Below, one piece after another: positions 1 through 43,943 of a stretch of 43,943 nt of DNA. The position numbers were made by a program, and so were the translations under genes. Within the stretch, counting starts at the first letter, position 1; the number at the start of each line of letters is the position of its first letter. The stretch covers positions 1 through 43,943 of the forward strand of contig JAFRKU010000088.1 of assembly GCA_017431585.1 (NCBI GenBank), written 5' to 3'. The stretch is from a bacterium. GTDB lineage: Bacteria > Patescibacteriota > Microgenomatia > UBA1400 > PJMF01. The notes below the pieces were generated by a model. The model made no database searches. It saw nothing but the letters and a program-made list of their open reading frames with translations, and was not told the DNA's origin.

Positions 1-783
1 GAGTAGCATGTGGCCGCCGGGGTGGTAAAACCAGTCGCCGGTGTGATCGCGCTCGATAACGGCTTGATACAATTTGTCCAGGATAAACGGGGCATCAGGG
101 CGAGCTTTGATCCGGGCGTGACCGGTTTTGCTGTCTTTTTTGATGACTAGCATGTAGCCGGCTTTTTGGGCCACGGGTAGCACGGCTTCGCTGCCGGTTT
201 CGATGGCAAAAGCACTTTGGCCGTTGGCTAAGGTGAAGACAATCCCCTCTCCGAGTTTTTCGGCGGCTTGGACGTGTTTTTTCATGGAAGCATAGACAAA
301 ATCCAGCAGACGACCGCCGAGTTCCACCTGATAGCTGTCATCATTGGTGGCGGTGGCGTCCATGGCGTCGATGATTTGGTGGAGCATGAATTCGTAGCGG
401 GGGTGATTGGCGTCGGGCCAAAATGCTTCGCCAAAATGATCAACGTCGGTGATGTGCTCAACCATGAGTTTCAAGGCGGTATCGGAAGTGTACTCTGGGT
501 GCACGCGCAGCAGGTAAGCGTAAACTAGTGAGCAAGCGCTGTATTGGGGACCGGCTTTTTCAGGAGTATGATGGTCAAATTCGCCCCGGCCAGTATCCAC
601 GTGGGTGACATCTGCCATGGCAAAGCCGAGTTGAGCGGCTGTTTCGGGGGCGATCGTCTGGCCTGCGGGTACGAAAGCGACTTTACTGCCGCCGTAGTGC
701 TGATTATCGAAACGTTGGAGCAACCAGATGGCGCCGATGGCGTCTAAATCTGGGACTTGATGAGCGACAATTAATCGTGGCAT
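1..783 (-). CDS. DHH-family phosphoesterase (partial; C-terminus runs off the window)
   Basis: Absent from the ORF track because it has no stop inside the window. Reading the reverse complement from ATG 783..781 stays open to position 1 (261 codons): MPRLIVAHQVPDLDAIGAIWLL...VTHVDTGRGEFDHHTPEKAG...VIERDHTGDWFYHPGGHMLL. H-x2-PDLD and FDHH match DHH motifs I and III. TGTATAAT (797..790) lies 6 nt from the ATG. Confidence 0.6.
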   Translation of the reverse strand, partial: MPRLIVAHQVPDLDAIGAIWLLQRFDNQHYGGSKVAFVPAGQTIAPETAAQLGFAMADVTHVDTGRGEFDHHTPEKAGPQYSACSLVYAYLLRVHPEYTSDTALKLMVEHITDVDHFGEAFWPDANHPRYEFMLHQIIDAMDATATNDDSYQVELGGRLLDFVYASMKKHVQAAEKLGEGIVFTLANGQSAFAIETGSEAVLPVAQKAGYMLVIKKDSKTGHARIKARPDAPFILDKLYQAVIERDHTGDWFYHPGGHMLL

Positions 784-822
784 ACTATTATTATACACCT
801 GATTGACACATTTTGTACCTTG

Positions 823-856
823 AAAAAATAGTGCCCCCCGGAATGTGACCGGAGGG
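823..856 (-). terminator. Rho-independent terminator (minus strand)
   Basis: On the minus strand, CCCTCCGG-tcacatt-CCGGGGGG (hairpin 856..834) is followed by cacTATTTTTT (T-run 828..823). Confidence 0.6.
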
Positions 857-1071
857 CTATCAAAAAAAGGTATGGAAGAATCGGAGGCGCTCTTGCTTGG
901 CAAAGGAGAAATTTGAGCGCCCATAGGTTTCTGCACCCATGGCGTAAGGTGCCCTCCCCTATGAGGAGGAATTTATGATAAACGCCCGCGGCGGGTGTTT
1001 AAGCCATTTTTCCATACAAAAGATCGTTAGCCGCCGAAAGTTTGCTCGCTGTGAACAAATTTCGATGACAA
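823..1071 (-). ncRNA. Candidate ~250-nt non-coding RNA of unknown class
   Basis: A consensus promoter (TTGACA 1106..1101, 17-nt spacer, TGATATAAT, -10 at 1083..1078) fires toward the hairpin plus T-run terminator at 856..823. The longest sense ORFs are only 18 and 26 codons. Several local stems are visible, e.g. CCTCC-tcata-GGGGAGG and CCATGGG-tgcagaaa-CCTATGG. The downstream DHH gene has its own -10 box. Confidence 0.35.
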
Positions 1072-1077
1072 GCTACC

Positions 1078-1123
1078 ATTATATCATATATAGTTACATT
1101 TGTCAAGAGGCAATTTCGCCTGG
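1078..1123 (-). promoter_or_regulatory. Sigma-70-type promoter with conserved upstream module (copy B)
   Basis: Minus strand reads CCAGGCGAAATTGCCTCTTGACAAATGTAACTATATATGATATAAT. It is nearly identical to the modules at 4709..4754 and 25123..25168. Confidence 0.6.
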
Positions 1124-1298
1124 TGTAGACAAAAGGTCTCAAAAGCCCACAAAGGCGATCGCAAAGGGATTTTTTGGCAGGCGAAACTTGTTATCAATCA
1201 AAAATCTGGAGTGCTAAATAGTCAAGTGAGCGACGAAAGATTGGGGCTGTCCTGGGGGCGGTAGTTGCCGCCTATCAGCGCTTCAAATGAGGTCGCAA

Positions 1299-1510
1299 GT
1301 TATAGGCTGTGCACGCTCGCCAGACGGGAAAATATTATAGGACTTTAGGTAAAGTCCTTATAAGTAATGAAATATTATAGGATGTTTACGTAAAGTCCTA
1401 TAATATTGAATTTTTAAATTATAGGCTATGGAGGTGATTGACCGATAAGGGCGACTTTTTATAGGATTTTCGGTTTTTATTTGGTTTTAGCCGACGATTA
1501 TGGGACTTTT
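1299..1510. repeat. Cluster of TTATAGGA-type repeats with two near-perfect hairpins
   Basis: Full 12-mer AATATTATAGGA at 1331..1342 (+), 1371..1382 (+) and 1396..1407 (-). Partial copies near 1299, 1356, 1417, 1459 and 1496. Palindromes: TTATAGGACTTTA-gg-TAAAGTCCTTATAA (1335..1363) and AATATTATAGGATGTTTAC/GTAAAGTCCTATAATATT (1371..1407). Confidence 0.7.
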
Positions 1511-2344
1511 GGGGCCGCTAGTATGCGGTGGGCGGGCAATTGTACAATGTTTTTGTACAAAAAGAGCACGGTGACGGTAGCCGCATTGGCGGCGAAAAAA
1601 GCGCGGCGAGATGCGACGCTGCGGGTGATGACTTGATAATAAATAGTTATTGGCGGTCAAAAGGCGCCTTGGGCTGGGCAGACGAGTGGGTAGAATATAA
1701 AGCTAACATTTTATTACAGGTCTAGCTGGTGTGGCGAGGACGCGGTTGGCGGCTGCGAGTGAAAAAGTAGTTACTGGATGGTTATCAGTATGACTATGGG
1801 ATAAAAAACGCGGCTGTGGCTCAGCAAGTCAGGAAAAATTTCAACTTATAGGTTTAAAATGTGTGATTTTTAATCATTATAAGAGAGTTGAGAAGGTAAA
1901 ATAAGAGTAGTGGACAGCCGGCTGGGATAGATTTAATTTAACACTGATTTTTTTCTTAGCAAACGAGACGTGAGAGTGCTAAAAATACTCCTGCTGAATT
2001 TGCGCCGATACGAGCTAGTTTTTATCAGATTGAATGCGAGCGCTGGCTGGCGTTGACCAATGTGAGTGATGATCCGATCATATAGACTCACCAGAGGAAA
2101 CGGAGCGACTGGGCGTTGCAAAAATGCTGCCAAGTTGAGAGCTGATAAGAATTAATTATACATAATCAACCGCGGCGAGAAGCGAAAGGCTGATACTAGT
2201 GAGCACTGGCCCAAATGGACCTCTTATGTACCGGCAGTCATGAGGCTGATAATATTGGTGCTGGCTGACAAAATGTGGCACCCGATGGCAACAGATAGCA
2301 ATTTGGCAGCGGAAAAAAGTGGATTTTGAGGTATAATCAGTCAG

Positions 2345-2746
2345 ATGTTACCAAAAAGAGATCGGATCAGATACCGTCTGGAGAGTGAGTTTTTTACTCA
2401 CGCTCGGGAGTGGAATTGCACCTGGGGACGCTGGCGCTATCGGCTCGAAGAGACGGGAGTGGGCGCCAAAGTGGCAATTATTGTGCCCAAAAAATTTGTG
2501 GCGCAAGCGGTAGCGCGTCACAGGGCGAAGCGGCGGGTGGCGAGCGTGCTGGCAGAATTTTATCCGACGTGGCCGGCGGGTGAGTATGTTTTGAGCCTAA
2601 ACCAGGAGGCGGTGCAGATCAGCCAGGCTCAAATGCGCGCCGACATGGCATTTTTTGCGCACCAGCGGTTGGGTGCGCAATCTGAGGCGCCAGCGGGCGC
2701 AAAATGTGATAAAATAGCAGATATTGACACCAGAGAGGAAAGATAA
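2345..2746 (+). CDS. rnpA: Ribonuclease P protein component
   Basis: 133 aa. The basic core VAIIVPKKFVAQAVARHRAKRRVASVL fits the RnpA signature (KK-x3-AV-x-R-x-R-x-KR). TATAAT 2332..2337 lies 7 nt from the ATG. The stop is 3 nt before pheT. Confidence 0.7.
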   Translation: MLPKRDRIRYRLESEFFTHAREWNCTWGRWRYRLEETGVGAKVAIIVPKKFVAQAVARHRAKRRVASVLAEFYPTWPAGEYVLSLNQEAVQISQAQMRADMAFFAHQRLGAQSEAPAGAKCDKIADIDTREER

Positions 2747-2749
2747 GTT

Positions 2750-4729
2750 ATGAACATTTTAGTACCGATGTCTTGGTTGGGCGAATATTTGCAGACTGAT
2801 CTGGCGCCGGCGGAAATTGCGCGCTGGGGCGCTTTGCATGGGCCGTCTTTTGAGCATATTCTCGAGCGCGAAGGCGAGGCGGTGTTTGACATTGAAATCA
2901 CCACTAATCGCGTGGATGCGATGTGTATCAAGGGACTGGCGCGGGAGTTGGCGGCGATTTTGGGCGACCAGGCGGCGGCGCCCCGTTTACACGAGACGGT
3001 GACGGTGGATTTGCCGGTACAAACCAAAAAAACATTGCCTGTGCCGGAAATAGTGGTGGAAACTGAGGTAGTAAATAAAATTATGTGCGTGGTGCTGGAT
3101 AAGGTAGCCAATGTTGCTTCGCCGGCACGGGTGCAAAAGCGTTTGCGCCAGATTGAGCAAAACACTCATGGCGTGATTATTGATATGACTAATTATATGA
3201 CACACGAGTTGGGTCATCCATGTCACGCTTTTGATTATGATAAAATCATGGCTTTAGGTGGTAAAATTGTGATCAAACAGGCTCAAGCAGGCAAAAAGTT
3301 TGTGACTTTGGACGGCAATGAATATACCACCGTGGGCGGCGAAGTGGTCTTTGAAAATGACAAAGGAGAAATCATTGATTTACCGGCAATAAAAGGCACA
3401 TTGAACACAGCAATTGATCAAAATACTCAACGGGTGTTGTTTTGGTTGGAAAACATGAGTGCGCCAGTGGTGCGCCAGGCGAGTATGAGTCACGCTATCA
3501 GGACGGTGGCGGCGATTTTAAATGAGAAAAATGTGGATCCGAATTTGGCAGCGGAAGTGCTAGTAGCGGGTTGCCAGATGCTGCAAAAAGAGGCGGGCGC
3601 GAAAATTGCTTCGCCTGTTTACACCTGGACCAATCCTCACTGGCAAGAACAGACGCAACCGGTGGATTTGCATTGGCAACGGTTGCGCGACTATCTAGGA
3701 GTGACGGTGGAGCGCGAGCGAGTGGAGCGGTATTTGACGGATCTGGGTTTCACACTGGTGAGGCAAAATGACCAGGTGATGAGCGTGCGTGTGCCGAGTT
3801 TCCGGCGACATGATGTGACAATCGAGCAAGATTTGATTGAAGAGGTGGCGCGGTTGTACGGTTATCATAATTTGCCGAGTCGGTTGGATTTCCCGGTGGT
3901 AGATTTGCCGGTGCAACCCAAATTCGATTTTGCCTTGGAAACGGCGTTTAAACACTTTTTGGTCGACAATGGTTTAAGCGAAGTGTATACATATTGGGCG
4001 GTAGGCCGTGAACTTTTGACCAATGACGAGCAGACGTATTTGCGGCTGGAAAATCCGCTGACTGATGACAAAGTGTATCTGCGACAGCAACTGCTACCCA
4101 GTTTACAAAAAGTTTATGTGGACAATCGACCAGATAAACGGGAAGTAGCGGGCATTTTTGAAATGGCCAATGTCTATTTTCCAGGCAAGACGACTGACAG
4201 CGTGGACGAAAGATGGCATCTGGCGCTGGTGACTACTCTCCCCTATCGCCAACTGCGCGCCCTGATAGAAAAAATGTTGCGTTTGGGCAATATTAGCGTG
4301 GATATCGATCAAAGTGGCGTCATTAGTGCGGGCCGGCAACATTTAGGCAGCATTCAGAGTCTGACGGAAGGTCTGCTGGGCGTGGAATTAGAGATGTCGG
4401 CGGTGCTGGCGGCCAAAAAACGACTGATAATTTCGGGGAATTTGGCAACGACGCCGATTGTGCACGAAGATATCACTTTTGTGATTGACAACGTGCCGAT
4501 TAGCGATGTGATCAAGCGAATGCAGCAGGTGTCGCCTTTAATTAAACGGGTGCAGTTGGGCGAGATTTATCGCGATCACTACACATTTCATTTGGAATTT
4601 CAAGATCCGGCTAAAAATTTAACGTCTAGCGAACTTTTGCCGGTGCGACAAGCGATAGTGGCGACTATGAACAAAATTGGAGCTAAATTAGTGGGGCAAT
4701 TGTCTGCTCCAGGCGGAATTGCCTCTTGA
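2750..4729 (+). CDS. pheT: Phenylalanine--tRNA ligase beta subunit (short form)
   Basis: 659 aa, with MNILVPMSWLGEYL... and FDIEITTNRVDAMCIKGLARELA motifs and a C-terminal HEDITFVID...LGEIYRD end, all typical of PheT. The N-terminal helix region runs directly into the I-E-I-T-x-NR-x-D motif. The OB-fold tRNA-binding insert of ~800-aa PheT therefore appears absent. GAGGAAAG lies upstream of the ATG. Confidence 0.9.
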   Translation: MNILVPMSWLGEYLQTDLAPAEIARWGALHGPSFEHILEREGEAVFDIEITTNRVDAMCIKGLARELAAILGDQAAAPRLHETVTVDLPVQTKKTLPVPEIVVETEVVNKIMCVVLDKVANVASPARVQKRLRQIEQNTHGVIIDMTNYMTHELGHPCHAFDYDKIMALGGKIVIKQAQAGKKFVTLDGNEYTTVGGEVVFENDKGEIIDLPAIKGTLNTAIDQNTQRVLFWLENMSAPVVRQASMSHAIRTVAAILNEKNVDPNLAAEVLVAGCQMLQKEAGAKIASPVYTWTNPHWQEQTQPVDLHWQRLRDYLGVTVERERVERYLTDLGFTLVRQNDQVMSVRVPSFRRHDVTIEQDLIEEVARLYGYHNLPSRLDFPVVDLPVQPKFDFALETAFKHFLVDNGLSEVYTYWAVGRELLTNDEQTYLRLENPLTDDKVYLRQQLLPSLQKVYVDNRPDKREVAGIFEMANVYFPGKTTDSVDERWHLALVTTLPYRQLRALIEKMLRLGNISVDIDQSGVISAGRQHLGSIQSLTEGLLGVELEMSAVLAAKKRLIISGNLATTPIVHEDITFVIDNVPISDVIKRMQQVSPLIKRVQLGEIYRDHYTFHLEFQDPAKNLTSSELLPVRQAIVATMNKIGAKLVGQLSAPGGIAS

Positions 4730-4754
4730 CAAATGTAACAATGTGTGGTATAAT
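4709..4754 (+). promoter_or_regulatory. Sigma-70-type promoter with conserved upstream module (copy A)
   Basis: CCAGGCGGAATTGCCTCTTGACAAATGTAACAATGTGTGGTATAAT. The -35 TTGACA is at 4726..4731, the spacer is 17 nt, and the -10 is at 4749..4754. The pheT stop codon TGA (4727..4729) lies inside the -35 hexamer. Confidence 0.65.
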
Positions 4755-4761
4755 ATAGGAT

Positions 4762-5172
4762 ATGCAAACGAATACGGAACAATTGAGAACATGGTCACCA
4801 GAGCAAACTGGTGAGTTGGTGACACCCGCTAGTGTGGAAACGGACGCGCCGGTGGCGCCGGAGGTAGCCTCTCTGGAGAGCGAAGCGACTTTTGATCAAG
4901 CGCCTGAAAGCGAGACGGTCGCGCCCACATTTGAGGCTACGACTGCGGCGACATCACCGGTGGCCACAGACAGCGAAATGGCCGAAGCGAATGAGCCGGT
5001 GCTATCTGCCGCCAACAAACGATTAGTTGACAATGATTTTATGCCGATTGCGGATGAACATCCGCTTAAAACGCGGCTGGATATCGCCATGTCGCCAGTG
5101 AGCAAGGCTTACGGCTGGAACAAGATGGCCAGTCGCTTGCAAAACCAACGCTTCGAGCGCGGTGTGGTCTAA
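4762..5172 (+). CDS. Hypothetical acidic low-complexity protein
   Basis: 136 aa, rich in E/T/A/P/S, with no recognisable motif. The ATG is 7 nt after TATAAT. It directly precedes the VirD4-like ATPase. Confidence 0.5.
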   Translation: MQTNTEQLRTWSPEQTGELVTPASVETDAPVAPEVASLESEATFDQAPESETVAPTFEATTAATSPVATDSEMAEANEPVLSAANKRLVDNDFMPIADEHPLKTRLDIAMSPVSKAYGWNKMASRLQNQRFERGVV

Positions 5173-5214
5173 TTTGGGGTCGCGGCCGAGCCTTTTTGGG
5201 GGTATAATATCCCC

Positions 5215-7554
5215 ATGAATAATCTGTACACGATGGGGGAAGAGTTGCTGGCGATGATTATCCCGGCGGCGGTAAGCGTGGCGTGGATATTGGTGCTGGG
5301 GCTAGTGGGGTACGTGCTGTTTCATATCTGGATTAATCGCGATCGGGCGCGTCAGGCGGCCCAGACGGTGACGCTGCTGGTACGTTTGCCCAAAGACAAT
5401 GAGACCAAAATTGAAGCGGCTGAACAGATGTTTGATGCGATACACGCGCTGAAATTGACGACGTGGGAATCTTTGAGCCATCATGAGCCGAATTTTGCCA
5501 TTGAAATCGTGGCCCGCAAGGAAGATATTGCTTTTTATTTGAGCGTGCCGCAAGATTTGCGGGATTTGATTGAAAAAGATATTCACGCGGCGTATCCGAA
5601 TGCAGACATCGCTCCTGTGGTGGCGCCCAATATTTGGACATTGGGCAATCAAGTGGCTTTTACGCAGCTGAAACTTTTCGGCGGCGATCGTTGCCCGATT
5701 AAAACTTATCGGGAGTTGGCCAATGACGGCTTGCAGACGCTGACGAGTGCTTTGTCGAAAATGGGTGATGACGAGGGCGCGATCGTGCAATTTTTGATCC
5801 AGCCGACAGGCGAGCGGTTTCGGAATCAAAGTTTACGTCTGGTGCGACGCCAGCAAGAGCGCAGCAGTGATGCCAGCCAATCCTTTGAGGCCGACGGTCA
5901 CGAATTGCAAGCGATGGAAGAAAAAGTCAACAAATCGCTGTTTAAAACGGCTATTCGGGTGTGTGTGAGTGCCAAAACGCGGACAGTGGCGAATTCGCAT
6001 TTGAAAAACATTGTGGGCAGTTTTTCCCAATTTGACACGCCGCAAACTGGTTTGAGGGCGCGAGCGTGGATACCTTGGCCCCACTTTTTCCAAAAAAACT
6101 TTATTTATCGATACACTGCGTTTTTTGGTGATCATAATTTGCTGACTTTTAATTCGGAGGAGCTGGCTTCACTGATTCATTTCCCCAATCGCTCGGTGGA
6201 AACCCATCACATTCGCTTTTTGTATGCCAAAAATGCGCCGGCGCCGCGCGAGATTCCCACGACGGGTTTGTATCTGGGTAAATCGGTGTATCGGGGGGAT
6301 TCGCGGGAAATTTATATGGATTTGCCGGATAGACGGCGACATATGTACATCATTGGGAAAACTGGCACGGGTAAATCGGAATTTTTGAAAGAGATGATTT
6401 TGCAAGATATCGCCAATGGCTCGGGGGTGTGCGCGATTGACCCGCATGGCGAGTTTGTGGAAGATATTTTGCAGATGATTCCGGCGGAGCGGGCCGAGGA
6501 CGTGATTTACTTTAATCCTTCGGATTTAGAGCGGCCGCTGGGCATGAATATGATGGAAGCGGACACGGAGGAACAGCGGCATTTCGTGGTTAGTAGTGTG
6601 ATTGGTCTGATGTATAAGTTGTATGATCCGCATCACACGGGGATTATCGGGCCGCGGTTTGAGCACTCGATTCGCAACGCCATGCTGACGATCATGTATC
6701 GCAAAGGAGCCACGTTTATCGAGCTGGTGCGGTCGCTGACGGATGATAATTTTGTGCAAGAATTGTTGCCGTTTGTGGATGATCCGATGGTGAAACGTTA
6801 CTGGACCGATCAAATGGCGAAAACGTCTGATTTTCACAAGTCGGAAACGCTGGATTACATTGTGTCTAAGTTTGGGCGATTTGTGACGAATAAAACGATG
6901 CGCAATATCATTGGTCAGCCGGTGTCGGCGTTCAATTTCCGCCAGGCGATGGATCAAAAGAAAATCATTTTGTGCAATTTATCGAAGGGTATTTTGGGCG
7001 AGGAAGATGCCAAATTTTTGGGGCTTATTTTGGTGCCGAAAGTGTTGACGGCTGCCATGTCTCGTCAGGATGTACCAATGGAACAGCGCGAGGATTTTTT
7101 CTTGTATGTAGACGAGTTTCAAAATTATGCGACGGAAGATTTTGCCACGATTTTGTCGGAAGCGCGCAAGTATCGATTAAATCTAATCGTGGCCAATCAG
7201 TTTATTGCGCAGATTGAAGACGATGTGCGCAATGCCGTTTTTGGCAACGTGGGTACGATTGTCAGCTTCCGGGTGGGTGTCAATGACGCCCAATATTTGG
7301 AGCACGAATTTGCGCCGGTGTTTACCGAAACTGATTTGACTAATATCGAAAAGTTTCATGTCTACGTTAAAACTATTGTCAAAAACGAACCAGTGATGCC
7401 TTTTTCCATGTCGCTGTGGAAAGACATGTCTCAGGTGCAAGCACGGATGAATCCGGAGCTGGCCACGATGATTAAACAGTTGTCCAGACTGAAATACGGC
7501 AAAGACAAAGCGGAAGTGGAGGCCGAAATTGCGCAACGGGCGCGGTTGATTTAA
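5215..7554 (+). CDS. Membrane-anchored VirD4/TraG/TraD-like (DUF87/HerA-type) P-loop ATPase
   Basis: 779 aa. N-terminal TM helix IIPAAVSVAWILVLGLVGYVLF, Walker A GKTGTGKSEF, and Walker B/coupling-protein block FFLYVDEFQNYATEDFATILSEARKYRLNLIVANQFIAQI. TATAAT 5203..5208 lies 6 nt from the ATG. Confidence 0.75.
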   Translation: MNNLYTMGEELLAMIIPAAVSVAWILVLGLVGYVLFHIWINRDRARQAAQTVTLLVRLPKDNETKIEAAEQMFDAIHALKLTTWESLSHHEPNFAIEIVARKEDIAFYLSVPQDLRDLIEKDIHAAYPNADIAPVVAPNIWTLGNQVAFTQLKLFGGDRCPIKTYRELANDGLQTLTSALSKMGDDEGAIVQFLIQPTGERFRNQSLRLVRRQQERSSDASQSFEADGHELQAMEEKVNKSLFKTAIRVCVSAKTRTVANSHLKNIVGSFSQFDTPQTGLRARAWIPWPHFFQKNFIYRYTAFFGDHNLLTFNSEELASLIHFPNRSVETHHIRFLYAKNAPAPREIPTTGLYLGKSVYRGDSREIYMDLPDRRRHMYIIGKTGTGKSEFLKEMILQDIANGSGVCAIDPHGEFVEDILQMIPAERAEDVIYFNPSDLERPLGMNMMEADTEEQRHFVVSSVIGLMYKLYDPHHTGIIGPRFEHSIRNAMLTIMYRKGATFIELVRSLTDDNFVQELLPFVDDPMVKRYWTDQMAKTSDFHKSETLDYIVSKFGRFVTNKTMRNIIGQPVSAFNFRQAMDQKKIILCNLSKGILGEEDAKFLGLILVPKVLTAAMSRQDVPMEQREDFFLYVDEFQNYATEDFATILSEARKYRLNLIVANQFIAQIEDDVRNAVFGNVGTIVSFRVGVNDAQYLEHEFAPVFTETDLTNIEKFHVYVKTIVKNEPVMPFSMSLWKDMSQVQARMNPELATMIKQLSRLKYGKDKAEVEAEIAQRARLI

Positions 7555-7565
7555 ATATTATAGGA
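7554..7565 (+). repeat. AATATTATAGGA 12-mer copy abutting a stop codon
   Basis: TAAATATTATAGGA: the TAA stop of the ATPase gene overlaps the motif by one base. The same arrangement occurs at 10016..10029. Confidence 0.7.
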
Positions 7566-7576
7566 AAAAATGAGTC

Positions 7577-8584
7577 ATGCAAATTGAAGACTTTTTTACA
7601 TCTAAAGTAGTAGTTATTACTGGTGCATCGGGATTTATTGGTTCGCATCTTTCGGAGCGTTTGCTGGCGGCCGGCAACAGAGTGATAGGTGTGGACAATT
7701 TTATCACTGGAAACCGAAAAAATACCGAACATTTAGCCCAAAATCCCCATTGGGAATTGTTTGAGCAAGATATTTGTGATACACAGGGATTAAATGCGCT
7801 TTTAGACAAAATTTTGTCTAAATATGACCGGATCGATATGGTGTTGCATTTCGCTTCGCCAGCGTCACCGCCTGGCTACCAGCGGCATCCGCGAGAAACT
7901 TATTTGGTCAATTCACTGGCGACGGATAGTCTGCTGGCTTGGTTGCGAGGGCATTCACCAGAGAGTCGCTTCCTGTTTGCGGGAACGTCTGAGGCCTATG
8001 GCAATCCGCAAGTGCATCCGCAACCGGAAACTTATTGGGGTAATGTTAATCCCAATGGGCCGCGCAGTTGCTACGATGAAGCCAAACGTTTGGGTGAGAC
8101 GATTTGCGGCGTTTATGACCGAGATTTTGGTTTGGATACGCGGATTGTGCGCATTTTTAATACCTATGGTCCACGGATGGATTTGGCTGACGGGCGCATT
8201 TTACCGCAATTTATCCAGGAAATCCGACGCGGTCAGCCGCTGACGGTGTATGGCGATGGCAGCCAGACGCGCTCGTACTGCTTTATAGATGATTTGGTGG
8301 AGGCCGTTTTACGCTTGGCGGCTAGCCCGGATGGAGCGGGACAAACGGTTAATTGCGGTAATCCTGGCGAATACACCGTTTTGCAAACGGCGCAAATTTG
8401 CAATCAAGTGGCGGGTCGAGCGGCTGAGATGATCGAGTTTCGGCCTTTACCCACGGATGACCCCTTGCGGCGGCGGCCGGATATTACCAAAGCGCGTCAG
8501 TTGCTTTCATGGGAGCCAAAAGTGGCGTTTGCGGACGGTTTGCGAGTGATGATGACACATTATGGAATTGATGTAAAAAATTGA
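7577..8584 (+). CDS. UDP-glucuronate decarboxylase (UDP-xylose synthase-like SDR)
   Basis: 335 aa. Rossmann motif VVITGASGFIGSHL, then GTSEAYGNPQVHPQPETYWGNVNPNGPRSCYDEAKRLGE, which closely follows the UXS signature (STSEVYGDP..HPQ.E.YWG.VNP.G.R.CYDE.KR). Confidence 0.85.
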   Translation: MQIEDFFTSKVVVITGASGFIGSHLSERLLAAGNRVIGVDNFITGNRKNTEHLAQNPHWELFEQDICDTQGLNALLDKILSKYDRIDMVLHFASPASPPGYQRHPRETYLVNSLATDSLLAWLRGHSPESRFLFAGTSEAYGNPQVHPQPETYWGNVNPNGPRSCYDEAKRLGETICGVYDRDFGLDTRIVRIFNTYGPRMDLADGRILPQFIQEIRRGQPLTVYGDGSQTRSYCFIDDLVEAVLRLAASPDGAGQTVNCGNPGEYTVLQTAQICNQVAGRAAEMIEFRPLPTDDPLRRRPDITKARQLLSWEPKVAFADGLRVMMTHYGIDVKN

Positions 8585-8620
8585 TCAAACTTGTTAAAAA
8601 TATTGATTGAAAGGTAAAAT

Positions 8621-9562
8621 ATGTCCAGTGTTTTACAAAATGATTATTTCCGAGTGACCATTTGCGGCGCCGGCAAGGTGGGGATGACGGCGGCTTATGC
8701 CTTGCTACTGTCTGGTTTTGCTCAGGAAATAACTTTGTTCGGCCGCCATTTGGATAAATTACAGGGCGAAAAATTGGATTTGGAGCATGCTATGGCGCTG
8801 TCGCACAAAACGAAAATCAGTATTACGGATAAGTATGAGGATCTGGCGGGAACGGATGTGTTCGTGTTTTGCGCGGGCGCAGCGCAAAATCCCGGCGATA
8901 CGCGGCTGGATTTGGCTAGCAAAAATTTGAGTATCGTGGACCAAATGGCTCCGCAGCTGCTGGAGGCGGCGCCGGAAGCCATTTTACTGATGGTGGCCAA
9001 TCCGGTGGATTTGATGACCTATCGGGCGCAAGAGCTCATTAATGCCCGACCTGGCCAGATTTTTGGCAGTGGGACTCTGCTGGATACAGCCCGTTTCCGG
9101 TTTCATTTGAGCGAAAGCTTACCGGTGACGAGCCGTTCGATTCACGCTTATGTACTGGGTGAGCATGGCGATCATAGTTTCCCGGTGTATTCGTCTGCGA
9201 CCATTGGTGGCCAAAAAATGCTTGATTTTCCGGGATTTTCTTTTGAGCAAGCGCAGAGTGCGTACCAAAAAGCCCGCGATGCGGCTTACGCGATTATCGA
9301 GAGCAAAGGGGCGACTTATTATGGCATTGGGGCAAGCATTGTCAAAATTGTGCGCTCAATCTGGCGTGACAGCCAATCGGTGCTGCCTTTGTCTACGGTA
9401 CTGTACGATTATTATGGTCAAAGTCAGATGGCGGCCAGCGTGCCCTGTATTTTGGGCCGGACTGGGATTCAACAGGTGCTGAAGGTGGATTTAAACGAAA
9501 GCGAGCAGGCAGCTTTGGCAGCCGGGGTGGCGGCGCTGAAAGATGTGTATAGTAGCGTTTAA
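8621..9562 (+). CDS. ldh: L-lactate dehydrogenase
   Basis: 313 aa, with ICGAGKVGMTAAYAL (NAD-binding site), GAAQNPGDTRLDL (Gln at the substrate-specificity position, as in LDH rather than MDH) and VLGEHGDHSFPV. Confidence 0.85.
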   Translation: MSSVLQNDYFRVTICGAGKVGMTAAYALLLSGFAQEITLFGRHLDKLQGEKLDLEHAMALSHKTKISITDKYEDLAGTDVFVFCAGAAQNPGDTRLDLASKNLSIVDQMAPQLLEAAPEAILLMVANPVDLMTYRAQELINARPGQIFGSGTLLDTARFRFHLSESLPVTSRSIHAYVLGEHGDHSFPVYSSATIGGQKMLDFPGFSFEQAQSAYQKARDAAYAIIESKGATYYGIGASIVKIVRSIWRDSQSVLPLSTVLYDYYGQSQMAASVPCILGRTGIQQVLKVDLNESEQAALAAGVAALKDVYSSV

Positions 9563-9583
9563 ATAGCACAAACTAGGTACTAC

Positions 9584-9612
9584 TTGACAAAAACGTAACA
9601 ATGTGTTATAAT
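9584..9612 (+). promoter_or_regulatory. Sigma-70-type promoter
   Basis: TTGACA 9584..9589, 17-nt spacer, TATAAT 9607..9612, then GTG start 7 nt downstream. The spacer shares GTAACAATGTGT with the promoter at 4726..4754. Confidence 0.55.
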
Positions 9613-9619
9613 CCCGTTC

Positions 9620-10018
9620 GTGAAAAATCGGACGGATACAGCCAACATAATTTTGGGTAGCGCGCTAGGTTTGTCGCTGCTGGGGGTGGTGGCGTGGCAA
9701 ATGAGTCAGCGGACGCAACAATTAATTGACGTCCGGGTGATGCAGGTGGCCGCCAGTGACGGCATGAGTGTGATTTTGCCTCAAGACAGCGTGAAATTTG
9801 ATGATAAGGGGCAGCCTTTCGTGTTGTTGCTGGATCAAAATCGGATGGCTCTACCCTATTTCGTGACGGCTAGCAGTTGGCGGCGCGATTTTTATCGAGT
9901 GGATGGCTTGCGGACCAATGATCTGGTGGTGCTGGATAATAAAGTCGCCGTCGGGCAAATGGTCAATTATAGTTTGATTAATCCAGAAGCTGGCCAAAGT
10001 GGGCTGGTGGAGCGGTAA
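9620..10018 (+). CDS. Hypothetical membrane-anchored protein
   Basis: 132 aa with a GTG start and one N-terminal TM helix (IILGSALGLSLLGVVAW). No recognisable domain. Confidence 0.45.
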   Translation: MKNRTDTANIILGSALGLSLLGVVAWQMSQRTQQLIDVRVMQVAASDGMSVILPQDSVKFDDKGQPFVLLLDQNRMALPYFVTASSWRRDFYRVDGLRTNDLVVLDNKVAVGQMVNYSLINPEAGQSGLVER

Positions 10019-10135
10019 ATATTATAGGATTTTAACCCATTTTGGCGAATTTTTTCCAGGCGAAAAAATGGCATTATGTCCTATAATATATTTTTATGAA
10101 AAGTTTTCCTCGAGTAAAGAAAAAATATTATAGGA
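10018..10135 (+). repeat. Left arm of a ~118-bp inverted repeat pair (composite of three 12-mer motifs)
   Basis: Contains AATATTATAGGA at 10018..10029 (+), 10079..10090 (-, 11/12) and 10124..10135 (+). The reverse complement of 13093..13211 matches it. The first 19 nt are identical, the last ~57 nt have 2 mismatches, and the central ~40 nt are diverged. Confidence 0.8.
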
Positions 10136-10146
10136 TATTTGCAGGG

Positions 10147-10223
10147 TGGTGGCCGCACTAGGATTCGAACCTAGGACCTCTCGAATGTGAATCGAACGCT
10201 CTAACCAACTGAGCCATGCGGCC
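10147..10223 (-). tRNA. tRNA-Val (anticodon CAC), CCA encoded
   Basis: Minus strand reads GGCCGCA-TG-GCTC-AGTTGGTTA-GAGC-G-TTCGA-TTCACAT-TCGAG-AGGTC-CTAGG-TTCGAAT-CCTAG-TGCGGCC-A-CCA. This is a full cloverleaf with a 7-nt anticodon loop carrying CAC. TGTGGTATAAT lies ~45 nt upstream on the minus strand (-10 at 10278..10273). Confidence 0.9.
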
Positions 10224-10269
10224 ATTTTGCTCTGATAAGAACCTACTTGATATGATATAATCAAGTTCT

Positions 10270-10983
10270 ATGATTATACCACAAAAAATGACTGCTCGAC
10301 TGAGCAAAATGGAGCAGTTTAATGACAGATTTTGGCATTTCTGGTTTCAACTAGAGACGGGCCAACAATTAGAACGTCTGGCGGGTCAATACGTATCGAT
10401 TTTGCTACCAGATGGGCAAAGACGGGCCTATTCTATGGCGGATGAGCCTAAGACGCAGCAATTTGAGCTGTTGATTGATATGCTCCCGGCGGGAGCAGGC
10501 GTGACCTATTTGCGTCAGCTGCAGCCTGGCGAGACGGTGGAAATTTTGGCGCCCTTGGGGCAATTGGTGGTCAAAGGCCGGGCGGCGCAAAATTATTTGC
10601 TGGCCAGCGGAAGCGGGATTTCGCCCTTGCGCTCGATTGTCCGTGATCAGCTGCTGACCCAAAAAAATACTGATGAATGGACTTTAATTTGGTCAATGTC
10701 TCATGAAAGCGACTTTTTTTGGCGGGATGAGTGGGCGCAATTGGCAGCAGGACACCAGAATTTTGACTATTATTTATTGGCTGATGACGCTACAGGTGAG
10801 GGTGGGATCCAAAAAATGTTCGTGCCGGAACAACTAGCGCTGCTCTCCCCGCCCGCCGAGAGCCATTTCTATCTGTGCGGTGGGCCGGTGATGATGGCAG
10901 CGTGTCAAAAATGGCTGACGGAGCATGGTTTCGGGCCGGAAATGGTGACGCTGGAGCACTTCCAAGTGCCCAAAAGAGGCTAA
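10270..10983 (+). CDS. Ferredoxin-reductase-type FAD/NAD(P)-binding oxidoreductase
   Basis: 237 aa. R-A-Y-S (FAD-binding RxYS), LLASGSGISPLRSIV (NAD(P)-binding GxGxxP) and C-terminal YLCGGPVMM are all typical of the FNR-like family. TGATATAAT ends 8 nt before the ATG. Confidence 0.7.
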   Translation: MIIPQKMTARLSKMEQFNDRFWHFWFQLETGQQLERLAGQYVSILLPDGQRRAYSMADEPKTQQFELLIDMLPAGAGVTYLRQLQPGETVEILAPLGQLVVKGRAAQNYLLASGSGISPLRSIVRDQLLTQKNTDEWTLIWSMSHESDFFWRDEWAQLAAGHQNFDYYLLADDATGEGGIQKMFVPEQLALLSPPAESHFYLCGGPVMMAACQKWLTEHGFGPEMVTLEHFQVPKRG

Positions 10984-11111
10984 AAATGGGGCAAAAATGG
11001 CCAAAAGCCGAAAAATACCCGAAACTTGTGTTAATTGCCCCTTGACAAATTGACAAAAATGTGGAAAATACGATATATCAGACGTATTTGATATAGAAAG
11101 GCTGATTAAAA

Positions 11112-11603
11112 ATGAAAAAGTACCTCCCATTTATTTTGCCCGCAGCGGCATTGGTTCTTGTGGTATATTTTGGCTGGCGATGGTATCGCTCGCGAAATGT
11201 GGAAAATTTGCCCGCACCAGAGGTGACGGCAGAAACTCCTATTGCCACTTTGCCGGCTGATGAGCGCACGGCTTTGGATAAAATTGCGCGAGGTTTGGGC
11301 AATTATCAGACTAGTCAGATGACGCCGAGTTTGAGCGAGGCGATGGGCGAGATTCGCTATGAAATTGTCGACGGCCGGGTGCGGTTTGCGGTGAATGCGA
11401 ATTTGCCTGTGGATGACGGCGAAGTTTACCGACTGTTTTACAAAACTGCTGGGAGCGATGATTTTCAAGAAGGTAGCACTTTGTCGGCCGGAAAAGGTGG
11501 TTTGATAGCTTCAAATGCCGTGTCTGTAGACGATTTGCCGCTGAGTGTCCAGGTTCGACTTTTGGACCAAGTGATTTTGGAAGGGCAAATTCAGGCAAAT
11601 TGA
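11112..11603 (+). CDS. Hypothetical membrane-anchored protein
   Basis: 163 aa with an N-terminal TM/signal anchor (LPFILPAAALVLVVYFGW). GAAAGG lies upstream of the ATG. A fourth copy of AATTGCC(C)CTTGACAAA (-35 at 11042..11047) lies upstream. Confidence 0.5.
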   Translation: MKKYLPFILPAAALVLVVYFGWRWYRSRNVENLPAPEVTAETPIATLPADERTALDKIARGLGNYQTSQMTPSLSEAMGEIRYEIVDGRVRFAVNANLPVDDGEVYRLFYKTAGSDDFQEGSTLSAGKGGLIASNAVSVDDLPLSVQVRLLDQVILEGQIQAN

Positions 11604-11606
11604 CCC

Positions 11607-11635
11607 TTGACAAGCCAAGGGACTTGGGGTAAACT
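11607..11635 (+). promoter_or_regulatory. Putative promoter for the 68-aa gene
   Basis: TTGACA 11607..11612, 17-nt spacer, TAAACT 11630..11635. The ~55-nt leader ends in GAAAGG 6 nt before ATG 11693. Confidence 0.4.
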
Positions 11636-11692
11636 CGAGGATAGTACAAAGTAGCCGGGGAAGCCAAGGCATACCGGACACGAAAGGTAACG

Positions 11693-11899
11693 ATGGCAGC
11701 ATTCAGTTACACTAACAAAAAGGGTCAGGAATATTTCCTGCACACTAAAGAGGTGACGCTCAAAAACGGTCGTAAACAACGCATCTATTTCTTCGCTCGT
11801 GAAGTTCGTGATGGCAGTTTGGAGCAAGTGCCAGCTGGTTACACAGTGGTGGAAACTGTGCGCACTGGTATGCCGGTTTTGAAACGCACCAACAAATAA
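11693..11899 (+). CDS. Small conserved-looking basic protein, unknown function
   Basis: 68 aa (MAAFSYTNKKGQEYFLHTKEVTLKNGRKQRIYFFAREV...). It has its own promoter, an SD-like GAAAGG and a strong terminator. Confidence 0.5.
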   Translation: MAAFSYTNKKGQEYFLHTKEVTLKNGRKQRIYFFAREVRDGSLEQVPAGYTVVETVRTGMPVLKRTNK

Positions 11900-11921
11900 T
11901 TGGTCAGTAAAAATAACCAAA

Positions 11922-11945
11922 CCCGCCTCATAGAGGCGGGTTTTT
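11922..11945. terminator. Hairpin terminator between convergent genes
   Basis: CCCGCCTC-ata-GAGGCGGG followed by TTTTT on the plus strand. The minus-strand side is followed by TTTGGTTATTTTT, so it may also serve pheS. Confidence 0.7.
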
Positions 11946-11977
11946 GTTGGTGTATAAATGTTTTTAAGAGTAATGGC

Positions 11978-13030
11978 CTAGAATTGTTGCAAAAATTCTA
12001 AGTTGCCGTTGTAAAAATTACGAATGTCGGGGACGTCAATATTGTCTTGCAAAGTGTAGGTCCGCTCTATACCCCAACCGAAAGCAAAGCCGGTATATTG
12101 GGTAGGATCGAGGCCGCAGGCTTGCAGTACATGGGGATGAACCATCCCCGCACCGCCTACTTCGTGCCAACCGCTTTTGCAAAATTTGCATTTGTCGCCA
12201 TTGTCCGTCTGGCCAGTACCGTGGCAGAAGTGGCACGAAAAATCGATTTCAAAACTCGGCTCGGTGAACTGAAAATGGAAGGGGCGAATGCGCGAGCGAC
12301 TGTCTGGGCCGTAAAACTCGCGGGCGAAATAGTCGAGTACGCCTTTCAGATGCGTAATATTGACGTCTTTGTCCACCATGAGCCCTTCGAATTGATGAAA
12401 CATTTGGGTGTGGGTGACGTCTTGCTGACGGCGGTAGGTGCGGGCGATATTGATCATGCGAATCGGCGGTTTTCCCAGGCGCAACATTTCGTGCACTTGA
12501 CCATTGGATGTGTGAGGAGTCATGACCCAGCGAATGTGCTGGTGACCGGGTGTCCCGGGGTGGTGGACAAAAAATGTCTCCCACTCGTCGCGTGCCGGAT
12601 GACCGGGGGCCATGTTGAGGCGGCCAAAGACGTTTTCGTCGTCGTCGAGTTCCGGATGACGCACCCGAATAAAACCTAAGCGACCGAAAATATCGGTGAT
12701 TTGCTCGATCATCTGACTGACAGGGTGTAAATGGCCCACGGGGGTATCGGCGGCCGGTAGGGTGAAATCCAGGGCGGGCGTGGGGGGCGCAGTGACGGTG
12801 GCCACATTTTTTTGGGCAGCGATGGCTTCGAGACGACTTTTGAGGTCGTTGAGCGCTTGGCCGGCGGCTTTTTTGTCGTTGACGGCGCGAATATCGGCGC
12901 TAATCTGCTTGAATAACCCCTTTTTACCTAAATATTTAGTTGACCAATCGGCACTATTGTCGGCCTGGGCTTGGGCTGCCAGCTGCTGGAGGCGGTTGGC
13001 AAATTCAGTCAGCGAGATGGTTTGTGACAT
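11978..13030 (-). CDS. pheS: Phenylalanine--tRNA ligase alpha subunit
   Basis: Class II core motifs (FRPGHPARDEWETFF-like HPARDEWETFF, RTYRRQ.D.THTQMFHQFEGL, GFAFGWGIERT) and a CxxC...CxxC knuckle as in many PheS. Start moved from the track TTG (13054) to ATG 13030 (MSQTISL...), which lies 9 nt after TGGTATAAT (-10 at 13045..13040). Confidence 0.9.
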   Translation of the reverse strand: MSQTISLTEFANRLQQLAAQAQADNSADWSTKYLGKKGLFKQISADIRAVNDKKAAGQALNDLKSRLEAIAAQKNVATVTAPPTPALDFTLPAADTPVGHLHPVSQMIEQITDIFGRLGFIRVRHPELDDDENVFGRLNMAPGHPARDEWETFFVHHPGTPGHQHIRWVMTPHTSNGQVHEMLRLGKPPIRMINIARTYRRQQDVTHTQMFHQFEGLMVDKDVNITHLKGVLDYFAREFYGPDSRSRIRPFHFQFTEPSFEIDFSCHFCHGTGQTDNGDKCKFCKSGWHEVGGAGMVHPHVLQACGLDPTQYTGFAFGWGIERTYTLQDNIDVPDIRNFYNGNLEFLQQF

Positions 13031-13092
13031 ATGGAGGCTATTATACCATATCAAGCCGGCGGAAGCACGAGGAAAAGGGGCGCAAAATTATA

Positions 13093-13211
13093 TCCTATAA
13101 TATTTTTTCTTTACTCGAGGAAAATTTTTTATAAAAATATATTATAGGATTAATAACCGAAACTTTGCCTGGATAAAAAAGGCGAAAATTGAGTTAAAAT
13201 CCTATAATATT
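13093..13211 (-). repeat. Right arm of the ~118-bp inverted repeat pair
   Basis: Reverse complement of the 10018..10135 block. 12-mer copies at 13093..13104 (-), 13138..13149 (+, 11/12) and 13200..13211 (-). Confidence 0.8.
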
Positions 13212-13242
13212 TAGGACACAGCGACCACTTCTCTGCTCACTC

Positions 13243-13271
13243 TTGACAAAAGTGGCACTTTTTGGTATAAT
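13243..13271 (+). promoter_or_regulatory. Sigma-70-type promoter
   Basis: TTGACA 13243..13248, 17-nt spacer, TGGTATAAT (-10 at 13266..13271). The ~50-nt leader ends in GGAGGTG about 9 nt before GTG 13325. Confidence 0.6.
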
Positions 13272-13324
13272 ATTGGCCAGTTCTTTAGCAAAATAGTTCA
13301 TCTTAATTTTGGAGGTGTTGGTAC

Positions 13325-14074
13325 GTGTGTAAGAGGTTGGATGCGTGGTTGGAGGCCTGTCAGTGCCTCAACCCACAGCGGGTCAGTGAGTTGCTGACTA
13401 GCGGCGAAGAGCTACACTTGACCACGATTAATTTTCTGCAGGTGCACGATGAAGTGCTCCTGTTGGGGTTAGCCCGCGGTTGCGACTTGGCGAAAAATTT
13501 CGCTGCTAAGGCAGTGATCGCTGGGTATAAGAGCGCTTTTGCGGCCAACAAAAAGCCGATGATGGTGTCGCACAATAAACGCGTGCGAGCCTGGGGCGAC
13601 AAGTTGGCAGCACTGGCGCGGATCGTCGCGGTGCCCGTCCATTATAGTTTTTCCATCTGTACCATGGTGGAAAAATGGCTGGATGCGCGAGAGCAAACTT
13701 TTGCCGGGCATTTTATTGCCCGGACGGATGCAGGCTTTTGCCACGGAGACTGGGAACAGCAACTTCGGGCGGAACAGGGCAAACTGTTGCAGGCTTTCGC
13801 CAAGCGCGGTTTGCAGACGGAAAGCTTGGAGCTGGTGGATCACTTCGTGCTTAATGGTTATGCCAACTGGCAGCATCAGACGCATGAAGTGGTGGATAGC
13901 CTGGTGGAGCGGGCACTGGGGGACTTACAAACGGCGGACCAAAAGGTGATTTTAGTCGATGTTCAGGGAGTTTTTTCTGACAGGCGGCTGGCTCGGCAAG
14001 TGCGACGCTTGGGGGTACCGGTGATCGGTTTGGTGGATTTGCCGGCGCCAACGGGCGCAGTGAGCTATTTTTGA
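13325..14074 (+). CDS. Hypothetical protein
   Basis: 249 aa with a GTG start behind a strong GGAGG, its own promoter and its own terminator. No family recognised. Confidence 0.5.
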   Translation: MCKRLDAWLEACQCLNPQRVSELLTSGEELHLTTINFLQVHDEVLLLGLARGCDLAKNFAAKAVIAGYKSAFAANKKPMMVSHNKRVRAWGDKLAALARIVAVPVHYSFSICTMVEKWLDAREQTFAGHFIARTDAGFCHGDWEQQLRAEQGKLLQAFAKRGLQTESLELVDHFVLNGYANWQHQTHEVVDSLVERALGDLQTADQKVILVDVQGVFSDRRLARQVRRLGVPVIGLVDLPAPTGAVSYF

Positions 14075-14086
14075 GGAAGGACGTGT

Positions 14087-14111
14087 GCCCCGGAGTATTC
14101 CGGGGCTTTTT
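14087..14111 (+). terminator. Rho-independent terminator
   Basis: GCCCCGGA-gtat-TCCGGGGC followed by TTTTT. Confidence 0.75.
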
Positions 14112-14129
14112 CGTGGTATAATAGCGGCC

Positions 14130-15236
14130 ATGCAAAGATGGTGGACTAAGGTGTGGTTGTTTGTAGTCAGTTTGGTGATACTGGCGCCAGGGGCGCGGGC
14201 GGCAGAAAATATCGAAGCCATCGTCCGAGAAGTGGTGGAGGAAAAAATAGTCCAAAATTCCGGCCAAAGTGAGCCACAAACGATCCAGACGCTCAAGTTG
14301 GAGTTGACTAGCGGGACGGCGGCGGGGCAACTGATTTCGCTGGAAAACGGGAATTTGCCGGTGACGCATCAGGAAAAATATGCGGTGGGTGACCGGGTGA
14401 TGGTTTATAATACACCGGAGACGGATGAGTACACGATTGTGGACATAGTGCGCCGGCCGGCTTTGGGCTGGTTGGCGGCGATTTTTGTGGTGAGCGCGCT
14501 GGTGGTGGGCCACTGGCAGGGTGCGACGTCGCTGCTGGGCTTGGCGGGCAGTTTTGCGGTGGTTTTTTACTATACTTTGCCTCAGATTGCGGTCGGGCGT
14601 GAGCCGATTGGTGTGGTGATCGCCTCTTGTCTGGTGATTGTGCCAATCATTTTCATTTTGTCACATGGGTGTAACAAAACGACGTGGGTGGCGATCGCTG
14701 GGACGCTGGTGGCGATGGTGCTGACCGGCTGGTTGATCGTGTGGTTCGTGGGGGCGGCCGGTTTGACGGGCTTGGCTTCGGAAGAGGCGGGTTTCATCGT
14801 GGCTCAGTACGGAGATTTGATCAAAATGGGCAATTTGCTGATTGCCGGGATGTTGTTTGCCACGCTGGGTGTGCTGGATGACGTGACGATTTCCCAGGCG
14901 GCGATCGTGGAAGAGTTGAAAAAAGCCAATAGTGACTTGTCTGCCTGGCAATTGTATACCCAGGCGATGAAGTTGGGCCGCGATCACATCGCGTCGATGA
15001 TTAACACGCTGATTTTGGTTTACGCCGGGGCTAGTTTTCCGCTGTTGCTGCTGTTTACTTATAGTCAGGAAAATTTGGCGACGGTGATTAATATGGAACT
15101 GATTGCCGAAGAATTAGTGCGGACTTTGACCGGTAGTATCGGGCTGATTTGGGCGGTGCCGATTACGACGATTTTAGCGGTGGTGGTCAATAGTTGGTCA
15201 CATGATAGACAAAATGTGCACAAAAGTGCAAAATAA
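14130..15236 (+). CDS. YibE/F-family integral membrane protein
   Basis: Signal/TM N-terminus followed by multi-TM body. The block LLIAGMLFATLGVLDDVTISQAAIVEEL...GRDHIASMINTLILVYAGASFPLLLLF is characteristic of YibE/F. Start moved to ATG 14130 (MQRWWTK...), 7 nt after TATAAT 14117..14122. Confidence 0.7.
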   Translation: MQRWWTKVWLFVVSLVILAPGARAAENIEAIVREVVEEKIVQNSGQSEPQTIQTLKLELTSGTAAGQLISLENGNLPVTHQEKYAVGDRVMVYNTPETDEYTIVDIVRRPALGWLAAIFVVSALVVGHWQGATSLLGLAGSFAVVFYYTLPQIAVGREPIGVVIASCLVIVPIIFILSHGCNKTTWVAIAGTLVAMVLTGWLIVWFVGAAGLTGLASEEAGFIVAQYGDLIKMGNLLIAGMLFATLGVLDDVTISQAAIVEELKKANSDLSAWQLYTQAMKLGRDHIASMINTLILVYAGASFPLLLLFTYSQENLATVINMELIAEELVRTLTGSIGLIWAVPITTILAVVVNSWSHDRQNVHKSAK

Positions 15237-15242
15237 TGGCTT

Positions 15243-15932
15243 TTAATCCAAATTTTTTGCAATGGTTTCTGCGATGAGACGATCGCTGGGATAAGTAATT
15301 TTCATGTTTTGGCTGGTGCTGGCGATCACCGAGACGGGCTGTTGCAAAAAATGAGTGACGAGCTCGACGTCGTCGGTCATCTGCTGGTAGCCTTGAGACA
15401 AGGCGGTCTGGTAGGCGCGGGTGATAAGCTTGCGGCGGAAAACTTGAGGCGTTTGGGCCAAAAAGACCAGTTTTCGGTCGATGCTGCCGGTGATTTCTCC
15501 TGACGCATCGGCAATTTTGATGCTGTCGGTGGCGGGGGCGGCTACGAGAGCGGCGCCAGACTTGCTGGCGGCTAAAAAGGCCTGTTTGATTTGGAGTGGT
15601 TTGATAAAAGGTCGGGCGGCGTCGTGGATGGCGACTAAGTCGCCGGTGGCATGCTGGATGCCGAGCCAAGATGATTGCCAACGTTCAGCCCCACCAGCGA
15701 TAAATTGCAAGCGGTCAGCGGGGAAAAATGAGGCTAGGCGTTGTTGGTGGCTGGCGAGTAAATCGGGATGAGTGACGACGATGATTTGGTCGCACCAGGG
15801 CTGATCAAAGGCGCGCAGCGTGCGGACAATGACCGGTACACCGGCAATATCTAGCCAGAGCTTATCGCCGCCAAAACGCTGCCCGCTCCCGGCAGCGACA
15901 ATAATACAACTAGTCGAAAAACCAGCTAACAT
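15243..15932 (-). CDS. ispD: IspD/TarI-family sugar-phosphate cytidylyltransferase
   Basis: IIVAAGSGQRFGGDKLW...VAIHDAARPF, typical of 2-C-methyl-D-erythritol-4-P / ribitol-5-P cytidylyltransferases. The substrate cannot be decided from sequence. Start moved to ATG 15932 (MLAGFST...), 6 nt after TGGTATAAT (-10 at 15944..15939). Confidence 0.75.
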   Translation of the reverse strand: MLAGFSTSCIIVAAGSGQRFGGDKLWLDIAGVPVIVRTLRAFDQPWCDQIIVVTHPDLLASHQQRLASFFPADRLQFIAGGAERWQSSWLGIQHATGDLVAIHDAARPFIKPLQIKQAFLAASKSGAALVAAPATDSIKIADASGEITGSIDRKLVFLAQTPQVFRRKLITRAYQTALSQGYQQMTDDVELVTHFLQQPVSVIASTSQNMKITYPSDRLIAETIAKNLD

Positions 15933-15967
15933 GACGTTATTATACCACAGTTCTTTAGCAAACACGC

Positions 15968-15996
15968 TTGCATTTTGCTAACTTTGGGGGTATAAT
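15968..15996 (+). promoter_or_regulatory. Sigma-70-type promoter of the J-protein gene
   Basis: TTGCAT 15968..15973, 17-nt spacer, TATAAT 15991..15996. Confidence 0.55.
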
Positions 15997-16005
15997 ATGG
16001 CTCCT

Positions 16006-16878
16006 ATGGCAGCAAAGAGAGATTACTATGAAGTTTTAGGCGTGGCTAAAACGGCGACAGCGGACGAAATTAAGTCGGCGTATCGCAAAATGGCCCTCAA
16101 GTACCATCCGGATCGCAATAAAGCGCCGGATGCGGAGGAAAATTTTAAGCAAATCAATGAGGCGTATCAAGTTTTAAGCGACGAGAAAAAGCGCCAGACG
16201 TATGACCAGTTTGGTCACGCGGCTTTTGATCCGGCGGCCGGCATGGGCGCTAATCCGTATGGCGGCGGTTTCCAGCAAGGACCTTTCACCTGGACTTATA
16301 GCAGCAGTAGCGGCGGGAGTCCTTTTGCTAATGTGGATTTTGGTGATCCGTATGAGGTTTTCAACAGCATTTTTGGCAATGGTGACGGTGGTTTCGACCA
16401 GGTGTTTCGCCGGCAGCGGGCGCCACAGTACGCAATGAATTTGACTTTCATGGAGGCGGCTTTGGGTTGTCAAAAGACGGTGGAAGTCGAGGGCAAAACG
16501 CACACGATTCGGATTCCGGCCGGGGTGGACGATGGGACGCGGATCCGATTTGGCAATTTTTATGTGACTTTTGACGTGGCGACTGATCCGTATTTCCGTC
16601 GGCAAGGGGCGGACTTGTATGTGGACGTCAGTGTTCCGGTGTCGCAACTGTTTTTGGGCGGCACCATTAAGGTAAAAACCTTGACTGGGAGCGTGAAACT
16701 TAAAATCAAGGAAGGCACGAGTGCCTCCACGATGGTACGTTTGAGCGGTCAAGGGGTGCCGCGTTTGAGTGGCTTGGGGGCGGGCAGCATGTATGTGCGC
16801 CTGGTGGCGGATATTCCGCGCAAATTATCGCGGGAACAAAAGCAAGCGGTGAAAAATCTGCAAGCGGCGGGTTTGTAA
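16006..16878 (+). CDS. J-domain co-chaperone (DnaJ/CbpA-like, no zinc-finger domain)
   Basis: [13 protein letters not shown]...[13 protein letters not shown] (HPD motif), a G/F-rich linker, and C-terminal beta-domains. No CxxCxGxG repeats. Start set to ATG 16006 because the track ATG at 15997 abuts the -10 box. Confidence 0.85.
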
Positions 16879-16881
16879 AAG

Positions 16882-17220
16882 TTATTTGCGGCCGCCAAAA
16901 ATTTTCCAGACTGAGCGAGGTTTGTGGGCTTGCCAATCGGCGTGGGTAGTGGGAGCAGCAGCGGCTTGTGCTTGGGCTTGTTTTTGCCCAATTTGGGCAA
17001 TTTGAGCGCGCAACTGGGCTATTTCGGCCTCTTCTTGCTCGTGTTTGATAACGACGGCTTGGCGGGCTTGGTTGTTGGCGCGCGCTTGAGCGAGTAAGTT
17101 GGCGGTATTGGGCGTTTGAGTGAAATTGGCTCGGAGGCGATCATTGAGCGTCTGACCAGATAAAACGCTGGCAGCTGGCACGGGCAGATGATTGAAATCT
17201 ATTTTATCGCTGGTGGGCAT
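16882..17220 (-). CDS. Hypothetical Q/A-rich coiled-coil protein
   Basis: About 112 aa. ATG 17220 lies 7 nt after TGATACAAT (17236..17228). The stop is only 3 nt from the stop of the convergent J-protein gene. Confidence 0.4.
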   Translation of the reverse strand: MPTSDKIDFNHLPVPAASVLSGQTLNDRLRANFTQTPNTANLLAQARANNQARQAVVIKHEQEEAEIAQLRAQIAQIGQKQAQAQAAAAPTTHADWQAHKPRSVWKIFGGRK

Positions 17221-17366
17221 GGGGAGCATTGTATCACGTTTGGGCGGGAAAAACAAGCAAAAATGTGGATACAAAAGTTGCACAATTGGCGAAAGTGTAG
17301 TATAATTTACGAAATTAGGTTTGATTTTGGGAAAAAATGTAGTATAATATAGAACTAGGTCAAATT

Positions 17367-19376
17367 ATGTTAAAAAATAACAAACTGTTGTACATCTTGC
17401 CGGAAATGGCTTTTACGGCCACCGTGGGGGAAACTGCTAAGGCGGATTACTTTTTTGTCAAGACTTTTCACCAAATCAACGGTGAATTCATGCGAGACGA
17501 AAATTTTATTCACGAAAGTCTCAAAAAATTATTTGATCGGGTGGAAGAAGACCATTATACATTGGTGCTACCGGATTTTTTGTTCACGGATACGATTATC
17601 AACGTGCCGGAAACCGAAGACGTGAAAATCGCGCAATATTTGCGAGATCAGTTGCTGCCGCGCATCGAAGTGTCCACTTTTTCACACGAAACGCGCACTA
17701 GCGTCTTGTTACAGCGCAAAACGACGTCCAAAGTCCAGTTGTCAGCTTTTGAAAAAGAGTTGGCGGCGGCGCTGAAAATCGCGATCGGTGGGCGCAATAT
17801 CGTTTTGGATGAAATTGTGCCTTTGTCGTGGACGCTCAAGGCGGCCGTCAGTTTGGAACCCTCGCTGACGATTGCGCAAGTGGGCGAGCGATTGTATCTG
17901 GCCGAGCACTACATCGGCATTAATCAGACGATTAACGCCCCGATGACGGAATTGGATATCATTGCTGAAACCGTCAAGACTTTGAAAGGTGCGGAACCGA
18001 ATTTGCAAACGACATATTTGCTCACCAGCGTGCTGGTGGAGGAAAAATTGAAGAAAATCTTGGTCAAGACGATGCCGGTGCAACAATTGACCGAGCCGAC
18101 TGATCAAGAAGAGAAAATTCCTTCCTACGTCAAGCAAATCGTGGAGGTGAGTGCCCGGACACTGAGTTTGCCGGATTTCGCGGTGCCACGTTTTAGCCTG
18201 GAAGCGGTGGACATGGCCGCAGAGGTGAAAACCACGACTGTTGTGGCGGAAAATACCGATGTATCGGCAGAAAACAGCGTGGAAGACACTGTGGCTACCG
18301 TGCCGGCTGATGACATCAGTGAAAAAAATGCTGAAGAATCGGAGAAAAAATCGATCGACCTGGAAACAACTGCGCCAGGACCAGTAAGTTTAGAGACGAA
18401 ACAAGACGAAGTGCCGGCTAGTGAGGCACACCCGGTGGACACCGCCGTGGCGGCGGTGACGGCGGCGGCCGAAACTGCCAGCGTGGCGGTGGCAAGCGAA
18501 ACTTTGACGGCCGAAACGCCGGCGACCGCAGAAAAACAGCCAGAAACGGCGACTGCAGCTGTCACTTCAGAGGCGACGACACCAGCGACGCAAGAGCCCA
18601 CGGCTCAGTCGGTCTCCCCTACTCCCGCGCCAGCGAGTGATAAATTGTCGCAATTAGCGCCAGCAGTGGCGGCGCAAGCTTTGCCGGCGGAGCAAAAAAA
18701 CCCGGCTTTACCGGAAAAAAAGACTGATGAAACAACTGAAAAGCCAGCCAGCGCGCCTTCTTTGAGCTTTATGTCTGGTCGGGCGAGCGACGGCGAGACG
18801 ACGGCGGCGACTGGTGGCGACAAAGAAGAAATCGAAACAGAAAAGAAAGGTAATATGTCTTCATTTATCAAGAAGTTATTGCTCTTTTTACTCATATTTG
18901 TGGTCGTGATTGCTTTGGGCATCGGCGTCGGTGTGGGCATTTTGAAAATGTCTGGCAAAGACGTGTTTAAACCCAAGAGTATCCCGACGCCAGAGCCGAC
19001 GGTGACCGCCACTCCCACACCCGAACCAGTGGTGGAGCCGGTAGTGGAAGCGACGCCAGAGGCGCAGCCGGAGCCGGAAGAGGAAATCAAGGCTGAAGAC
19101 ATGCAAGTTTTGGTGGTGAACGCCACGGGGATTGCCGGTTTGGCGGGTAAGGCCAAGACTGCTTTGGAAAAAGATGGCTTCACCAATGTCCAGACGGGTA
19201 ACGCCAAGGGCACTTATGACACGATTGGCACTTTCGTGCTGATGGCCGAGAAAAATGCGGCTTTGATCAAGTTGCTGGAGACGGCCACCGGGCGGACGAT
19301 GACCTACGATGAGGATTACAAGGTGGAAGACAGCGCTGGCAAGTATGACGCGGTGATTGTCTTGAACGAGGAATAA
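17367..19376 (+). CDS. Membrane protein with C-terminal LytR_C domain
   Basis: 669 aa in five parts. First a ~230-aa N-terminal domain of unknown type, then ~240 aa of A/T/E/P/S low complexity. One TM helix follows (LLLFLLIFVVVIALGIGVGVGIL), then a P/T/E linker. The C-terminus is VLVVNATGIAGLAGKAKTALEKDGFTNVQTGNA...YDAVIVLNEE, which is LytR_C-like. Confidence 0.6.
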   Translation: MLKNNKLLYILPEMAFTATVGETAKADYFFVKTFHQINGEFMRDENFIHESLKKLFDRVEEDHYTLVLPDFLFTDTIINVPETEDVKIAQYLRDQLLPRIEVSTFSHETRTSVLLQRKTTSKVQLSAFEKELAAALKIAIGGRNIVLDEIVPLSWTLKAAVSLEPSLTIAQVGERLYLAEHYIGINQTINAPMTELDIIAETVKTLKGAEPNLQTTYLLTSVLVEEKLKKILVKTMPVQQLTEPTDQEEKIPSYVKQIVEVSARTLSLPDFAVPRFSLEAVDMAAEVKTTTVVAENTDVSAENSVEDTVATVPADDISEKNAEESEKKSIDLETTAPGPVSLETKQDEVPASEAHPVDTAVAAVTAAAETASVAVASETLTAETPATAEKQPETATAAVTSEATTPATQEPTAQSVSPTPAPASDKLSQLAPAVAAQALPAEQKNPALPEKKTDETTEKPASAPSLSFMSGRASDGETTAATGGDKEEIETEKKGNMSSFIKKLLLFLLIFVVVIALGIGVGVGILKMSGKDVFKPKSIPTPEPTVTATPTPEPVVEPVVEATPEAQPEPEEEIKAEDMQVLVVNATGIAGLAGKAKTALEKDGFTNVQTGNAKGTYDTIGTFVLMAEKNAALIKLLETATGRTMTYDEDYKVEDSAGKYDAVIVLNEE

Positions 19377-19378
19377 AC

Positions 19379-19678
19379 ATGACTGGGCGAGTCACTGCTG
19401 ACGAACAAGCTATGGTCTCGCCTGACGAACTGGCGGCGGCGGTATCGGACGATACCGCCGACATCGAGTTGGAAAAATTACAGAAAAAAATCGCGCGCGA
19501 AGAGCGCAAAAAACGCCGAGAAATCGAGGCAGCGAGTCAAAAACGAGCTACCTGGCTACTGCCGAGTTTGCTTTTGGCTACTATGTTGATTTCTTGGGTG
19601 TTGAGTCGGTTGCAATTAGCGCCAGCCAGCGCGCCTGAGAGTGAGCCGGCGGCCGAAACGGCGGGCGGCGAGGAATAA
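19379..19678 (+). CDS. Hypothetical small membrane protein
   Basis: 99 aa with a charged helical N-terminus (KKIAREERKKRREIE) and one TM helix. GAGGA lies 6 nt upstream. It is adjacent to the previous gene. Confidence 0.4.
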   Translation: MTGRVTADEQAMVSPDELAAAVSDDTADIELEKLQKKIAREERKKRREIEAASQKRATWLLPSLLLATMLISWVLSRLQLAPASAPESEPAAETAGGEE

Positions 19679-19682
19679 AGAA

Positions 19683-19782
19683 CCCCCCCCAAAAAAAAAG
19701 CGAGTGTCGCAAAATAATTAGCCATTTTTGGCCAATTTTGATTGATGTATCAGTGTTTCACTGGAGTGAGTGTCGCAAAATA
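19683..19782. repeat. C8A9 homopolymer pair plus two 15-bp direct repeats
   Basis: CCCCCCCC 19683..19690, then AAAAAAAAA 19691..19699. GAGTGTCGCAAAATA occurs at 19702..19716 and 19768..19782. Confidence 0.8.
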
Positions 19783-19785
19783 TTT

Positions 19786-22161
19786 TTAAGTAGACTCGCC
19801 CTCATGCGCCTTACCCTCGGCTTCGGGAGGAGCGGGAGGGGCGGGACATTTAATGGGTGGGATTTGGTTTTCTTTAAAATATTCCGTGCGACCGCAATAA
19901 TCCACGGCCACGATGCCACTGGGGATATCGAAATGACTGGGATTGTCTGGATCCAGCAGGGTGAGGAAGATTTTTTGCCAAATGGGTGAGGCACCAGTGA
20001 TACCAGAGGCGACGTAGCTCATGGGGCGGTTATCATTGTTGCCCACCCAGACGCCGACGACGTAATCGCGGGTGTAGCCAAAAGTCCAGTTGTCGCGCAA
20101 GCTATTGGTGGTTCCGGTTTTGACGGCCACTTCTTGGCCCGGAATGTGGAGGACGCTATTGGCGCCGAAAGCGGGTGTGCGCGCCTGGTTGTCGCTTAAA
20201 ATGCTGGCAATTTGATAGCTGGTTGCCGCCGAGAGAGTGCGGCGGGAACGGTCGGCGCACTCGCCGTCGAGAGCGCAGGCGTTGCGATAAATGACGTTGC
20301 CTTGGTAATCCATGACTTCCAAAATGGGATCGGGCGTGACGGTGAGGCCGTAGTTGGCAAAAGTGCCATAGGCTTCCATCATATCAATCATGTAGACGTC
20401 GCCGCCGCCCAAAGTGAGCGATAGTCCCAGACGGGAACGATCGGTCCAGGTGGTAATACCCATTTTTTCCGCCTGGTCAATGAAAGCGTCTTTGCCGATG
20501 TCGTTGAGGACTTTGACGGCGGGAATATTGTAGGAATTGGCCAGACTGGAGCGGAGGGTGACATTGCCGTGATAGCTGCCGTCGTAGTTTTTGGGGCTAT
20601 AGGAGGGGCCGCCTTTGTAAGCGTAAGTGACGGGGGCGTCCAGAATCAAAGTGGCGGGTGTATAGCCAAAATATTCCATGGCGGTGGCATAATTGAGCGG
20701 TTTGATGGAAGAGCCTGGTTGGCGCAGACGCAAGCAGACATTGACCTGTCCCCCACGGTCGCGATCGAAATAGTCGCGTGAGCCGACCATAGCTAAAATT
20801 TCGCCAGTTTGCGGCCGGGTGACCATGGCGGCGCCATTGGACACGCGCAAGCGCGCCAGGCTATCGACTTCATCGGTGACGATGCGTTGGGCGTCGTTTT
20901 GGACTTGTAAGTCTAGGGTGGTGCGGACGGTGAGACCGCCGGTATTGACCATGTCTTGGCCGTACATATCGGCCAGTTTTTGTTGGACATACATGACAAA
21001 ATGCGGCGCTTGGATATTAACTTGGCTGTCTTGGAAAGAGAGAATTTCAGCGTTGGCGGAGGCTTCTTGGGCAGGCGTGATGTAGCCGTCTTCGCGCATG
21101 CGGCGCAGGACTTCGGTGCGGCGCCGATAGGAGCCTTCGATGTCATTGGCAAAAGGTGAATAGCGGCTGGGAGCTTGGGGTAAGCCGGCCAAAAAAGCGC
21201 TTTCGGCCAAGGTTAAATCGGCGGCGTTTTTGCCAAAAAAGGTGATAGCGGCTTGCTCGACCCCGTATACGGGGCCGCCGTAGTTGACTTGATTGAGATA
21301 CATTTCCATGATATCGTCTTTGGTATAATTGCCCTCGACAAGAATGGCCAAAATTAACTCTTTAATTTTGCGAGTGAAAGTTTTTTCGCTGGTGAGCAGG
21401 CGTTGTTTGACGAGTTGCTGGGTAATGGTGGAACCGCCTTGGCTGAGGGTGCCGCTTTCTTGATTGGCACGAAAAGCGCGAATGATGGCTTTTAAATCGA
21501 AACCGCGATGCTCGCGGAAAGTTCGGTCTTCGATGGCCATGGTGGCATTAACCAAGTCTGGTGAGACGCGCGAGAGGGACACGGGAGTGCGGTTTTCGTC
21601 TTCGTAAACTTCGTAAAGCAGATGCTGATTGCGGTCGAAAATTTTGGTGGTCATGTTTTGTTTGGCGGTGGACAATTGAGTAATATCTGGTAAATCGGCA
21701 ATAATGTGGTCATAAAACCACCAACCACCAAACAAAATGCCAAAAGAGAGAGCGAAAGAGACACTGCCCCAGAAAAGTTGGGCGGCGACGCTGCCGCCAC
21801 CGGAGCGGACGATGACTTTGAGATTGCGCCGGTAGTAACGGTCGATTTTTTCTGGGTGAGCGACTGGTAAATAAGTGTGGCGATGCCACAAACTGTGCCA
21901 ATGGCGCGCGAGCGTCCGGTAGGCGTTGGCCAAGGGCCGCGGTCTTTTGAAAGTGTCGGTTTTGGGCAACTGTGGGGCGCGGGCGCGGCTGTCATAGATG
22001 ACGTTTTGAGGGACACGAGTGACGGTGACTTCGACAAAAATGAGATTTTGCCACAAGTGAGAGACATCGCGGCCCCAAATGAGCAGTTTTTGGCGGCACC
22101 ACCAATAGCGAGCCAGTAATTTGGCGAGAAAATTATGCCAGTGCGACCTCCAGTTGCTCAT
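19786..22161 (-). CDS. Class A penicillin-binding protein (PBP1A-type transglycosylase/transpeptidase)
   Basis: 791 aa. GT51 motifs (EDRTFREHRGFD, GGSTITQQLVKQ) and transpeptidase motifs (GSSIKP, SYN, KTGTT). About 115 aa of basic cytoplasmic extension precede the TM helix. ATG 22161 lies 7 nt after TGGTATAAT (-10 at 22174..22169). Confidence 0.9.
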   Translation of the reverse strand: MSNWRSHWHNFLAKLLARYWWCRQKLLIWGRDVSHLWQNLIFVEVTVTRVPQNVIYDSRARAPQLPKTDTFKRPRPLANAYRTLARHWHSLWHRHTYLPVAHPEKIDRYYRRNLKVIVRSGGGSVAAQLFWGSVSFALSFGILFGGWWFYDHIIADLPDITQLSTAKQNMTTKIFDRNQHLLYEVYEDENRTPVSLSRVSPDLVNATMAIEDRTFREHRGFDLKAIIRAFRANQESGTLSQGGSTITQQLVKQRLLTSEKTFTRKIKELILAILVEGNYTKDDIMEMYLNQVNYGGPVYGVEQAAITFFGKNAADLTLAESAFLAGLPQAPSRYSPFANDIEGSYRRRTEVLRRMREDGYITPAQEASANAEILSFQDSQVNIQAPHFVMYVQQKLADMYGQDMVNTGGLTVRTTLDLQVQNDAQRIVTDEVDSLARLRVSNGAAMVTRPQTGEILAMVGSRDYFDRDRGGQVNVCLRLRQPGSSIKPLNYATAMEYFGYTPATLILDAPVTYAYKGGPSYSPKNYDGSYHGNVTLRSSLANSYNIPAVKVLNDIGKDAFIDQAEKMGITTWTDRSRLGLSLTLGGGDVYMIDMMEAYGTFANYGLTVTPDPILEVMDYQGNVIYRNACALDGECADRSRRTLSAATSYQIASILSDNQARTPAFGANSVLHIPGQEVAVKTGTTNSLRDNWTFGYTRDYVVGVWVGNNDNRPMSYVASGITGASPIWQKIFLTLLDPDNPSHFDIPSGIVAVDYCGRTEYFKENQIPPIKCPAPPAPPEAEGKAHEGEST

Positions 22162-22239
22162 AACCTATATTATACCACACTTTTGGCGATTTTTCGGAGC
22201 AAAATGGTACAAAAATGAGCAATTTGGGGTGTAATTTTG

Positions 22240-22251
22240 AGTTGTTAGGCG
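22240..22251 (+). repeat. AGTTGTTAGGCG: intergenic near-copy of the 14-mer
   Basis: ttttGAGTTGTTAGGCGag. 12 of 14 positions match the consensus. It lies between the PBP1A start and the GT2 3' end. Confidence 0.7.
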
Positions 22252-22254
22252 AGT

Positions 22255-23165
22255 TTAGATGGCAATTTGTTTGCCGAGGCGATGCAAAAACCAATGTTTG
22301 GCGGCCAATTGTTCAATTTTGGAGCCGTGGCGCAGCAAGCGCCACGCTAAACGGACTACGCGCTGGCGGACGCGCCAGTTGCCGTAGGTGGCAAAAAAGT
22401 GGAGACGGTTGCGAGTTTGATAAAAAGTTTGTAAATCTGAGCCGGAGCCGTTGGTGGCGCCGCCGTTTTTGTGCCACACGATGCTGGAGGGGACAAAACC
22501 GAGTTTGAAACCATGAGTTTTGAGGCGAGCGGATAAATCGGTGTCTTCGTAATACAAAAAATATTGGTCGTCAAATACGCCGGTGGTGGCTAAAACTTCG
22601 CGGCGAATCAAAAAACAGCAACCGGTGGCAAAATCGAGCTCGGTTTCGTGCTCAAATTGGCCGCGGTCGATTTCGTCAACACCGCGATGACAAGTGAGCA
22701 AATTGTCCCAATCGATACTGCCGCCCGCAAACCAGATGACGTGGCCGCGCTGATCGGCTGGGTAGTCGGTGCGGTGGAATTCGCAGCCGGGGGCAAAGTA
22801 AATTTTGGGACTGGCTAAGCCCCAATCTGGATGGGCGTGCAAACTGGCGAGCAGATGCGCCAAAAAGTCTGGCTGCACGAGTGTATCGGCATTGAGGAGC
22901 AAAAAATAATCCGGATTGAATTCGCGACTGGCGACGGCAAAACCTAAATTATTGCCGCCGGTGAAGCCCAAATTGGTATCGGAGCGTACCAGTTGGGTGG
23001 CAGCGGGGGCGTTTGGGGGTAGTATATACGGGTTTTGGATGCATTATCGATGACGAAGGTGCGCACCTGATAATCGCCCGCCTTGAGGGCAGCTAAACTG
23101 GCCAGGACGGCGGTAGTATCCTCGTCGGTATTGTAGTGGACAATAATAATCGCAATTTTATCCAT
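22255..23165 (-). pseudogene. Family-2 glycosyltransferase interrupted by a 1-nt frameshift
   Basis: ORF 23165..22944 encodes MDKIAIIIVHYNTDEDT...FVIDNAS and then turns to nonsense. ORF 22971..22255 continues NLGFTGGNNLGFA...LLLNADT.... Adding one A to the A4 run (plus-strand T-run 23033..23036) gives a continuous ...VIDNASKNPYILPPNAPAATQLVRSDTNLGFTGGNNLG.... Confidence 0.7.
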
Positions 23166-23201
23166 AGAAGGGGTATTATACCATAAAATAAGGCGAAATG
23201 G

Positions 23202-24068
23202 CTACAAGATCTCTTCGGTGGTGTCATCTGGCGAGTGTTTCCATGAGAGCAGATAGCTATCGCGCCGCATTTTGTCGTCGCTGCCGACCAGTTTGCCTTC
23301 GCCGCGCAAAATGCGCTCAAAAGGTTCGCAATGGGGACAACCGCCGTGGGGGCATTTGAAAGCCTGGAGTTTGCGGGCGGTGGCGATACGCCGGCCGATG
23401 TCTAGCAGCTGGGCACGAGCGTCGGCGAGCGAGGGCAAAGGTTTGGGCGTGAGCTCGTCGTGGAGCTCCAGATACCAGTAAGCGGCGTCGCGGACGTGGT
23501 ATTTTTGGCAATAGGTAGCCAGAAGGAGGTAAATGGGCAGCTGGAGAGAGCTTTCGTTTTCGACGGTTTTGCTGGTTTTGAAATCAATAATGGTGACGGT
23601 TTGGTCTTCGGGGTGATAAGTGAGCCAGTCGAGTTTGCCGCACAAAATGATGTTTTCGTCCTCCGAGAGCCAAAATTCGGGTAAATCGGCTTTAATTTTG
23701 ACGGCCAAACCGGTGAGCGGTCCGGGATGATTCATGACCCGCTGAAGCATGGCCAGGCCGCGATCATGATAAGTTTTTTCCAAACTTTCGCTGGTGAATC
23801 CGCCTTTTTCGCCGGTAAATTGCGGCCAGTGGCGCTCAAATTGAGCGACCAAACTTTCTTGGAAACGCTCGCTGCTTTTTTTGGTGGACAAGTTTTCTAA
23901 AATGTCGTGGACGGCGATGCCCAGGGAAAGCGAAGGTGAGACAATTTGCAATTTGTGGCGGGTTTGAGGGTCTTTGTAGACGTTTTTAAGATAGTAAGCG
24001 CGCGGACACGCCAGGTAATCGCTGATACTACTGTGGGAAATCCAGGTGGCAGAATATTTATCACTCAT
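23202..24068 (-). CDS. PD-(D/E)xK nuclease, Cas4/RecB-like with Fe-S cysteines
   Basis: 288 aa. One N-terminal Cys (DYLACPRAYY), the core GKLDWL...VTIIDFKTSK, and C-terminal FKCPHGGCPHCEPF (C-x5-C-x2-C). ATG 24068 lies 7 nt after TGATATAAT (-10 at 24081..24076). Confidence 0.7.
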   Translation of the reverse strand: MSDKYSATWISHSSISDYLACPRAYYLKNVYKDPQTRHKLQIVSPSLSLGIAVHDILENLSTKKSSERFQESLVAQFERHWPQFTGEKGGFTSESLEKTYHDRGLAMLQRVMNHPGPLTGLAVKIKADLPEFWLSEDENIILCGKLDWLTYHPEDQTVTIIDFKTSKTVENESSLQLPIYLLLATYCQKYHVRDAAYWYLELHDELTPKPLPSLADARAQLLDIGRRIATARKLQAFKCPHGGCPHCEPFERILRGEGKLVGSDDKMRRDSYLLSWKHSPDDTTEEIL

Positions 24069-24090
24069 GGAAGCGATTATATCACAAAAT

Positions 24091-24120
24091 CAAACAAAAC
24101 CCGCCCGAATTTCGGGCGGG
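24091..24120 (-). terminator. Rho-independent terminator (minus strand)
   Basis: Perfect palindrome CCCGCCCGAA-t-TTCGGGCGGG (24100..24120), followed on the minus strand by TTTTGTTTG. Confidence 0.8.
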
Positions 24121-24146
24121 TGGCATGTTTATCATCTGAAAACGGC

Positions 24147-25043
24147 TTAGTTGCGGTGGCAGCGGAAGTAGAAAGTATCTGACCAGTCGCGCCAATCGCC
24201 ATCGTTCATCCGAATTTGATAACGGACGTAATAGGTGCGATTGTCGTCGAGATTGTAGCTGAAAACGACGCGATCGGTTTGTTGGTAGGTGTGATCGTAG
24301 ACGTCGTTGCGGCCGTTGTCGGTGCCAATCTGGACGTGGTACTCTTGAGCCGCTTTACCGTCTTTTTCAAACTTGGGCAAAACGATACGGACATCGTTCC
24401 AGCGGTTGCCACCGTCGAAACGGCCACAGCTTTCGATGTACGGAGTAGACGGTTTATACTCAGGATACGAATAATTGTAGGTATAACCATTGTTCCAGTT
24501 GTTCCAATCGCCGTTGATCGCCACCATCGGCACGCCGTTGACGTAGTAGATGGTATTGGGTTGGACATAATTGGTCGCCGGGACATAGGTCACCGTCTGG
24601 GTGACGGGTTGTTGGACCACGGTTTGGGTGGTAGCGCCGGCTGCCTGAACTTGGCCACCTTTGGTGGTCGTGGAGACCACCGGAGTCGCGGCTTCGGTTT
24701 CGACGTCTGCTGCGGCTTGCTCCGCCTGGGCGGCGCGAGTGCGTTCGCTGACGGCCAATTGCCGATCATTGGTGTCGCCAGTGGTGGTCGTGGTGTTTTT
24801 CAAGGCGGCATCGCCTTTGCCAGCGGTGGTGTCACCGTCCACGACGGTGCGGGAGGCCACTTGTTCGTCTGTGGTGGCTTTTTGTTGGCTGTAATTATAG
24901 ACAATTAAGCTGCCGGCCACCAAAATGGCGCAAATAACCGCGGCAGGCACCAGGCGAAAACGCCGAGTGGTTTCCACGGTGGGCACAAAATTAGGAGTAG
25001 TGTCGGCCGGAGCCGCATCTTGGTGAAATTGTACATCTGTCAT
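24147..25043 (-). CDS. Hypothetical membrane-anchored surface protein
   Basis: 298 aa with one TM helix (AAVICAILVAGSLIVY), a T/A/Q-rich spacer, and a C-terminal W/N/Y/D-rich ~130-aa domain containing two Cys. It is driven by promoter-module copy C with a ~70-nt leader. Confidence 0.5.
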   Translation of the reverse strand: MTDVQFHQDAAPADTTPNFVPTVETTRRFRLVPAAVICAILVAGSLIVYNYSQQKATTDEQVASRTVVDGDTTAGKGDAALKNTTTTTGDTNDRQLAVSERTRAAQAEQAAADVETEAATPVVSTTTKGGQVQAAGATTQTVVQQPVTQTVTYVPATNYVQPNTIYYVNGVPMVAINGDWNNWNNGYTYNYSYPEYKPSTPYIESCGRFDGGNRWNDVRIVLPKFEKDGKAAQEYHVQIGTDNGRNDVYDHTYQQTDRVVFSYNLDDNRTYYVRYQIRMNDGDWRDWSDTFYFRCHRN

Positions 25044-25122
25044 TTTGTCTTTCTATTTTAGTCTTTTTGAGCGATTTATTGACATTTTTATAACTATGTC
25101 TAAACCGCTGTTAATATTTAAT

Positions 25123-25168
25123 ATTATATCATATAAGGCCACTTTTGTCAAGAGGCAATTTAGCCTGG
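25123..25168 (-). promoter_or_regulatory. Sigma-70-type promoter with conserved upstream module (copy C)
   Basis: Minus strand reads CCAGGCTAAATTGCCTCTTGACAAAAGTGGCCTTATATGATATAAT. The -35 is at 25151..25146, the spacer is 17 nt, and the -10 is at 25128..25123. Confidence 0.6.
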
Positions 25169-25191
25169 AAAAATGTGGTATAATCGAAAAC

Positions 25192-26361
25192 ATGCTGAAA
25201 AGATGGTATTTTTGGCTGCTGATGAGCGTGGTGTTTGTCATTAGTTTGGGGGCGACGCTGCTAGCCTGGCCGCGCGACCAGCTGGTGGGCGAAACCGTGG
25301 TGATCACGGATGTGCCGGGGCAAAATGATCAACCAGAGGTAGAAGCGCCGCCTGATCCGCTGCGAGTGCGCTATATCGCTTTGTTGGGTCACGGTGGGGC
25401 GGGACATGACGGCGGTAGCCTGGCGGACACGGTGATGGTGGCTCAAATTGTGCCCCACGCGGCGACAATTAATTTGCTGTCGCTGCCACGGGACTTGTGG
25501 GTGGAGCTGCCAGTGACAAAAAGTGCTGATTCATCGCAAAATATGCACGCAAAGCTCAATACGACGCTCTCGGTGGGCTCTAGCGAGCGGATGTATACCT
25601 GGCGTGACGAGCGTTTCCAGGGGAAAAACGGCGGCGGCCAACTGGCCAAAGAGGTCATTGGCCAGATTATCGGCCAGGCGGTGGAATACTATGTGGCGGT
25701 GGATTTTAGCGGATTTGTCCGGCTGATTGAGATTATCGGTGGCTCAAGTGGGCTGAAAATCAATGTCCCCTACTCTTTTGTAGACGAATTTTACCCAATT
25801 GAGGGCGAGCAAAACAATAATTGCGATTTTTCGGAAGAACAAATTGCCCAGTTGACTGAGCAGTACACGGGTTACGAATTGGAACAACAGTTTACCTGTC
25901 GCTACGAGCGGCTGGAGTTTAACCAGGGGCTGCAACTGATCGAGCCAGAACAATTGCTCAAGTTTGTCCGGTCGAGACATTCGGGGGTGGGTGGGGGTGA
26001 TTTTGGGCGATCGGCTCGTCAGCAGGTGGTCATGGAAGCGGTCAAAGACAAGATTTTTTCCTTGTCTTTCGTGCCGAAGTGGCCGGAGTTTATCGCCACG
26101 GTGTTTAAAATCGTGCGCACGGATTTGGATTTGGACTTGATGAGCGATATTTTGCGCGATTGGGGCGATATACGCGAGTACACCATTAAAAGTTACGTGG
26201 TGGATAATAAGGAATTGTTGCGCGATGGCCGTTCGAGTGACGGTCAGTATGTGCTCATGCCGCGATCGGGCGAGGGTGATTACAGCCAAATCCATGCTTT
26301 AGTACAGACGATGATTGATGAAGCCACCCGGGAGGCGAGTTTAGCCGGGAGGCTCAAGTGA
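25192..26361 (+). CDS. LCP (LytR-CpsA-Psr) family glycopolymer ligase
   Basis: TM anchor followed by YIALLGHGGAGHDGGSLADTVMVAQI...INLLSLPRDLWVEL...YYVAVDFSGFVRLIEIIGG. Start moved to ATG 25192 (MLKRWYFWLL...), 7 nt after TGTGGTATAAT (-10 at 25179..25184). Confidence 0.8.
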   Translation: MLKRWYFWLLMSVVFVISLGATLLAWPRDQLVGETVVITDVPGQNDQPEVEAPPDPLRVRYIALLGHGGAGHDGGSLADTVMVAQIVPHAATINLLSLPRDLWVELPVTKSADSSQNMHAKLNTTLSVGSSERMYTWRDERFQGKNGGGQLAKEVIGQIIGQAVEYYVAVDFSGFVRLIEIIGGSSGLKINVPYSFVDEFYPIEGEQNNNCDFSEEQIAQLTEQYTGYELEQQFTCRYERLEFNQGLQLIEPEQLLKFVRSRHSGVGGGDFGRSARQQVVMEAVKDKIFSLSFVPKWPEFIATVFKIVRTDLDLDLMSDILRDWGDIREYTIKSYVVDNKELLRDGRSSDGQYVLMPRSGEGDYSQIHALVQTMIDEATREASLAGRLK

Positions 26362-26397
26362 TTGACGGATAGTGTATAATAGAGGTATAATAATAGT

Positions 26398-27213
26398 ATG
26401 AGCGAGAAACTACCAGTTAGCGTGATCATTATTGCCCGGAATGAAGCGGCGAATTTGCGGCGGTTGCTGCCGCAGTTGGTTTGGGCGAGCGAAGTGATAG
26501 TGGCAGCTAATGACTGCCAAGACGAGACGGTGGCGGTGGCGGAGGAAAACGGAGCGCGGGTGGAAACCATCGAGACAACTGATTTTGCGGCGCTGCGGAC
26601 ACGGGCGATGGATTGGGCGAGCCAGCCGTGGCTGTTTTATGTGGACGCCGACGAGCGGGTGACACCGGCTTTGCAGGCGGAAATCGCGGGGCTGGTGACG
26701 CAAGCTGGCAGTCGGGTGACGGCGGGGCGATTGCGCCGGCTTAATTTCCACTACGGAGCGCCGATGCGCTACGGTGGCTGGCAAAATGACTACGTGACGC
26801 GTATTTTTCGGCGCGATAGTTTGCAAGGTTGGCAGGGAGAAATCCACGAAAGCCCGGTTTTTGAGGGTGAGGTGAAAACGCTGCTGTCGCCTTTGTGGCA
26901 TTTGACTCATCGGTGCACGGCGGATAATTTGCGCAAGAGTGCTGATTGGACAATTAAGGAAGCGCGTTTGCTAGCGGCTAGTCCCATCGCACCGGTGACA
27001 GCGGTGACAATTGCGCGCAAAATGAGCATGGAATTTTTCCGCCGCTATATGCGCGATGGTGGCTGGCGCGACGGGATGGCGGGTTTTGTGGAAAGTCTGG
27101 TGCAAGCGATGAATCGGGGTTTGGTGTATATCCAAGTGTGGGAATTGCAACAGCAGCCCACACTGGCCGGTAAATATGAGCTACTGGAAAAAGAAGTGCA
27201 AAATCAGGTATAA
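26398..27213 (+). CDS. Family-2 glycosyltransferase
   Basis: 271 aa: VSVIIIARNEAANLRRLLPQL...WLFYVDADERV (DxD). ATG lies 6 nt after TATAAT 26386..26391. Confidence 0.8.
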   Translation: MSEKLPVSVIIIARNEAANLRRLLPQLVWASEVIVAANDCQDETVAVAEENGARVETIETTDFAALRTRAMDWASQPWLFYVDADERVTPALQAEIAGLVTQAGSRVTAGRLRRLNFHYGAPMRYGGWQNDYVTRIFRRDSLQGWQGEIHESPVFEGEVKTLLSPLWHLTHRCTADNLRKSADWTIKEARLLAASPIAPVTAVTIARKMSMEFFRRYMRDGGWRDGMAGFVESLVQAMNRGLVYIQVWELQQQPTLAGKYELLEKEVQNQV

Positions 27214-27221
27214 TTTGAGTT

Positions 27222-28328
27222 ATGCGAATTGTATTTTACTCACCATATTTACCTAAACATTTCGGTGGCGGCGAAAAATATTTGTTTGATACGGCGCTGG
27301 TGTACGCGCAAAAACATCGCGTGGATATTGCTTTGCCGGCGGATTGCGATCAAAAAGATGTGGACAAAATTAAAAAAGCTTATCAAAAACATTTGGGCGT
27401 GGATTTAAAGGCGCTGAATTTCGTCATTTCACCATTCGGAGCAGCGAAAAAAAAGTGGCAACGGTTGCTGTGGACCATGCGCTACGACGTGGTGTATTTT
27501 GTGACGGACGGGAGTGCGTTTTATTCGCTGGCGCGGCGCAACATTATGCATATTCAGGTGCCACTGCTTTTGGGGCGAAAAAGTGGTTGGGAGCGAGTGA
27601 AGTTTAAGCGGTTTAAAGTGATTAACGCCAACTCGAATTTTACCAAAAAAACCGTGGAAAAATATTGGGATATCAAGGTAAATATGGTGTGCCAACCTGG
27701 GGTGGAGGTTGGCGAGTTTCAGTTGCCGCCGGCGGCTACCAAAGAAAAAATTATTTTAAACGTGGGCCGGTTTTTTGACAGTTTGCATACCAAAAATCAG
27801 GATTCGCTGGTGGAATTTTGGCGCGAGTTGTGCCAAAAGCATCCGGAAGAGACGAAAGATTGGAAATTGGTACTGGTAGGCAAGGTGGAAAGCGAAGAGT
27901 ATGCGGCGCGGGTGGCGCAATTGGCGGCCGGGGCGAGCGTGGAAATATATCACGAAGTGTCGCACGAACAATTGGTGGAGTGGTACCGGCGAGCGGCGAT
28001 TTATTGGCATGCGACCGGCTGGCGCGATCAAGAATGGGAACATCCGGAACGAATGGAACATTTTGGGATTTCTACGGTGGAAGCGATGGCGGCCGGAGCG
28101 GTGCCGATTGTAGTGGCCAAAGGCGGACAAAAAGAAATTTTGGGCCAGAAGTTGCGAGAGTGTGCGTGGGAAAACAAAGCTGAATGTTTGCGCTTGACAC
28201 TGCAAGTGATGAAAAATGAAAAATTGCGTCAGCAATGGAGTGAGTTGGCCAGCAAACGCGCGGCTAATTACGACATGAAACAGTTTGCGAAACGGTGTTG
28301 GCAAATGTTGGAAAGTAAAAGAATATGA
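27222..28328 (+). CDS. GT-B glycosyltransferase (family 4 / group 1)
   Basis: 368 aa. The C-terminal EHFGISTVEAMAAGAVPIVVAKGGQKEIL matches the E-x7-E region. The upstream stop TAA is embedded in a TATAAT (27209..27214) that lies 7 nt from this ATG. Confidence 0.8.
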   Translation: MRIVFYSPYLPKHFGGGEKYLFDTALVYAQKHRVDIALPADCDQKDVDKIKKAYQKHLGVDLKALNFVISPFGAAKKKWQRLLWTMRYDVVYFVTDGSAFYSLARRNIMHIQVPLLLGRKSGWERVKFKRFKVINANSNFTKKTVEKYWDIKVNMVCQPGVEVGEFQLPPAATKEKIILNVGRFFDSLHTKNQDSLVEFWRELCQKHPEETKDWKLVLVGKVESEEYAARVAQLAAGASVEIYHEVSHEQLVEWYRRAAIYWHATGWRDQEWEHPERMEHFGISTVEAMAAGAVPIVVAKGGQKEILGQKLRECAWENKAECLRLTLQVMKNEKLRQQWSELASKRAANYDMKQFAKRCWQMLESKRI

Positions 28329-30862
28329 CAACACCCATTAGCGTGGTGATTCCGGATTACAAAGGTCTGAATTTATTGCAGGCCAATTTGCCGACGGTGG
28401 TGGCGGAGTTGGTGGATGGTGATGAAATAATTATCAGCGAAGACGCGGCTGACGAGCGCAGGACACGAGAAGATTTTGTCTCCCGGTATCAGTTGCAACC
28501 GGTGGTGCGCCAGCAAGTGCCGGGGCAGGTGTGGCAAAAGTGGGTGACAATGGCGGGCAAAAAAATTCACTTAGTGTTTTTGCAGCGGGCGCAAAATGGG
28601 CGGTTTGCCCGCAATGTCAATGATGCGGTCAAGTTGGTCAACAATCGTTTCTTTTTGCTGCTAAATAACGATGTTCAGCTGCAAAAAGGCGTGCGCGAGC
28701 AGTTGTTAGGCGAGTTGGCGGACGAAAAAGTGTTTGCGGTGACGGCTCGGGAAATCGATGTCCACGATGGTCATCGGGAGTCGGGGCGCAATAAATTGTG
28801 GTGGCGGGCGGGCCGTTTTTGGCACAGCCGCGATGAAGATGTGCACAGCAGTGGCGAAACGGCGTGGGCTTGCGGGGGCAGTAGTATGTACCGGACGGCC
28901 TACTGGCGCGAGCTGGGCGGCTTTGACACGCGCTATTATCCGGCTTACTGGGAAGACATCGACGTGTCGTGGCAGGCGCGAGCGCGCGGCTACAAAGTTT
29001 TGTATAAGCACACCGCGGTGGTTAATCATGTCCACGAAACTACCAACGCGACGGTGTTTGGCCGAGAGCGAATGATAGCGATGAGTTGGCAGGCGGGGAC
29101 AAAATTTGCTTGGAAAAATAGCAACTGGTGGCAGAAGTGTCAATTTATACTGATGTATCCGTATTGGTTGCTGAAGCAATATCCACAATTGTGGTGGTGG
29201 GTGGGGGTGGTAGCGGTGTGCGCGCTGACGCGGTTGGCGGTGATTAATACGCCGCACGGCTTGACGGTGGACGAGGCGGCCATCGGCTACAATGCTTATG
29301 GTATTTGGACGCAAAGGCGCGACGAATGGGCCAATAAATTGCCAGTGTCGTTTCGCTCTTACGGTGACTTTAAAGCGCCGCTGGCGATTTATGCGACCGC
29401 ACCGTGGGTGGGTATGCTGGGCATGCGGGTGTGGAGTGTGCGCTTGAGTTTTGTTTTGGCTGGTATCATGAGCGTGTGGGGACTGATGAAACTGGTGGAC
29501 GAATTGTTGTCTCGTGTCAAGCCCAATCATCAAACGTGGGCGGCGGCGGCCGGTTTTTTGATGACGGTGTCGCCGTGGCATTATCATTTTTCACATTTGG
29601 GCTTTGAAAACAATTGGGCGCTGGTCGGTGTGCTGTGGGGCATGTATGGTTGGCTGAAATTTGTGCACGCGCGCACCAACTGGCGCGGCAAACTTTTGAG
29701 TGAGACGTGGTGGAGCGCGCCGCTTTTGGGCAGCGGAGTGGCGCTGGTGGCGGCACTGTATAGTTATCATGCGGCCAAAGTGGTAGTGCCTTTGTTTGTG
29801 CTGGTGGCGCTGATCGGTTACTGGCCGGTGTGGCGAGCGCGGTGGCGAAGTTTGGCGGTGGCGCTGATGGTGGCGGTGGTGCTGGCGTGGCCTTTGCTGG
29901 CGGATAGCATTTGGGGCGAAGGTTTCACTCGGGCGGGTAGCTCGTTTATGTTTGATGCCCAAGTGCCATGGTCGCAAAAGGCGACGATGCTGGTGAGCAG
30001 TTATACGGCGCACTGGCAGCCGGCCTATTTATGGGCGGGGCAATTGTACGAAGCGCAAACGACGACGGGTCAATGGTTGGCGAATGTCCGCCACGGCGAC
30101 GGGGCGCACGGGATTCTAACGCTCGCGGAGACAAGCTTGATACTATTATTAATAGCCAGCGTGACACGTTTTGGTGAAGTGCGCCGTGATGCTGGCGAAG
30201 CAATAGCGTGGGGCGCGGCGTGGTGGCTGCTGGGCGTAGTACCGGCGGCGCTGACGACGCAAGTGCCACATAGTAACCAAAGTTTTTTGGCGGTGCCGGG
30301 AGTGATAATTTTGGCGGTGACCGGTTGGGCGACATGGCGAGCGTGGTGGCGGAGGCAAAATTTAAAATTTTATCCCGGAGTGATGGTGTTGGTGGCGGTA
30401 TTGATTAGTTTGGGCTTTATGCAACGAGTGAGCGCTTACAAAATGGTGTTTGGCAGCGCCAAACAGATAGCTGCTGTGAGTTCACAGCCAGATGTGGCGA
30501 CTGATGTGGCACGGCAGACGGCCAGCGATTATTTTTTCGCTACGGATTTGTTGGATGCTGTGCGCGAGAGTGAAAAAATTGAGCATCGGGGGACGTCAAT
30601 CGTGCTGTCGACTCATTTTGAGCAAGAATATATTTATGTGTTGATTGCGCGGCACATCAAACCACTGGAGCGATATTTGGCCAATGAATTTTTGCAAGTC
30701 AGTCAGTTGGAAGAAAAATATTTTTTGGATAAAAAGCGTATTTTGATTTACACGCCGGATAAATTAATCAATCGCGATTGGAAGCAACATTGTGCGCGTA
30801 CTACGGTGTGGATCGATGGCGCGGGCCGGCCGAAAATAACGCTGTGCGTGACGAAAGAGTAA
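28325..30862 (+). CDS. Fusion protein: family-2 glycosyltransferase + GT-C (ArnT/PMT family-39-like) membrane glycosyltransferase
   Basis: 845 aa. The N-terminal ~270 aa read ISVVIPDYKG...LLLNNDVQL...YPAYWEDIDVSWQARARGYKV (GT2). The rest is polytopic, with the first-loop motif LTVDEAAIGYNAYGIW...YGDFKAPLAIY. The ATGA overlap with the previous gene indicates coupling. Confidence 0.8.
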   Translation: MTTPISVVIPDYKGLNLLQANLPTVVAELVDGDEIIISEDAADERRTREDFVSRYQLQPVVRQQVPGQVWQKWVTMAGKKIHLVFLQRAQNGRFARNVNDAVKLVNNRFFLLLNNDVQLQKGVREQLLGELADEKVFAVTAREIDVHDGHRESGRNKLWWRAGRFWHSRDEDVHSSGETAWACGGSSMYRTAYWRELGGFDTRYYPAYWEDIDVSWQARARGYKVLYKHTAVVNHVHETTNATVFGRERMIAMSWQAGTKFAWKNSNWWQKCQFILMYPYWLLKQYPQLWWWVGVVAVCALTRLAVINTPHGLTVDEAAIGYNAYGIWTQRRDEWANKLPVSFRSYGDFKAPLAIYATAPWVGMLGMRVWSVRLSFVLAGIMSVWGLMKLVDELLSRVKPNHQTWAAAAGFLMTVSPWHYHFSHLGFENNWALVGVLWGMYGWLKFVHARTNWRGKLLSETWWSAPLLGSGVALVAALYSYHAAKVVVPLFVLVALIGYWPVWRARWRSLAVALMVAVVLAWPLLADSIWGEGFTRAGSSFMFDAQVPWSQKATMLVSSYTAHWQPAYLWAGQLYEAQTTTGQWLANVRHGDGAHGILTLAETSLILLLIASVTRFGEVRRDAGEAIAWGAAWWLLGVVPAALTTQVPHSNQSFLAVPGVIILAVTGWATWRAWWRRQNLKFYPGVMVLVAVLISLGFMQRVSAYKMVFGSAKQIAAVSSQPDVATDVARQTASDYFFATDLLDAVRESEKIEHRGTSIVLSTHFEQEYIYVLIARHIKPLERYLANEFLQVSQLEEKYFLDKKRILIYTPDKLINRDWKQHCARTTVWIDGAGRPKITLCVTKE
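28699..28712 (+). repeat. GCAGTTGTTAGGCG 14-mer, exact copy 1
   Basis: gcgcgaGCAGTTGTTAGGCGagttgg. Reads Q-L-L-G in frame within the GT2 domain. Confidence 0.9.
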
Positions 30863-30863
30863 G

Positions 30864-32561
30864 ATGTGGCGAGCGTGGTGGCAACAACTACAAACACAAA
30901 AAATCCATTGGGGACATTGGAGTGTGATTGTGTTGATCGCCTTACTAGTGCGGGTGTGGCAATTTGGGCGGGTGCCGGTGAGTTTGTATTGGGACGAGCA
31001 AGCGCTGCTTTATGACGCGTGGAGTATTGCCCAAACGGGCCGAGATTATCACGGTCAATTTTTACCGCTGGTCGCTTTCAATAGTTTCGGCGATTTCAAA
31101 CCGAGCGGCTATTTTTATGCGGTGGCACTGGTGCTGCAAATCGTGGGTGCCAGGGAATGGGCGGTGCGGGTGCCGAGTTTGCTATCGGGGGTGATCAGCG
31201 TGATTTTAATTGGGATTATTGCTGATAAAATGTGGGGAGGTAAACGGCGTGGCGGCTGGAGGGTGGGCGAAATAGCGGCTTTGGTGGCGGCGATCAATCC
31301 GGCTTTTGTTCATTTGTCGCACGTGGGGTTTGAAACGCATGCGGCGACGTGTTGGCTTCTGGCTGGCGTGGCTCTCCTCTACCCGCGCGACGATGGGCGC
31401 TGGTCGTGGCAGTTGTTAGGCGGGGAATTGTGTTTGCTGGCGAGTTTTTACACTTATCATGCCACGCGGGTGATTGCGCCACTTTTGGGCATTTATTTGC
31501 TGGCGTGGAATATGTGGCGTGCGCACACGCGTCAGATCGCATGGCGAGAGAATATGGCGAAGCTGGCGGCGATGGTGGCGGTGGCAGCCGTGGGGGTGAT
31601 GCCTTTGGTGTGGCCGACGGCGAGCCAAAGTGTGACACATCGGCTGGCGGAAACTTCTATTTTTGCGCAAAGGGAAATCATTGAGGCGAGTAATCAGTGC
31701 CGAGCACTCGCGGGCGACACATGGGCGGCGAAGTGGTGGTGTCATCGTTACTGGTTTTGGGCGCGGGAAATGGCGTCGCGCTGGAGTGCGCATTTGAATT
31801 TGGATTATTTGTTTTGGCGCGGTGACGAGAACTGGCGGCACAGTATTCATTGGGCGGGCGTGTTTTTCCCGTGGGAGGCAATCGGTTTATTTTTGGGACT
31901 GGTGCATTTCGGAGCCAGGCGTAGACAAGGGCGAGCGGCCATCGGCTTTTTAATTTTTTGGTTGATGGTGGCTTTGCTGCCGGCGAGTGTGACGCTGGCG
32001 ACGCCGCATTTGTTGCGTTCGCTTTCATCGGTGCCGGTGTTAATTATAGCGGTGGCCGCTGGTTGGTGGTGGCTGGCAGAATTAATGGCGAAGTGGCGGT
32101 GGCGACAACTCGTGACGGTGGGGATCGTGGCGGTGTATGCAGCAGGCACGCTGGCGTGGCAATATGCGTACACGCATTGGTATGCGGCGGCAAGTGGTAG
32201 TGACTGGCAAGATGGCTACGAAGCGGCGCTGGCGCAATTGCGGGCGTGGCAAGAAAAATATCCGGATGATCCAGTGTATATAACCCGCGAGCTAGGTCGG
32301 CCGAGCGTTTATTATTTTTGGGAGAACAAAATTGACCCGCAGCGGGTACAAGCCACGGCGGAGACGGCGGCTTTTGATCAAGGTGAGTATTTGAATTTTG
32401 CACCCGAGCACGTCAGCTTTGGGATAGATTGGCACGAGGGGCCGCAATTGGTGATGATCACCCCGGCGGAAACCGGGCGCGTGACGGCGTGGGAAGCCAG
32501 CAGCGAAGTGCACAATAGTGCGGGCGAGGTGGTTTTGGTAGTGGGACGGAGTCAGCGATGA
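30864..32561 (+). CDS. GT-C (ArnT/PMT family-39-like) membrane glycosyltransferase
   Basis: 565 aa, polytopic, with VSLYWDEQALLYDAWSIAQTGRDYHGQFLPLVAFNSFGDFKPSGYFY in the first loop. Paralog of the neighbouring genes. Confidence 0.8.
   Translation: MWRAWWQQLQTQKIHWGHWSVIVLIALLVRVWQFGRVPVSLYWDEQALLYDAWSIAQTGRDYHGQFLPLVAFNSFGDFKPSGYFYAVALVLQIVGAREWAVRVPSLLSGVISVILIGIIADKMWGGKRRGGWRVGEIAALVAAINPAFVHLSHVGFETHAATCWLLAGVALLYPRDDGRWSWQLLGGELCLLASFYTYHATRVIAPLLGIYLLAWNMWRAHTRQIAWRENMAKLAAMVAVAAVGVMPLVWPTASQSVTHRLAETSIFAQREIIEASNQCRALAGDTWAAKWWCHRYWFWAREMASRWSAHLNLDYLFWRGDENWRHSIHWAGVFFPWEAIGLFLGLVHFGARRRQGRAAIGFLIFWLMVALLPASVTLATPHLLRSLSSVPVLIIAVAAGWWWLAELMAKWRWRQLVTVGIVAVYAAGTLAWQYAYTHWYAAASGSDWQDGYEAALAQLRAWQEKYPDDPVYITRELGRPSVYYFWENKIDPQRVQATAETAAFDQGEYLNFAPEHVSFGIDWHEGPQLVMITPAETGRVTAWEASSEVHNSAGEVVLVVGRSQR
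31409..31422 (+). repeat. GCAGTTGTTAGGCG 14-mer, exact copy 2
   Basis: gtcgtgGCAGTTGTTAGGCGgggaat. Reads Q-L-L-G in frame within a membrane segment. Confidence 0.9.
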
Positions 32562-34189
32562 AAAAATGGTGGTCGCGACTGAAACCATGGCTGCTGGAAT
32601 ACGGTTTGCTGGTGGTGATCGTGGTGGCGGGCAGTTGCTGGCGCCTCAGTCAGCTGGGACAATTGCCTCAGGGACTGAATCGTGACGAGGCGGCTCTCGC
32701 TTACAACGCGCTGCTGGTGGCACAAACCGGACAAGACGAATGGCAACAGGTTTATCCGGTGTTTTTTAAAAGTTTTGGTGATCAAAAATTACCTTTGTAC
32801 CCATATATTTTAGTGATTTTGTTCAAATTTTTACCACAGACAGATGTGATAGTGCGCTTGCCGAGTGCCATCTGCGGGATACTATTAATAATTGTCACTT
32901 ACGCTGTGGCCAAAATGGTGACCGGGCGCCACGGCTGGCTGGGTGCGAATTTAGCGGCGGCGATGGTGGCTGCCAGTCCGGTGTTTATTTGGTACTCGCG
33001 GGGTGCGTGGGAGGCCAATGTGGGTTTGCTGCTGCTGGCGGTGGCTGCAGGGCTTGCCTGCTGGCAATATCAAACGGGGAAATCTTGGTCGGTGAGGCGA
33101 TTAATCTTGATCCTATTATTATTGATGGGCAGTTGTTTGGCGTATAATGCGCCGCTGCTGATTTTGGTGGTGGCGATGTGGCTGATACCAATAGTTTGTT
33201 GGCGACGAGGTATCGGCTGGTGGGCGCCGCTGCTAGCGGGCGTGGCGGCGGTGGTGGTGATTGGTTTCGGGTTGCTGTTGCCTGTCGTCAATCAAAAACA
33301 AGGCATTAGTATTTTTAATGATCCAACGCTCATGTATGAATACACTTTGTATCGGCAGCAATTTAGCGGGGTAGCTCAAAAATTGGTGGGTAATTACTGG
33401 GTGTATGAAGCGCGATTAATACTGGAGGCCGTGATCAAAAGTTTTTCGCCGCAATTTTGGCAGCACGGCGGGTCACATCCGTGGCATCAACTTTCGGGTG
33501 AGGGTCATGTGACCATCATAGTGATGATAATTTTTGATGTGACTTTGATTTACCAGGTGGTGACGCTGGTGGCGCAAATGATCAAGCGACAAAAATGGTG
33601 GCAGCAAAAAAACTTTTGGTGGCTAGTGATATTATTGGTAACTTTGGTGCCGAGCGTGATTACCACAGATAGTCCGCATGCCACTCGGAGTTTACAATTT
33701 TTTTGGGTGCTGGCGGTGGGTGCGGGTTGGTCGCTGGCTGATTTATGGTCACAATTGGTGGCGGAGACAAAACGGCGTCAAATTGCTCTCACATCTGGCT
33801 CCGAAATGATAATTTTGGTTTTAAGTGTAGGGATCATTTTGCTGACGGGACAAAATTATTGGACTAATTATCAAACGAAATTGCGGGAGCATAATATTTA
33901 TCACAACAATTGGGCGCAGTTGTTAGGCGAGATAGAAAGTGAACGACTGACATTGGTGCGGGGTCCGGGCAGTGAGTATGAATACATTAAAATAGCGTGG
34001 GTCAGTCACATGAGTCCGGAAATTTTTTGGTCAACTTTGAGTCGGGCGGGCAGCGATGGAGTTGGTTTGCAAGGCGGGCGATATTTGGCGAATTTTCATT
34101 TCGTGGCGCCGACGGAAGAAGTGAGTGGTGAGTGGCAAAAAATTATTTTAAATGAGCAGACAGGTGAATGGGAGGTACAAGATGATTAG
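32558..34189 (+). CDS. GT-C (ArnT/PMT family-39-like) membrane glycosyltransferase
   Basis: 543 aa, polytopic, with LPQGLNRDEAALAYNALLVAQTGQDEWQQVYPVFFKSFGDQKLPLYPY. ATGA overlap with the previous gene. Confidence 0.8.
   Translation: MKKWWSRLKPWLLEYGLLVVIVVAGSCWRLSQLGQLPQGLNRDEAALAYNALLVAQTGQDEWQQVYPVFFKSFGDQKLPLYPYILVILFKFLPQTDVIVRLPSAICGILLIIVTYAVAKMVTGRHGWLGANLAAAMVAASPVFIWYSRGAWEANVGLLLLAVAAGLACWQYQTGKSWSVRRLILILLLLMGSCLAYNAPLLILVVAMWLIPIVCWRRGIGWWAPLLAGVAAVVVIGFGLLLPVVNQKQGISIFNDPTLMYEYTLYRQQFSGVAQKLVGNYWVYEARLILEAVIKSFSPQFWQHGGSHPWHQLSGEGHVTIIVMIIFDVTLIYQVVTLVAQMIKRQKWWQQKNFWWLVILLVTLVPSVITTDSPHATRSLQFFWVLAVGAGWSLADLWSQLVAETKRRQIALTSGSEMIILVLSVGIILLTGQNYWTNYQTKLREHNIYHNNWAQLLGEIESERLTLVRGPGSEYEYIKIAWVSHMSPEIFWSTLSRAGSDGVGLQGGRYLANFHFVAPTEEVSGEWQKIILNEQTGEWEVQDD
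33129..33142 (+). repeat. GCAGTTGTTtGGCG: 13/14 near-copy in a different reading frame
   Basis: Read as GGC AGT TGT TTG GCG (G-S-C-L-A). In this frame the consensus TAG would be a stop, and the copy carries TTG instead. Confidence 0.75.
33916..33929 (+). repeat. GCAGTTGTTAGGCG 14-mer, exact copy 3
   Basis: ttgggcGCAGTTGTTAGGCGagatag. Reads Q-L-L-G in frame near the C-terminal soluble part. Confidence 0.9.
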
Positions 34190-35987
34190 TGTTGTTTACG
34201 CGGTACACAATGAAGAAAAAATTTTGGCGCGCTCGCTGCAATCGGTGCAGCAGTGGACGGATGAAATCGTGGTGGTGGACGGTGAATCGACTGACACGAC
34301 GGCGGAAATCGCTAAAAGTTTTGGGGCGCGAGTGATAGAAACCACTAATAAGGCGAATTTCCATATCAACAAACAGATGGCAATTGATAAAGCGACCGGT
34401 GACGTGATTTTGCAGTTGGATGCGGACGAAGTGGTGGACGAGCAGTTTCGCGATTTTGTGCAAATGGTGGATCGGGAGCGACCGAGCGAGTGCGTGGCGT
34501 GGTATATTAAGCGGAAAAATTTATTTTTCCGGCGGTGGCTGACGAAAGGTGGGCAGTATCCGGACATGGTGATTCGGTTGTTTTATCGCGAGAAAGCTTA
34601 TTTGCCGCAAAAAGATGTACACGAGCAAATGACAGTGGATGGAGCTGTGGGCGTGGCTACGGGTCACTTGTTGCATTTTGCCAATCCGGATTTGGCCAGT
34701 TACTGGCGCAAATTTGACACCTACACCAGTTTTAAGGCGGCACAGCTGGCGGAAGAAAAAGTGCCGATTAATAAGTTTAACTTTTTTAAGTATTGGTTTT
34801 GGAAGCCGGCGGCCACTTTTTGGAGCATTTGGTTGCGCCATCGCGGCTACGTGGACGGCGGGGCCGGGTTTTTGTTTGCGCTTTTTTCCGGCTGGCATCA
34901 TCTGGTGGCGTACGCCAAATATGTGGAAAATGAGCGGCTGATGCCAGAGGGCAAAATTCAGGTTTATGTCCCGGGCAACAGTGTGGAAAAAAAGCAAGAC
35001 CGAGGAGTGGGGCGCTACACGCGTTGGCTGCTGGAGACGCTGGAAGAGCGTGGTCAGGTGACGCTCACCGACAAGCGAGAGACGGCGGACATTGTTCATT
35101 ATCCGTGGTGGGATTTGTATAAAGCGACGCTGCAAAAAGTGAACAGTGACCAAAAATTGGTGGTGACGGTGCATGATATTATTCCATATTTGTTTCCCGA
35201 TGATTATCCGGTGGGCATCATGGGCAAAATTAATTTTTGGCGTCAGCGACACCGGTTGCGACAAGCGACGATGGTGATTGCAGACAGCAATGCCACCAAA
35301 AAAGATGTCAGCGAAAAATTTCATCTGGATTCGGAAAAAATAAAAGTGGTGTATTTGGCAGCCAATCCGAATTTGCAACCGGCCAGCAACCAAGACATCG
35401 TCCAAGTGAAAAAAAGTTATGCTTTAAGCGAGCGCTACATTTTGTACGTGGGCGACATAAATTTCAACAAAAATTTGCCGCAACTGATTAAGGCTTTGAA
35501 ATTTGTGGATGATCAAGAGATGGATTTGGTGATGGTAGGCAAAAATTTTGTGCCGCAAGAAATTCCAGAGTGGCAAGTGATTAGCGAACAGTTGGATTTA
35601 AGTGAGGTGAAAAATCGGGTTAAGTTTTTGACGAGTGTGACGACTGATCGCGAACTAAGCGCTTTGTACAGCGGGGCGAGTGTCTACGTGCAACCTTCGT
35701 ATTACGAAGGTTTCGGTTTGCCGGTGCTGGAAGCGATGAGTTGCGGTTGTCCGGTGGTGTGCGCCAAAAATTCGTCACTGAGCGAAGTGGGCGGTCAGGC
35801 GGCGATTTATGCGGCCAGTACCCGAGCGGAAGATTTGGCAGCAGCGATTAACAAAGTCCAGCAACTGACGGCGAAGCAGCGCCAAGAAGTGATTGAACAG
35901 GGCCAAAGTTGGGCGGCGACTTTTACCTGGGATAAAACGGCGGCAAGAGTGGAAAAAGTGTATGCACAAGTGGTGGCAGCAAATTAA
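34182..35987 (+). CDS. Fusion protein: family-2 + family-4 glycosyltransferase
   Basis: N-terminus MISVVYAVHNEEKILARSLQSVQQWTDEIVVVDGESTDTT...LQLDADE (GT2). C-terminus YYEGFGLPVLEAMSCGCPVVCAKNSSLSEVGG (GT4). Start set to ATG 34182, 6 nt after GGAGG, overlapping the upstream gene by 8 nt. Confidence 0.8.
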   Translation: MISVVYAVHNEEKILARSLQSVQQWTDEIVVVDGESTDTTAEIAKSFGARVIETTNKANFHINKQMAIDKATGDVILQLDADEVVDEQFRDFVQMVDRERPSECVAWYIKRKNLFFRRWLTKGGQYPDMVIRLFYREKAYLPQKDVHEQMTVDGAVGVATGHLLHFANPDLASYWRKFDTYTSFKAAQLAEEKVPINKFNFFKYWFWKPAATFWSIWLRHRGYVDGGAGFLFALFSGWHHLVAYAKYVENERLMPEGKIQVYVPGNSVEKKQDRGVGRYTRWLLETLEERGQVTLTDKRETADIVHYPWWDLYKATLQKVNSDQKLVVTVHDIIPYLFPDDYPVGIMGKINFWRQRHRLRQATMVIADSNATKKDVSEKFHLDSEKIKVVYLAANPNLQPASNQDIVQVKKSYALSERYILYVGDINFNKNLPQLIKALKFVDDQEMDLVMVGKNFVPQEIPEWQVISEQLDLSEVKNRVKFLTSVTTDRELSALYSGASVYVQPSYYEGFGLPVLEAMSCGCPVVCAKNSSLSEVGGQAAIYAASTRAEDLAAAINKVQQLTAKQRQEVIEQGQSWAATFTWDKTAARVEKVYAQVVAAN

Positions 35988-37647
35988 AAAATACTGGTGG
36001 CCAGGTATAATTGCGGTACTGATTGTGTTCTGTTTCGGACCATATATGCGCTTGGGGTTGCCGGTGACGCATGACGGCGAAAATCATGTGGCTCGTTTTG
36101 CTCAGTATTATTTAGCGCTGCGCCAAGGTCAAGTGCCGCCGCGACTGGGGCCGACGCTGGAAAACGGCTACGGTTATCCGGTGTTTAATTTCAATTATCC
36201 GCTGAGCAATATTTTGAGCGTGCCGCTGATAGCAGTGCGTCTACATCCGGAGCTGGTGTTTAAAATTTTGGCGGTGGGATACGTGTGTTTGGGCGCCTGG
36301 AGCTGGTGGCAGTGGCAAAAGGCGCGCGGGATGAAGCGGGCGGCTTTGGGTTGGTCGACGCTGGCTTACGTGTGGGCGCCGTACTTATATAATAGTATCT
36401 GGTATCGGGGTAACATAGGTGAAATTGCGGCCTGGGCGTTGGTGCCGCTGGTGGCGTGGCAAATTGAGCGGTGCCGCGAGGACAAAGCGTGGGCGTGGAG
36501 TACGCTGACAATCTCGCTGGCGGCCTTTTGCCTGTGTCACAATATTTTCGTGATGCTCATGATCCCGTGTTTGTTTGGGTACGCGCTGGTGCGAATGCGA
36601 GGGATGACAGAAAAAAAACGCTTCGGGCAGTTGTTAGGCGCGTTTGGACTAACGGTGGCAGTGACATTGTGGTTTTGGTTACCAGCTTTGGTGGAAAAAA
36701 AGTTGACGGTGCTGGACGGGGCGGGACTCAATCAAGAATATTTGCTCCACTTCCCTACCCTGTCGCAACTGCTCAGCTTTAATTACAGCGGCGGTTTGTC
36801 GTATCCGGGGAGGATCGATGGTTTGAGTTTGGGGGCGGGACTGGTGTTGGTGCTGACACTGGGAGTGGCGAGCGTGAAGACGCTATTGTGCAGATGCAAC
36901 CGACAGTCGTTAACGACTAAAATAGTCGTTAACGACTATTTGTTAATTGGCGCGTGGGTATTAATTGTTTTACAATTGACGATGAGCGCGCCGGTGTGGC
37001 GGTGGATACCGTTTTGGCATTATGTGCAATTTCCGTGGCGGTTGAGTTTGGCGTGGCAATTAATCCTATGCTGGCTGCTGGCCGAAATGGTCAATTTTTG
37101 GTCGCTACGCCTGGCTCCGAAATGGCAAAAATGGTTAGATATGGCGTTGGTCATAATTTTTGGGGCGCAATTGGTGCTGATGATCTACGGTTGGCCGCGA
37201 GATTTTTTTCATCGCGACAAAATCGAATATCAACTCTACTCGCAAGCGACTTCCACCGCGCACGAAAACACGCCGCGGAGTTTTACTTTTGAAATTTGGC
37301 GGGAGGTGGCGGAAGCGCCGCAAGTGGCCAGTGGCGAGGGTGAGTTATTAGGCGCGAGCGTGCTGAATACGACGCACAAAAAATTTGAAGTGGTGTGCGA
37401 AAGCGAGCAGTGTGTGATCATCGAGCCGACGGCGAATTTTGCGGGGTTTGCCACGCGGGTGGACGGGGCGCGCGCGACGTATGTGGACAATGGTGACATC
37501 GGCGGACGGATTGCTTACATTCTCGGGCGCGGGACGCACACGGTGGAAACACGGTTTACGGAGAAGACGTGGCCGCGGTTGGTGGGCGATGGGATCAGTG
37601 TGCTCGCCGTTGTGGCGATCATTTACATGGCGACCCGGCGGCGCTAG
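35962..37647 (+). CDS. Polytopic membrane protein, GT-C-like (PTPS-related membrane domain family)
   Basis: About 561 aa from ATG 35962 (MHKWWQQIKKYWWPG...). The first loop reads PVTHDGENHVARFAQYYLALRQGQVPPRLGPTLENGYGYPVFNFNYPLSNIL, the pattern of the so-called 6-pyruvoyl-tetrahydropterin-synthase-related membrane proteins. Overlaps the upstream gene by 26 nt. Confidence 0.55.
   Translation: MHKWWQQIKKYWWPGIIAVLIVFCFGPYMRLGLPVTHDGENHVARFAQYYLALRQGQVPPRLGPTLENGYGYPVFNFNYPLSNILSVPLIAVRLHPELVFKILAVGYVCLGAWSWWQWQKARGMKRAALGWSTLAYVWAPYLYNSIWYRGNIGEIAAWALVPLVAWQIERCREDKAWAWSTLTISLAAFCLCHNIFVMLMIPCLFGYALVRMRGMTEKKRFGQLLGAFGLTVAVTLWFWLPALVEKKLTVLDGAGLNQEYLLHFPTLSQLLSFNYSGGLSYPGRIDGLSLGAGLVLVLTLGVASVKTLLCRCNRQSLTTKIVVNDYLLIGAWVLIVLQLTMSAPVWRWIPFWHYVQFPWRLSLAWQLILCWLLAEMVNFWSLRLAPKWQKWLDMALVIIFGAQLVLMIYGWPRDFFHRDKIEYQLYSQATSTAHENTPRSFTFEIWREVAEAPQVASGEGELLGASVLNTTHKKFEVVCESEQCVIIEPTANFAGFATRVDGARATYVDNGDIGGRIAYILGRGTHTVETRFTEKTWPRLVGDGISVLAVVAIIYMATRRR
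36627..36640 (+). repeat. GCAGTTGTTAGGCG 14-mer, exact copy 4
   Basis: cttcggGCAGTTGTTAGGCGcgtttg. Reads Q-L-L-G in frame. Confidence 0.9.
37342..37354 (+). repeat. gAGTTaTTAGGCG: near-copy of the 14-mer
   Basis: gggtGAGTTATTAGGCGcgagc. Differs from the 13-nt core at two positions and reads E-L-L-G. Confidence 0.5.
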
Positions 37648-37655
37648 TGGGGGCT

Positions 37656-38708
37656 TTAAAGTTCGAGCAGCCAGTTGGCTAGTTTTTGGCGTTTGGCCAT
37701 GAGTTCGATGTAGTCGTGGACAGAGGGTTCGGCCAGTTGACGTTGGCGCTCGGTTTCGTCGGTGACATCTGGCATGGCTTTGATGAGCGCTTGTTGGATT
37801 TCTTCGTCAGTGACAGTGACTTTTTCGGCCGTCATCAAGGCGTCTAAAATGAATTCCAATTGCAAATCTTGCAGCGCGCGTAACAAATACTGCTGGCTGA
37901 CAGCCTGCTCGCTCATGCCGGTGTTGTGGAAATAGTCGGTGAGCGTCAAGTTATATTGTTGGAGTTGCTGGGCGAGTTTGTCTAGTTCACGCTGGGCCGT
38001 GCGGCGCACTAGGAGGGCGGAAACTTTGGGTTGGAGTTCGCGCAAAAGTTCCATCAGGGCTTCGTCGGTAGCGCGAGCGCGCATTTGCTCGGCGGTAAGG
38101 GTGGGCGGTTGTGGACTTTTGTCTTCTTTTTTATCTTTGCTAGCAGCGTCTTTTTTCAGTTGAGCTTGCTCGTCTTGAATCGTTTTGAGCAAACGTTTTT
38201 TGGCGTTGGCTAAAAATTTTTTGTAGTCTGGGAGTTTAACAGTTGTTTTTTGCGGCAGATAGGCCACAATTTCCCAGTCGGCGTTTTTGTCGGCTTTTTT
38301 CACGAGCAGCTCTGGTTCGGCGAAAAGTTTGACGTCGGACTTTTTCAAGGCTGCTTGGAAAGCGTCGCTACCGACAGCGCGCATGACTTCTTGGATTAAA
38401 TAGTCACGATTGACGCGCTCTTCGGCGATGCTGACGGGTACTTTGCCCGGGCGGAAGCCATCTTGGCGCATGCCGCGGGCGACTTGGCGCAAGGTTTTGG
38501 TGTACGCCGGCTCGACGGTGGCCCAAGCGATGGTAAACTCGAGGGTGGGATCATCGACTAGCATGTCTTTGAGAAGGTCAGCGGCGGTGGGTTCGTGGGC
38601 GTGATCGTGATGGTGAGCGACGGCTTTTTTGGTCGGTGCGGCCGCTTTTTTCTCTTTGGCAGCGCTGCTAGTTTGAGTTGTGGTTTTTTTCTTGGTTTCT
38701 TTGGTCAT
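37656..38708 (-). CDS. tig: Trigger factor lacking the PPIase domain
   Basis: The N-domain has GFRPGKVPVSIAEERV, and the C-terminal arm-domain helices follow directly. No FKBP-type segment lies between them. There is a ~45-aa K/T/A/H-rich N-terminal extension (…AVAHHHDHAHEP…). Start moved to ATG 38708, 7 nt after TGATATAAT (-10 at 38721..38716). Confidence 0.75.
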   Translation of the reverse strand: MTKETKKKTTTQTSSAAKEKKAAAPTKKAVAHHHDHAHEPTAADLLKDMLVDDPTLEFTIAWATVEPAYTKTLRQVARGMRQDGFRPGKVPVSIAEERVNRDYLIQEVMRAVGSDAFQAALKKSDVKLFAEPELLVKKADKNADWEIVAYLPQKTTVKLPDYKKFLANAKKRLLKTIQDEQAQLKKDAASKDKKEDKSPQPPTLTAEQMRARATDEALMELLRELQPKVSALLVRRTAQRELDKLAQQLQQYNLTLTDYFHNTGMSEQAVSQQYLLRALQDLQLEFILDALMTAEKVTVTDEEIQQALIKAMPDVTDETERQRQLAEPSVHDYIELMAKRQKLANWLLEL

Positions 38709-38932
38709 GTGGCGTATTATATCATATTTAGTGGCAGTTGGGGGAGGGAAAATTGACCAGAATTTGACAAACGCTGTTTTATTGCTATAATCATCGCTAA
38801 AATATTTTGAATACAAAATTATTGGTTACTTTTTATATTTTACCTCGCATTGTATTGTCGAAGCTATGTACGTCCACGCCAGCGATGGCAAACTCACGGA
38901 AGGCGGTTGCGCCAATGGAGACGGAAACTTCG

Positions 38933-39700
38933 TCAACCCGTTTGCAACTGCACCGCCAGATCATAGATGACGTTTTTGGCCGAAACATTGTGGCGCAGGA
39001 GTTCGCGCGCGCGCGATAGCGCGCGCGCGAGGTGGGCCGAGCGCAGTGCGCCCGGCCCGCTACCGTCAGTAACACGGGCGTTGCCGGCTGCAGGCGTGGC
39101 CACCGTGGTTTCGCCGGCGTCAAGCAGTGCGACGGCTTCAGCCAGCCAAGCGGACAGCGCTCGGTCGGTAAATTGCGTTTGGGTGAGCGCGTCATCGGTT
39201 TTGCTTAATTTTTTGTATTCACTGGTGAGGGCGTCGCTTAATTTTTGATTTAACTGGCTGGCACTCAATGACGACCAGTTGGCAACGCCCAGTTCGGCAA
39301 GCGAGGGCGAAAAATCAACGTTTTGAGCAGTTGTTAGGCGGAAAACGCGGCAGCGTGAGCGGACAGTGGGCAATATTCGGTTATCGCTGGCGGCGAGGAG
39401 CACGAGATAGACATTGGTGGGCGGTTCTTCGAGTAATTTCAGCAGCGCATTTTGCGCGGGTGGGAGACAACGGTCCATATCAGTGAGCACGAAAACCGTT
39501 GGGGTGCGGCCGCCGCTTTGAGCGACTTGCAATTGCAAGTCGCGCACCATATCGATGGCGAGCGTTTGGCCGAAATTCGGCAGCTGAAAATTGGCACTAT
39601 CAGTCAATATTTTTTGCTGGCGCAACCAATCTTGGACAAAATGCTGGGCGAGGCGGCCATCGGCGAAACTTTGCGGTGTGATGATCATGATACTTGGCAT
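38933..39700 (-). CDS. holB: DNA polymerase III delta' subunit
   Basis: AQNALLKLLEEPPTNVYLVLLA...ILPTVRSRCRVFRL (sensor/SRC motif), with no intact P-loop. Start set to ATG 39700 (MPSIMIITPQ...) behind GGGAG. Confidence 0.7.
   Translation of the reverse strand: MPSIMIITPQSFADGRLAQHFVQDWLRQQKILTDSANFQLPNFGQTLAIDMVRDLQLQVAQSGGRTPTVFVLTDMDRCLPPAQNALLKLLEEPPTNVYLVLLAASDNRILPTVRSRCRVFRLTTAQNVDFSPSLAELGVANWSSLSASQLNQKLSDALTSEYKKLSKTDDALTQTQFTDRALSAWLAEAVALLDAGETTVATPAAGNARVTDGSGPGALRSAHLARALSRARELLRHNVSAKNVIYDLAVQLQTG
39327..39340 (+). repeat. GCAGTTGTTAGGCG 14-mer, exact copy 5 (antisense to holB)
   Basis: ttttgaGCAGTTGTTAGGCGgaaaac. On the coding (minus) strand it is read as R-L-T-T-A-Q. Confidence 0.9.
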
Positions 39701-39749
39701 AAATCTGCTCCCTTGCACTTTGGTTGTCATTATTATATAATGAGTGTCA

Positions 39750-41489
39750 ATGCTAAGAGAGACGAAAACGATTTTGGATTTGCTGCTGGAGGCAGGCAAG
39801 ATTGATCAGACGCAATACAATAGTTTGCAAATGCAACAATTGCGGACTAATCGGCCGGCTGAAGATGTGGTAGCGGAGAGCGGTTTGGTGCCGGAAGCGG
39901 ATATTACTGCCTATTTATCGCAATTAAATGGTATTCCGTTGGTGCGACTGAAAGAAGTGGGGGCGGCGCCTGAGGCCTTGTCACTGGTGGATATCGATAT
40001 TGCCCGGCGCTATCAAATGTTTCCTTTTGCGGTCGATAATGCCAACAACACTTTGTTGGTGGCGATGGATAATCCGCTGGACGTGGCGGCCATCCAGTTT
40101 GTGTCGCAAAAAACAGGGCGGCGAGTGATACCACATTATGCCAATAAATCCGATATCGCCAAAATGATTGAGGATGCTTACAATAATAATTTGTCGGCGG
40201 AGGTCAATGAAGCGATTGCCGAGACGGAAAACGTGGTCAAGGCCAAGTCGGTGGAAAGCTTTAGTGAGCTGACGAGCGAAGGTATTATTCGTCAAGCGCC
40301 GATCGCCAAAATTGTGGAACAAATTTTGGGTTTTGCGGTGGGTTCGGGGGCTTCGGATATTCACATCGAACCGCAGGCGAATCGGATTCGGGTGCGCTAC
40401 CGGATTGACGGGTTGCTCATGGAAAAGTTGATTCTTCCCCGCTCTGTTTTGGATTCGCTGGTGTCGCGGATTAAAATTTTGTCTAGATTGAAAATCGATG
40501 AAAAGCGGGTGCCGCAGGACGGACGTTTCGGTTTTAGTTCGGATAAAGGTTCGGTGGATTTGCGGGTGTCAACGCTGCCGACGGTGTTGGGCGAAAAAAT
40601 CGTGATCCGGCTGTTGCGCAAGCAAGAGCGGATCCCGACGATGGAAGAGCTGGGCATGGCAGGGCGCGGTTTGCAAAAATTTAACGAAGCGCTGCATGTG
40701 CCGCAAGGGATCATTTTAGTGACAGGGCCGACTGGTTCGGGGAAAACGACCACGCTGTATTCGGCGCTGCATATTGTCAATACGGTGAGTGTGAATGTGC
40801 TGACGGTGGAAGACCCGGTGGAGTTTGAGATGCAAGGGGTGAGTCAGGTCCAGGTAAATAATCAGGCGGGCTTGACTTTCGCGGCGGCGCTGCGGTCTTT
40901 TTTGCGTCAGGATCCAGACGTGATTATGGTGGGGGAAATTCGCGATCAGGAAACGGCGGCGCTGGCGGTGCAAGCGTCACTGACGGGGCACAAAGTGTTT
41001 TCCACACTGCACACTAATTCGGCGGCCGGAGCAATCCCGCGGTTGTTTGATATGGGGATTGAGCCATTTTTGCTGTCGTCTTCGATCACTTTGGTGATGG
41101 CGCAGCGGGTGGCGCGGCGACTGAATCCGCAAATGAGCGAAGAGTATGTGCCAACGAGTGAAGAAGTGACAAAGTTGCAAGAAGTTTTGGGCCGACATTT
41201 TGACGAGTGGTTGCAACAAAACAACAAAACGGTGGATACGCTGCGCTTGCGGCGGCCGCGCAGTGATCTGGCCAACAAAGAAGACGGTTATAAAGGACGA
41301 GTGGCTATTTTTGAAATTATGCCGATGAGTCCAGCTTTGCAAGAGCTGACGATTAAAAATGCGCCGGCGATCGAGTTGGAAAAAGTGGCGCTGGCTGAAG
41401 GGATGCTTTTGATGAAACAAGATGGTTTCGTCCGGGTGCTGGAAGGCATGACCACGATGGAGGAAATTTTGCGGGTGGCGGAAACTTGA
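39750..41489 (+). CDS. pilB: Type IV pilus assembly ATPase PilB (GspE family)
   Basis: The N-terminal GSPII_E_N-like domain is followed by Walker A GPTGSGKTTTLY, the Asp box, Walker B DPDVIMVGEIRD and the His box TGHKVFSTLHTN. ATG 39750 lies 8 nt after TATAAT 39736..39741. Confidence 0.9.
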   Translation: MLRETKTILDLLLEAGKIDQTQYNSLQMQQLRTNRPAEDVVAESGLVPEADITAYLSQLNGIPLVRLKEVGAAPEALSLVDIDIARRYQMFPFAVDNANNTLLVAMDNPLDVAAIQFVSQKTGRRVIPHYANKSDIAKMIEDAYNNNLSAEVNEAIAETENVVKAKSVESFSELTSEGIIRQAPIAKIVEQILGFAVGSGASDIHIEPQANRIRVRYRIDGLLMEKLILPRSVLDSLVSRIKILSRLKIDEKRVPQDGRFGFSSDKGSVDLRVSTLPTVLGEKIVIRLLRKQERIPTMEELGMAGRGLQKFNEALHVPQGIILVTGPTGSGKTTTLYSALHIVNTVSVNVLTVEDPVEFEMQGVSQVQVNNQAGLTFAAALRSFLRQDPDVIMVGEIRDQETAALAVQASLTGHKVFSTLHTNSAAGAIPRLFDMGIEPFLLSSSITLVMAQRVARRLNPQMSEEYVPTSEEVTKLQEVLGRHFDEWLQQNNKTVDTLRLRRPRSDLANKEDGYKGRVAIFEIMPMSPALQELTIKNAPAIELEKVALAEGMLLMKQDGFVRVLEGMTTMEEILRVAET

Positions 41490-41520
41490 CAGGAGAAAAA
41501 AGATTTGGTAAAAGGTAGAT

Positions 41521-42576
41521 ATGAACATTTTTGATATTTTGGGTATGCTGGTGGAACGAGGCGGTTCGGACATCCATTTGCTAGCGGGTGTGCCGCCGAT
41601 TATGCGGATTGACGGCGATTTAGTGCCGGTGGAGGGCGTGGGAGCTTTAGGCGAGGCAGAGCTGGATATTCTAATTTCGCCGTTGATGAACGAAGCGCAG
41701 AAAAAAGTTTTTGCTGAAAAATGGGAGCACGATTTTGCGTATCAGTTTGCGGACAAGGGTCGGTTTCGGGTCAATGTCTACATGGCCCGGGGCAAAAAAT
41801 CGGCGGCGCTGCGGTTGATCCCGGCGCAGATTCGCACTATCGAAGAACTCAATTTGCCCCCGATTTTTAATCAATTGGCACTGATGAAACAAGGACTGGT
41901 GCTGGTAACTGGTCCCACGGGTGAGGGTAAATCGACGTCGCTGGCGGCTTTGATTGATAGAATTAATAGCACGCGCAATGAACACATTTTAACCATCGAA
42001 GACCCAATTGAGTTTATTTACGAACCGAAGCGATCGATTATTTCTCAGCGGGAGCTCAATGAAGACACGCAAACGTGGGCGGCGGCGCTGCGGAGTGCTT
42101 TGCGCGAAGATCCCAATATCGTGCTGGTGGGCGAAATGCGTGACTATGAAACTATTGCCGCGGCGATTACAGTGGCGGAAACGGGTCACTTGGTGCTGGG
42201 GACACTGCACACGGCTTCGGCGGCGCAAACGGTGGACCGGATTATCGATAGTTTCCCGGCGCATCAGCAAGCGCAAATTCGCCAGCAGCTGGCGCAAACG
42301 TTGGAGGCGGTGGTATCGCAACGGTTGCTGAAGAAAAACGGCGGCGGTCGGGTGGCGGCTTTTGAGGTCATGTCGGTTAATAACGGCGTGCGCAATTTGA
42401 TTCGGGAATCTAAGAGTTATCAGATCGATAATATTTTGCAAACTACGCAAGACGAAGGCAATATACTGATTGAAACGTCGCTGCTGAATTTGTTGCAACA
42501 AAATTTAATCACGCGCGAAGACGCGCTGCGCACAGCTTTTCGCCCCGAACAATTGGCGCGGAGTTTAGGAGGATAA
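41521..42576 (+). CDS. pilT: Type IV pilus retraction ATPase PilT
   Basis: 351 aa, with GSDIHL, GPTGEGKSTSLAA, DPNIVLVGEMRD and TGHLVLGTLHTASAAQTVDRI. Confidence 0.9.
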   Translation: MNIFDILGMLVERGGSDIHLLAGVPPIMRIDGDLVPVEGVGALGEAELDILISPLMNEAQKKVFAEKWEHDFAYQFADKGRFRVNVYMARGKKSAALRLIPAQIRTIEELNLPPIFNQLALMKQGLVLVTGPTGEGKSTSLAALIDRINSTRNEHILTIEDPIEFIYEPKRSIISQRELNEDTQTWAAALRSALREDPNIVLVGEMRDYETIAAAITVAETGHLVLGTLHTASAAQTVDRIIDSFPAHQQAQIRQQLAQTLEAVVSQRLLKKNGGGRVAAFEVMSVNNGVRNLIRESKSYQIDNILQTTQDEGNILIETSLLNLLQQNLITREDALRTAFRPEQLARSLGG

Positions 42577-42579
42577 ACC

Positions 42580-43788
42580 ATGCCATTTTTCACTTATAAG
42601 GCGAAAACAAACAGCGGATTGGTGCAAAAAGGGCGCGTGGAAGCGGCCAACATTAATAAAGCCGCGGAAACTTTGAGCGAACGTGGCTTGTTTGTGATCA
42701 CGCTGGATCCGGTGGTGGAAACGGGATTTTTGAGTATTTTTGCGCGCAAAGCCACCATGAAGTTTGACGAAGTGGTGATTTTCACGCGACAAATGGCAGC
42801 GATTATCGAAGCGGGTTTGACGATTACCAATGGCATCGGGATTTTGGCGGATCAAGCTTCGCCCGGGGCCAAAGAAGTGCTTAATCAAATTTTGAATGAT
42901 TTGGAAGCGGGAATGAGTTTTTCGGCGGCGCTGCGACGTTTTCCCAAAATTTTTGATAATTCTTATACCTATATGGTAGAAGCCGGTGAATCCAGCGGGA
43001 GTTTGGACGTGGTGCTCAATCGCTTGGCTGACACGATGGAAGAACGGCGCGAGTTTAAATCCAAAGTCAGCGGGGCGATGATTTACCCGATTGCGATTTT
43101 TATCATCATGGGTATTGTGGTGGTCGTGGTGATGATTTTTGTGGTGCCGACGATTTCGGAAATTTTTGAGCAGTTTGACGCCGAATTGCCGATTGCGACG
43201 CGAATTTTGATTGGTTTATCGGATTTTATGGTTAACTATTGGTATTGGTGTATCGCTTTGGTGGCGGCGGTGGTGGGGGTGTATTGGGTGTGGTATCAAG
43301 CGCCGGCGAGTAAACGGATCGTGGATAAAATCATGCTGAAAATACCGGTGTTTGGTCCCTTGCGCCAAAAAACGATTTTGAAAGATTATAATGAAACGCT
43401 GGGGATGTTAGTGCACTCGGGTGTGCCGCTAGTGGAAGCTTTGGATTTGGCGGGTTCGAGCGTGACGAGTCCGGTGTATCATGATAATTTGATGGAAATC
43501 CAGGAAAAAGTGGAAAAAGGGATTAGTCTGGGCACGGCTTTTGAAGCCTATGATGATTTCCCGCCAATCATGACGCAAATGATTAAAGTGGGCGAAGAAA
43601 CCGGCAAGTTGGACGAAGTGCTGATGAAAATCACCGAATACTTCCGCGGCGATAGCGAGCGGGCGGTGGCTAATATGATGTCGGCCCTGGAGCCAATCAT
43701 CATGGTGATTTTGGGTCTGGCGGTGGCTTTCTTGGTGATTGCTATCATCTTGCCTATCTTCCAACTTTCGGATGCAGTCAATATGTAA
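42580..43788 (+). CDS. pilC: Type IV pilus platform protein PilC (GspF family)
   Basis: 402 aa with two GspF repeats (FTRQMAAIIEAGLTI...; YNETLGMLVHSGVPLVEAL...) and three TM segments. GGAGG lies 7 nt upstream. Confidence 0.9.
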   Translation: MPFFTYKAKTNSGLVQKGRVEAANINKAAETLSERGLFVITLDPVVETGFLSIFARKATMKFDEVVIFTRQMAAIIEAGLTITNGIGILADQASPGAKEVLNQILNDLEAGMSFSAALRRFPKIFDNSYTYMVEAGESSGSLDVVLNRLADTMEERREFKSKVSGAMIYPIAIFIIMGIVVVVVMIFVVPTISEIFEQFDAELPIATRILIGLSDFMVNYWYWCIALVAAVVGVYWVWYQAPASKRIVDKIMLKIPVFGPLRQKTILKDYNETLGMLVHSGVPLVEALDLAGSSVTSPVYHDNLMEIQEKVEKGISLGTAFEAYDDFPPIMTQMIKVGEETGKLDEVLMKITEYFRGDSERAVANMMSALEPIIMVILGLAVAFLVIAIILPIFQLSDAVNM

Positions 43789-43820
43789 AGGACTATTATA
43801 ATAGTATACAGAAAGCAGAC

Positions 43821-43943
43821 ATGAAACAGATGAAAAGACAAAGCGCTTTTACCATGGTGGAACTGCTAGTGACAATTGTGATTATAGCCGTGTTGGCGCT
43901 GGCGGGTTTTTACGCTTTGAATATAACCAACACCATGAATAAA
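43821..43943 (+). CDS. Type IV pilin/pseudopilin (N-terminal 41 codons; continues past the window)
   Basis: MKQMKRQSA|FTMVELLVTIVIIAVLALAGFY: class III signal peptide with the conserved Glu at +5 and a hydrophobic helix. Position -1 is Ala rather than Gly. Confidence 0.8.
   Translation, partial: MKQMKRQSAFTMVELLVTIVIIAVLALAGFYALNITNTMNK

What the first reader, a model, noticed from the sequence alone, without database searches (positions are those of the whole stretch)
10018..13211. ~118-bp inverted repeats bracket a 3-kb segment carrying tRNA-Val and pheS
The block 10018..10135 and the reverse complement of 13093..13211 align end to end. The first 19 nt are identical, the last ~57 nt differ at 2 positions, and the middle is diverged.

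Between them lie tRNA-Val(CAC), an FNR-like oxidoreductase, two small proteins and pheS. pheS is on the opposite strand to pheT and ~7 kb away from it, whereas pheS and pheT are normally adjacent and co-transcribed. The repeats are long enough to mediate inversion by homologous recombination, so this may record or permit a chromosomal flip. No recombinase or transposase is present in the window.
Basis: seen in the sequence. Interest (0 to 1): 0.6.

Follow-up and report, generated by a model that had tools for sequence, protein, structure and literature searches.

The report
Dispersed palindromic repeat pair, not a switch
The two inverted 125-base blocks are real, but they are two copies of a small hairpin repeat family scattered between genes in a few gut Patescibacteria. 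The 3-kb piece between them shows no sign of having flipped, so this is an ordinary repeat family rather than a DNA switch.

Summary
Blocks 10016-10140 (+) and 13088-13213 (-) align end to end. The outer 21 nt are identical, the inner 60 nt are 97% identical, and the middle is about 56% identical.

Each block has three ATATTATAGGA(T) words in +,-,+ order, which form two hairpins. One hairpin centre carries TTCCAGGC and the other CTCGAG.

Nine full copies of this ~120-nt element exist in the DNA I could search: two in the window, two in MAG JAZQJV and five in goat-gut MAG JAFRKQ. All nine lie between genes, at mostly non-orthologous sites. No other searched genome or metagenome has it.

The flip reading is not borne out, for five reasons:
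- The pheS/pheT split is shared by nine relatives, and none of the eight that are not contig-truncated has the element near pheS.
- GC skew at four-fold sites inside the segment (+0.39) matches the flanks (+0.45, +0.52). This rejects an inverted origin (p=1e-46).
- Every promoter stays with its own gene, so a flip would change no expression.
- The window encodes no recombinase.
- An independent assembly of a 99.3%-identical strain has the same left junction.

Copies do sit at synteny breakpoints, so a past role in rearrangement stays possible.

My verdict is a lineage-specific MITE/BIME-like repeat of low interest.

The parts
10016..10140 (+). IRL, the left copy of the ~120-nt element. It contains word M1 (10019-10030), the hairpin-1 interior with TTCCAGGC (10054-10061), the inverted word M2' (10078-10089), a T-run ATTTTTAT, the hairpin-2 interior with CTCGAG (10109-10114), and word M3 (10125-10136). 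Its first three bases are the TAA stop codon of ORF 9620-10018.
   Evidence: nhmmer E=4e-28. An independent ENA contig, L160, spans it collinearly.
13088..13213 (-). IRR, the right copy, in inverted orientation. On the plus strand, CTCGAG is at 13114-13119 and GCCTGGAT at 13167-13174. The 12-mers are at 13092-13103, 13139-13150 and 13199-13210.
   Evidence: nhmmer E=1.5e-22.
10147..10223 (-). tRNA-Val(cac). Its 3' end lies 6 nt from IRL. The divergent pairing of tRNA-Val with the FNR gene is conserved in relatives L001 and L002, which have no element at this spot.
10270..10983 (+). FNR-type FAD/NAD oxidoreductase gene. Together with tRNA-Val and the next two ORFs it forms a block conserved in L001, L002 and L003.
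11112..11603 (+). 163-aa protein with no Pfam match and an N-terminal hydrophobic stretch. It is conserved in the relatives at 44-52% identity.
11693..11899 (+). 68-aa protein with no Pfam match. It is 82-88% identical in the relatives.
11919..11943 (.). GC-rich bidirectional intrinsic terminator shared by the convergent 68-aa ORF and pheS.
   Evidence: 11-bp stem, 7 GC pairs, T-runs on both strands.
11978..13030 (-). pheS. It has its own extended -10 promoter (TGGTATAAT) 9 nt upstream of the ATG, inside the bracketed segment, so the transcript is probably leaderless.
   Evidence: Four-fold GC skew is +0.45 on the plus strand.
9620..10018 (+). 132-aa ORF that ends the conserved pheT-to-mdh gene block. 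In JAZQJV (L094) and JAFRKQ (L100) the element also follows this gene, within 6-7 nt of the stop codon, but in the opposite orientation.
13243..13271 (+). Perfect sigma-70-type promoter (TTGACA-17-TATAAT, with TG) for ORF 13325-14074. It lies outside the bracketed segment, 30 nt beyond IRR.
2750..4729 (+). pheT, 7.2 kb from pheS and on the opposite strand.
1327..1470 (.). Degenerate cluster of the same 12-mer. It forms short hairpins without the TTCCAGGC centre and lies in the gene-free gap upstream of rnpA.
   Evidence: weak nhmmer hit, E=0.71.
7552..7566 (+). Single copy of the word, TAAATATTATAGGAA. It bridges the stop codon of the VirD4-like gene and the ribosome-binding site and start of the epimerase gene.

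Best explanation
The two blocks are two copies of a lineage-specific, non-coding, ~120-bp intergenic repeat of the MITE/BIME type. The element has three ATATTATAGGA(T) words in alternating orientation, joined by two conserved linkers. One linker carries TTCCAGGC; the other carries GTCTGGAG or CTCGAG.

Such elements spread or are copied between intergenic spacers, by transposition in trans or by recombination and gene conversion. That mechanism is inferred, not shown. The pair around tRNA-Val...pheS is two family members that happen to lie 3 kb apart in inverted orientation, and their inner hairpin has recently been homogenised.

The bracketed segment is fixed in its present orientation. It is not an invertible switch, and it is not the event that separated pheS from pheT. 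That split is much older. As dispersed homologous sequences, copies of the family may have served as breakpoints for older rearrangements. This too is inference, from their position at synteny breaks.
For: **It is a family.**
- There are nine full-length copies with the same architecture. Two are in the window, two in JAZQJV (L094, L110) and five in JAFRKQ (L088 = L002:19878-19999, L100, L128, L134, L151).
- nhmmer scores range from E=1e-21 to 1e-30, and 1.88 Mb of held loci yield no further copy.
- Pattern scans of 185,579 species genomes find the element in no other genome. A scan of the JGI metagenomes finds none either.
- Loose ends of metagenome contigs show further copies with other flanks in the source habitat.

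**Copies behave like dispersed DNA.**
- All nine are intergenic.
- The neighbouring genes are functionally unrelated: pyruvate kinase, RecQ, PilC, prepilin peptidase, mannose-6-P isomerase, a Wzy-like protein and NusB.
- Presence varies at orthologous sites. The site after pilC is filled in JAZQJV and empty in the window. The tRNA-Val flank is filled in the window and empty in L001 and L002.
- The CTCGAG subtype is shared by the window and JAFRKQ L151.

**It is non-coding and shows no conserved RNA structure.** Rfam gives no hit. The hairpin interiors do not fold better than shuffled versions in a consistent way.

**The orientation is fixed.**
- Pooled four-fold GC skew is +0.39 in the segment against +0.45 and +0.52 in the flanks. 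This rejects inverted and zero-skew models at p=1e-46 and 1e-9.
- ENA contig L160, from another sample and 99.26% identical, runs collinearly from the 132-aa ORF through all of IRL into tRNA-Val.
- No strand-changing joints appear in 7 runs.

**There is no switch logic.** A bidirectional terminator sits between the 68-aa ORF and pheS, and every gene has its own promoter on its own side of the repeats. The window encodes no recombinase.

**The pheS/pheT split is ancient**.
Against: - I found no target-site duplication.
- Copy number is low: at least 2, 2 and 5 per genome.
- The two outermost words are direct repeats, not inverted, which is unlike a classic MITE.
- The linker motifs TTCCAGGC and GTCTGGAG are conserved across species.
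- Seven of nine copies share one orientation relative to the downstream promoter.
- One site, after the 132-aa ORF, is occupied in all three species.

The last three points fit a selected function at least as well as selfish spread.

The reads could not test orientation directly. No Logan contig spans the 60-bp core, and the right junction was never crossed by an independent contig.
Confidence: 0.7

Rival explanations
1. The element is a selected cis-acting module, not selfish DNA. It would be a binding platform for a DNA-binding protein, with three 12-mer sites and two TCCAGRC sites. It sits at operon borders just upstream of promoters and would act as an insulator, an unconventional terminator or an operator. 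The inverted pair is then simply two operon borders.
For: - Sequence is conserved in the words and in the hairpin centres, while the stems are not conserved as structure.
- Seven of nine copies point hairpin 2, then hairpin 1, then the downstream gene. A separate extended -10 promoter lies 30-90 nt beyond the element.
- The site after the 132-aa ORF is occupied in all three species.
- In the IRL orientation, hairpin 1 is followed by ATTTTTAT directly after a stop codon.
- Hairpin 2 of the window copies and of JAFRKQ L151 is about 85% identical, although the neighbouring proteins have diverged strongly.
Against: - The downstream genes form no functional group.
- The site is empty at orthologous borders in sister species.
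- The orientation after the 132-aa ORF is reversed between the window and both relatives.
- Proven-looking terminators in this genome are GC-rich hairpins, as at 11919-11943. The scan does not call the element a terminator.
- No candidate binding protein is known.
Confidence: 0.2
2. IRL and IRR recombine by RecA-dependent homologous recombination and invert the 3-kb tRNA-Val...pheS segment. This would happen either reversibly in the population or once recently, and it would account for pheS lying opposite to pheT.
For: - The copies are inverted, 3 kb apart, and share a 35-bp exact core (60 bp at 97%).
- The inner hairpin is 33/35 identical while the rest has diverged, which implies recent exchange between the two copies.
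- Relatives place the YibE/F block on the tRNA-Val side of the segment rather than the pheS side.
Against: - Four-fold GC skew in the segment equals that of the flanks.
- The pheS/pheT split is shared by L001-L009; none of the eight loci with flanks intact has the repeats near pheS.
- An IRL x IRR flip does not reproduce any relative's gene order, because pheS is separately inverted relative to the FNR block.
- An independent 99.3%-identical strain has the same left junction.
- There is no recombinase, and a flip would have no regulatory consequence.
- 35 bp is near the lower limit for RecA-dependent exchange. This rests on established knowledge for E. coli, about 23-27 bp, and was not tested here.
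Confidence: 0.06
3. This is an assembly artefact. The MAG contig would have been joined or oriented wrongly through the shared repeat core, so the bracketed segment does not really lie here or in this orientation.
For: - Coverage in the public runs is low, at depth 2-6.
- Independent assemblies break their contigs at the elements.
Against: - Contig L160, from another sample and assembler run, crosses the whole of IRL into tRNA-Val, collinear with the window.
- The hairpin-1 interiors are copy-specific, and the shared exact core is only 35 bp, shorter than a read.
- The segment's GC skew fits the assembled orientation.
Confidence: 0.03

Closest known systems
Bacterial interspersed mosaic elements (BIMEs) built from REP units, and REPINs (E. 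coli, Pseudomonas; PMC2817692, PMC3116915, PMC3337134)
   Same: - Short, non-coding and strictly intergenic.
- A short word recurs in alternating orientation, separated by conserved linkers, so the element folds into hairpins.
- Copies are dispersed at operon borders.
- The family is lineage-specific.
   Different: - The 12-mer is not itself a palindrome and lacks the GTAG/CGTC tag of REPs (PMC3733652).
- Copy number is a handful per genome, not hundreds.
- No RAYT gene was seen, though this could not be searched genome-wide.
- The element is AT-rich rather than GC-rich.
Bacterial MITEs such as Neisseria Correia elements, RUP, ERIC and Nezha (reviews PMC10969869, PMC3184786)
   Same: - Size of about 120 bp, with no ORF.
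- Inverted 11-13-nt terminal-type words.
- Multiple dispersed intergenic copies.
- Presence or absence varies between related genomes.
- Subfamilies are shared between species.
   Different: - No target-site duplication was found.
- The two outermost words are in direct orientation, because there are three words rather than two.
- No parent IS with matching ends is known.
Invertible DNA switches (Hin/Gin, fimS, Bacteroides invertons) and rearrangements between inverted IS or rRNA copies
   Same: Inverted repeats bracket a DNA segment.
   Different: - There is no recombinase.
- No promoter or gene part is uncoupled by inversion.
- The segment's composition shows a long-fixed orientation.
- The repeats belong to a dispersed family.

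Membership tests
Site-specific invertible switch (inverton) | Inverted repeats flank the segment | tested here: met
Site-specific invertible switch (inverton) | An invertase or tyrosine recombinase is encoded in or next to the segment | tested here: not met
   Pfam finds no recombinase in any scanned window ORF of 80 aa or more; 26398-35987 was not scanned. The rest of the genome could not be searched.
Site-specific invertible switch (inverton) | Inversion couples or uncouples a promoter or a gene part across the repeat | tested here: not met
   pheS, tRNA-Val and the FNR gene have promoters inside the segment. ORF 13325 has its own perfect promoter outside it, and the 132-aa ORF ends before IRL.
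Site-specific invertible switch (inverton) | Both orientations are present in sequencing reads | tested here: inconclusive
   There are no joints in 7 runs, but only low-depth Logan contigs were available and none spans the 60-bp core. One independent contig shows the same left junction.
Homologous-recombination inversion between inverted repeats | Uninterrupted identity above the minimal processing segment | tested here: met
   The longest exact run is 35 bp, which is marginal.
Homologous-recombination inversion between inverted repeats | A compositional (GC-skew) discontinuity in the inverted segment | tested here: not met
   The segment is at +0.39 against +0.45 and +0.52 in the flanks.
Homologous-recombination inversion between inverted repeats | Relatives or strains differ by exactly this inversion | tested here: not met
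MITE | Small, non-coding, in multiple dispersed copies | tested here: met
   Nine full copies in three genomes, all intergenic.
MITE | Terminal inverted repeats | tested here: inconclusive
   Words 1 and 2, and words 2 and 3, are inverted pairs of 11-13 nt. The two outermost words are direct repeats.
MITE | Target-site duplication | tested here: not met
   The flanks of the nine copies share no duplicated bases.
MITE | A parent IS or transposase with matching ends | not testable with these tools
None was seen in the held loci.
REP/BIME/REPIN-RAYT | Units in alternating orientation with conserved linkers | tested here: met
REP/BIME/REPIN-RAYT | The unit is an imperfect palindrome with a GTAG or CGTC tag | tested here: not met
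   The 12-mer ATATTATAGGAT is neither self-complementary nor tagged. The criterion comes from PMC3733652.
REP/BIME/REPIN-RAYT | A RAYT gene flanked by the units | not testable with these tools
Rho-independent terminator | A GC-rich stem followed by a T-run | tested here: not met
   The scan does not call the element. A true example lies at 11919-11943. Hairpin 1 is AT-rich, with ATTTTTAT after it in one orientation only.

The most novel reading that the evidence does not exclude
The element may be an undescribed functional or mobile module of a small clade of gut Patescibacteria. It would be a three-word, two-linker DNA platform read by a dedicated protein. That protein could be a regulator or nucleoid protein, or an unknown transposase that places the element at gene ends in either orientation, as seen after the 132-aa ORF in three species. 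Copies of the element would then be the preferred breakpoints that reshuffled gene order in these tiny genomes, including around pheS.
Probability: 0.12. Interest if true: 0.5.

Novelty: new member of a known kind. Interest (0 to 1): 0.22.

Why it matters
The main value is as a correction. A striking inverted pair around an essential gene is not a phase-variation switch, and the pheS/pheT split is an old lineage trait.

Two smaller points follow:
- It adds one more small palindromic repeat family to the reduced genomes of Patescibacteria. Copies lie at the points where gene order differs between sister species, so the family is a usable marker, and a possible agent, of rearrangement in that clade.
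- The case shows that four-fold-site GC skew gives a read-free test of whether a repeat-bracketed segment has flipped, and of whether a MAG has assembled it in the right orientation.

Tried and rejected

**Searches that found nothing.**
- The exact 35-nt core in 185,579 species genomes: 0 hits. The window's own genome is not among them.
- The three-word pattern in JGI metagenomes: 14 hits, none of this family.
- Phage and plasmid collections: no match.
- Rfam at gathering and at relaxed thresholds: only the tRNA plus noise.
- RNA runs: none.

**Ideas that failed.**
- A structured RNA. RNAalifold keeps only the 12-mer stem and finds essentially no covariation. The hairpin interiors do not consistently beat shuffles.
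- Loop-loop pairing between CCAGGC and GYCTGG. It is broken in both window copies.
- The element as the promoter of the downstream gene. A separate canonical promoter lies beyond it in every case.
- A regulon. The downstream genes are unrelated.

**Look-alikes.** The same 11-mer palindrome ends many repeats in Clostridia MAGs, but the interiors are unrelated, so I treat these as a different family.

**Limits of the data.**
- Exact-protein look-ups for the FNR protein and for pheS (two start codons tried) found nothing.
- Contigs carrying ORF 13325 stop inside IRR, so the right junction has no independent confirmation.
- The window's ORF 13325 has no homologue upstream of YibE/F in JAFRKQ.

Full report
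**1. The observation**

The two blocks are real. Window 10016-10140 and the reverse complement of 13088-13213 align over about 125 columns with one indel. Identity is uneven:
- The outer 21 nt are identical.
- The inner 60 nt differ at two positions (pair I1).
- The roughly 43 columns in between are only about 56% identical.
- The longest uninterrupted identities are 35, 21 and 19 bp.

Within the window the 60-nt arm scores E=3e-25.

pheT lies 7.2 kb away on the plus strand. Pfam finds no recombinase or transposase domain in any ORF of 80 aa or more that I scanned; the seven glycosylation-operon ORFs at 26398-35987 were not scanned.

**2. Anatomy of the repeat**

Each block is built from three copies of the word ATATTATAGGA(T) in +,-,+ order. 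Words 1 and 2 close a 71-nt hairpin, and words 2 and 3 close a 63-nt hairpin.
- Hairpin 1 carries TTCCAGGC at its centre and is followed by ATTTTTAT.
- Hairpin 2 carries CTCGAG.

The word occurs 11 times in the window against 0.12 expected. Besides the two blocks, there is a degenerate cluster at 1327-1470 and single copies at 4750 and 7555.

**3. It is a family**

Pattern scans of one genome per species (185,579 species) and an nhmmer profile find nine full-length copies with the same layout:
- two in the window;
- two in the Patescibacteria MAG JAZQJV (L094, L110);
- five in the goat-jejunum MAG JAFRKQ/RGIG2556 (L088 = L002:19878-19999, L100, L128, L134, L151).

By PheS identity (75-77%), these two genomes are the window's closest species representatives, together with CAYQLH (L003, 77%), in whose single 5.9-kb contig no element was found.

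No other genome has the element. The JGI metagenome scan finds none, and the phage and plasmid collections have none. Loose ends of metagenome contigs from the source habitat show more copies with other flanks.

Conserved across species:
- the three words;
- TTCCAGGC;
- ATATT(T/A)TT after word 2;
- (A)GTCTGGA(G) in hairpin 2.

The window copies and JAFRKQ L151 carry CTCGAG instead of GTCTGGAG, so a subtype is shared between species.

The hairpin interiors are otherwise variable and do not fold better than shuffles in a consistent way. RNAalifold finds essentially no covariation, and Rfam has no match. The look-alike hits in Clostridia MAGs share only the 11-mer ends and have unrelated interiors.

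**4. Context of the copies**

All nine copies are intergenic. Seven point the same way: hairpin 2, then hairpin 1, then the start of a downstream gene. In each of those seven, a separate extended -10 promoter lies 30-90 nt beyond the element. For IRR this is the perfect promoter at 13243-13271. IRL and L151 lie between convergent genes.

The neighbouring genes are unrelated in function.

Occupancy differs between species:
- The site after pilC is filled in JAZQJV and empty in the window.
- The 3' flank of tRNA-Val is filled in the window and empty in L001 and L002.
- One site is filled in all three species, directly after the 132-aa ORF that ends the conserved pheT-VirD4-epimerase-mdh block. 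There the element is in the opposite orientation in the window, and JAFRKQ has an extra truncated inverted copy beside it.

Beyond that shared site, the relatives continue with a small basic protein, NusB, an ACP-like protein and RNase III. The window continues with tRNA-Val.

**5. Did the segment flip?**

(a) Composition. The window has a very strong replication-type GC skew that is independent of gene strand. At four-fold sites, in plus-strand terms, it is +0.39 for plus-strand genes and +0.57 for minus-strand genes. Pooled over the four genes between the repeats it is +0.39 (169 G to 74 C), against +0.45 and +0.52 in the flanks. This rejects the value expected after an inversion (p=1e-46) and the zero value expected for frequent flipping (p=1e-9). 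It is compatible with the flanks (p=0.09). The same result argues that the assembled orientation is correct.

(b) Relatives. Distant Patescibacteria (L010 onward) have pheS-pheT-...-PBP1. All nine closest relatives, L001-L009, have pheS without pheT. The split is therefore old. No L001-L009 locus has an element within 8 kb of pheS (L002's only copy lies about 8.8 kb downstream); L001's contig ends 447 bp beyond pheS, so one flank there is unseen.
- The block tRNA-Val/FNR/163-aa/68-aa is conserved.
- pheS is convergent with that block in the window and in the more distant L008. It is co-oriented in L001-L003.
- In JAFRKQ the YibE/F-ispD-dnaJ-LytR_C block lies on the tRNA-Val side.
- No single IRL x IRR flip converts one order into another.
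- In the relatives, too, the genes carry the skew of their present strand.

(c) Independent assemblies. ENA contig L160, from another sample and 99.26% identical over 3.9 kb, runs from the VirD4-like gene through the 132-aa ORF and the whole of IRL into tRNA-Val. Other contigs of the species stop inside or before the elements. Seven public runs show no strand-changing joints, but they are low-depth Logan contigs and none spans the 60-bp core. I count this as no test.

(d) Logic. pheS and the 68-aa ORF share a GC-rich bidirectional terminator (11919-11943). Every gene keeps its promoter on its own side of the repeats. A flip would therefore switch nothing.

**6. Reading**

The best-supported account is that IRL and IRR are two members of a small, lineage-specific, non-coding palindromic repeat family of the MITE/BIME kind, and that the segment between them is fixed.

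The near-identity of hairpin 2 between the two window copies is 33/35. The two JAZQJV copies share about 60%. This points to recent copying or gene conversion between neighbours. Since then there has been no net inversion, because that divergence is far smaller than what is needed to rebuild the skew.

How the family spreads is not shown.

The main rival is a selected cis-acting role. It is supported by three observations: the conserved linker motifs, the orientation bias, and the occupancy of one site in all three species.

Copies lie at all three places where the window's gene order departs from its relatives: the gap before rnpA, IRL and IRR. A past role as recombination breakpoints is therefore plausible but unproven.

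**7. Comparison, novelty and score**

In geometry the element is closest to BIMEs and REPINs, which have alternating units and conserved linkers (PMC2817692, PMC3116915). In behaviour it is closest to bacterial MITEs (PMC10969869, PMC3184786). It fails defining features of each:
- no GTAG/CGTC-tagged palindromic unit (PMC3733652);
- no target-site duplication;
- direct outer ends.

It also fails the defining features of an invertible switch.

I found no description of this family. Earlier notes of this scan report other, different ~120-nt palindromic repeats in Patescibacteria, so the kind is not new.

Interest is low. The striking inverted pair has an ordinary explanation. What remains open is what reads the 12-mer.

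Noticed in passing
L001:11060-11230 (JAZQJV, just after pheS, near the contig end): Five copies of GTGTGGCAT within about 170 nt of non-coding DNA. This looks like an iteron or DnaA-box-like array and may be a replication origin or plasmid-type site. The window has no such cluster.
   Followed up: partly
L082-L126 (Clostridia MAGs, for example CAZUKR and CAQUBD): Many copies per genome of a 58-69-nt palindrome, ATATTATAGGAAAG...CTTTCCTATAATAT. It is usually followed by a conserved GC-rich stretch (AAAACGCTCCGCG..GGATGCAC...). It shares the 11-mer ends with the Patescibacteria element but has an unrelated interior. It appears to be a separate repeat family with a -10-like end.
   Followed up: no
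window, whole length: Four-fold-site GC skew is unusually strong, +0.4 to +0.8 in plus-strand terms, and independent of coding strand. T-versus-A skew instead follows the coding strand. There is no skew reversal anywhere in the 44 kb.
   Followed up: partly
window 11693-11899: A 68-aa protein with no Pfam match is 82-88% identical in relatives, while its neighbours are only 38-52% identical. It always lies just upstream of, or convergent with, pheS. It is a strongly constrained small protein of unknown function.
   Followed up: no
window 13028-13055 (minus strand): pheS has the extended -10 box TGGTATAAT only 9 nt before its ATG, so the transcript is probably leaderless. ORF 4762 shows the same layout (TATAAT, 7 nt, ATG at 4746-4764).
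   Followed up: no
window 7552-7566: A single copy of the word (TAAATATTATAGGAA) supplies both the stop codon of the VirD4-like gene and the AGGA ribosome-binding site of the epimerase gene. In JAZQJV these two genes overlap, with no spacer.
   Followed up: partly
L004-L080 record titles: Many TPA MAGs titled 'uncultured Pseudomonadales' or 'Gammaproteobacteria' carry Patescibacteria-type pheS-pheT-PBP1 loci. These titles appear to be taxonomic mislabels.
   Followed up: no

Follow-up and report, generated by a model that had tools for sequence, protein, structure and literature searches.

We found that a 14-nt word, GCAGTTGTTAGGCG, occurs five times without a mismatch on the + strand of the window (the whole 43,943-nt stretch of DNA that was analyzed) and that, together with three variant copies, it forms a co-oriented, evenly spaced array within 17.1 kb (n = 8, seven of them inside genes). 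The word is a DNA-level signal that coding sequence accommodates, confined to one stretch of the sampled sequence and specific to its lineage among the relatives compared. We infer that it is bound by a candidate factor, and our account of what that factor is and why its sites lie 2.7 kb apart is likewise a proposal.

Results

Occurrence and enrichment of the 14-mer

The copies lie among the following features.

22238..22251, + strand: variant copy TGAGTTGTTAGGCG, intergenic; its 12-nt core, from 22240, is exact
26362-26391, + strand: promoter-like site of the glycosylation operon (11/12)
26398..37647, + strand: long, tightly packed envelope or protein glycosylation operon, with four exact and two variant copies
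28699..28712, + strand: exact copy 1, in a GT2/PMT fusion gene (28325-30862), read Q126-L-L-G129
31409..31422, + strand: exact copy 2, in a PMT_2-type membrane glycosyltransferase gene (30864-32561), read Q183-L-L-G; SMIF in the orthologue
33129..33142, + strand: variant copy GCAGTTGTTTGGCG, a 13/14 match in coding sequence
33916..33929, + strand: exact copy 3, in gene 32558-34189, read Q454-L-L-G; DFLP and TVVE in orthologues
36627..36640, + strand: exact copy 4, in a membrane-protein gene (35893-37647), read Q246-L-L-G
37341..37354, + strand: variant copy TGAGTTATTAGGCG, read E-L-L-G, its frame matching that of the QLLG copies
38765..38793, + strand: sigma-70-type consensus promoter (TTGACA, 16 nt, TG-extended TATAAT) in the holB-tig spacer
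39327..39340, + strand: exact copy 5, antisense inside holB (38933-39799, - strand)
39744..43788, + strand: type IV pilus genes pilB, pilT and pilC, directly downstream of the last copy, with no copy inside

Markov models of order 0-5 predict 1e-5 to 3.7e-4 copies of the word on the + strand, and 100 dinucleotide-preserving shuffles contained none; by these measures the enrichment is at least 10,000-fold. The preliminary description, made from the same window, had reported an over-represented 14-mer at these five positions, and this is borne out, since the observed count lies far above both the shuffled and the Markov expectation. Its near-copies required some adjustment: the 13/14 match at 33129 stands, the one placed at 22240 is the exact 12-nt core of the copy at 22238, and the one placed at 37342 begins at 37341. 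The variants at 22238 and 37341 agree with each other at 13 of 14 positions. No reverse-complement copy was found in the window at ≤2 mismatches, as had been reported. Other 3-mismatch hits (for example, 34726 and 37575) were rejected as copies, being conserved coding matches that are present in relatives too. The word is G/T-rich, like its own strand.

A signal at the level of DNA

Peptide-level selection and paralogy are ruled out as sources of the repetition by the unrelated flanks and by the identity of the QLLG codons. Ungapped identity between flanks is 0.25-0.28, against 0.26 expected from composition, in agreement with the earlier claim that the copies are not paralogous. The peptide QLLG occurs four times where 0.41 occurrences are expected in 13,057 codons, and all four sites are written CAG-TTG-TTA-GGC, a choice with a probability of 0.0072 at each site (P ~3e-9 for the identical choice at all four) that includes the minority codons CAG (35%) and TTA (12%). 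The frames assigned previously, with four QLLG copies, one antisense copy in holB, one intergenic copy and TTG in place of TAG at 33129, are likewise correct. Because the codons are uniform and other copies lie antisense, between genes and in a third frame, the signal must reside in the DNA and not in the peptide. In the frame of the copy at 33129, a TAG would terminate translation; the copy reads TTG there, and the window has GSCLA where orthologues have LSFLT. Stop avoidance at this copy and the single preferred frame indicate that selection filters the changes, and they do not indicate where the changes come from.

The residues encoded at the copies are poorly conserved. The glycine at position 129 in copy 1 is unique to the window's protein among 15 homologues, and copy 4 lies in an indel-rich, poorly conserved loop. 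At such sites, amino acids were altered to fit the 14-mer.

Relatives and an independent assembly

The host of the array is an uncultured ultra-small rumen bacterium (Patescibacteria/CPR). Its nearest relatives (L122-L124, L127 and L128) have the same gene order and PilB proteins that are 78-80% identical, and they contain no copy of the 14-mer at ≤2 mismatches and no comparable repeated word of their own. Their orthologous sites are equal in length, with unrelated DNA (7-8 of 18 nt) and different residues; the copies arose in place by substitution, and among the relatives compared they are lineage-specific. Conservation at orthologous positions, which had been raised as a way of checking the signal, was not seen, since the nearest relatives differ there in both DNA and protein. 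The claim of a DNA-level signal accommodated by coding sequence nevertheless holds, given the codon identity, the comparison with orthologues and an independent assembly: an ENA contig from the same species (L121, 99.3% identity) keeps the 28699 site, the sole site that it covers.

The presence of the word in that assembly also led us to reject an assembly artefact. A miniature mobile element was rejected on the basis of the unrelated flanks and the lack of indels relative to orthologues, and a horizontally acquired island because GC3 and GC3 skew are uniform across genes; that the window, L123 and L127 are mutually equidistant for every gene also argues against an imported island.

Spacing, locality and strand

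Successive exact copies are separated by 2710, 2507, 2711 and 2700 bp (CV 0.033, P ~4e-5), exactly as first described. No two perfect copies are near neighbors, and the three imperfect ones fall outside the ~2.7-kb lattice, those at 33129 and 37341 being 714-787 bp away from perfect ones. Imperfect copies near perfect ones would be expected if one good site per interval suffices.

The array is local within the ~50 kb sampled from this species. All copies fall in one 17-kb stretch (22.2-39.3 kb), and no copy at ≤3 mismatches occurs in the remaining 26.8 kb of the window (1-22,237 and 39,341-43,943). The same-species DNA compared with the window consists of the ENA fragments L121, L130 and L131; the last two represent a second locus (6.5 kb) that is very probably from the same species, an assignment that for L130 we infer, and they contain no copy at ≤3 mismatches. 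Clustering of the copies has P = 0.007-0.014, and the density of near-matches inside the array is only 1.25-1.9x that outside. A 2.3-kb stretch of the window without ORFs carries no copy.

The description of the motif as strand-specific was correct in that every copy lies on the + strand, but composition alone favors that strand 2-6 fold, as estimated from Markov models and near-match counts (P = 0.04-0.29 for 8 of 8), so strand specificity is not independently established and extends only weakly beyond a very strong GC skew. Third-position GC skew is +0.26 to +0.58 irrespective of gene orientation, with a constant sign throughout the window, and every copy (8 of 8) lies on the G-rich strand, two of them where genes run opposite to the copy strand. 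Because the skew is positive for genes of both orientations, the + strand is the leading strand. Genes for dnaA, parA and parB are absent from the window; rnpA, at 2345, is a weak hint only of origin proximity. The locality of the array and the compositional preference for the + strand are new beyond the preliminary description.

Gene neighborhood and promoters

Six of the eight copies are in the sense orientation inside the 11-kb glycosylation operon, which comprises GT2, GT4, a GT2-PMT fusion, two PMT_2-like genes, GT2+GT4 and a membrane protein. Its leader contains no copy, the first lying 2.3 kb downstream of the promoter. The copy at 39327 is ~530 nt downstream of the consensus + strand promoter and ~420 nt upstream of pilB; this promoter points antisense through holB toward pilB, and relative L123 has no such promoter. 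The copy at 22238 follows a - strand GT2 gene (22255-22971), 3 nt beyond its stop codon, and precedes the promoter and start (22161) of PBP1A; we found no convincing + strand promoter for it in this - strand operon spacer. The copy-free first 13 kb instead has one promoter module every 2.5-3.4 kb.

The 14-mer itself was rejected as a promoter, since the copies have no -10 box at a constant distance and coincide with no predicted site, and a sigma-54-like GG-N10-GC reading was rejected because the upstream G is present in just 3 of 6 copies. No hairpins or inverted repeats tied to the copies were found, and the word has no self-structure (it folds to 0 kcal/mol). Among the window's proteins we found no NusG paralogue, ParB or other DNA-binding candidate, and the neighboring proteins of no known function, considered as binders, gave no DNA-binding and no defense-system matches. 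A 298-aa neighboring protein appears to be membrane or Ig-like. The only nuclease nearby is a stand-alone Cas4-like PD-(D/E)XK protein.

Wider searches

A scan of genome collections with the bare 14-mer returned at least 120 hits, the matches listed being unrelated single chance hits, and the matches listed in a metagenome scan were of the same kind. In a complete viral scan, all 110 hits were single chance matches, and none formed an array. Multi-copy hits were set aside as a cyanobacterial 126-bp TPR tandem repeat encoding QLLGE (L081), as the same SSB gene at both ends of a circular contig (L254 and L278) or as within chance expectation (L059 and L099). A literature search for the 14-mer found no paper containing it.

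Discussion

Our results tentatively support a model, plausible though somewhat short of probable, in which the array is a locally selected set of polar sites at which a factor of ~2.7-kb range would load or recognize the DNA, possibly coupled to transcription. The 14-mer would be a cis-acting recognition word, installed by point substitutions on one strand of a ~17-kb stretch, the first of its five perfect copies lying within the glycosylation operon and the last shortly before the type IV pilus genes. A factor using these polar sites would act along the DNA over a limited range of ~2.7 kb, and one site per 2.7 kb would cover the whole stretch while disturbing the fewest protein positions.

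Of two versions of this model, we favor one in which a reader traveling with RNA polymerase through long, promoter-poor units would recognize the word in the non-template strand or in nascent RNA, in a manner likened to ops/RfaH or boxA/Nus reloading; taken alone it is rather unlikely, carrying half or a little more of the credence that we give the model. The six of eight copies that lie sense in the operon, together with the promoter ~530 nt before the holB-antisense copy, support this version, and the promoter modules in the copy-free first 13 kb also count in its favor. Long polysaccharide operons are the classical setting for ops/RfaH-type control, and reloading at a second site is known in rrn operons (boxA/Nus). 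Like ops/JUMPStart with RfaH, the array has an asymmetric word of ~12 nt on one strand in long polysaccharide or surface operons; the glycosylation operon has 6/8 copies in sense orientation, and a further copy falls in what may be a long pil leader. However, the ops consensus (GGCGGTAGnnTG) forms a small non-template hairpin and is a single leader copy, whereas the array word bears no similarity to it, folds to 0 kcal/mol and is intragenic and repeated, with one copy in a - strand operon spacer; in addition, ops/RfaH has a specialized NusG paralogue, and none was found among the window's proteins. The non-template anti-termination element originally suggested thus gains from the locality and from the consensus promoter before the holB-antisense copy and loses by the misfitting 22238 copy, the empty operon leader and the lack of an ops hairpin.

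In the other version, unlikely in its own right and carrying half or a little less of the same credence, an asymmetric DNA-binding protein would nucleate spreading, sliding or bridging, as ParB or Noc does on clustered sites. As in parS/ParB and Noc clusters, a few near-identical sites, many inside genes, fall within ~10-35 kb, a span that matches nucleoprotein domains formed by spreading or sliding. However, parS is a 16-bp palindrome whose clusters lie near the origin beside parAB and are neither regularly spaced nor co-oriented as a rule, whereas the array word is non-palindromic and not conserved in relatives. The window has no canonical parS at ≤3 mismatches, and parS identity was rejected. 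Several observations count against polar sites in general: the operon leader carries no copy, the word lacks self-structure, no cognate factor was found among the window's proteins, and relatives have the same operon without a repeated word. A perfect match over 14 contiguous bases also counts against them, since one would sooner expect it from molecular drive or base-pairing than at protein sites that ordinary selection maintains. We know of no described system with such sites at regular kilobase intervals.

Among the alternatives, an uptake signal of the DUS/USS type, in which a type IV pilus and ComEC would prefer word-bearing DNA and uptake with recombination would spread the word, would explain several features by molecular drive, which would act first in fast-evolving, often exchanged surface-glycan genes; we nonetheless consider it unlikely. 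To our knowledge, uptake sequences alone combine an exact word of ≥12 nt with entry into coding sequence by substitution, the mode of origin that the comparison with relatives suggests here. The Neisseriaceae DUS (12 nt) and Pasteurellaceae USS (9-nt core) resemble the array in being exact, enriched by orders of magnitude, species-specific (as in DUS dialects) and more evenly spaced than random in type IV pilus organisms, and in occupying a preferred coding frame where both the residue and the gene are poorly conserved (PMC2817400). Relatively even spacing is an expected outcome of drive (PMC7811141; Karlin, cited in PMC1939737), and the separation of perfect copies, with imperfect ones near them, fits as well. 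The adjacency of pilB, pilT and pilC, the only genes of an uptake machinery in the window, is as first described, and as support for uptake it is circumstantial; the one-strand bias is explicable by skew alone (2-6 fold, P(8 of 8) 0.04-0.29). However, uptake sequences occur genome-wide in hundreds to thousands of copies at ~1 per kb, whereas the array occupies 17 of ~50 kb, with zero copies in 26.8 kb of the window and 6.5 kb of a second locus, where ~12 would be expected at 1 per 2.7 kb. Known uptake sequences also lack orientation bias (PMC1939737), whereas the array is all on one strand and almost metronomic, and drive is not known to produce spacing nearly as tight (CV 0.03); no dialect was seen in relatives, and a literature search found no paper linking Patescibacteria with uptake sequences. 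The uptake and Chi/KOPS roles suggested earlier both imply genome-wide spread and are weakened by locality and by a strand preference that composition can drive.

The same locality bears on a replication or repair motif read on leading-strand sequence, whether as Chi (stopping RecBCD/AddAB degradation), as KOPS (orienting a translocase) or in lagging-strand-template priming or loading once per Okazaki-sized interval. All 8 copies lie on the G-rich leading strand whatever the gene direction (two where genes run the other way), as with Chi and KOPS/SRS, and the spacing of 2.7 kb is within the range of bacterial Okazaki fragments and would suit a Chi-like maximum distance to the next correctly oriented site. 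Such roles are genome-wide, yet the copies are confined to 17 of ~50 kb; the Chi and KOPS words known so far measure 5-8 nt, with an enrichment of only a few-fold, against 14 nt and 10,000-fold here; the orientation bias is largely compositional, and the sole nearby candidate protein is the Cas4-like nuclease. We therefore regard this reading as quite improbable. We rate still lower, as very improbable, a functionless by-product in which the word was repeatedly entered at similar sites by an error-prone process or by templated conversion of short patches, with, for example, an abundant oligonucleotide or RNA as template. It would account for five copies that share all 14 nt but not their flanks, that show no indels against the orthologues and that keep to one strand relative to replication, but the window holds no template copy, reverse transcriptase or retron-like gene, the even spacing is left unexplained, and the avoided stop at 33129, like the use of a single preferred frame, points to selective filtering. 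That there is no signal at all is close to negligible in probability: the word is G/T-rich like its strand, LLG-type peptides are common in membrane glycosyltransferases and the same 14-mer encodes QLLGE in the cyanobacterial TPR repeat, but chance predicts ≤4e-4 copies against 5 observed, a shared peptide motif does not fit the identical codons (P ~3e-9) or the antisense and intergenic copies, paralogy or a mobile element does not fit the unrelated flanks and uninterrupted orthologues, and an artefact does not fit the independent assembly.

A bolder reading, to which we give little credence, is that the array is a previously undescribed kilobase-scale molecular ruler in coding DNA, with a species-specific word every ~2.7 kb on one strand. 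Such words would mark off equal units along part of the chromosome, each to be handled by a strand-specific DNA transaction, for example, nick-to-nick or load-to-unload processing into unit-length segments for export, uptake or packaging through the neighboring type IV pilus or VirD4/HerA-like machinery, or the reloading of a clamp-like factor of fixed range at each word. Selection would have to be strong enough to rewrite amino acids.

If functional, the array would mean that a very small genome can impose a 14-nt cis-signal over coding sequence at the cost of amino-acid changes, and that such signals can be local and regularly spaced, beyond the genome-wide type. It would also offer a concrete handle on DNA and RNA transactions in Patescibacteria, where experimental knowledge is almost nil, including elongation control of long envelope operons, domain organization and DNA uptake. 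Should the word instead fill the whole genome, it would be the first uptake-type signal outside Proteobacteria and would bear on how nucleotide-auxotrophic episymbionts acquire DNA.

Copies and spacing of the 14-nt word

The 14-mer GCAGTTGTTAGGCG (the word) is present in the window in five exact and three degenerate copies, which share the conserved part AGTTGTTAGGCG with GC or TG directly 5' of it.

Copies of the word in the window
28699, 31409, 33916, 36627 and 39327, + strand: exact matches to GCAGTTGTTAGGCG (copies 1–5)
22238, + strand: degenerate copy TGAGTTGTTAGGCG, 12-nt core exact
33129, + strand: degenerate copy GCAGTTGTTTGGCG, 13/14 positions identical to the word
37341, + strand: degenerate copy TGAGTTATTAGGCG, 13/14 positions identical to the 22238 variant

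These are the sites named in the preliminary description, and all three near-copies are real. The over-representation that it reported also holds: five exact copies were observed, against a + strand expectation of 1e-5 to 3.7e-4 under Markov models of order 0–5 (trained on the window with the copies masked), and 100 dinucleotide-preserving shuffles of the window yielded none. The flanks are unrelated, as claimed, with an ungapped identity between copies of 0.25–0.28 (0.26 expected by composition), and the window likewise holds no reverse-complement copy at ≤2 mismatches. Matches with 3 mismatches, such as those at 34726 and 37575, were rejected as copies; they are conserved coding matches that relatives have too.

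We obtained the same gaps between exact copies as first described (2710, 2507, 2711 and 2700 bp; CV 0.033), a regularity equalled by ~4e-5 of random placements, with the ends either fixed or free. Gene length was rejected as the source of the period, as the genes measure 1.6–2.5 kb and relatives have the same genes without the word. Distances from imperfect to perfect copies are 714–787 bp; the 22238 copy does not fit the lattice.

The signal is at the DNA level

Four exact copies encode the peptide QLLG in four different proteins (0.41 occurrences expected in the 13,057 codons of the window). All four sites use the codon set CAG-TTG-TTA-GGC (probability 0.0072 per site), which includes the minority codons CAG (35%) and TTA (12%), and every occurrence of QLLG has a G on both sides. 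Copy 5 (39327) lies antisense within holB, the 22238 copy lies 3 nt beyond the stop codon of a − strand gene, and the 33129 copy, in whose frame the TAG of the word would terminate translation, has TTG in its place. The reading frames first described are thus all correct and, together with the identical codons, they uphold the proposal of a DNA-level signal. In contrast, a cyanobacterial MAG contig (CAWCAE010000001.1, 3492–4765) carries ten exact copies of the same 14-mer and one copy with 1 mismatch, within a TPR-type tandem repeat of 126-bp period that encodes QLLGE and has homologous flanks; this is a coincidental coding repeat. Collection-wide scans with the 14-mer gave chance singletons among the matches listed and are uninformative about its distribution.

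Origin of the array

The window spans a complete MAG contig of 43,943 bp from NCBI. Its best protein matches, with PilB being MBQ6438413.1, carry the names Patescibacteria, Microgenomates and Woesebacteria. An independently assembled ENA contig of the same species (L121; 99.3% identity over 2,855 bp) keeps the 28699 copy, which excludes an assembly artefact. Among other genomes, the nearest (contigs L122/L123, L124, L127 and L128; PilB 78–80% identical) have the same gene order of glycosylation operon, tig, holB and pilBTC, and they contain neither the word at ≤2 mismatches nor a comparable repeated word of their own. Conservation of the copies at orthologous positions, proposed earlier as a check, was not found: the orthologous sites are of equal length, with unrelated DNA (7–8/18 nt) and other residues, namely NLLQ; SMIF; DFLP or TVVE; and LGLG or NIYQ opposite QLLG, and LSFLT opposite GSCLA. 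When 15 sequences of the first host protein are aligned, residues R124 and L127 are invariant and G129 occurs in the window only; the 36627 copy lies within an indel-rich loop. Unrelated DNA and different residues at equal length thus indicate, from sequence comparison, that the word was written in place by substitutions, some of them non-synonymous, at weakly conserved positions and in this lineage only.

A foreign island was rejected. GC3 is uniform across genes (0.48–0.65), as is GC skew at third positions (+ strand values of +0.26 to +0.58, in genes of either orientation), and the window, L123 and contig L127 are equidistant gene by gene (P565 0.49, 0.45 and 0.47; PilB 0.78, 0.80 and 0.80). 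Chance, a peptide motif, paralogy, a mobile element and artefact are all ruled out as explanations of the array. Separately, in the interval 6871–8333 of contig L127, tig is on the + strand, opposite to its orientation in the window and in L123, and an additional Inhibitor_I42 gene lies between tig and holB; the tig–holB junction has therefore been rearranged within the clade.

The array looks local

All eight copies fall within 22,238–39,340, and the window outside this interval (26.8 kb), including a 2.3-kb ORF-less stretch at the left end, contains no match at ≤3 mismatches. This clustering (P = 0.007–0.014) is not explained by composition, since near-matches with 4–6 mismatches are just 1.25–1.9 times denser inside the array. 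A second locus was reached via AspRS, whose ENA member is identical at 466/468 positions to MBQ6437951.1, a member of the same cluster with an accession 462 lower than that of PilB and, like the window's own genes, without an entry in the contig index. Together with the GC (0.517) and skew (+0.215) of contig L130, which match those of the window, these observations very probably place L130, and L131 which overlaps it, in the same species. Their combined 6.5 kb contains no word at ≤3 mismatches. A density of one copy per 2.7 kb predicts ~12 copies for the 33 kb lacking the word, and the array therefore appears local over the ~50 kb sampled.

Strand asymmetry

The + strand is the leading-strand sequence, and it carries 8/8 copies, including two where genes run opposite. 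Although the preliminary description was right that the word lies on one strand, its strand specificity goes at most weakly beyond composition: because this G/T-rich word is favored 2–6 fold on the + strand (Markov models and near-match counts), P(8/8) is just 0.04–0.29. The one-strand placement is compatible with a polar function but not clearly beyond what composition gives.

The asymmetry of the window is itself unusually strong (GC skew 0.14–0.29 throughout), and relatives share the skew (0.15–0.30) at far lower GC (0.40–0.47 vs 0.51). Four DnaA-box-like 9-mers, each with 1 mismatch, are grouped within 350 bp at 11060–11416 on the − strand, some inside and some ahead of an ORF without known function (11112–11603). 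This is probably not an origin, as GC skew does not switch there.

Gene context and neighboring elements

Operon and promoter features
26398–37647, + strand: tightly packed 11-kb operon (GT2, GT4, GT2-PMT fusion, two PMT_2-like, GT2+GT4, membrane protein)
26362–26391, + strand: promoter-like site of the glycosylation operon
38765–38793, + strand: perfect sigma-70 consensus promoter TTGACA-16-TGnTATAAT, extended −10, in the holB–tig spacer
22162–22176 and 38709–38735, − strand: forms related to ATATTATAGGA

Copies 1–4 and two variants lie in sense orientation inside the operon. Copy 5 is ~530 nt downstream of the 38765–38793 promoter, which is directed antisense across holB toward pilB, has no equivalent in L123 and would imply either a ~950-nt pil leader or an antisense RNA to holB.

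The 14-mer is absent from the first 13 kb of the window, where a + strand −10/RBS module (TATAAT..AGGA..ATG) instead recurs every 2.5–3.4 kb. Allowing ≤1 mismatch, the window contains 12 sites for ATATTATAGGA (reverse complement TCCTATAATAT; 0.25 expected), 11 of them in intergenic spacers at 1332–13210 in both orientations and the twelfth (20525) inside the PBP1A gene. This word looks like a −10 box (TATAAT) joined to an AGGA ribosome-binding site directly before the start codon, an arrangement that would give very short leaders. Three copies form inverted repeats (1331–1407) within the stretch 1–2344 upstream of rnpA (GC 0.477, GC skew +0.20), which has no ORF ≥100 aa, Rfam family or tRNA.

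Other elements were also observed. At 36905–36937, in the coding sequence of gene 35893–37647, a perfect 14-bp palindrome stands in tandem (AGTCGTTAACGACT-AAAAT-AGTCGTTAACGACT), its two copies in different frames (RQSLTTKIVVNDY) and absent elsewhere in the window; this pair is another DNA-level element within a weakly conserved loop and could be an operator or cruciform. The holB gene contains, at 38993–39044, a palindromic tract of alternating (GC)n, TCGCGCGCGCGCGATAGCGCGCGCGCGA. The word CGGCGGCGCTG occurs seven times on the + strand (17764, 30243, 40882, 40954, 41801, 42080 and 42923), and the longer CGGCGGCGCTGCGG three times. Both are always read in one frame, as x-A-A-L(-R) in preferred codons, with some of the copies in PilB and PilT, which are paralogous ATPases, and CGGCGGCGCTG was rejected as a DNA-level signal in favor of an ordinary codon-usage word. 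Finally, a 779-aa ATPase (5215–7554) resembling HerA, VirD4/TraG and FtsK (PADLOC mad8, E = 2e-17) shares the contig with pilB, pilT and pilC and may be a DNA-translocation component.

Interpretation

Our results identify an asymmetric 14-nt word put at regular intervals along one chromosomal stretch by selection or drive. We found no description in the literature searched of a regular, kilobase-scale, one-strand, intragenic array, and ours departs from each of DUS/USS, ops, Chi/KOPS and parS in one or more defining features. Its placement within genes is closest to that of DUS/USS, and its local extent to that of ops or parS clusters. An uptake signal, as suggested earlier, is the reading best backed by precedent for long, exact words that are evenly spaced and fitted into coding sequence of low conservation; however, 33 kb without copies, the metronomic regularity of the array and the lack of dialects make this reading unlikely. 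Still less probable are Chi/KOPS-like or priming sites: co-orientation with the leading strand agrees with the Chi/KOPS role first proposed, but the locality of the copies and the length of the word do not.

The best reading, which we hold tentatively, is that the array comprises polar loading or recognition sites for a putative factor with a ~2.7 kb range. Such sites could be coupled to transcription, each copy working like ops/RfaH or boxA reloading. This version, and with it the non-template-strand element of the preliminary description, agrees with the locality of the array, the type of operon and the promoter that precedes copy 5, whereas the 22238 copy, the lack of a leader copy in the glycosylation operon, the missing ops hairpin and the lack of a counterpart in relatives weaken it. 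Alternatively, the sites could bind an organizer in the manner of clustered ParB or Noc sites, which would fit all eight positions; the word is not palindromic, and no candidate protein was found among those of the window. For the array as a whole, we infer that what matters is one good site per ~2.7 kb, the pattern expected if sites are costly and each serves a neighborhood of limited range.

Follow-up and report, generated by a model that had tools for sequence, protein, structure and literature searches.

A conserved glycosyltransferase cluster of Patescibacteria that may build a surface glycopolymer

A block of eight genes from a Patescibacterium is one version of a cluster that recurs, with 30-60% identity, in 80 or more genomes of Pacebacteria, Woesebacteria and related Patescibacteria, and that may well use a polyprenyl-phosphate carrier to assemble a glycopolymer of the cell wall or cell surface. 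The block lies at positions 25192-37647 of the + strand in the stretch of DNA analysed here, which is 43,943 nt long and is referred to as the window. The enzyme families involved are already known, their assembly as a cluster is so far uncharacterised, and we found no paper on this cluster.

Architecture of the gene block

The block comprises eight tightly packed ORFs, all on the + strand and at the positions given by an earlier sequence-only reading of this DNA. In gene order, the products are an LCP enzyme, one GT2, one GT4, the GT2::GT-C fusion, a pair of GT-C paralogs, the GT2::GT4 fusion and a fourth protein with a GT-C fold. The family assignments made in that reading, two fusions and four GT-C proteins included, hold by Pfam/NCBIfam, BLASTP and AF2/Foldseek.

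25192..26361, +, LCP (LytR-CpsA-Psr) glycopolymer ligase, 389 aa (PF03816, TIGR00350, one N-terminal TM helix)
26398..27213, +, soluble GT2, 271 aa (PF00535, 37.7 bits; without TM helix)
27222..28328, +, retaining GT4 with GT-B fold, 368 aa (PF00534, 83.8 bits)
28325..29179, +, 845-aa fusion, cytoplasmic GT2 domain (GT-A fold, aa 1-246), then amphipathic helices (aa 247-285) (PF13641, PF00535, AF2 model)
29189..30862, +, 845-aa fusion, ArnT-like GT-C membrane domain (aa 289-710) and C-terminal alpha/beta domain (aa 712-845) (Foldseek, paralogy)
30864..32561, +, GT-C paralog, 565 aa, PMT_2 (PF13231, 34.7 bits, cut-off 26.1)
32558..34189, +, GT-C paralog, 543 aa, multi-span membrane protein (paralogy to the 565-aa protein)
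34182..35987, +, GT2::GT4 fusion, 611 aa, or 601 aa when counted from the ATG that follows GGGAGG at 34182 (PF00535 and PF00534)
35962..37647, +, GT-C-fold membrane protein, 561 aa, PTPS_related/AftD-like family (AF2, Foldseek, family profile matches)

Direct reading of the junctions confirmed every gene overlap that had been reported: ATGA overlaps at 28325-28328 and 32558-32561, an 8-nt overlap at 34182-34189 with GGGAGG 7 nt 5′ of the ATG, and a 26-nt overlap at 35962-35987. A 1-nt gap separates 30862 from 30864. The LCP and GT2 genes are 36 nt apart and the GT2 and GT4 genes 8 nt apart, neither junction being an overlap. Each of these first three genes is preceded by a promoter-like site:

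25179..25194, +, TATAAT box 7 nt 5′ of the LCP ATG, leaderless-type promoter (motif scan)
26386..26400, +, TTGACG-18-TATAAT promoter-like site (11/12 consensus positions), -10 box 6 nt 5′ of the GT2 ATG
27209..27224, +, TATAAT box 7 nt 5′ of the GT4 ATG (motif scan)

The window contains 18 instances of the arrangement TATAAT-N4-10-ATG where 1.77 would be expected, and the LCP, GT2 and GT4 genes are each predicted to have their own leaderless-type promoter. As these genes have -10 boxes of their own, the single coupled unit that was originally proposed for the whole block would strictly run from the GT4 gene to the last gene. The overlapping junctions and the conserved gene order nevertheless support the view that the eight genes form one functional unit.

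Conservation and wider cluster

Gene order was compared in contigs from Logan, JGI, ENA and NCBI and across the genomes of 80 GTDB species. The order found in the block recurs in about 80 genomes, the retained arrangement being GT2-GT4-(GT2+GT-C)-GT-C (1-4 copies)-GT2-GT4-PTPS-like. Orthologs of the 271-aa GT2 (41-59% identical) occupy the same position in nearly all loci, and the location of the GT4 gene directly 5′ of the fusion gene is likewise conserved. The GT2 and GT-C parts of the 845-aa protein are fused in 30 of 73 loci and either adjacent or fused in 64 of the 73; the GT2 and GT4 parts of the 611-aa protein are fused in 5 of 44 loci and are separate adjacent genes in 36. Both fusions, as judged from these comparisons, are lineage-specific joins of neighbouring genes. 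They do not define the design of the system: in most relatives the same domains are separate neighbours, and this pattern provides Rosetta-stone evidence that the parts work together.

The block had been described as a dedicated seven-gene glycosylation line. It does appear to be one functional unit, but it belongs to a larger conserved cluster and is not self-contained. The clusters carry 4-7 GT-C genes each, and fuller versions elsewhere also encode a MOP flippase of the Wzx type, a further two GT2s and another PTPS-like GT-C. In distant relatives the Wzx flippase (NF007773, 108.9 bits) lies inside the cluster, as do sugar-nucleotide epimerases or dehydratases and an LCP gene. An LCP gene was detected in 22 of 84 related loci. 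In the window's own clade it directly precedes the cluster with the same orientation (L007, L011 and L013), and in most of the distant loci it is encoded on the other strand or several kb distant, or is undetected.

The window carries one further candidate member outside the coordinates first assigned to the block:

22255..23165, -, frameshifted WbbL/rhamnosyltransferase-like GT2 (N-terminal part 22944-23165 and C-terminal part 22255-22971 in different frames)

Poly-C runs are present at the frame junction, and an intact copy in L007 shares 70% identity with the gene. In most loci its orthologs, 50-61% identical among those listed, directly precede the ortholog of the 271-aa GT2, and the ortholog in L002 matches the rhamnosyltransferase model TIGR01556. 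This GT2 is a displaced member of the conserved cluster.

Soluble glycosyltransferases and the LCP enzyme

The LCP protein has a single TM helix (aa 5-28, hydropathy scan) ahead of a catalytic domain that matches PF03816 over aa 78-288 with 94.7 bits (cut-off 24.6) and TIGR00350 with 76.9 bits (cut-off 62.3). None of the window's GT2s carries a TM helix of its own by hydropathy scan. In the 611-aa fusion, PF00535 matches aa 13-139 (76.2 bits) and PF00534 matches aa 426-586 (103.1 bits). Its GT4 module has its best scores against actinobacterial-type GT4s (TIGR02149, 119.5 bits; MshA; glycolipid synthases such as IagA/BgsA and Dgs). The N-terminal GT2 domain of the same protein belongs to the GT2 subgroup of the 271-aa enzyme, and the nearest solved relatives are GmaR for the former (E 3.6e-14) and GmaR (E 1.7e-4) and SunS for the latter.

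Four proteins of the GT-C class

GT-C enzymes use polyprenyl-phosphate-linked sugar donors at the outer face of the membrane. We considered as diagnostic of this class a membrane domain with many spans (about 8-13 TM helices), a conserved acidic motif (DxD, DEx or similar) in the first extracytoplasmic loop, and a fold like that of solved GT-C enzymes. All four proteins have a multi-span membrane domain and an acidic first-loop motif (D-E or H-D). A hydropathy scan revealed several hydrophobic segments in each protein, in agreement with the AF2 helix maps of the 845-aa and 561-aa proteins. Among the four, the 565-aa protein alone scores above the cut-off of a curated profile. Of the Pfam families that the sequence-only reading had named for verification, PF03816, PF00535, PF00534 and PF13231 were matched, PF10131 was matched in homologs of the last protein, and PF02366 (GT39 PMT) had no match in the four GT-C proteins at E<=0.01; the same was true of MIR, and no WWD/WWDYG-type OST motif is present in these four.

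The structure prediction suggested in that reading gave a confident model of the 845-aa fusion (pLDDT 91.7). Its GT2 domain (PF13641, 31.2 bits; PF00535, 24.9 bits) has its best profile matches to PF13641 and MftF, and Foldseek matches it to GT-A enzymes, ppGalNAc-T2 being the best (E 1.7e-9), with a GT27/WbbL-like fold. Invariant residues of this domain are D33, D40, N114, D116, E210, D211, D213, H235 and H237. The C-terminal 560 aa have no Pfam/NCBIfam match, although PF13231 is found in many full-length homologs of the fusion, and the GT-C domain resembles ArnT (5f15/5ezm, E 1.5e-8, TMt 0.48-0.52).

The C-terminus of the fusion is 25% identical to the 565-aa protein over 539 columns (BLASTP, E 8e-27), which in turn is 28% identical to the 543-aa protein (E 7e-18); similarity between the fusion and the 543-aa protein is confined to the first loop (E 7e-11). 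The matches of the 543-aa protein to PMT_2 (20.5 bits), GtrII (20.9 bits) and Agl23 are all below cut-off. On the basis of paralogy, the 565-aa and 543-aa proteins are assigned to the GT-C fold. A motif of the form DE-x-A-x-x-Y-(N/D)-A is common to the three paralogs: DEAAIGYNA at 29270-29296 in the fusion, DEQALLYDA at 30993-31019 in the 565-aa protein and DEAALAYNA at 32684-32710 in the 543-aa protein. The shared motif had thus been recognized correctly, but its true form, (V/W/R)-D-E-x-A-x-x-Y-(N/D)-A, is one residue longer than originally written. Residues D316, E317, Y322 and N323 of the fusion are invariant in 46 homologous sequences. In the model, a single TM helix (aa 289-307) follows the cytoplasmic GT2 domain, so that the D-E loop would be placed outside the membrane. 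More generally, we infer an external first-loop motif from one TM helix preceded either by a cytoplasmic GT2 domain or by an N-terminus that is short and basic.

The 561-aa protein has no Pfam/NCBIfam match at all and is unrelated to the other three by BLASTP (profile-profile probability 5%). Its AF2 model (pLDDT 90.8) includes a C-terminal beta-sandwich followed by a final TM helix. The top Foldseek hits are almost all GT-C enzymes (AglB, STT3, PglB, AftD, ArnT and PMT; also AftA), and its best 22 PDB matches are all GT-C, with TMq of about 0.4. Of 43 family members, 12 match PF10131 and 6 match PF11847. The first-loop motif T-H-D-G-E-N-H is located at 36067-36087; T36, H37, D38, G39 and H42 are invariant and E40 is nearly so in 43 homologs. 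The family comprises 14,246 representative clusters at E<=1e-3.

A proposed route to a surface glycopolymer

We propose the following route, inferring the carrier lipid and its sugars, the step order, the acceptor and what each GT-C enzyme does. At the cytoplasmic face, the 271-aa GT2, the 368-aa GT4, the GT2 domain of the 845-aa protein and both GT domains of the 611-aa protein would build a lipid-linked oligosaccharide from nucleotide sugars, joined by the WbbL-like GT2 at 22255-23165 if it is functional despite its frameshift. Flipping of the intermediate to the outer face would follow; many relatives have a Wzx-type MOP flippase in the cluster, but the window has none. Outside, the four GT-C enzymes might extend, branch, polymerise or transfer the glycan from polyprenyl-phosphate-linked donors, and the LCP enzyme would move the finished polymer onto peptidoglycan. 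A class A PBP is encoded 3 kb upstream within the window, which indicates that peptidoglycan, the usual LCP acceptor, is made. The window lacks a priming phosphoglycosyltransferase, a flippase and a TM-bearing GtrB/DPMS-type polyprenyl-phosphate sugar synthase, which counts against this glycopolymer proposal; these essential steps must therefore come from elsewhere.

In the mycobacterial arabinogalactan pathway, the GT2s WbbL and GlfT act inside, the GT-Cs Aft and Emb act outside, and Lcp1 ligates the product. The cluster resembles this and the lipomannan/LAM pathway (WbbL, GlfT1/2; AftA-D, EmbA-C, PimE, MptA-C; Lcp1, as known for mycobacteria) in having WbbL-like GT2s and GT4s inside, a series of GT-Cs outside and an LCP ligase. 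In addition, the N-terminal GT-C model of AftD, PF11847, matches part of the 561-aa family, and the fold matches AftD and AftA. In contrast, no sequence identity to the mycobacterial enzymes could be detected, PDB sequences gave no GT-C match in profile searches, no UbiA, DprE1/2 (decaprenyl-phosphoarabinose) or Ppm1 was seen here, and the host, unlike mycobacteria, is a Patescibacterium with a reduced genome.

A second precedent is provided by the lactococcal Rha-CWPS/PSP, in which cytoplasmic GTs make a C55-P-linked oligosaccharide, Wzx flips it, one GT-C polymerises, another transfers, and LcpA anchors the rhamnan (PMC10821137). These lactococcal/streptococcal systems and the group A carbohydrate (GacI/J/K/L) share with the cluster the use of cytoplasmic GT2/GT4 enzymes on a polyprenyl-phosphate glycan, with Wzx encoded in the clusters of relatives here. 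They also have more than one GT-C outside (the WpsH polymerase, the WpsJ transferase and the GacL decorator) and anchoring to peptidoglycan by LCP (PMC10821137). Unlike the one to three GT-C proteins of these systems, however, up to 7 GT-C genes are found per locus here, two GT pairs are fused in the window's lineage, and the PTPS_related-type GT-C is without a studied counterpart there. A primer GT2 of the GacI/WpsA type (GtrB-like) and an ABC exporter were not found here, and rml genes are not in the window.

Alternative functions

General protein O-glycosylation, which the sequence-only reading had considered alongside glycan building, with T/A/P-rich surface proteins and the pilin as conjectural acceptors, is an unlikely alternative. 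The GT-Cs would modify Ser/Thr-rich surface proteins or pilins from polyprenyl-phosphate donors, the cytoplasmic GTs would make or pre-assemble the glycan, and LCP might attach it to protein. PMT_2, to which the 565-aa and 543-aa paralogs match, is a broad family that includes protein-modifying enzymes; GmaR (a flagellin O-GlcNAc transferase) and SunS, the nearest relatives of the small GT2 modules, glycosylate protein or peptide; and proteins can be substrates of LCP enzymes as well (Actinomyces LcpA/GspA). All three points count against a glycopolymer. Type IV pilus genes lie nearby, and divergent from the LCP gene lies one for a protein with a membrane anchor and a Thr-rich linker, whose C-terminal domain is conserved near the cluster in L001, L007, L011 and L013. 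This conservation, however, is restricted to the closest clade and does not extend over the range of the cluster. GT39 PMT and STT3/AglB/PglB share with the window's proteins the GT-C fold and the acidic first-loop motif as distant structural matches (TM-scores about 0.3-0.45), but the domains and motif that distinguish them are absent, as described above. Although oligosaccharyltransferases head the Foldseek list of the last protein, its TM-scores to them are only about 0.4 and do not exceed its scores against AftD or ArnT. Known protein-glycosylation systems need one PMT or OTase, in contrast to the number of GT-C genes found here. Together, the LCP and Wzx surroundings and the presence of 4-7 GT-C genes in each cluster favour a wall or surface glycopolymer over protein O-glycosylation.

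It is improbable that the product is instead a membrane-anchored lipoglycan of the lipomannan/LAM type, in which GT4/GT2 enzymes would glycosylate a membrane lipid inside, the GT-Cs would extend it outside from polyprenyl-phosphate sugars, and LCP would be merely a neighbour. The affinities of the 611-aa GT4 module and the variable placement of LCP in most of the distant loci are consistent with this possibility, and tandem GT-Cs fit the PimE/MptA/MptB logic of mycobacterial lipomannan. The Wzx in the clusters of relatives, however, is of a type that moves polyprenyl-linked oligosaccharides, LCP is directly upstream in the window's own clade, and the searches revealed no donor synthase of the Ppm1 or GtrB type.

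Similarly doubtful is the idea that the 845-aa protein makes and uses its own donor as a covalent GtrB/GtrC or CsbB/YfhO pair, the GT2 loading a sugar on polyprenyl phosphate inside and the GT-C spending it outside, with the other GT-Cs decorating an existing polymer. Neighbouring GT-A and GT-C genes are a hallmark of such systems, as in ykcC-ykcB, csbB-yfhO and ykoT-ykoS of B. subtilis (PMC5836110), and the same pairing is evident here. The two amphipathic helices modelled after the GT2 domain would suit a seat at the membrane surface. Three-component systems (GtrA/GtrB/GtrC; CsbB/GtcA/YfhO; ArnC/ArnE-F/ArnT) likewise have a GT2 beside or fused to a GT-C, an acidic first-loop motif and an ArnT-like fold. 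The GT2 domain of the fusion, however, prefers PF13641, MftF and the GT27/WbbL-like fold to PF00535 and is not of the GtrB/ArnC type. GtrB, DPMS and ArnC match just its first ~60 residues with weak E-values and are absent from the top 50 structural matches of the 845-aa protein (Foldseek). The GT2 also has no TM helices of its own in split versions, and no small GtrA-type or other dedicated flippase was found among the window ORFs. Because the cluster, unlike three-component systems, encodes many additional cytoplasmic GTs, an oligosaccharide is indicated rather than decoration with a single sugar.

A block of eight genes with a probable role in glycan assembly

Eight co-directional open reading frames occupy positions 25192-37647 of the window on the plus strand. 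The sequence-only reading had described these as an LCP ligase with seven glycosylation genes joined by overlapping junctions. Open reading frames, Pfam/NCBIfam searches and direct reading of the junctions confirm that observation, and the profile searches placed the LCP, GT2, GT4 and one PMT_2 (565-aa) assignment above cut-off.

Genes of the block in order, with their Pfam/NCBIfam matches
From 25192, plus strand: LCP ligase, 389 aa; PF03816, 94.7 bits
Plus strand: GT2, 271 aa; PF00535, 37.7 bits
Plus strand: GT4, 368 aa; PF00534, 83.8 bits
28325-30862, plus strand: GT2::GT-C fusion, 845 aa; GT2 domain in the first ~245 aa only, remaining 560 aa without match
From 30864, plus strand: membrane protein, 565 aa; PMT_2 (PF13231), 34.7 bits, above cut-off
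Plus strand: membrane protein, 543 aa; PMT_2, GtrII and Agl23, every one below cut-off
Plus strand: GT2::GT4 fusion, 611 aa; GT2 (76 bits) and GT4 (103 bits), both strong
35962-37647, plus strand: last membrane protein, 561/584 aa; no match

At the junctions, genes overlap by ATGA at 28325 and 32558, by 8 nt at 34182 with GGGAGG upstream, and by 26 nt at 35962, and a single nucleotide separates 30862 from 30864.

Four membrane proteins with a predicted GT-C fold

Three of the membrane proteins are paralogs. The C-terminal part of the 845-aa fusion matches the 565-aa protein (E 8e-27, ~540 columns), which in turn matches the 543-aa protein (E 7e-18); between the fusion and the 543-aa protein the likeness is confined to the first loop. 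A shared motif had been reported in that loop and is present, but not as it was written: the corrected form is (V/W/R)-D-E-x-A-x-x-Y-(N/D)-A. Residues D316, E317, Y322 and N323 of this loop are invariant among 46 homologs of the fusion. The AF2 model of the fusion (pLDDT 91.7, pTM 0.90) is based on alignment A2, which holds 46 full-length homologs. Its N-terminal domain resembles GT-A enzymes, the best match being ppGalNAc-T2 (E 1.7e-9), and its membrane domain resembles ArnT (5f15/5ezm; E 1.5e-8, TMt about 0.5).

The last protein is unrelated to the other three by BLASTP, and profile-profile comparison with the fusion family gave a probability of 5%; we therefore rejected it as a fourth paralog. 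Its own family is large: a word-indexed search gave 443 matches, and at E<=1e-3 there are 14,246 representative clusters. Among 43 aligned family members, PF10131 (PTPS_related) was matched by 12 and PF11847 (the AftD N-terminal GT-C domain) by 6. The AF2 model (pLDDT 90.8, pTM 0.91) found fold matches almost exclusively among GT-C enzymes (AglB, STT3, PglB, AftD, ArnT, PMT and AftA; TM about 0.4), and T36, H37, D38, G39 and H42 of the first loop are invariant.

Searches of PDB sequences returned only chance-level matches for the four membrane proteins as single sequences, only GT2-domain matches for the family profile of the fusion, and nothing for that of the last protein. GT39 PMT and MIR domains (by Pfam) and the OST motif WWDYG are absent from all four. 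The paralogy of three proteins, the fold matches and the family profile matches argue that all four have the GT-C fold, as the sequence-only reading had proposed, the fourth representing a separate, unstudied family. A predicted GT-C fold and a candidate catalytic loop can thus now be assigned to the PTPS_related-like family (~14,000 representative clusters), of which we found no studied member in the literature.

Six relatives of the last protein (P0009, P0014, P0017, P0020, P0021 and P0089) have 917-951 aa, ~380 aa above the window copy, which may point to additional GT-C::GT-C fusions within the family; one ~940-aa relative is named 'Gpi18-like mannosyltransferase' by JGI. Within the gene for the last protein, at 36905-36937 on the plus strand, the 14-nt palindrome AGTCGTTAACGACT occurs twice with AAAAT between the copies, which can pair as a 15-bp hairpin. 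This stretch encodes part of a helix after a cytoplasmic loop.

Distribution, gene order and fusion of neighbouring genes

Named relatives come from Pacebacteria/Paceibacterota, Woesebacteria, Microgenomates and 'Patescibacteria group' MAGs. For the two proteins searched, the fusion and the last protein, the best full-length relatives are only 44-47% identical, with the exception of 99%-identical fragments from one ENA sample. In metagenome contig L085 (ENA ERZ28018901, k141_909788) a 99%-identical fusion gene is called as 626 aa with a separate gene downstream, which may reflect a truncation or frameshift of that assembly.

Comparison of synteny found the gene order kept in L001, in L002-L004 and in the GTDB loci analysed. 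L001, a Logan contig, has the order of the window: GT2, GT4, GT2::GT-C, GT-C, GT-C, GT2::GT4 and PTPS-like. In the more distant loci L002-L004 (about 33% identity) the cluster is longer: ahead of the block come an LCP gene, a second PTPS-like protein, a Wzx MOP flippase (NF007773, 108.9 bits) and another two GT2s. These loci also have additional GT-C genes inserted and encode GT2 and GT4 separately. A scan of GTDB species genomes gave 249 confirmed matches, and the 80 best loci were compared by tblastn with ten domains of the window. Throughout these best 80 of 249 the core GT2-GT4-(GT2+GT-C) recurs; behind it come GT-C genes in varying number (as many as 7 per locus) and then GT2, GT4 and PTPS-like genes. 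This order is kept across lineages that are only 30-45% identical.

A direct test of open reading frame extension distinguished fused from split genes. The GT2 and GT-C parts (n=73 loci) are fused in 30, adjacent separate genes in 34 and separated by 1.2-3.6 kb in 9, and the GT2 and GT4 parts (n=44 loci) are fused in 5, adjacent in 36 and separated by >400 nt in 3. The two fusions are therefore products of joining adjacent operon genes in particular lineages. They are no special architectural invention, and the joining implies that the parts act together. We found no paper on GT-A::GT-C fusions.

Elsewhere the window encodes pheS/pheT, LDH, a class A PBP, trigger factor and PilB/PilT/PilC, which fits a reduced genome of the Patescibacteria type that has peptidoglycan and type IV pili. 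Many GTDB records carrying the cluster (L005-L084) are titled 'uncultured Pseudomonadales bacterium', and other titles are 'Pseudomonadales bacterium isolate HK-STAS-PATE-15/-17' (two records), 'Vitreimonas sp.' (L066) and 'candidate division TM6' (L084, CP011212.1). These look like taxonomic mislabels rather than true hosts.

A proposed pathway and its alternatives

Synthesis by GT2 and GT4 enzymes inside, elaboration by GT-C enzymes outside and ligation by LCP proteins is a logic well known, with its enzyme families, from Firmicutes and Actinobacteria; mycobacterial arabinogalactan and LM/LAM are near, worked-out analogues. Among the nearest such analogues are also the lactococcal Rha-CWPS/PSP and the streptococcal group A carbohydrate (PMC10821137), and the GT-A/GT-C pairs of B. 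subtilis and Listeria (PMC5836110). Beside the folds, motifs, topological logic and synteny observed here, we infer a carrier, sugars, an order of steps and an acceptor. Most likely, the cytoplasmic GT2 and GT4 modules would build a polyprenyl-phosphate-linked oligosaccharide, which would be flipped across the membrane, as by Wzx in relatives. Outside, the GT-C enzymes would extend, branch, polymerise or transfer the glycan, and LCP would then attach the product to peptidoglycan.

Some steps were sought elsewhere in the window. No priming phosphoglycosyltransferase, no Wzx or GtrA flippase and no TM-bearing GtrB-type GT2 synthase was found in it. The 313-aa GT2 heading the L002 cluster was rejected as a GtrB-type synthase, having no TM helix and being a third paralog of the small soluble GT2. 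One further glycosyltransferase gene lies apart from the block:

22255-23165, minus strand: WbbL/rhamnosyltransferase-like GT2, frameshift-split within a C-rich stretch (…CCCCCAAACGCCCCCGC…)

The gene shares 70% identity with an intact copy in locus L007, and its ortholog in most loci lies directly upstream of the 271-aa GT2. The cluster is rearranged in the window's lineage, and this gene may be an inactive pseudogene or may have been mis-sequenced at the homopolymer.

As a less likely alternative to a wall-linked glycan, the cluster may serve protein O-glycosylation. PMT_2 is a broad family, OSTs top the fold matches of the last protein, and among solved structures GmaR (E 3.6e-14) and SunS come nearest to the small GT2 modules. 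A Thr-rich membrane protein, transcribed divergently from LCP and conserved in the nearest clade, also speaks for this reading:

24147-25043, minus strand: membrane-anchored protein, 298 aa, with a Thr-rich linker and a W/Y/N-rich C-terminal domain

This C-terminal domain has no Pfam or NCBIfam match, and its conservation near the cluster is restricted to the nearest clade (L001, L007, L011 and L013). Alternatively, the cluster may serve a lipoglycan pathway. Finally, the 845-aa protein may be a covalent machine whose lipid-linked donor is made inside and used outside, but its GT2 domain is unlike GtrB, DPMS and ArnC.

Much of bacterial diversity belongs to the Patescibacteria (the candidate phyla radiation), and to our knowledge almost nothing is known of their envelope chemistry. 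The cluster takes up >12 kb of genomes often only about 1 Mb in size and keeps its order at 30-45% identity, so a core envelope function is likely. We consider it rather unlikely, if worth stating, that the product is a chemically undescribed wall or surface glycopolymer specific to Patescibacteria and made mostly outside by 4-7 GT-C enzymes, including the large, uncharacterised family with a T-H-D-G-E-N-H catalytic loop. On that reading, the retention of the cluster in genomes of about 1 Mb could mean that the polymer is a core part of the envelope on which an attached, host-dependent lifestyle relies; in a stronger form, the GT2::GT-C protein would be the covalent machine described above. 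In the searchable literature we found no description of the cluster, nor of GT-C enzymes in Patescibacteria. What is new is that the assembly is conserved Patescibacteria-wide, that its clusters hold an unusual number of GT-C genes and that the fusions are lineage-specific, together with the predicted fold and candidate catalytic loop of the PTPS_related-like family. As the enzyme families and overall logic are already known, the result extends known biology and adds no new principle. For the few Patescibacteria that can be cultivated, the cluster gives glycan analysis or genetics something specific to aim at.

Transcription signals

The window contains 18 instances of the pattern TATAAT-N4-10-ATG where 1.77 would be expected, and none of 100 shuffles reached 18; most instances lie exactly at gene starts. 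This excess suggests that leaderless mRNAs are widespread in the source organism. Examples are:

5203-5217, TATAAT-ATG
10256-10272, TATAAT-ATG
22159-22174, minus strand, TATAAT-ATG
24066-24081, minus strand, TATAAT-ATG
25179-25194, TATAAT-ATG
26386-26400, TATAAT-ATG
27209-27224, TATAAT-ATG

TATAAT boxes stand directly ahead of the LCP, GT2 and GT4 start codons, with a near-consensus -35 element (11/12) at the GT2 gene, and each of these three genes probably starts its own leaderless transcript. The five genes from 28325 on have no TATAAT-ATG box and are joined by overlaps. Terminator-like signals in the block were no richer than in shuffled sequence (28 versus 20.7 +/- 4.5), and no internal terminator was convincing. 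Rfam and tRNA scans found a single tRNA-Val, far from the block; positions 1-2340, about 2.3 kb at the left end of the window, hold only short open reading frames, with no Rfam or tRNA match at gathering thresholds. Ahead of the gene for the 298-aa protein, divergent from LCP, lies a perfect TTGACA-17-TATAAT promoter (25123-25151, minus strand).
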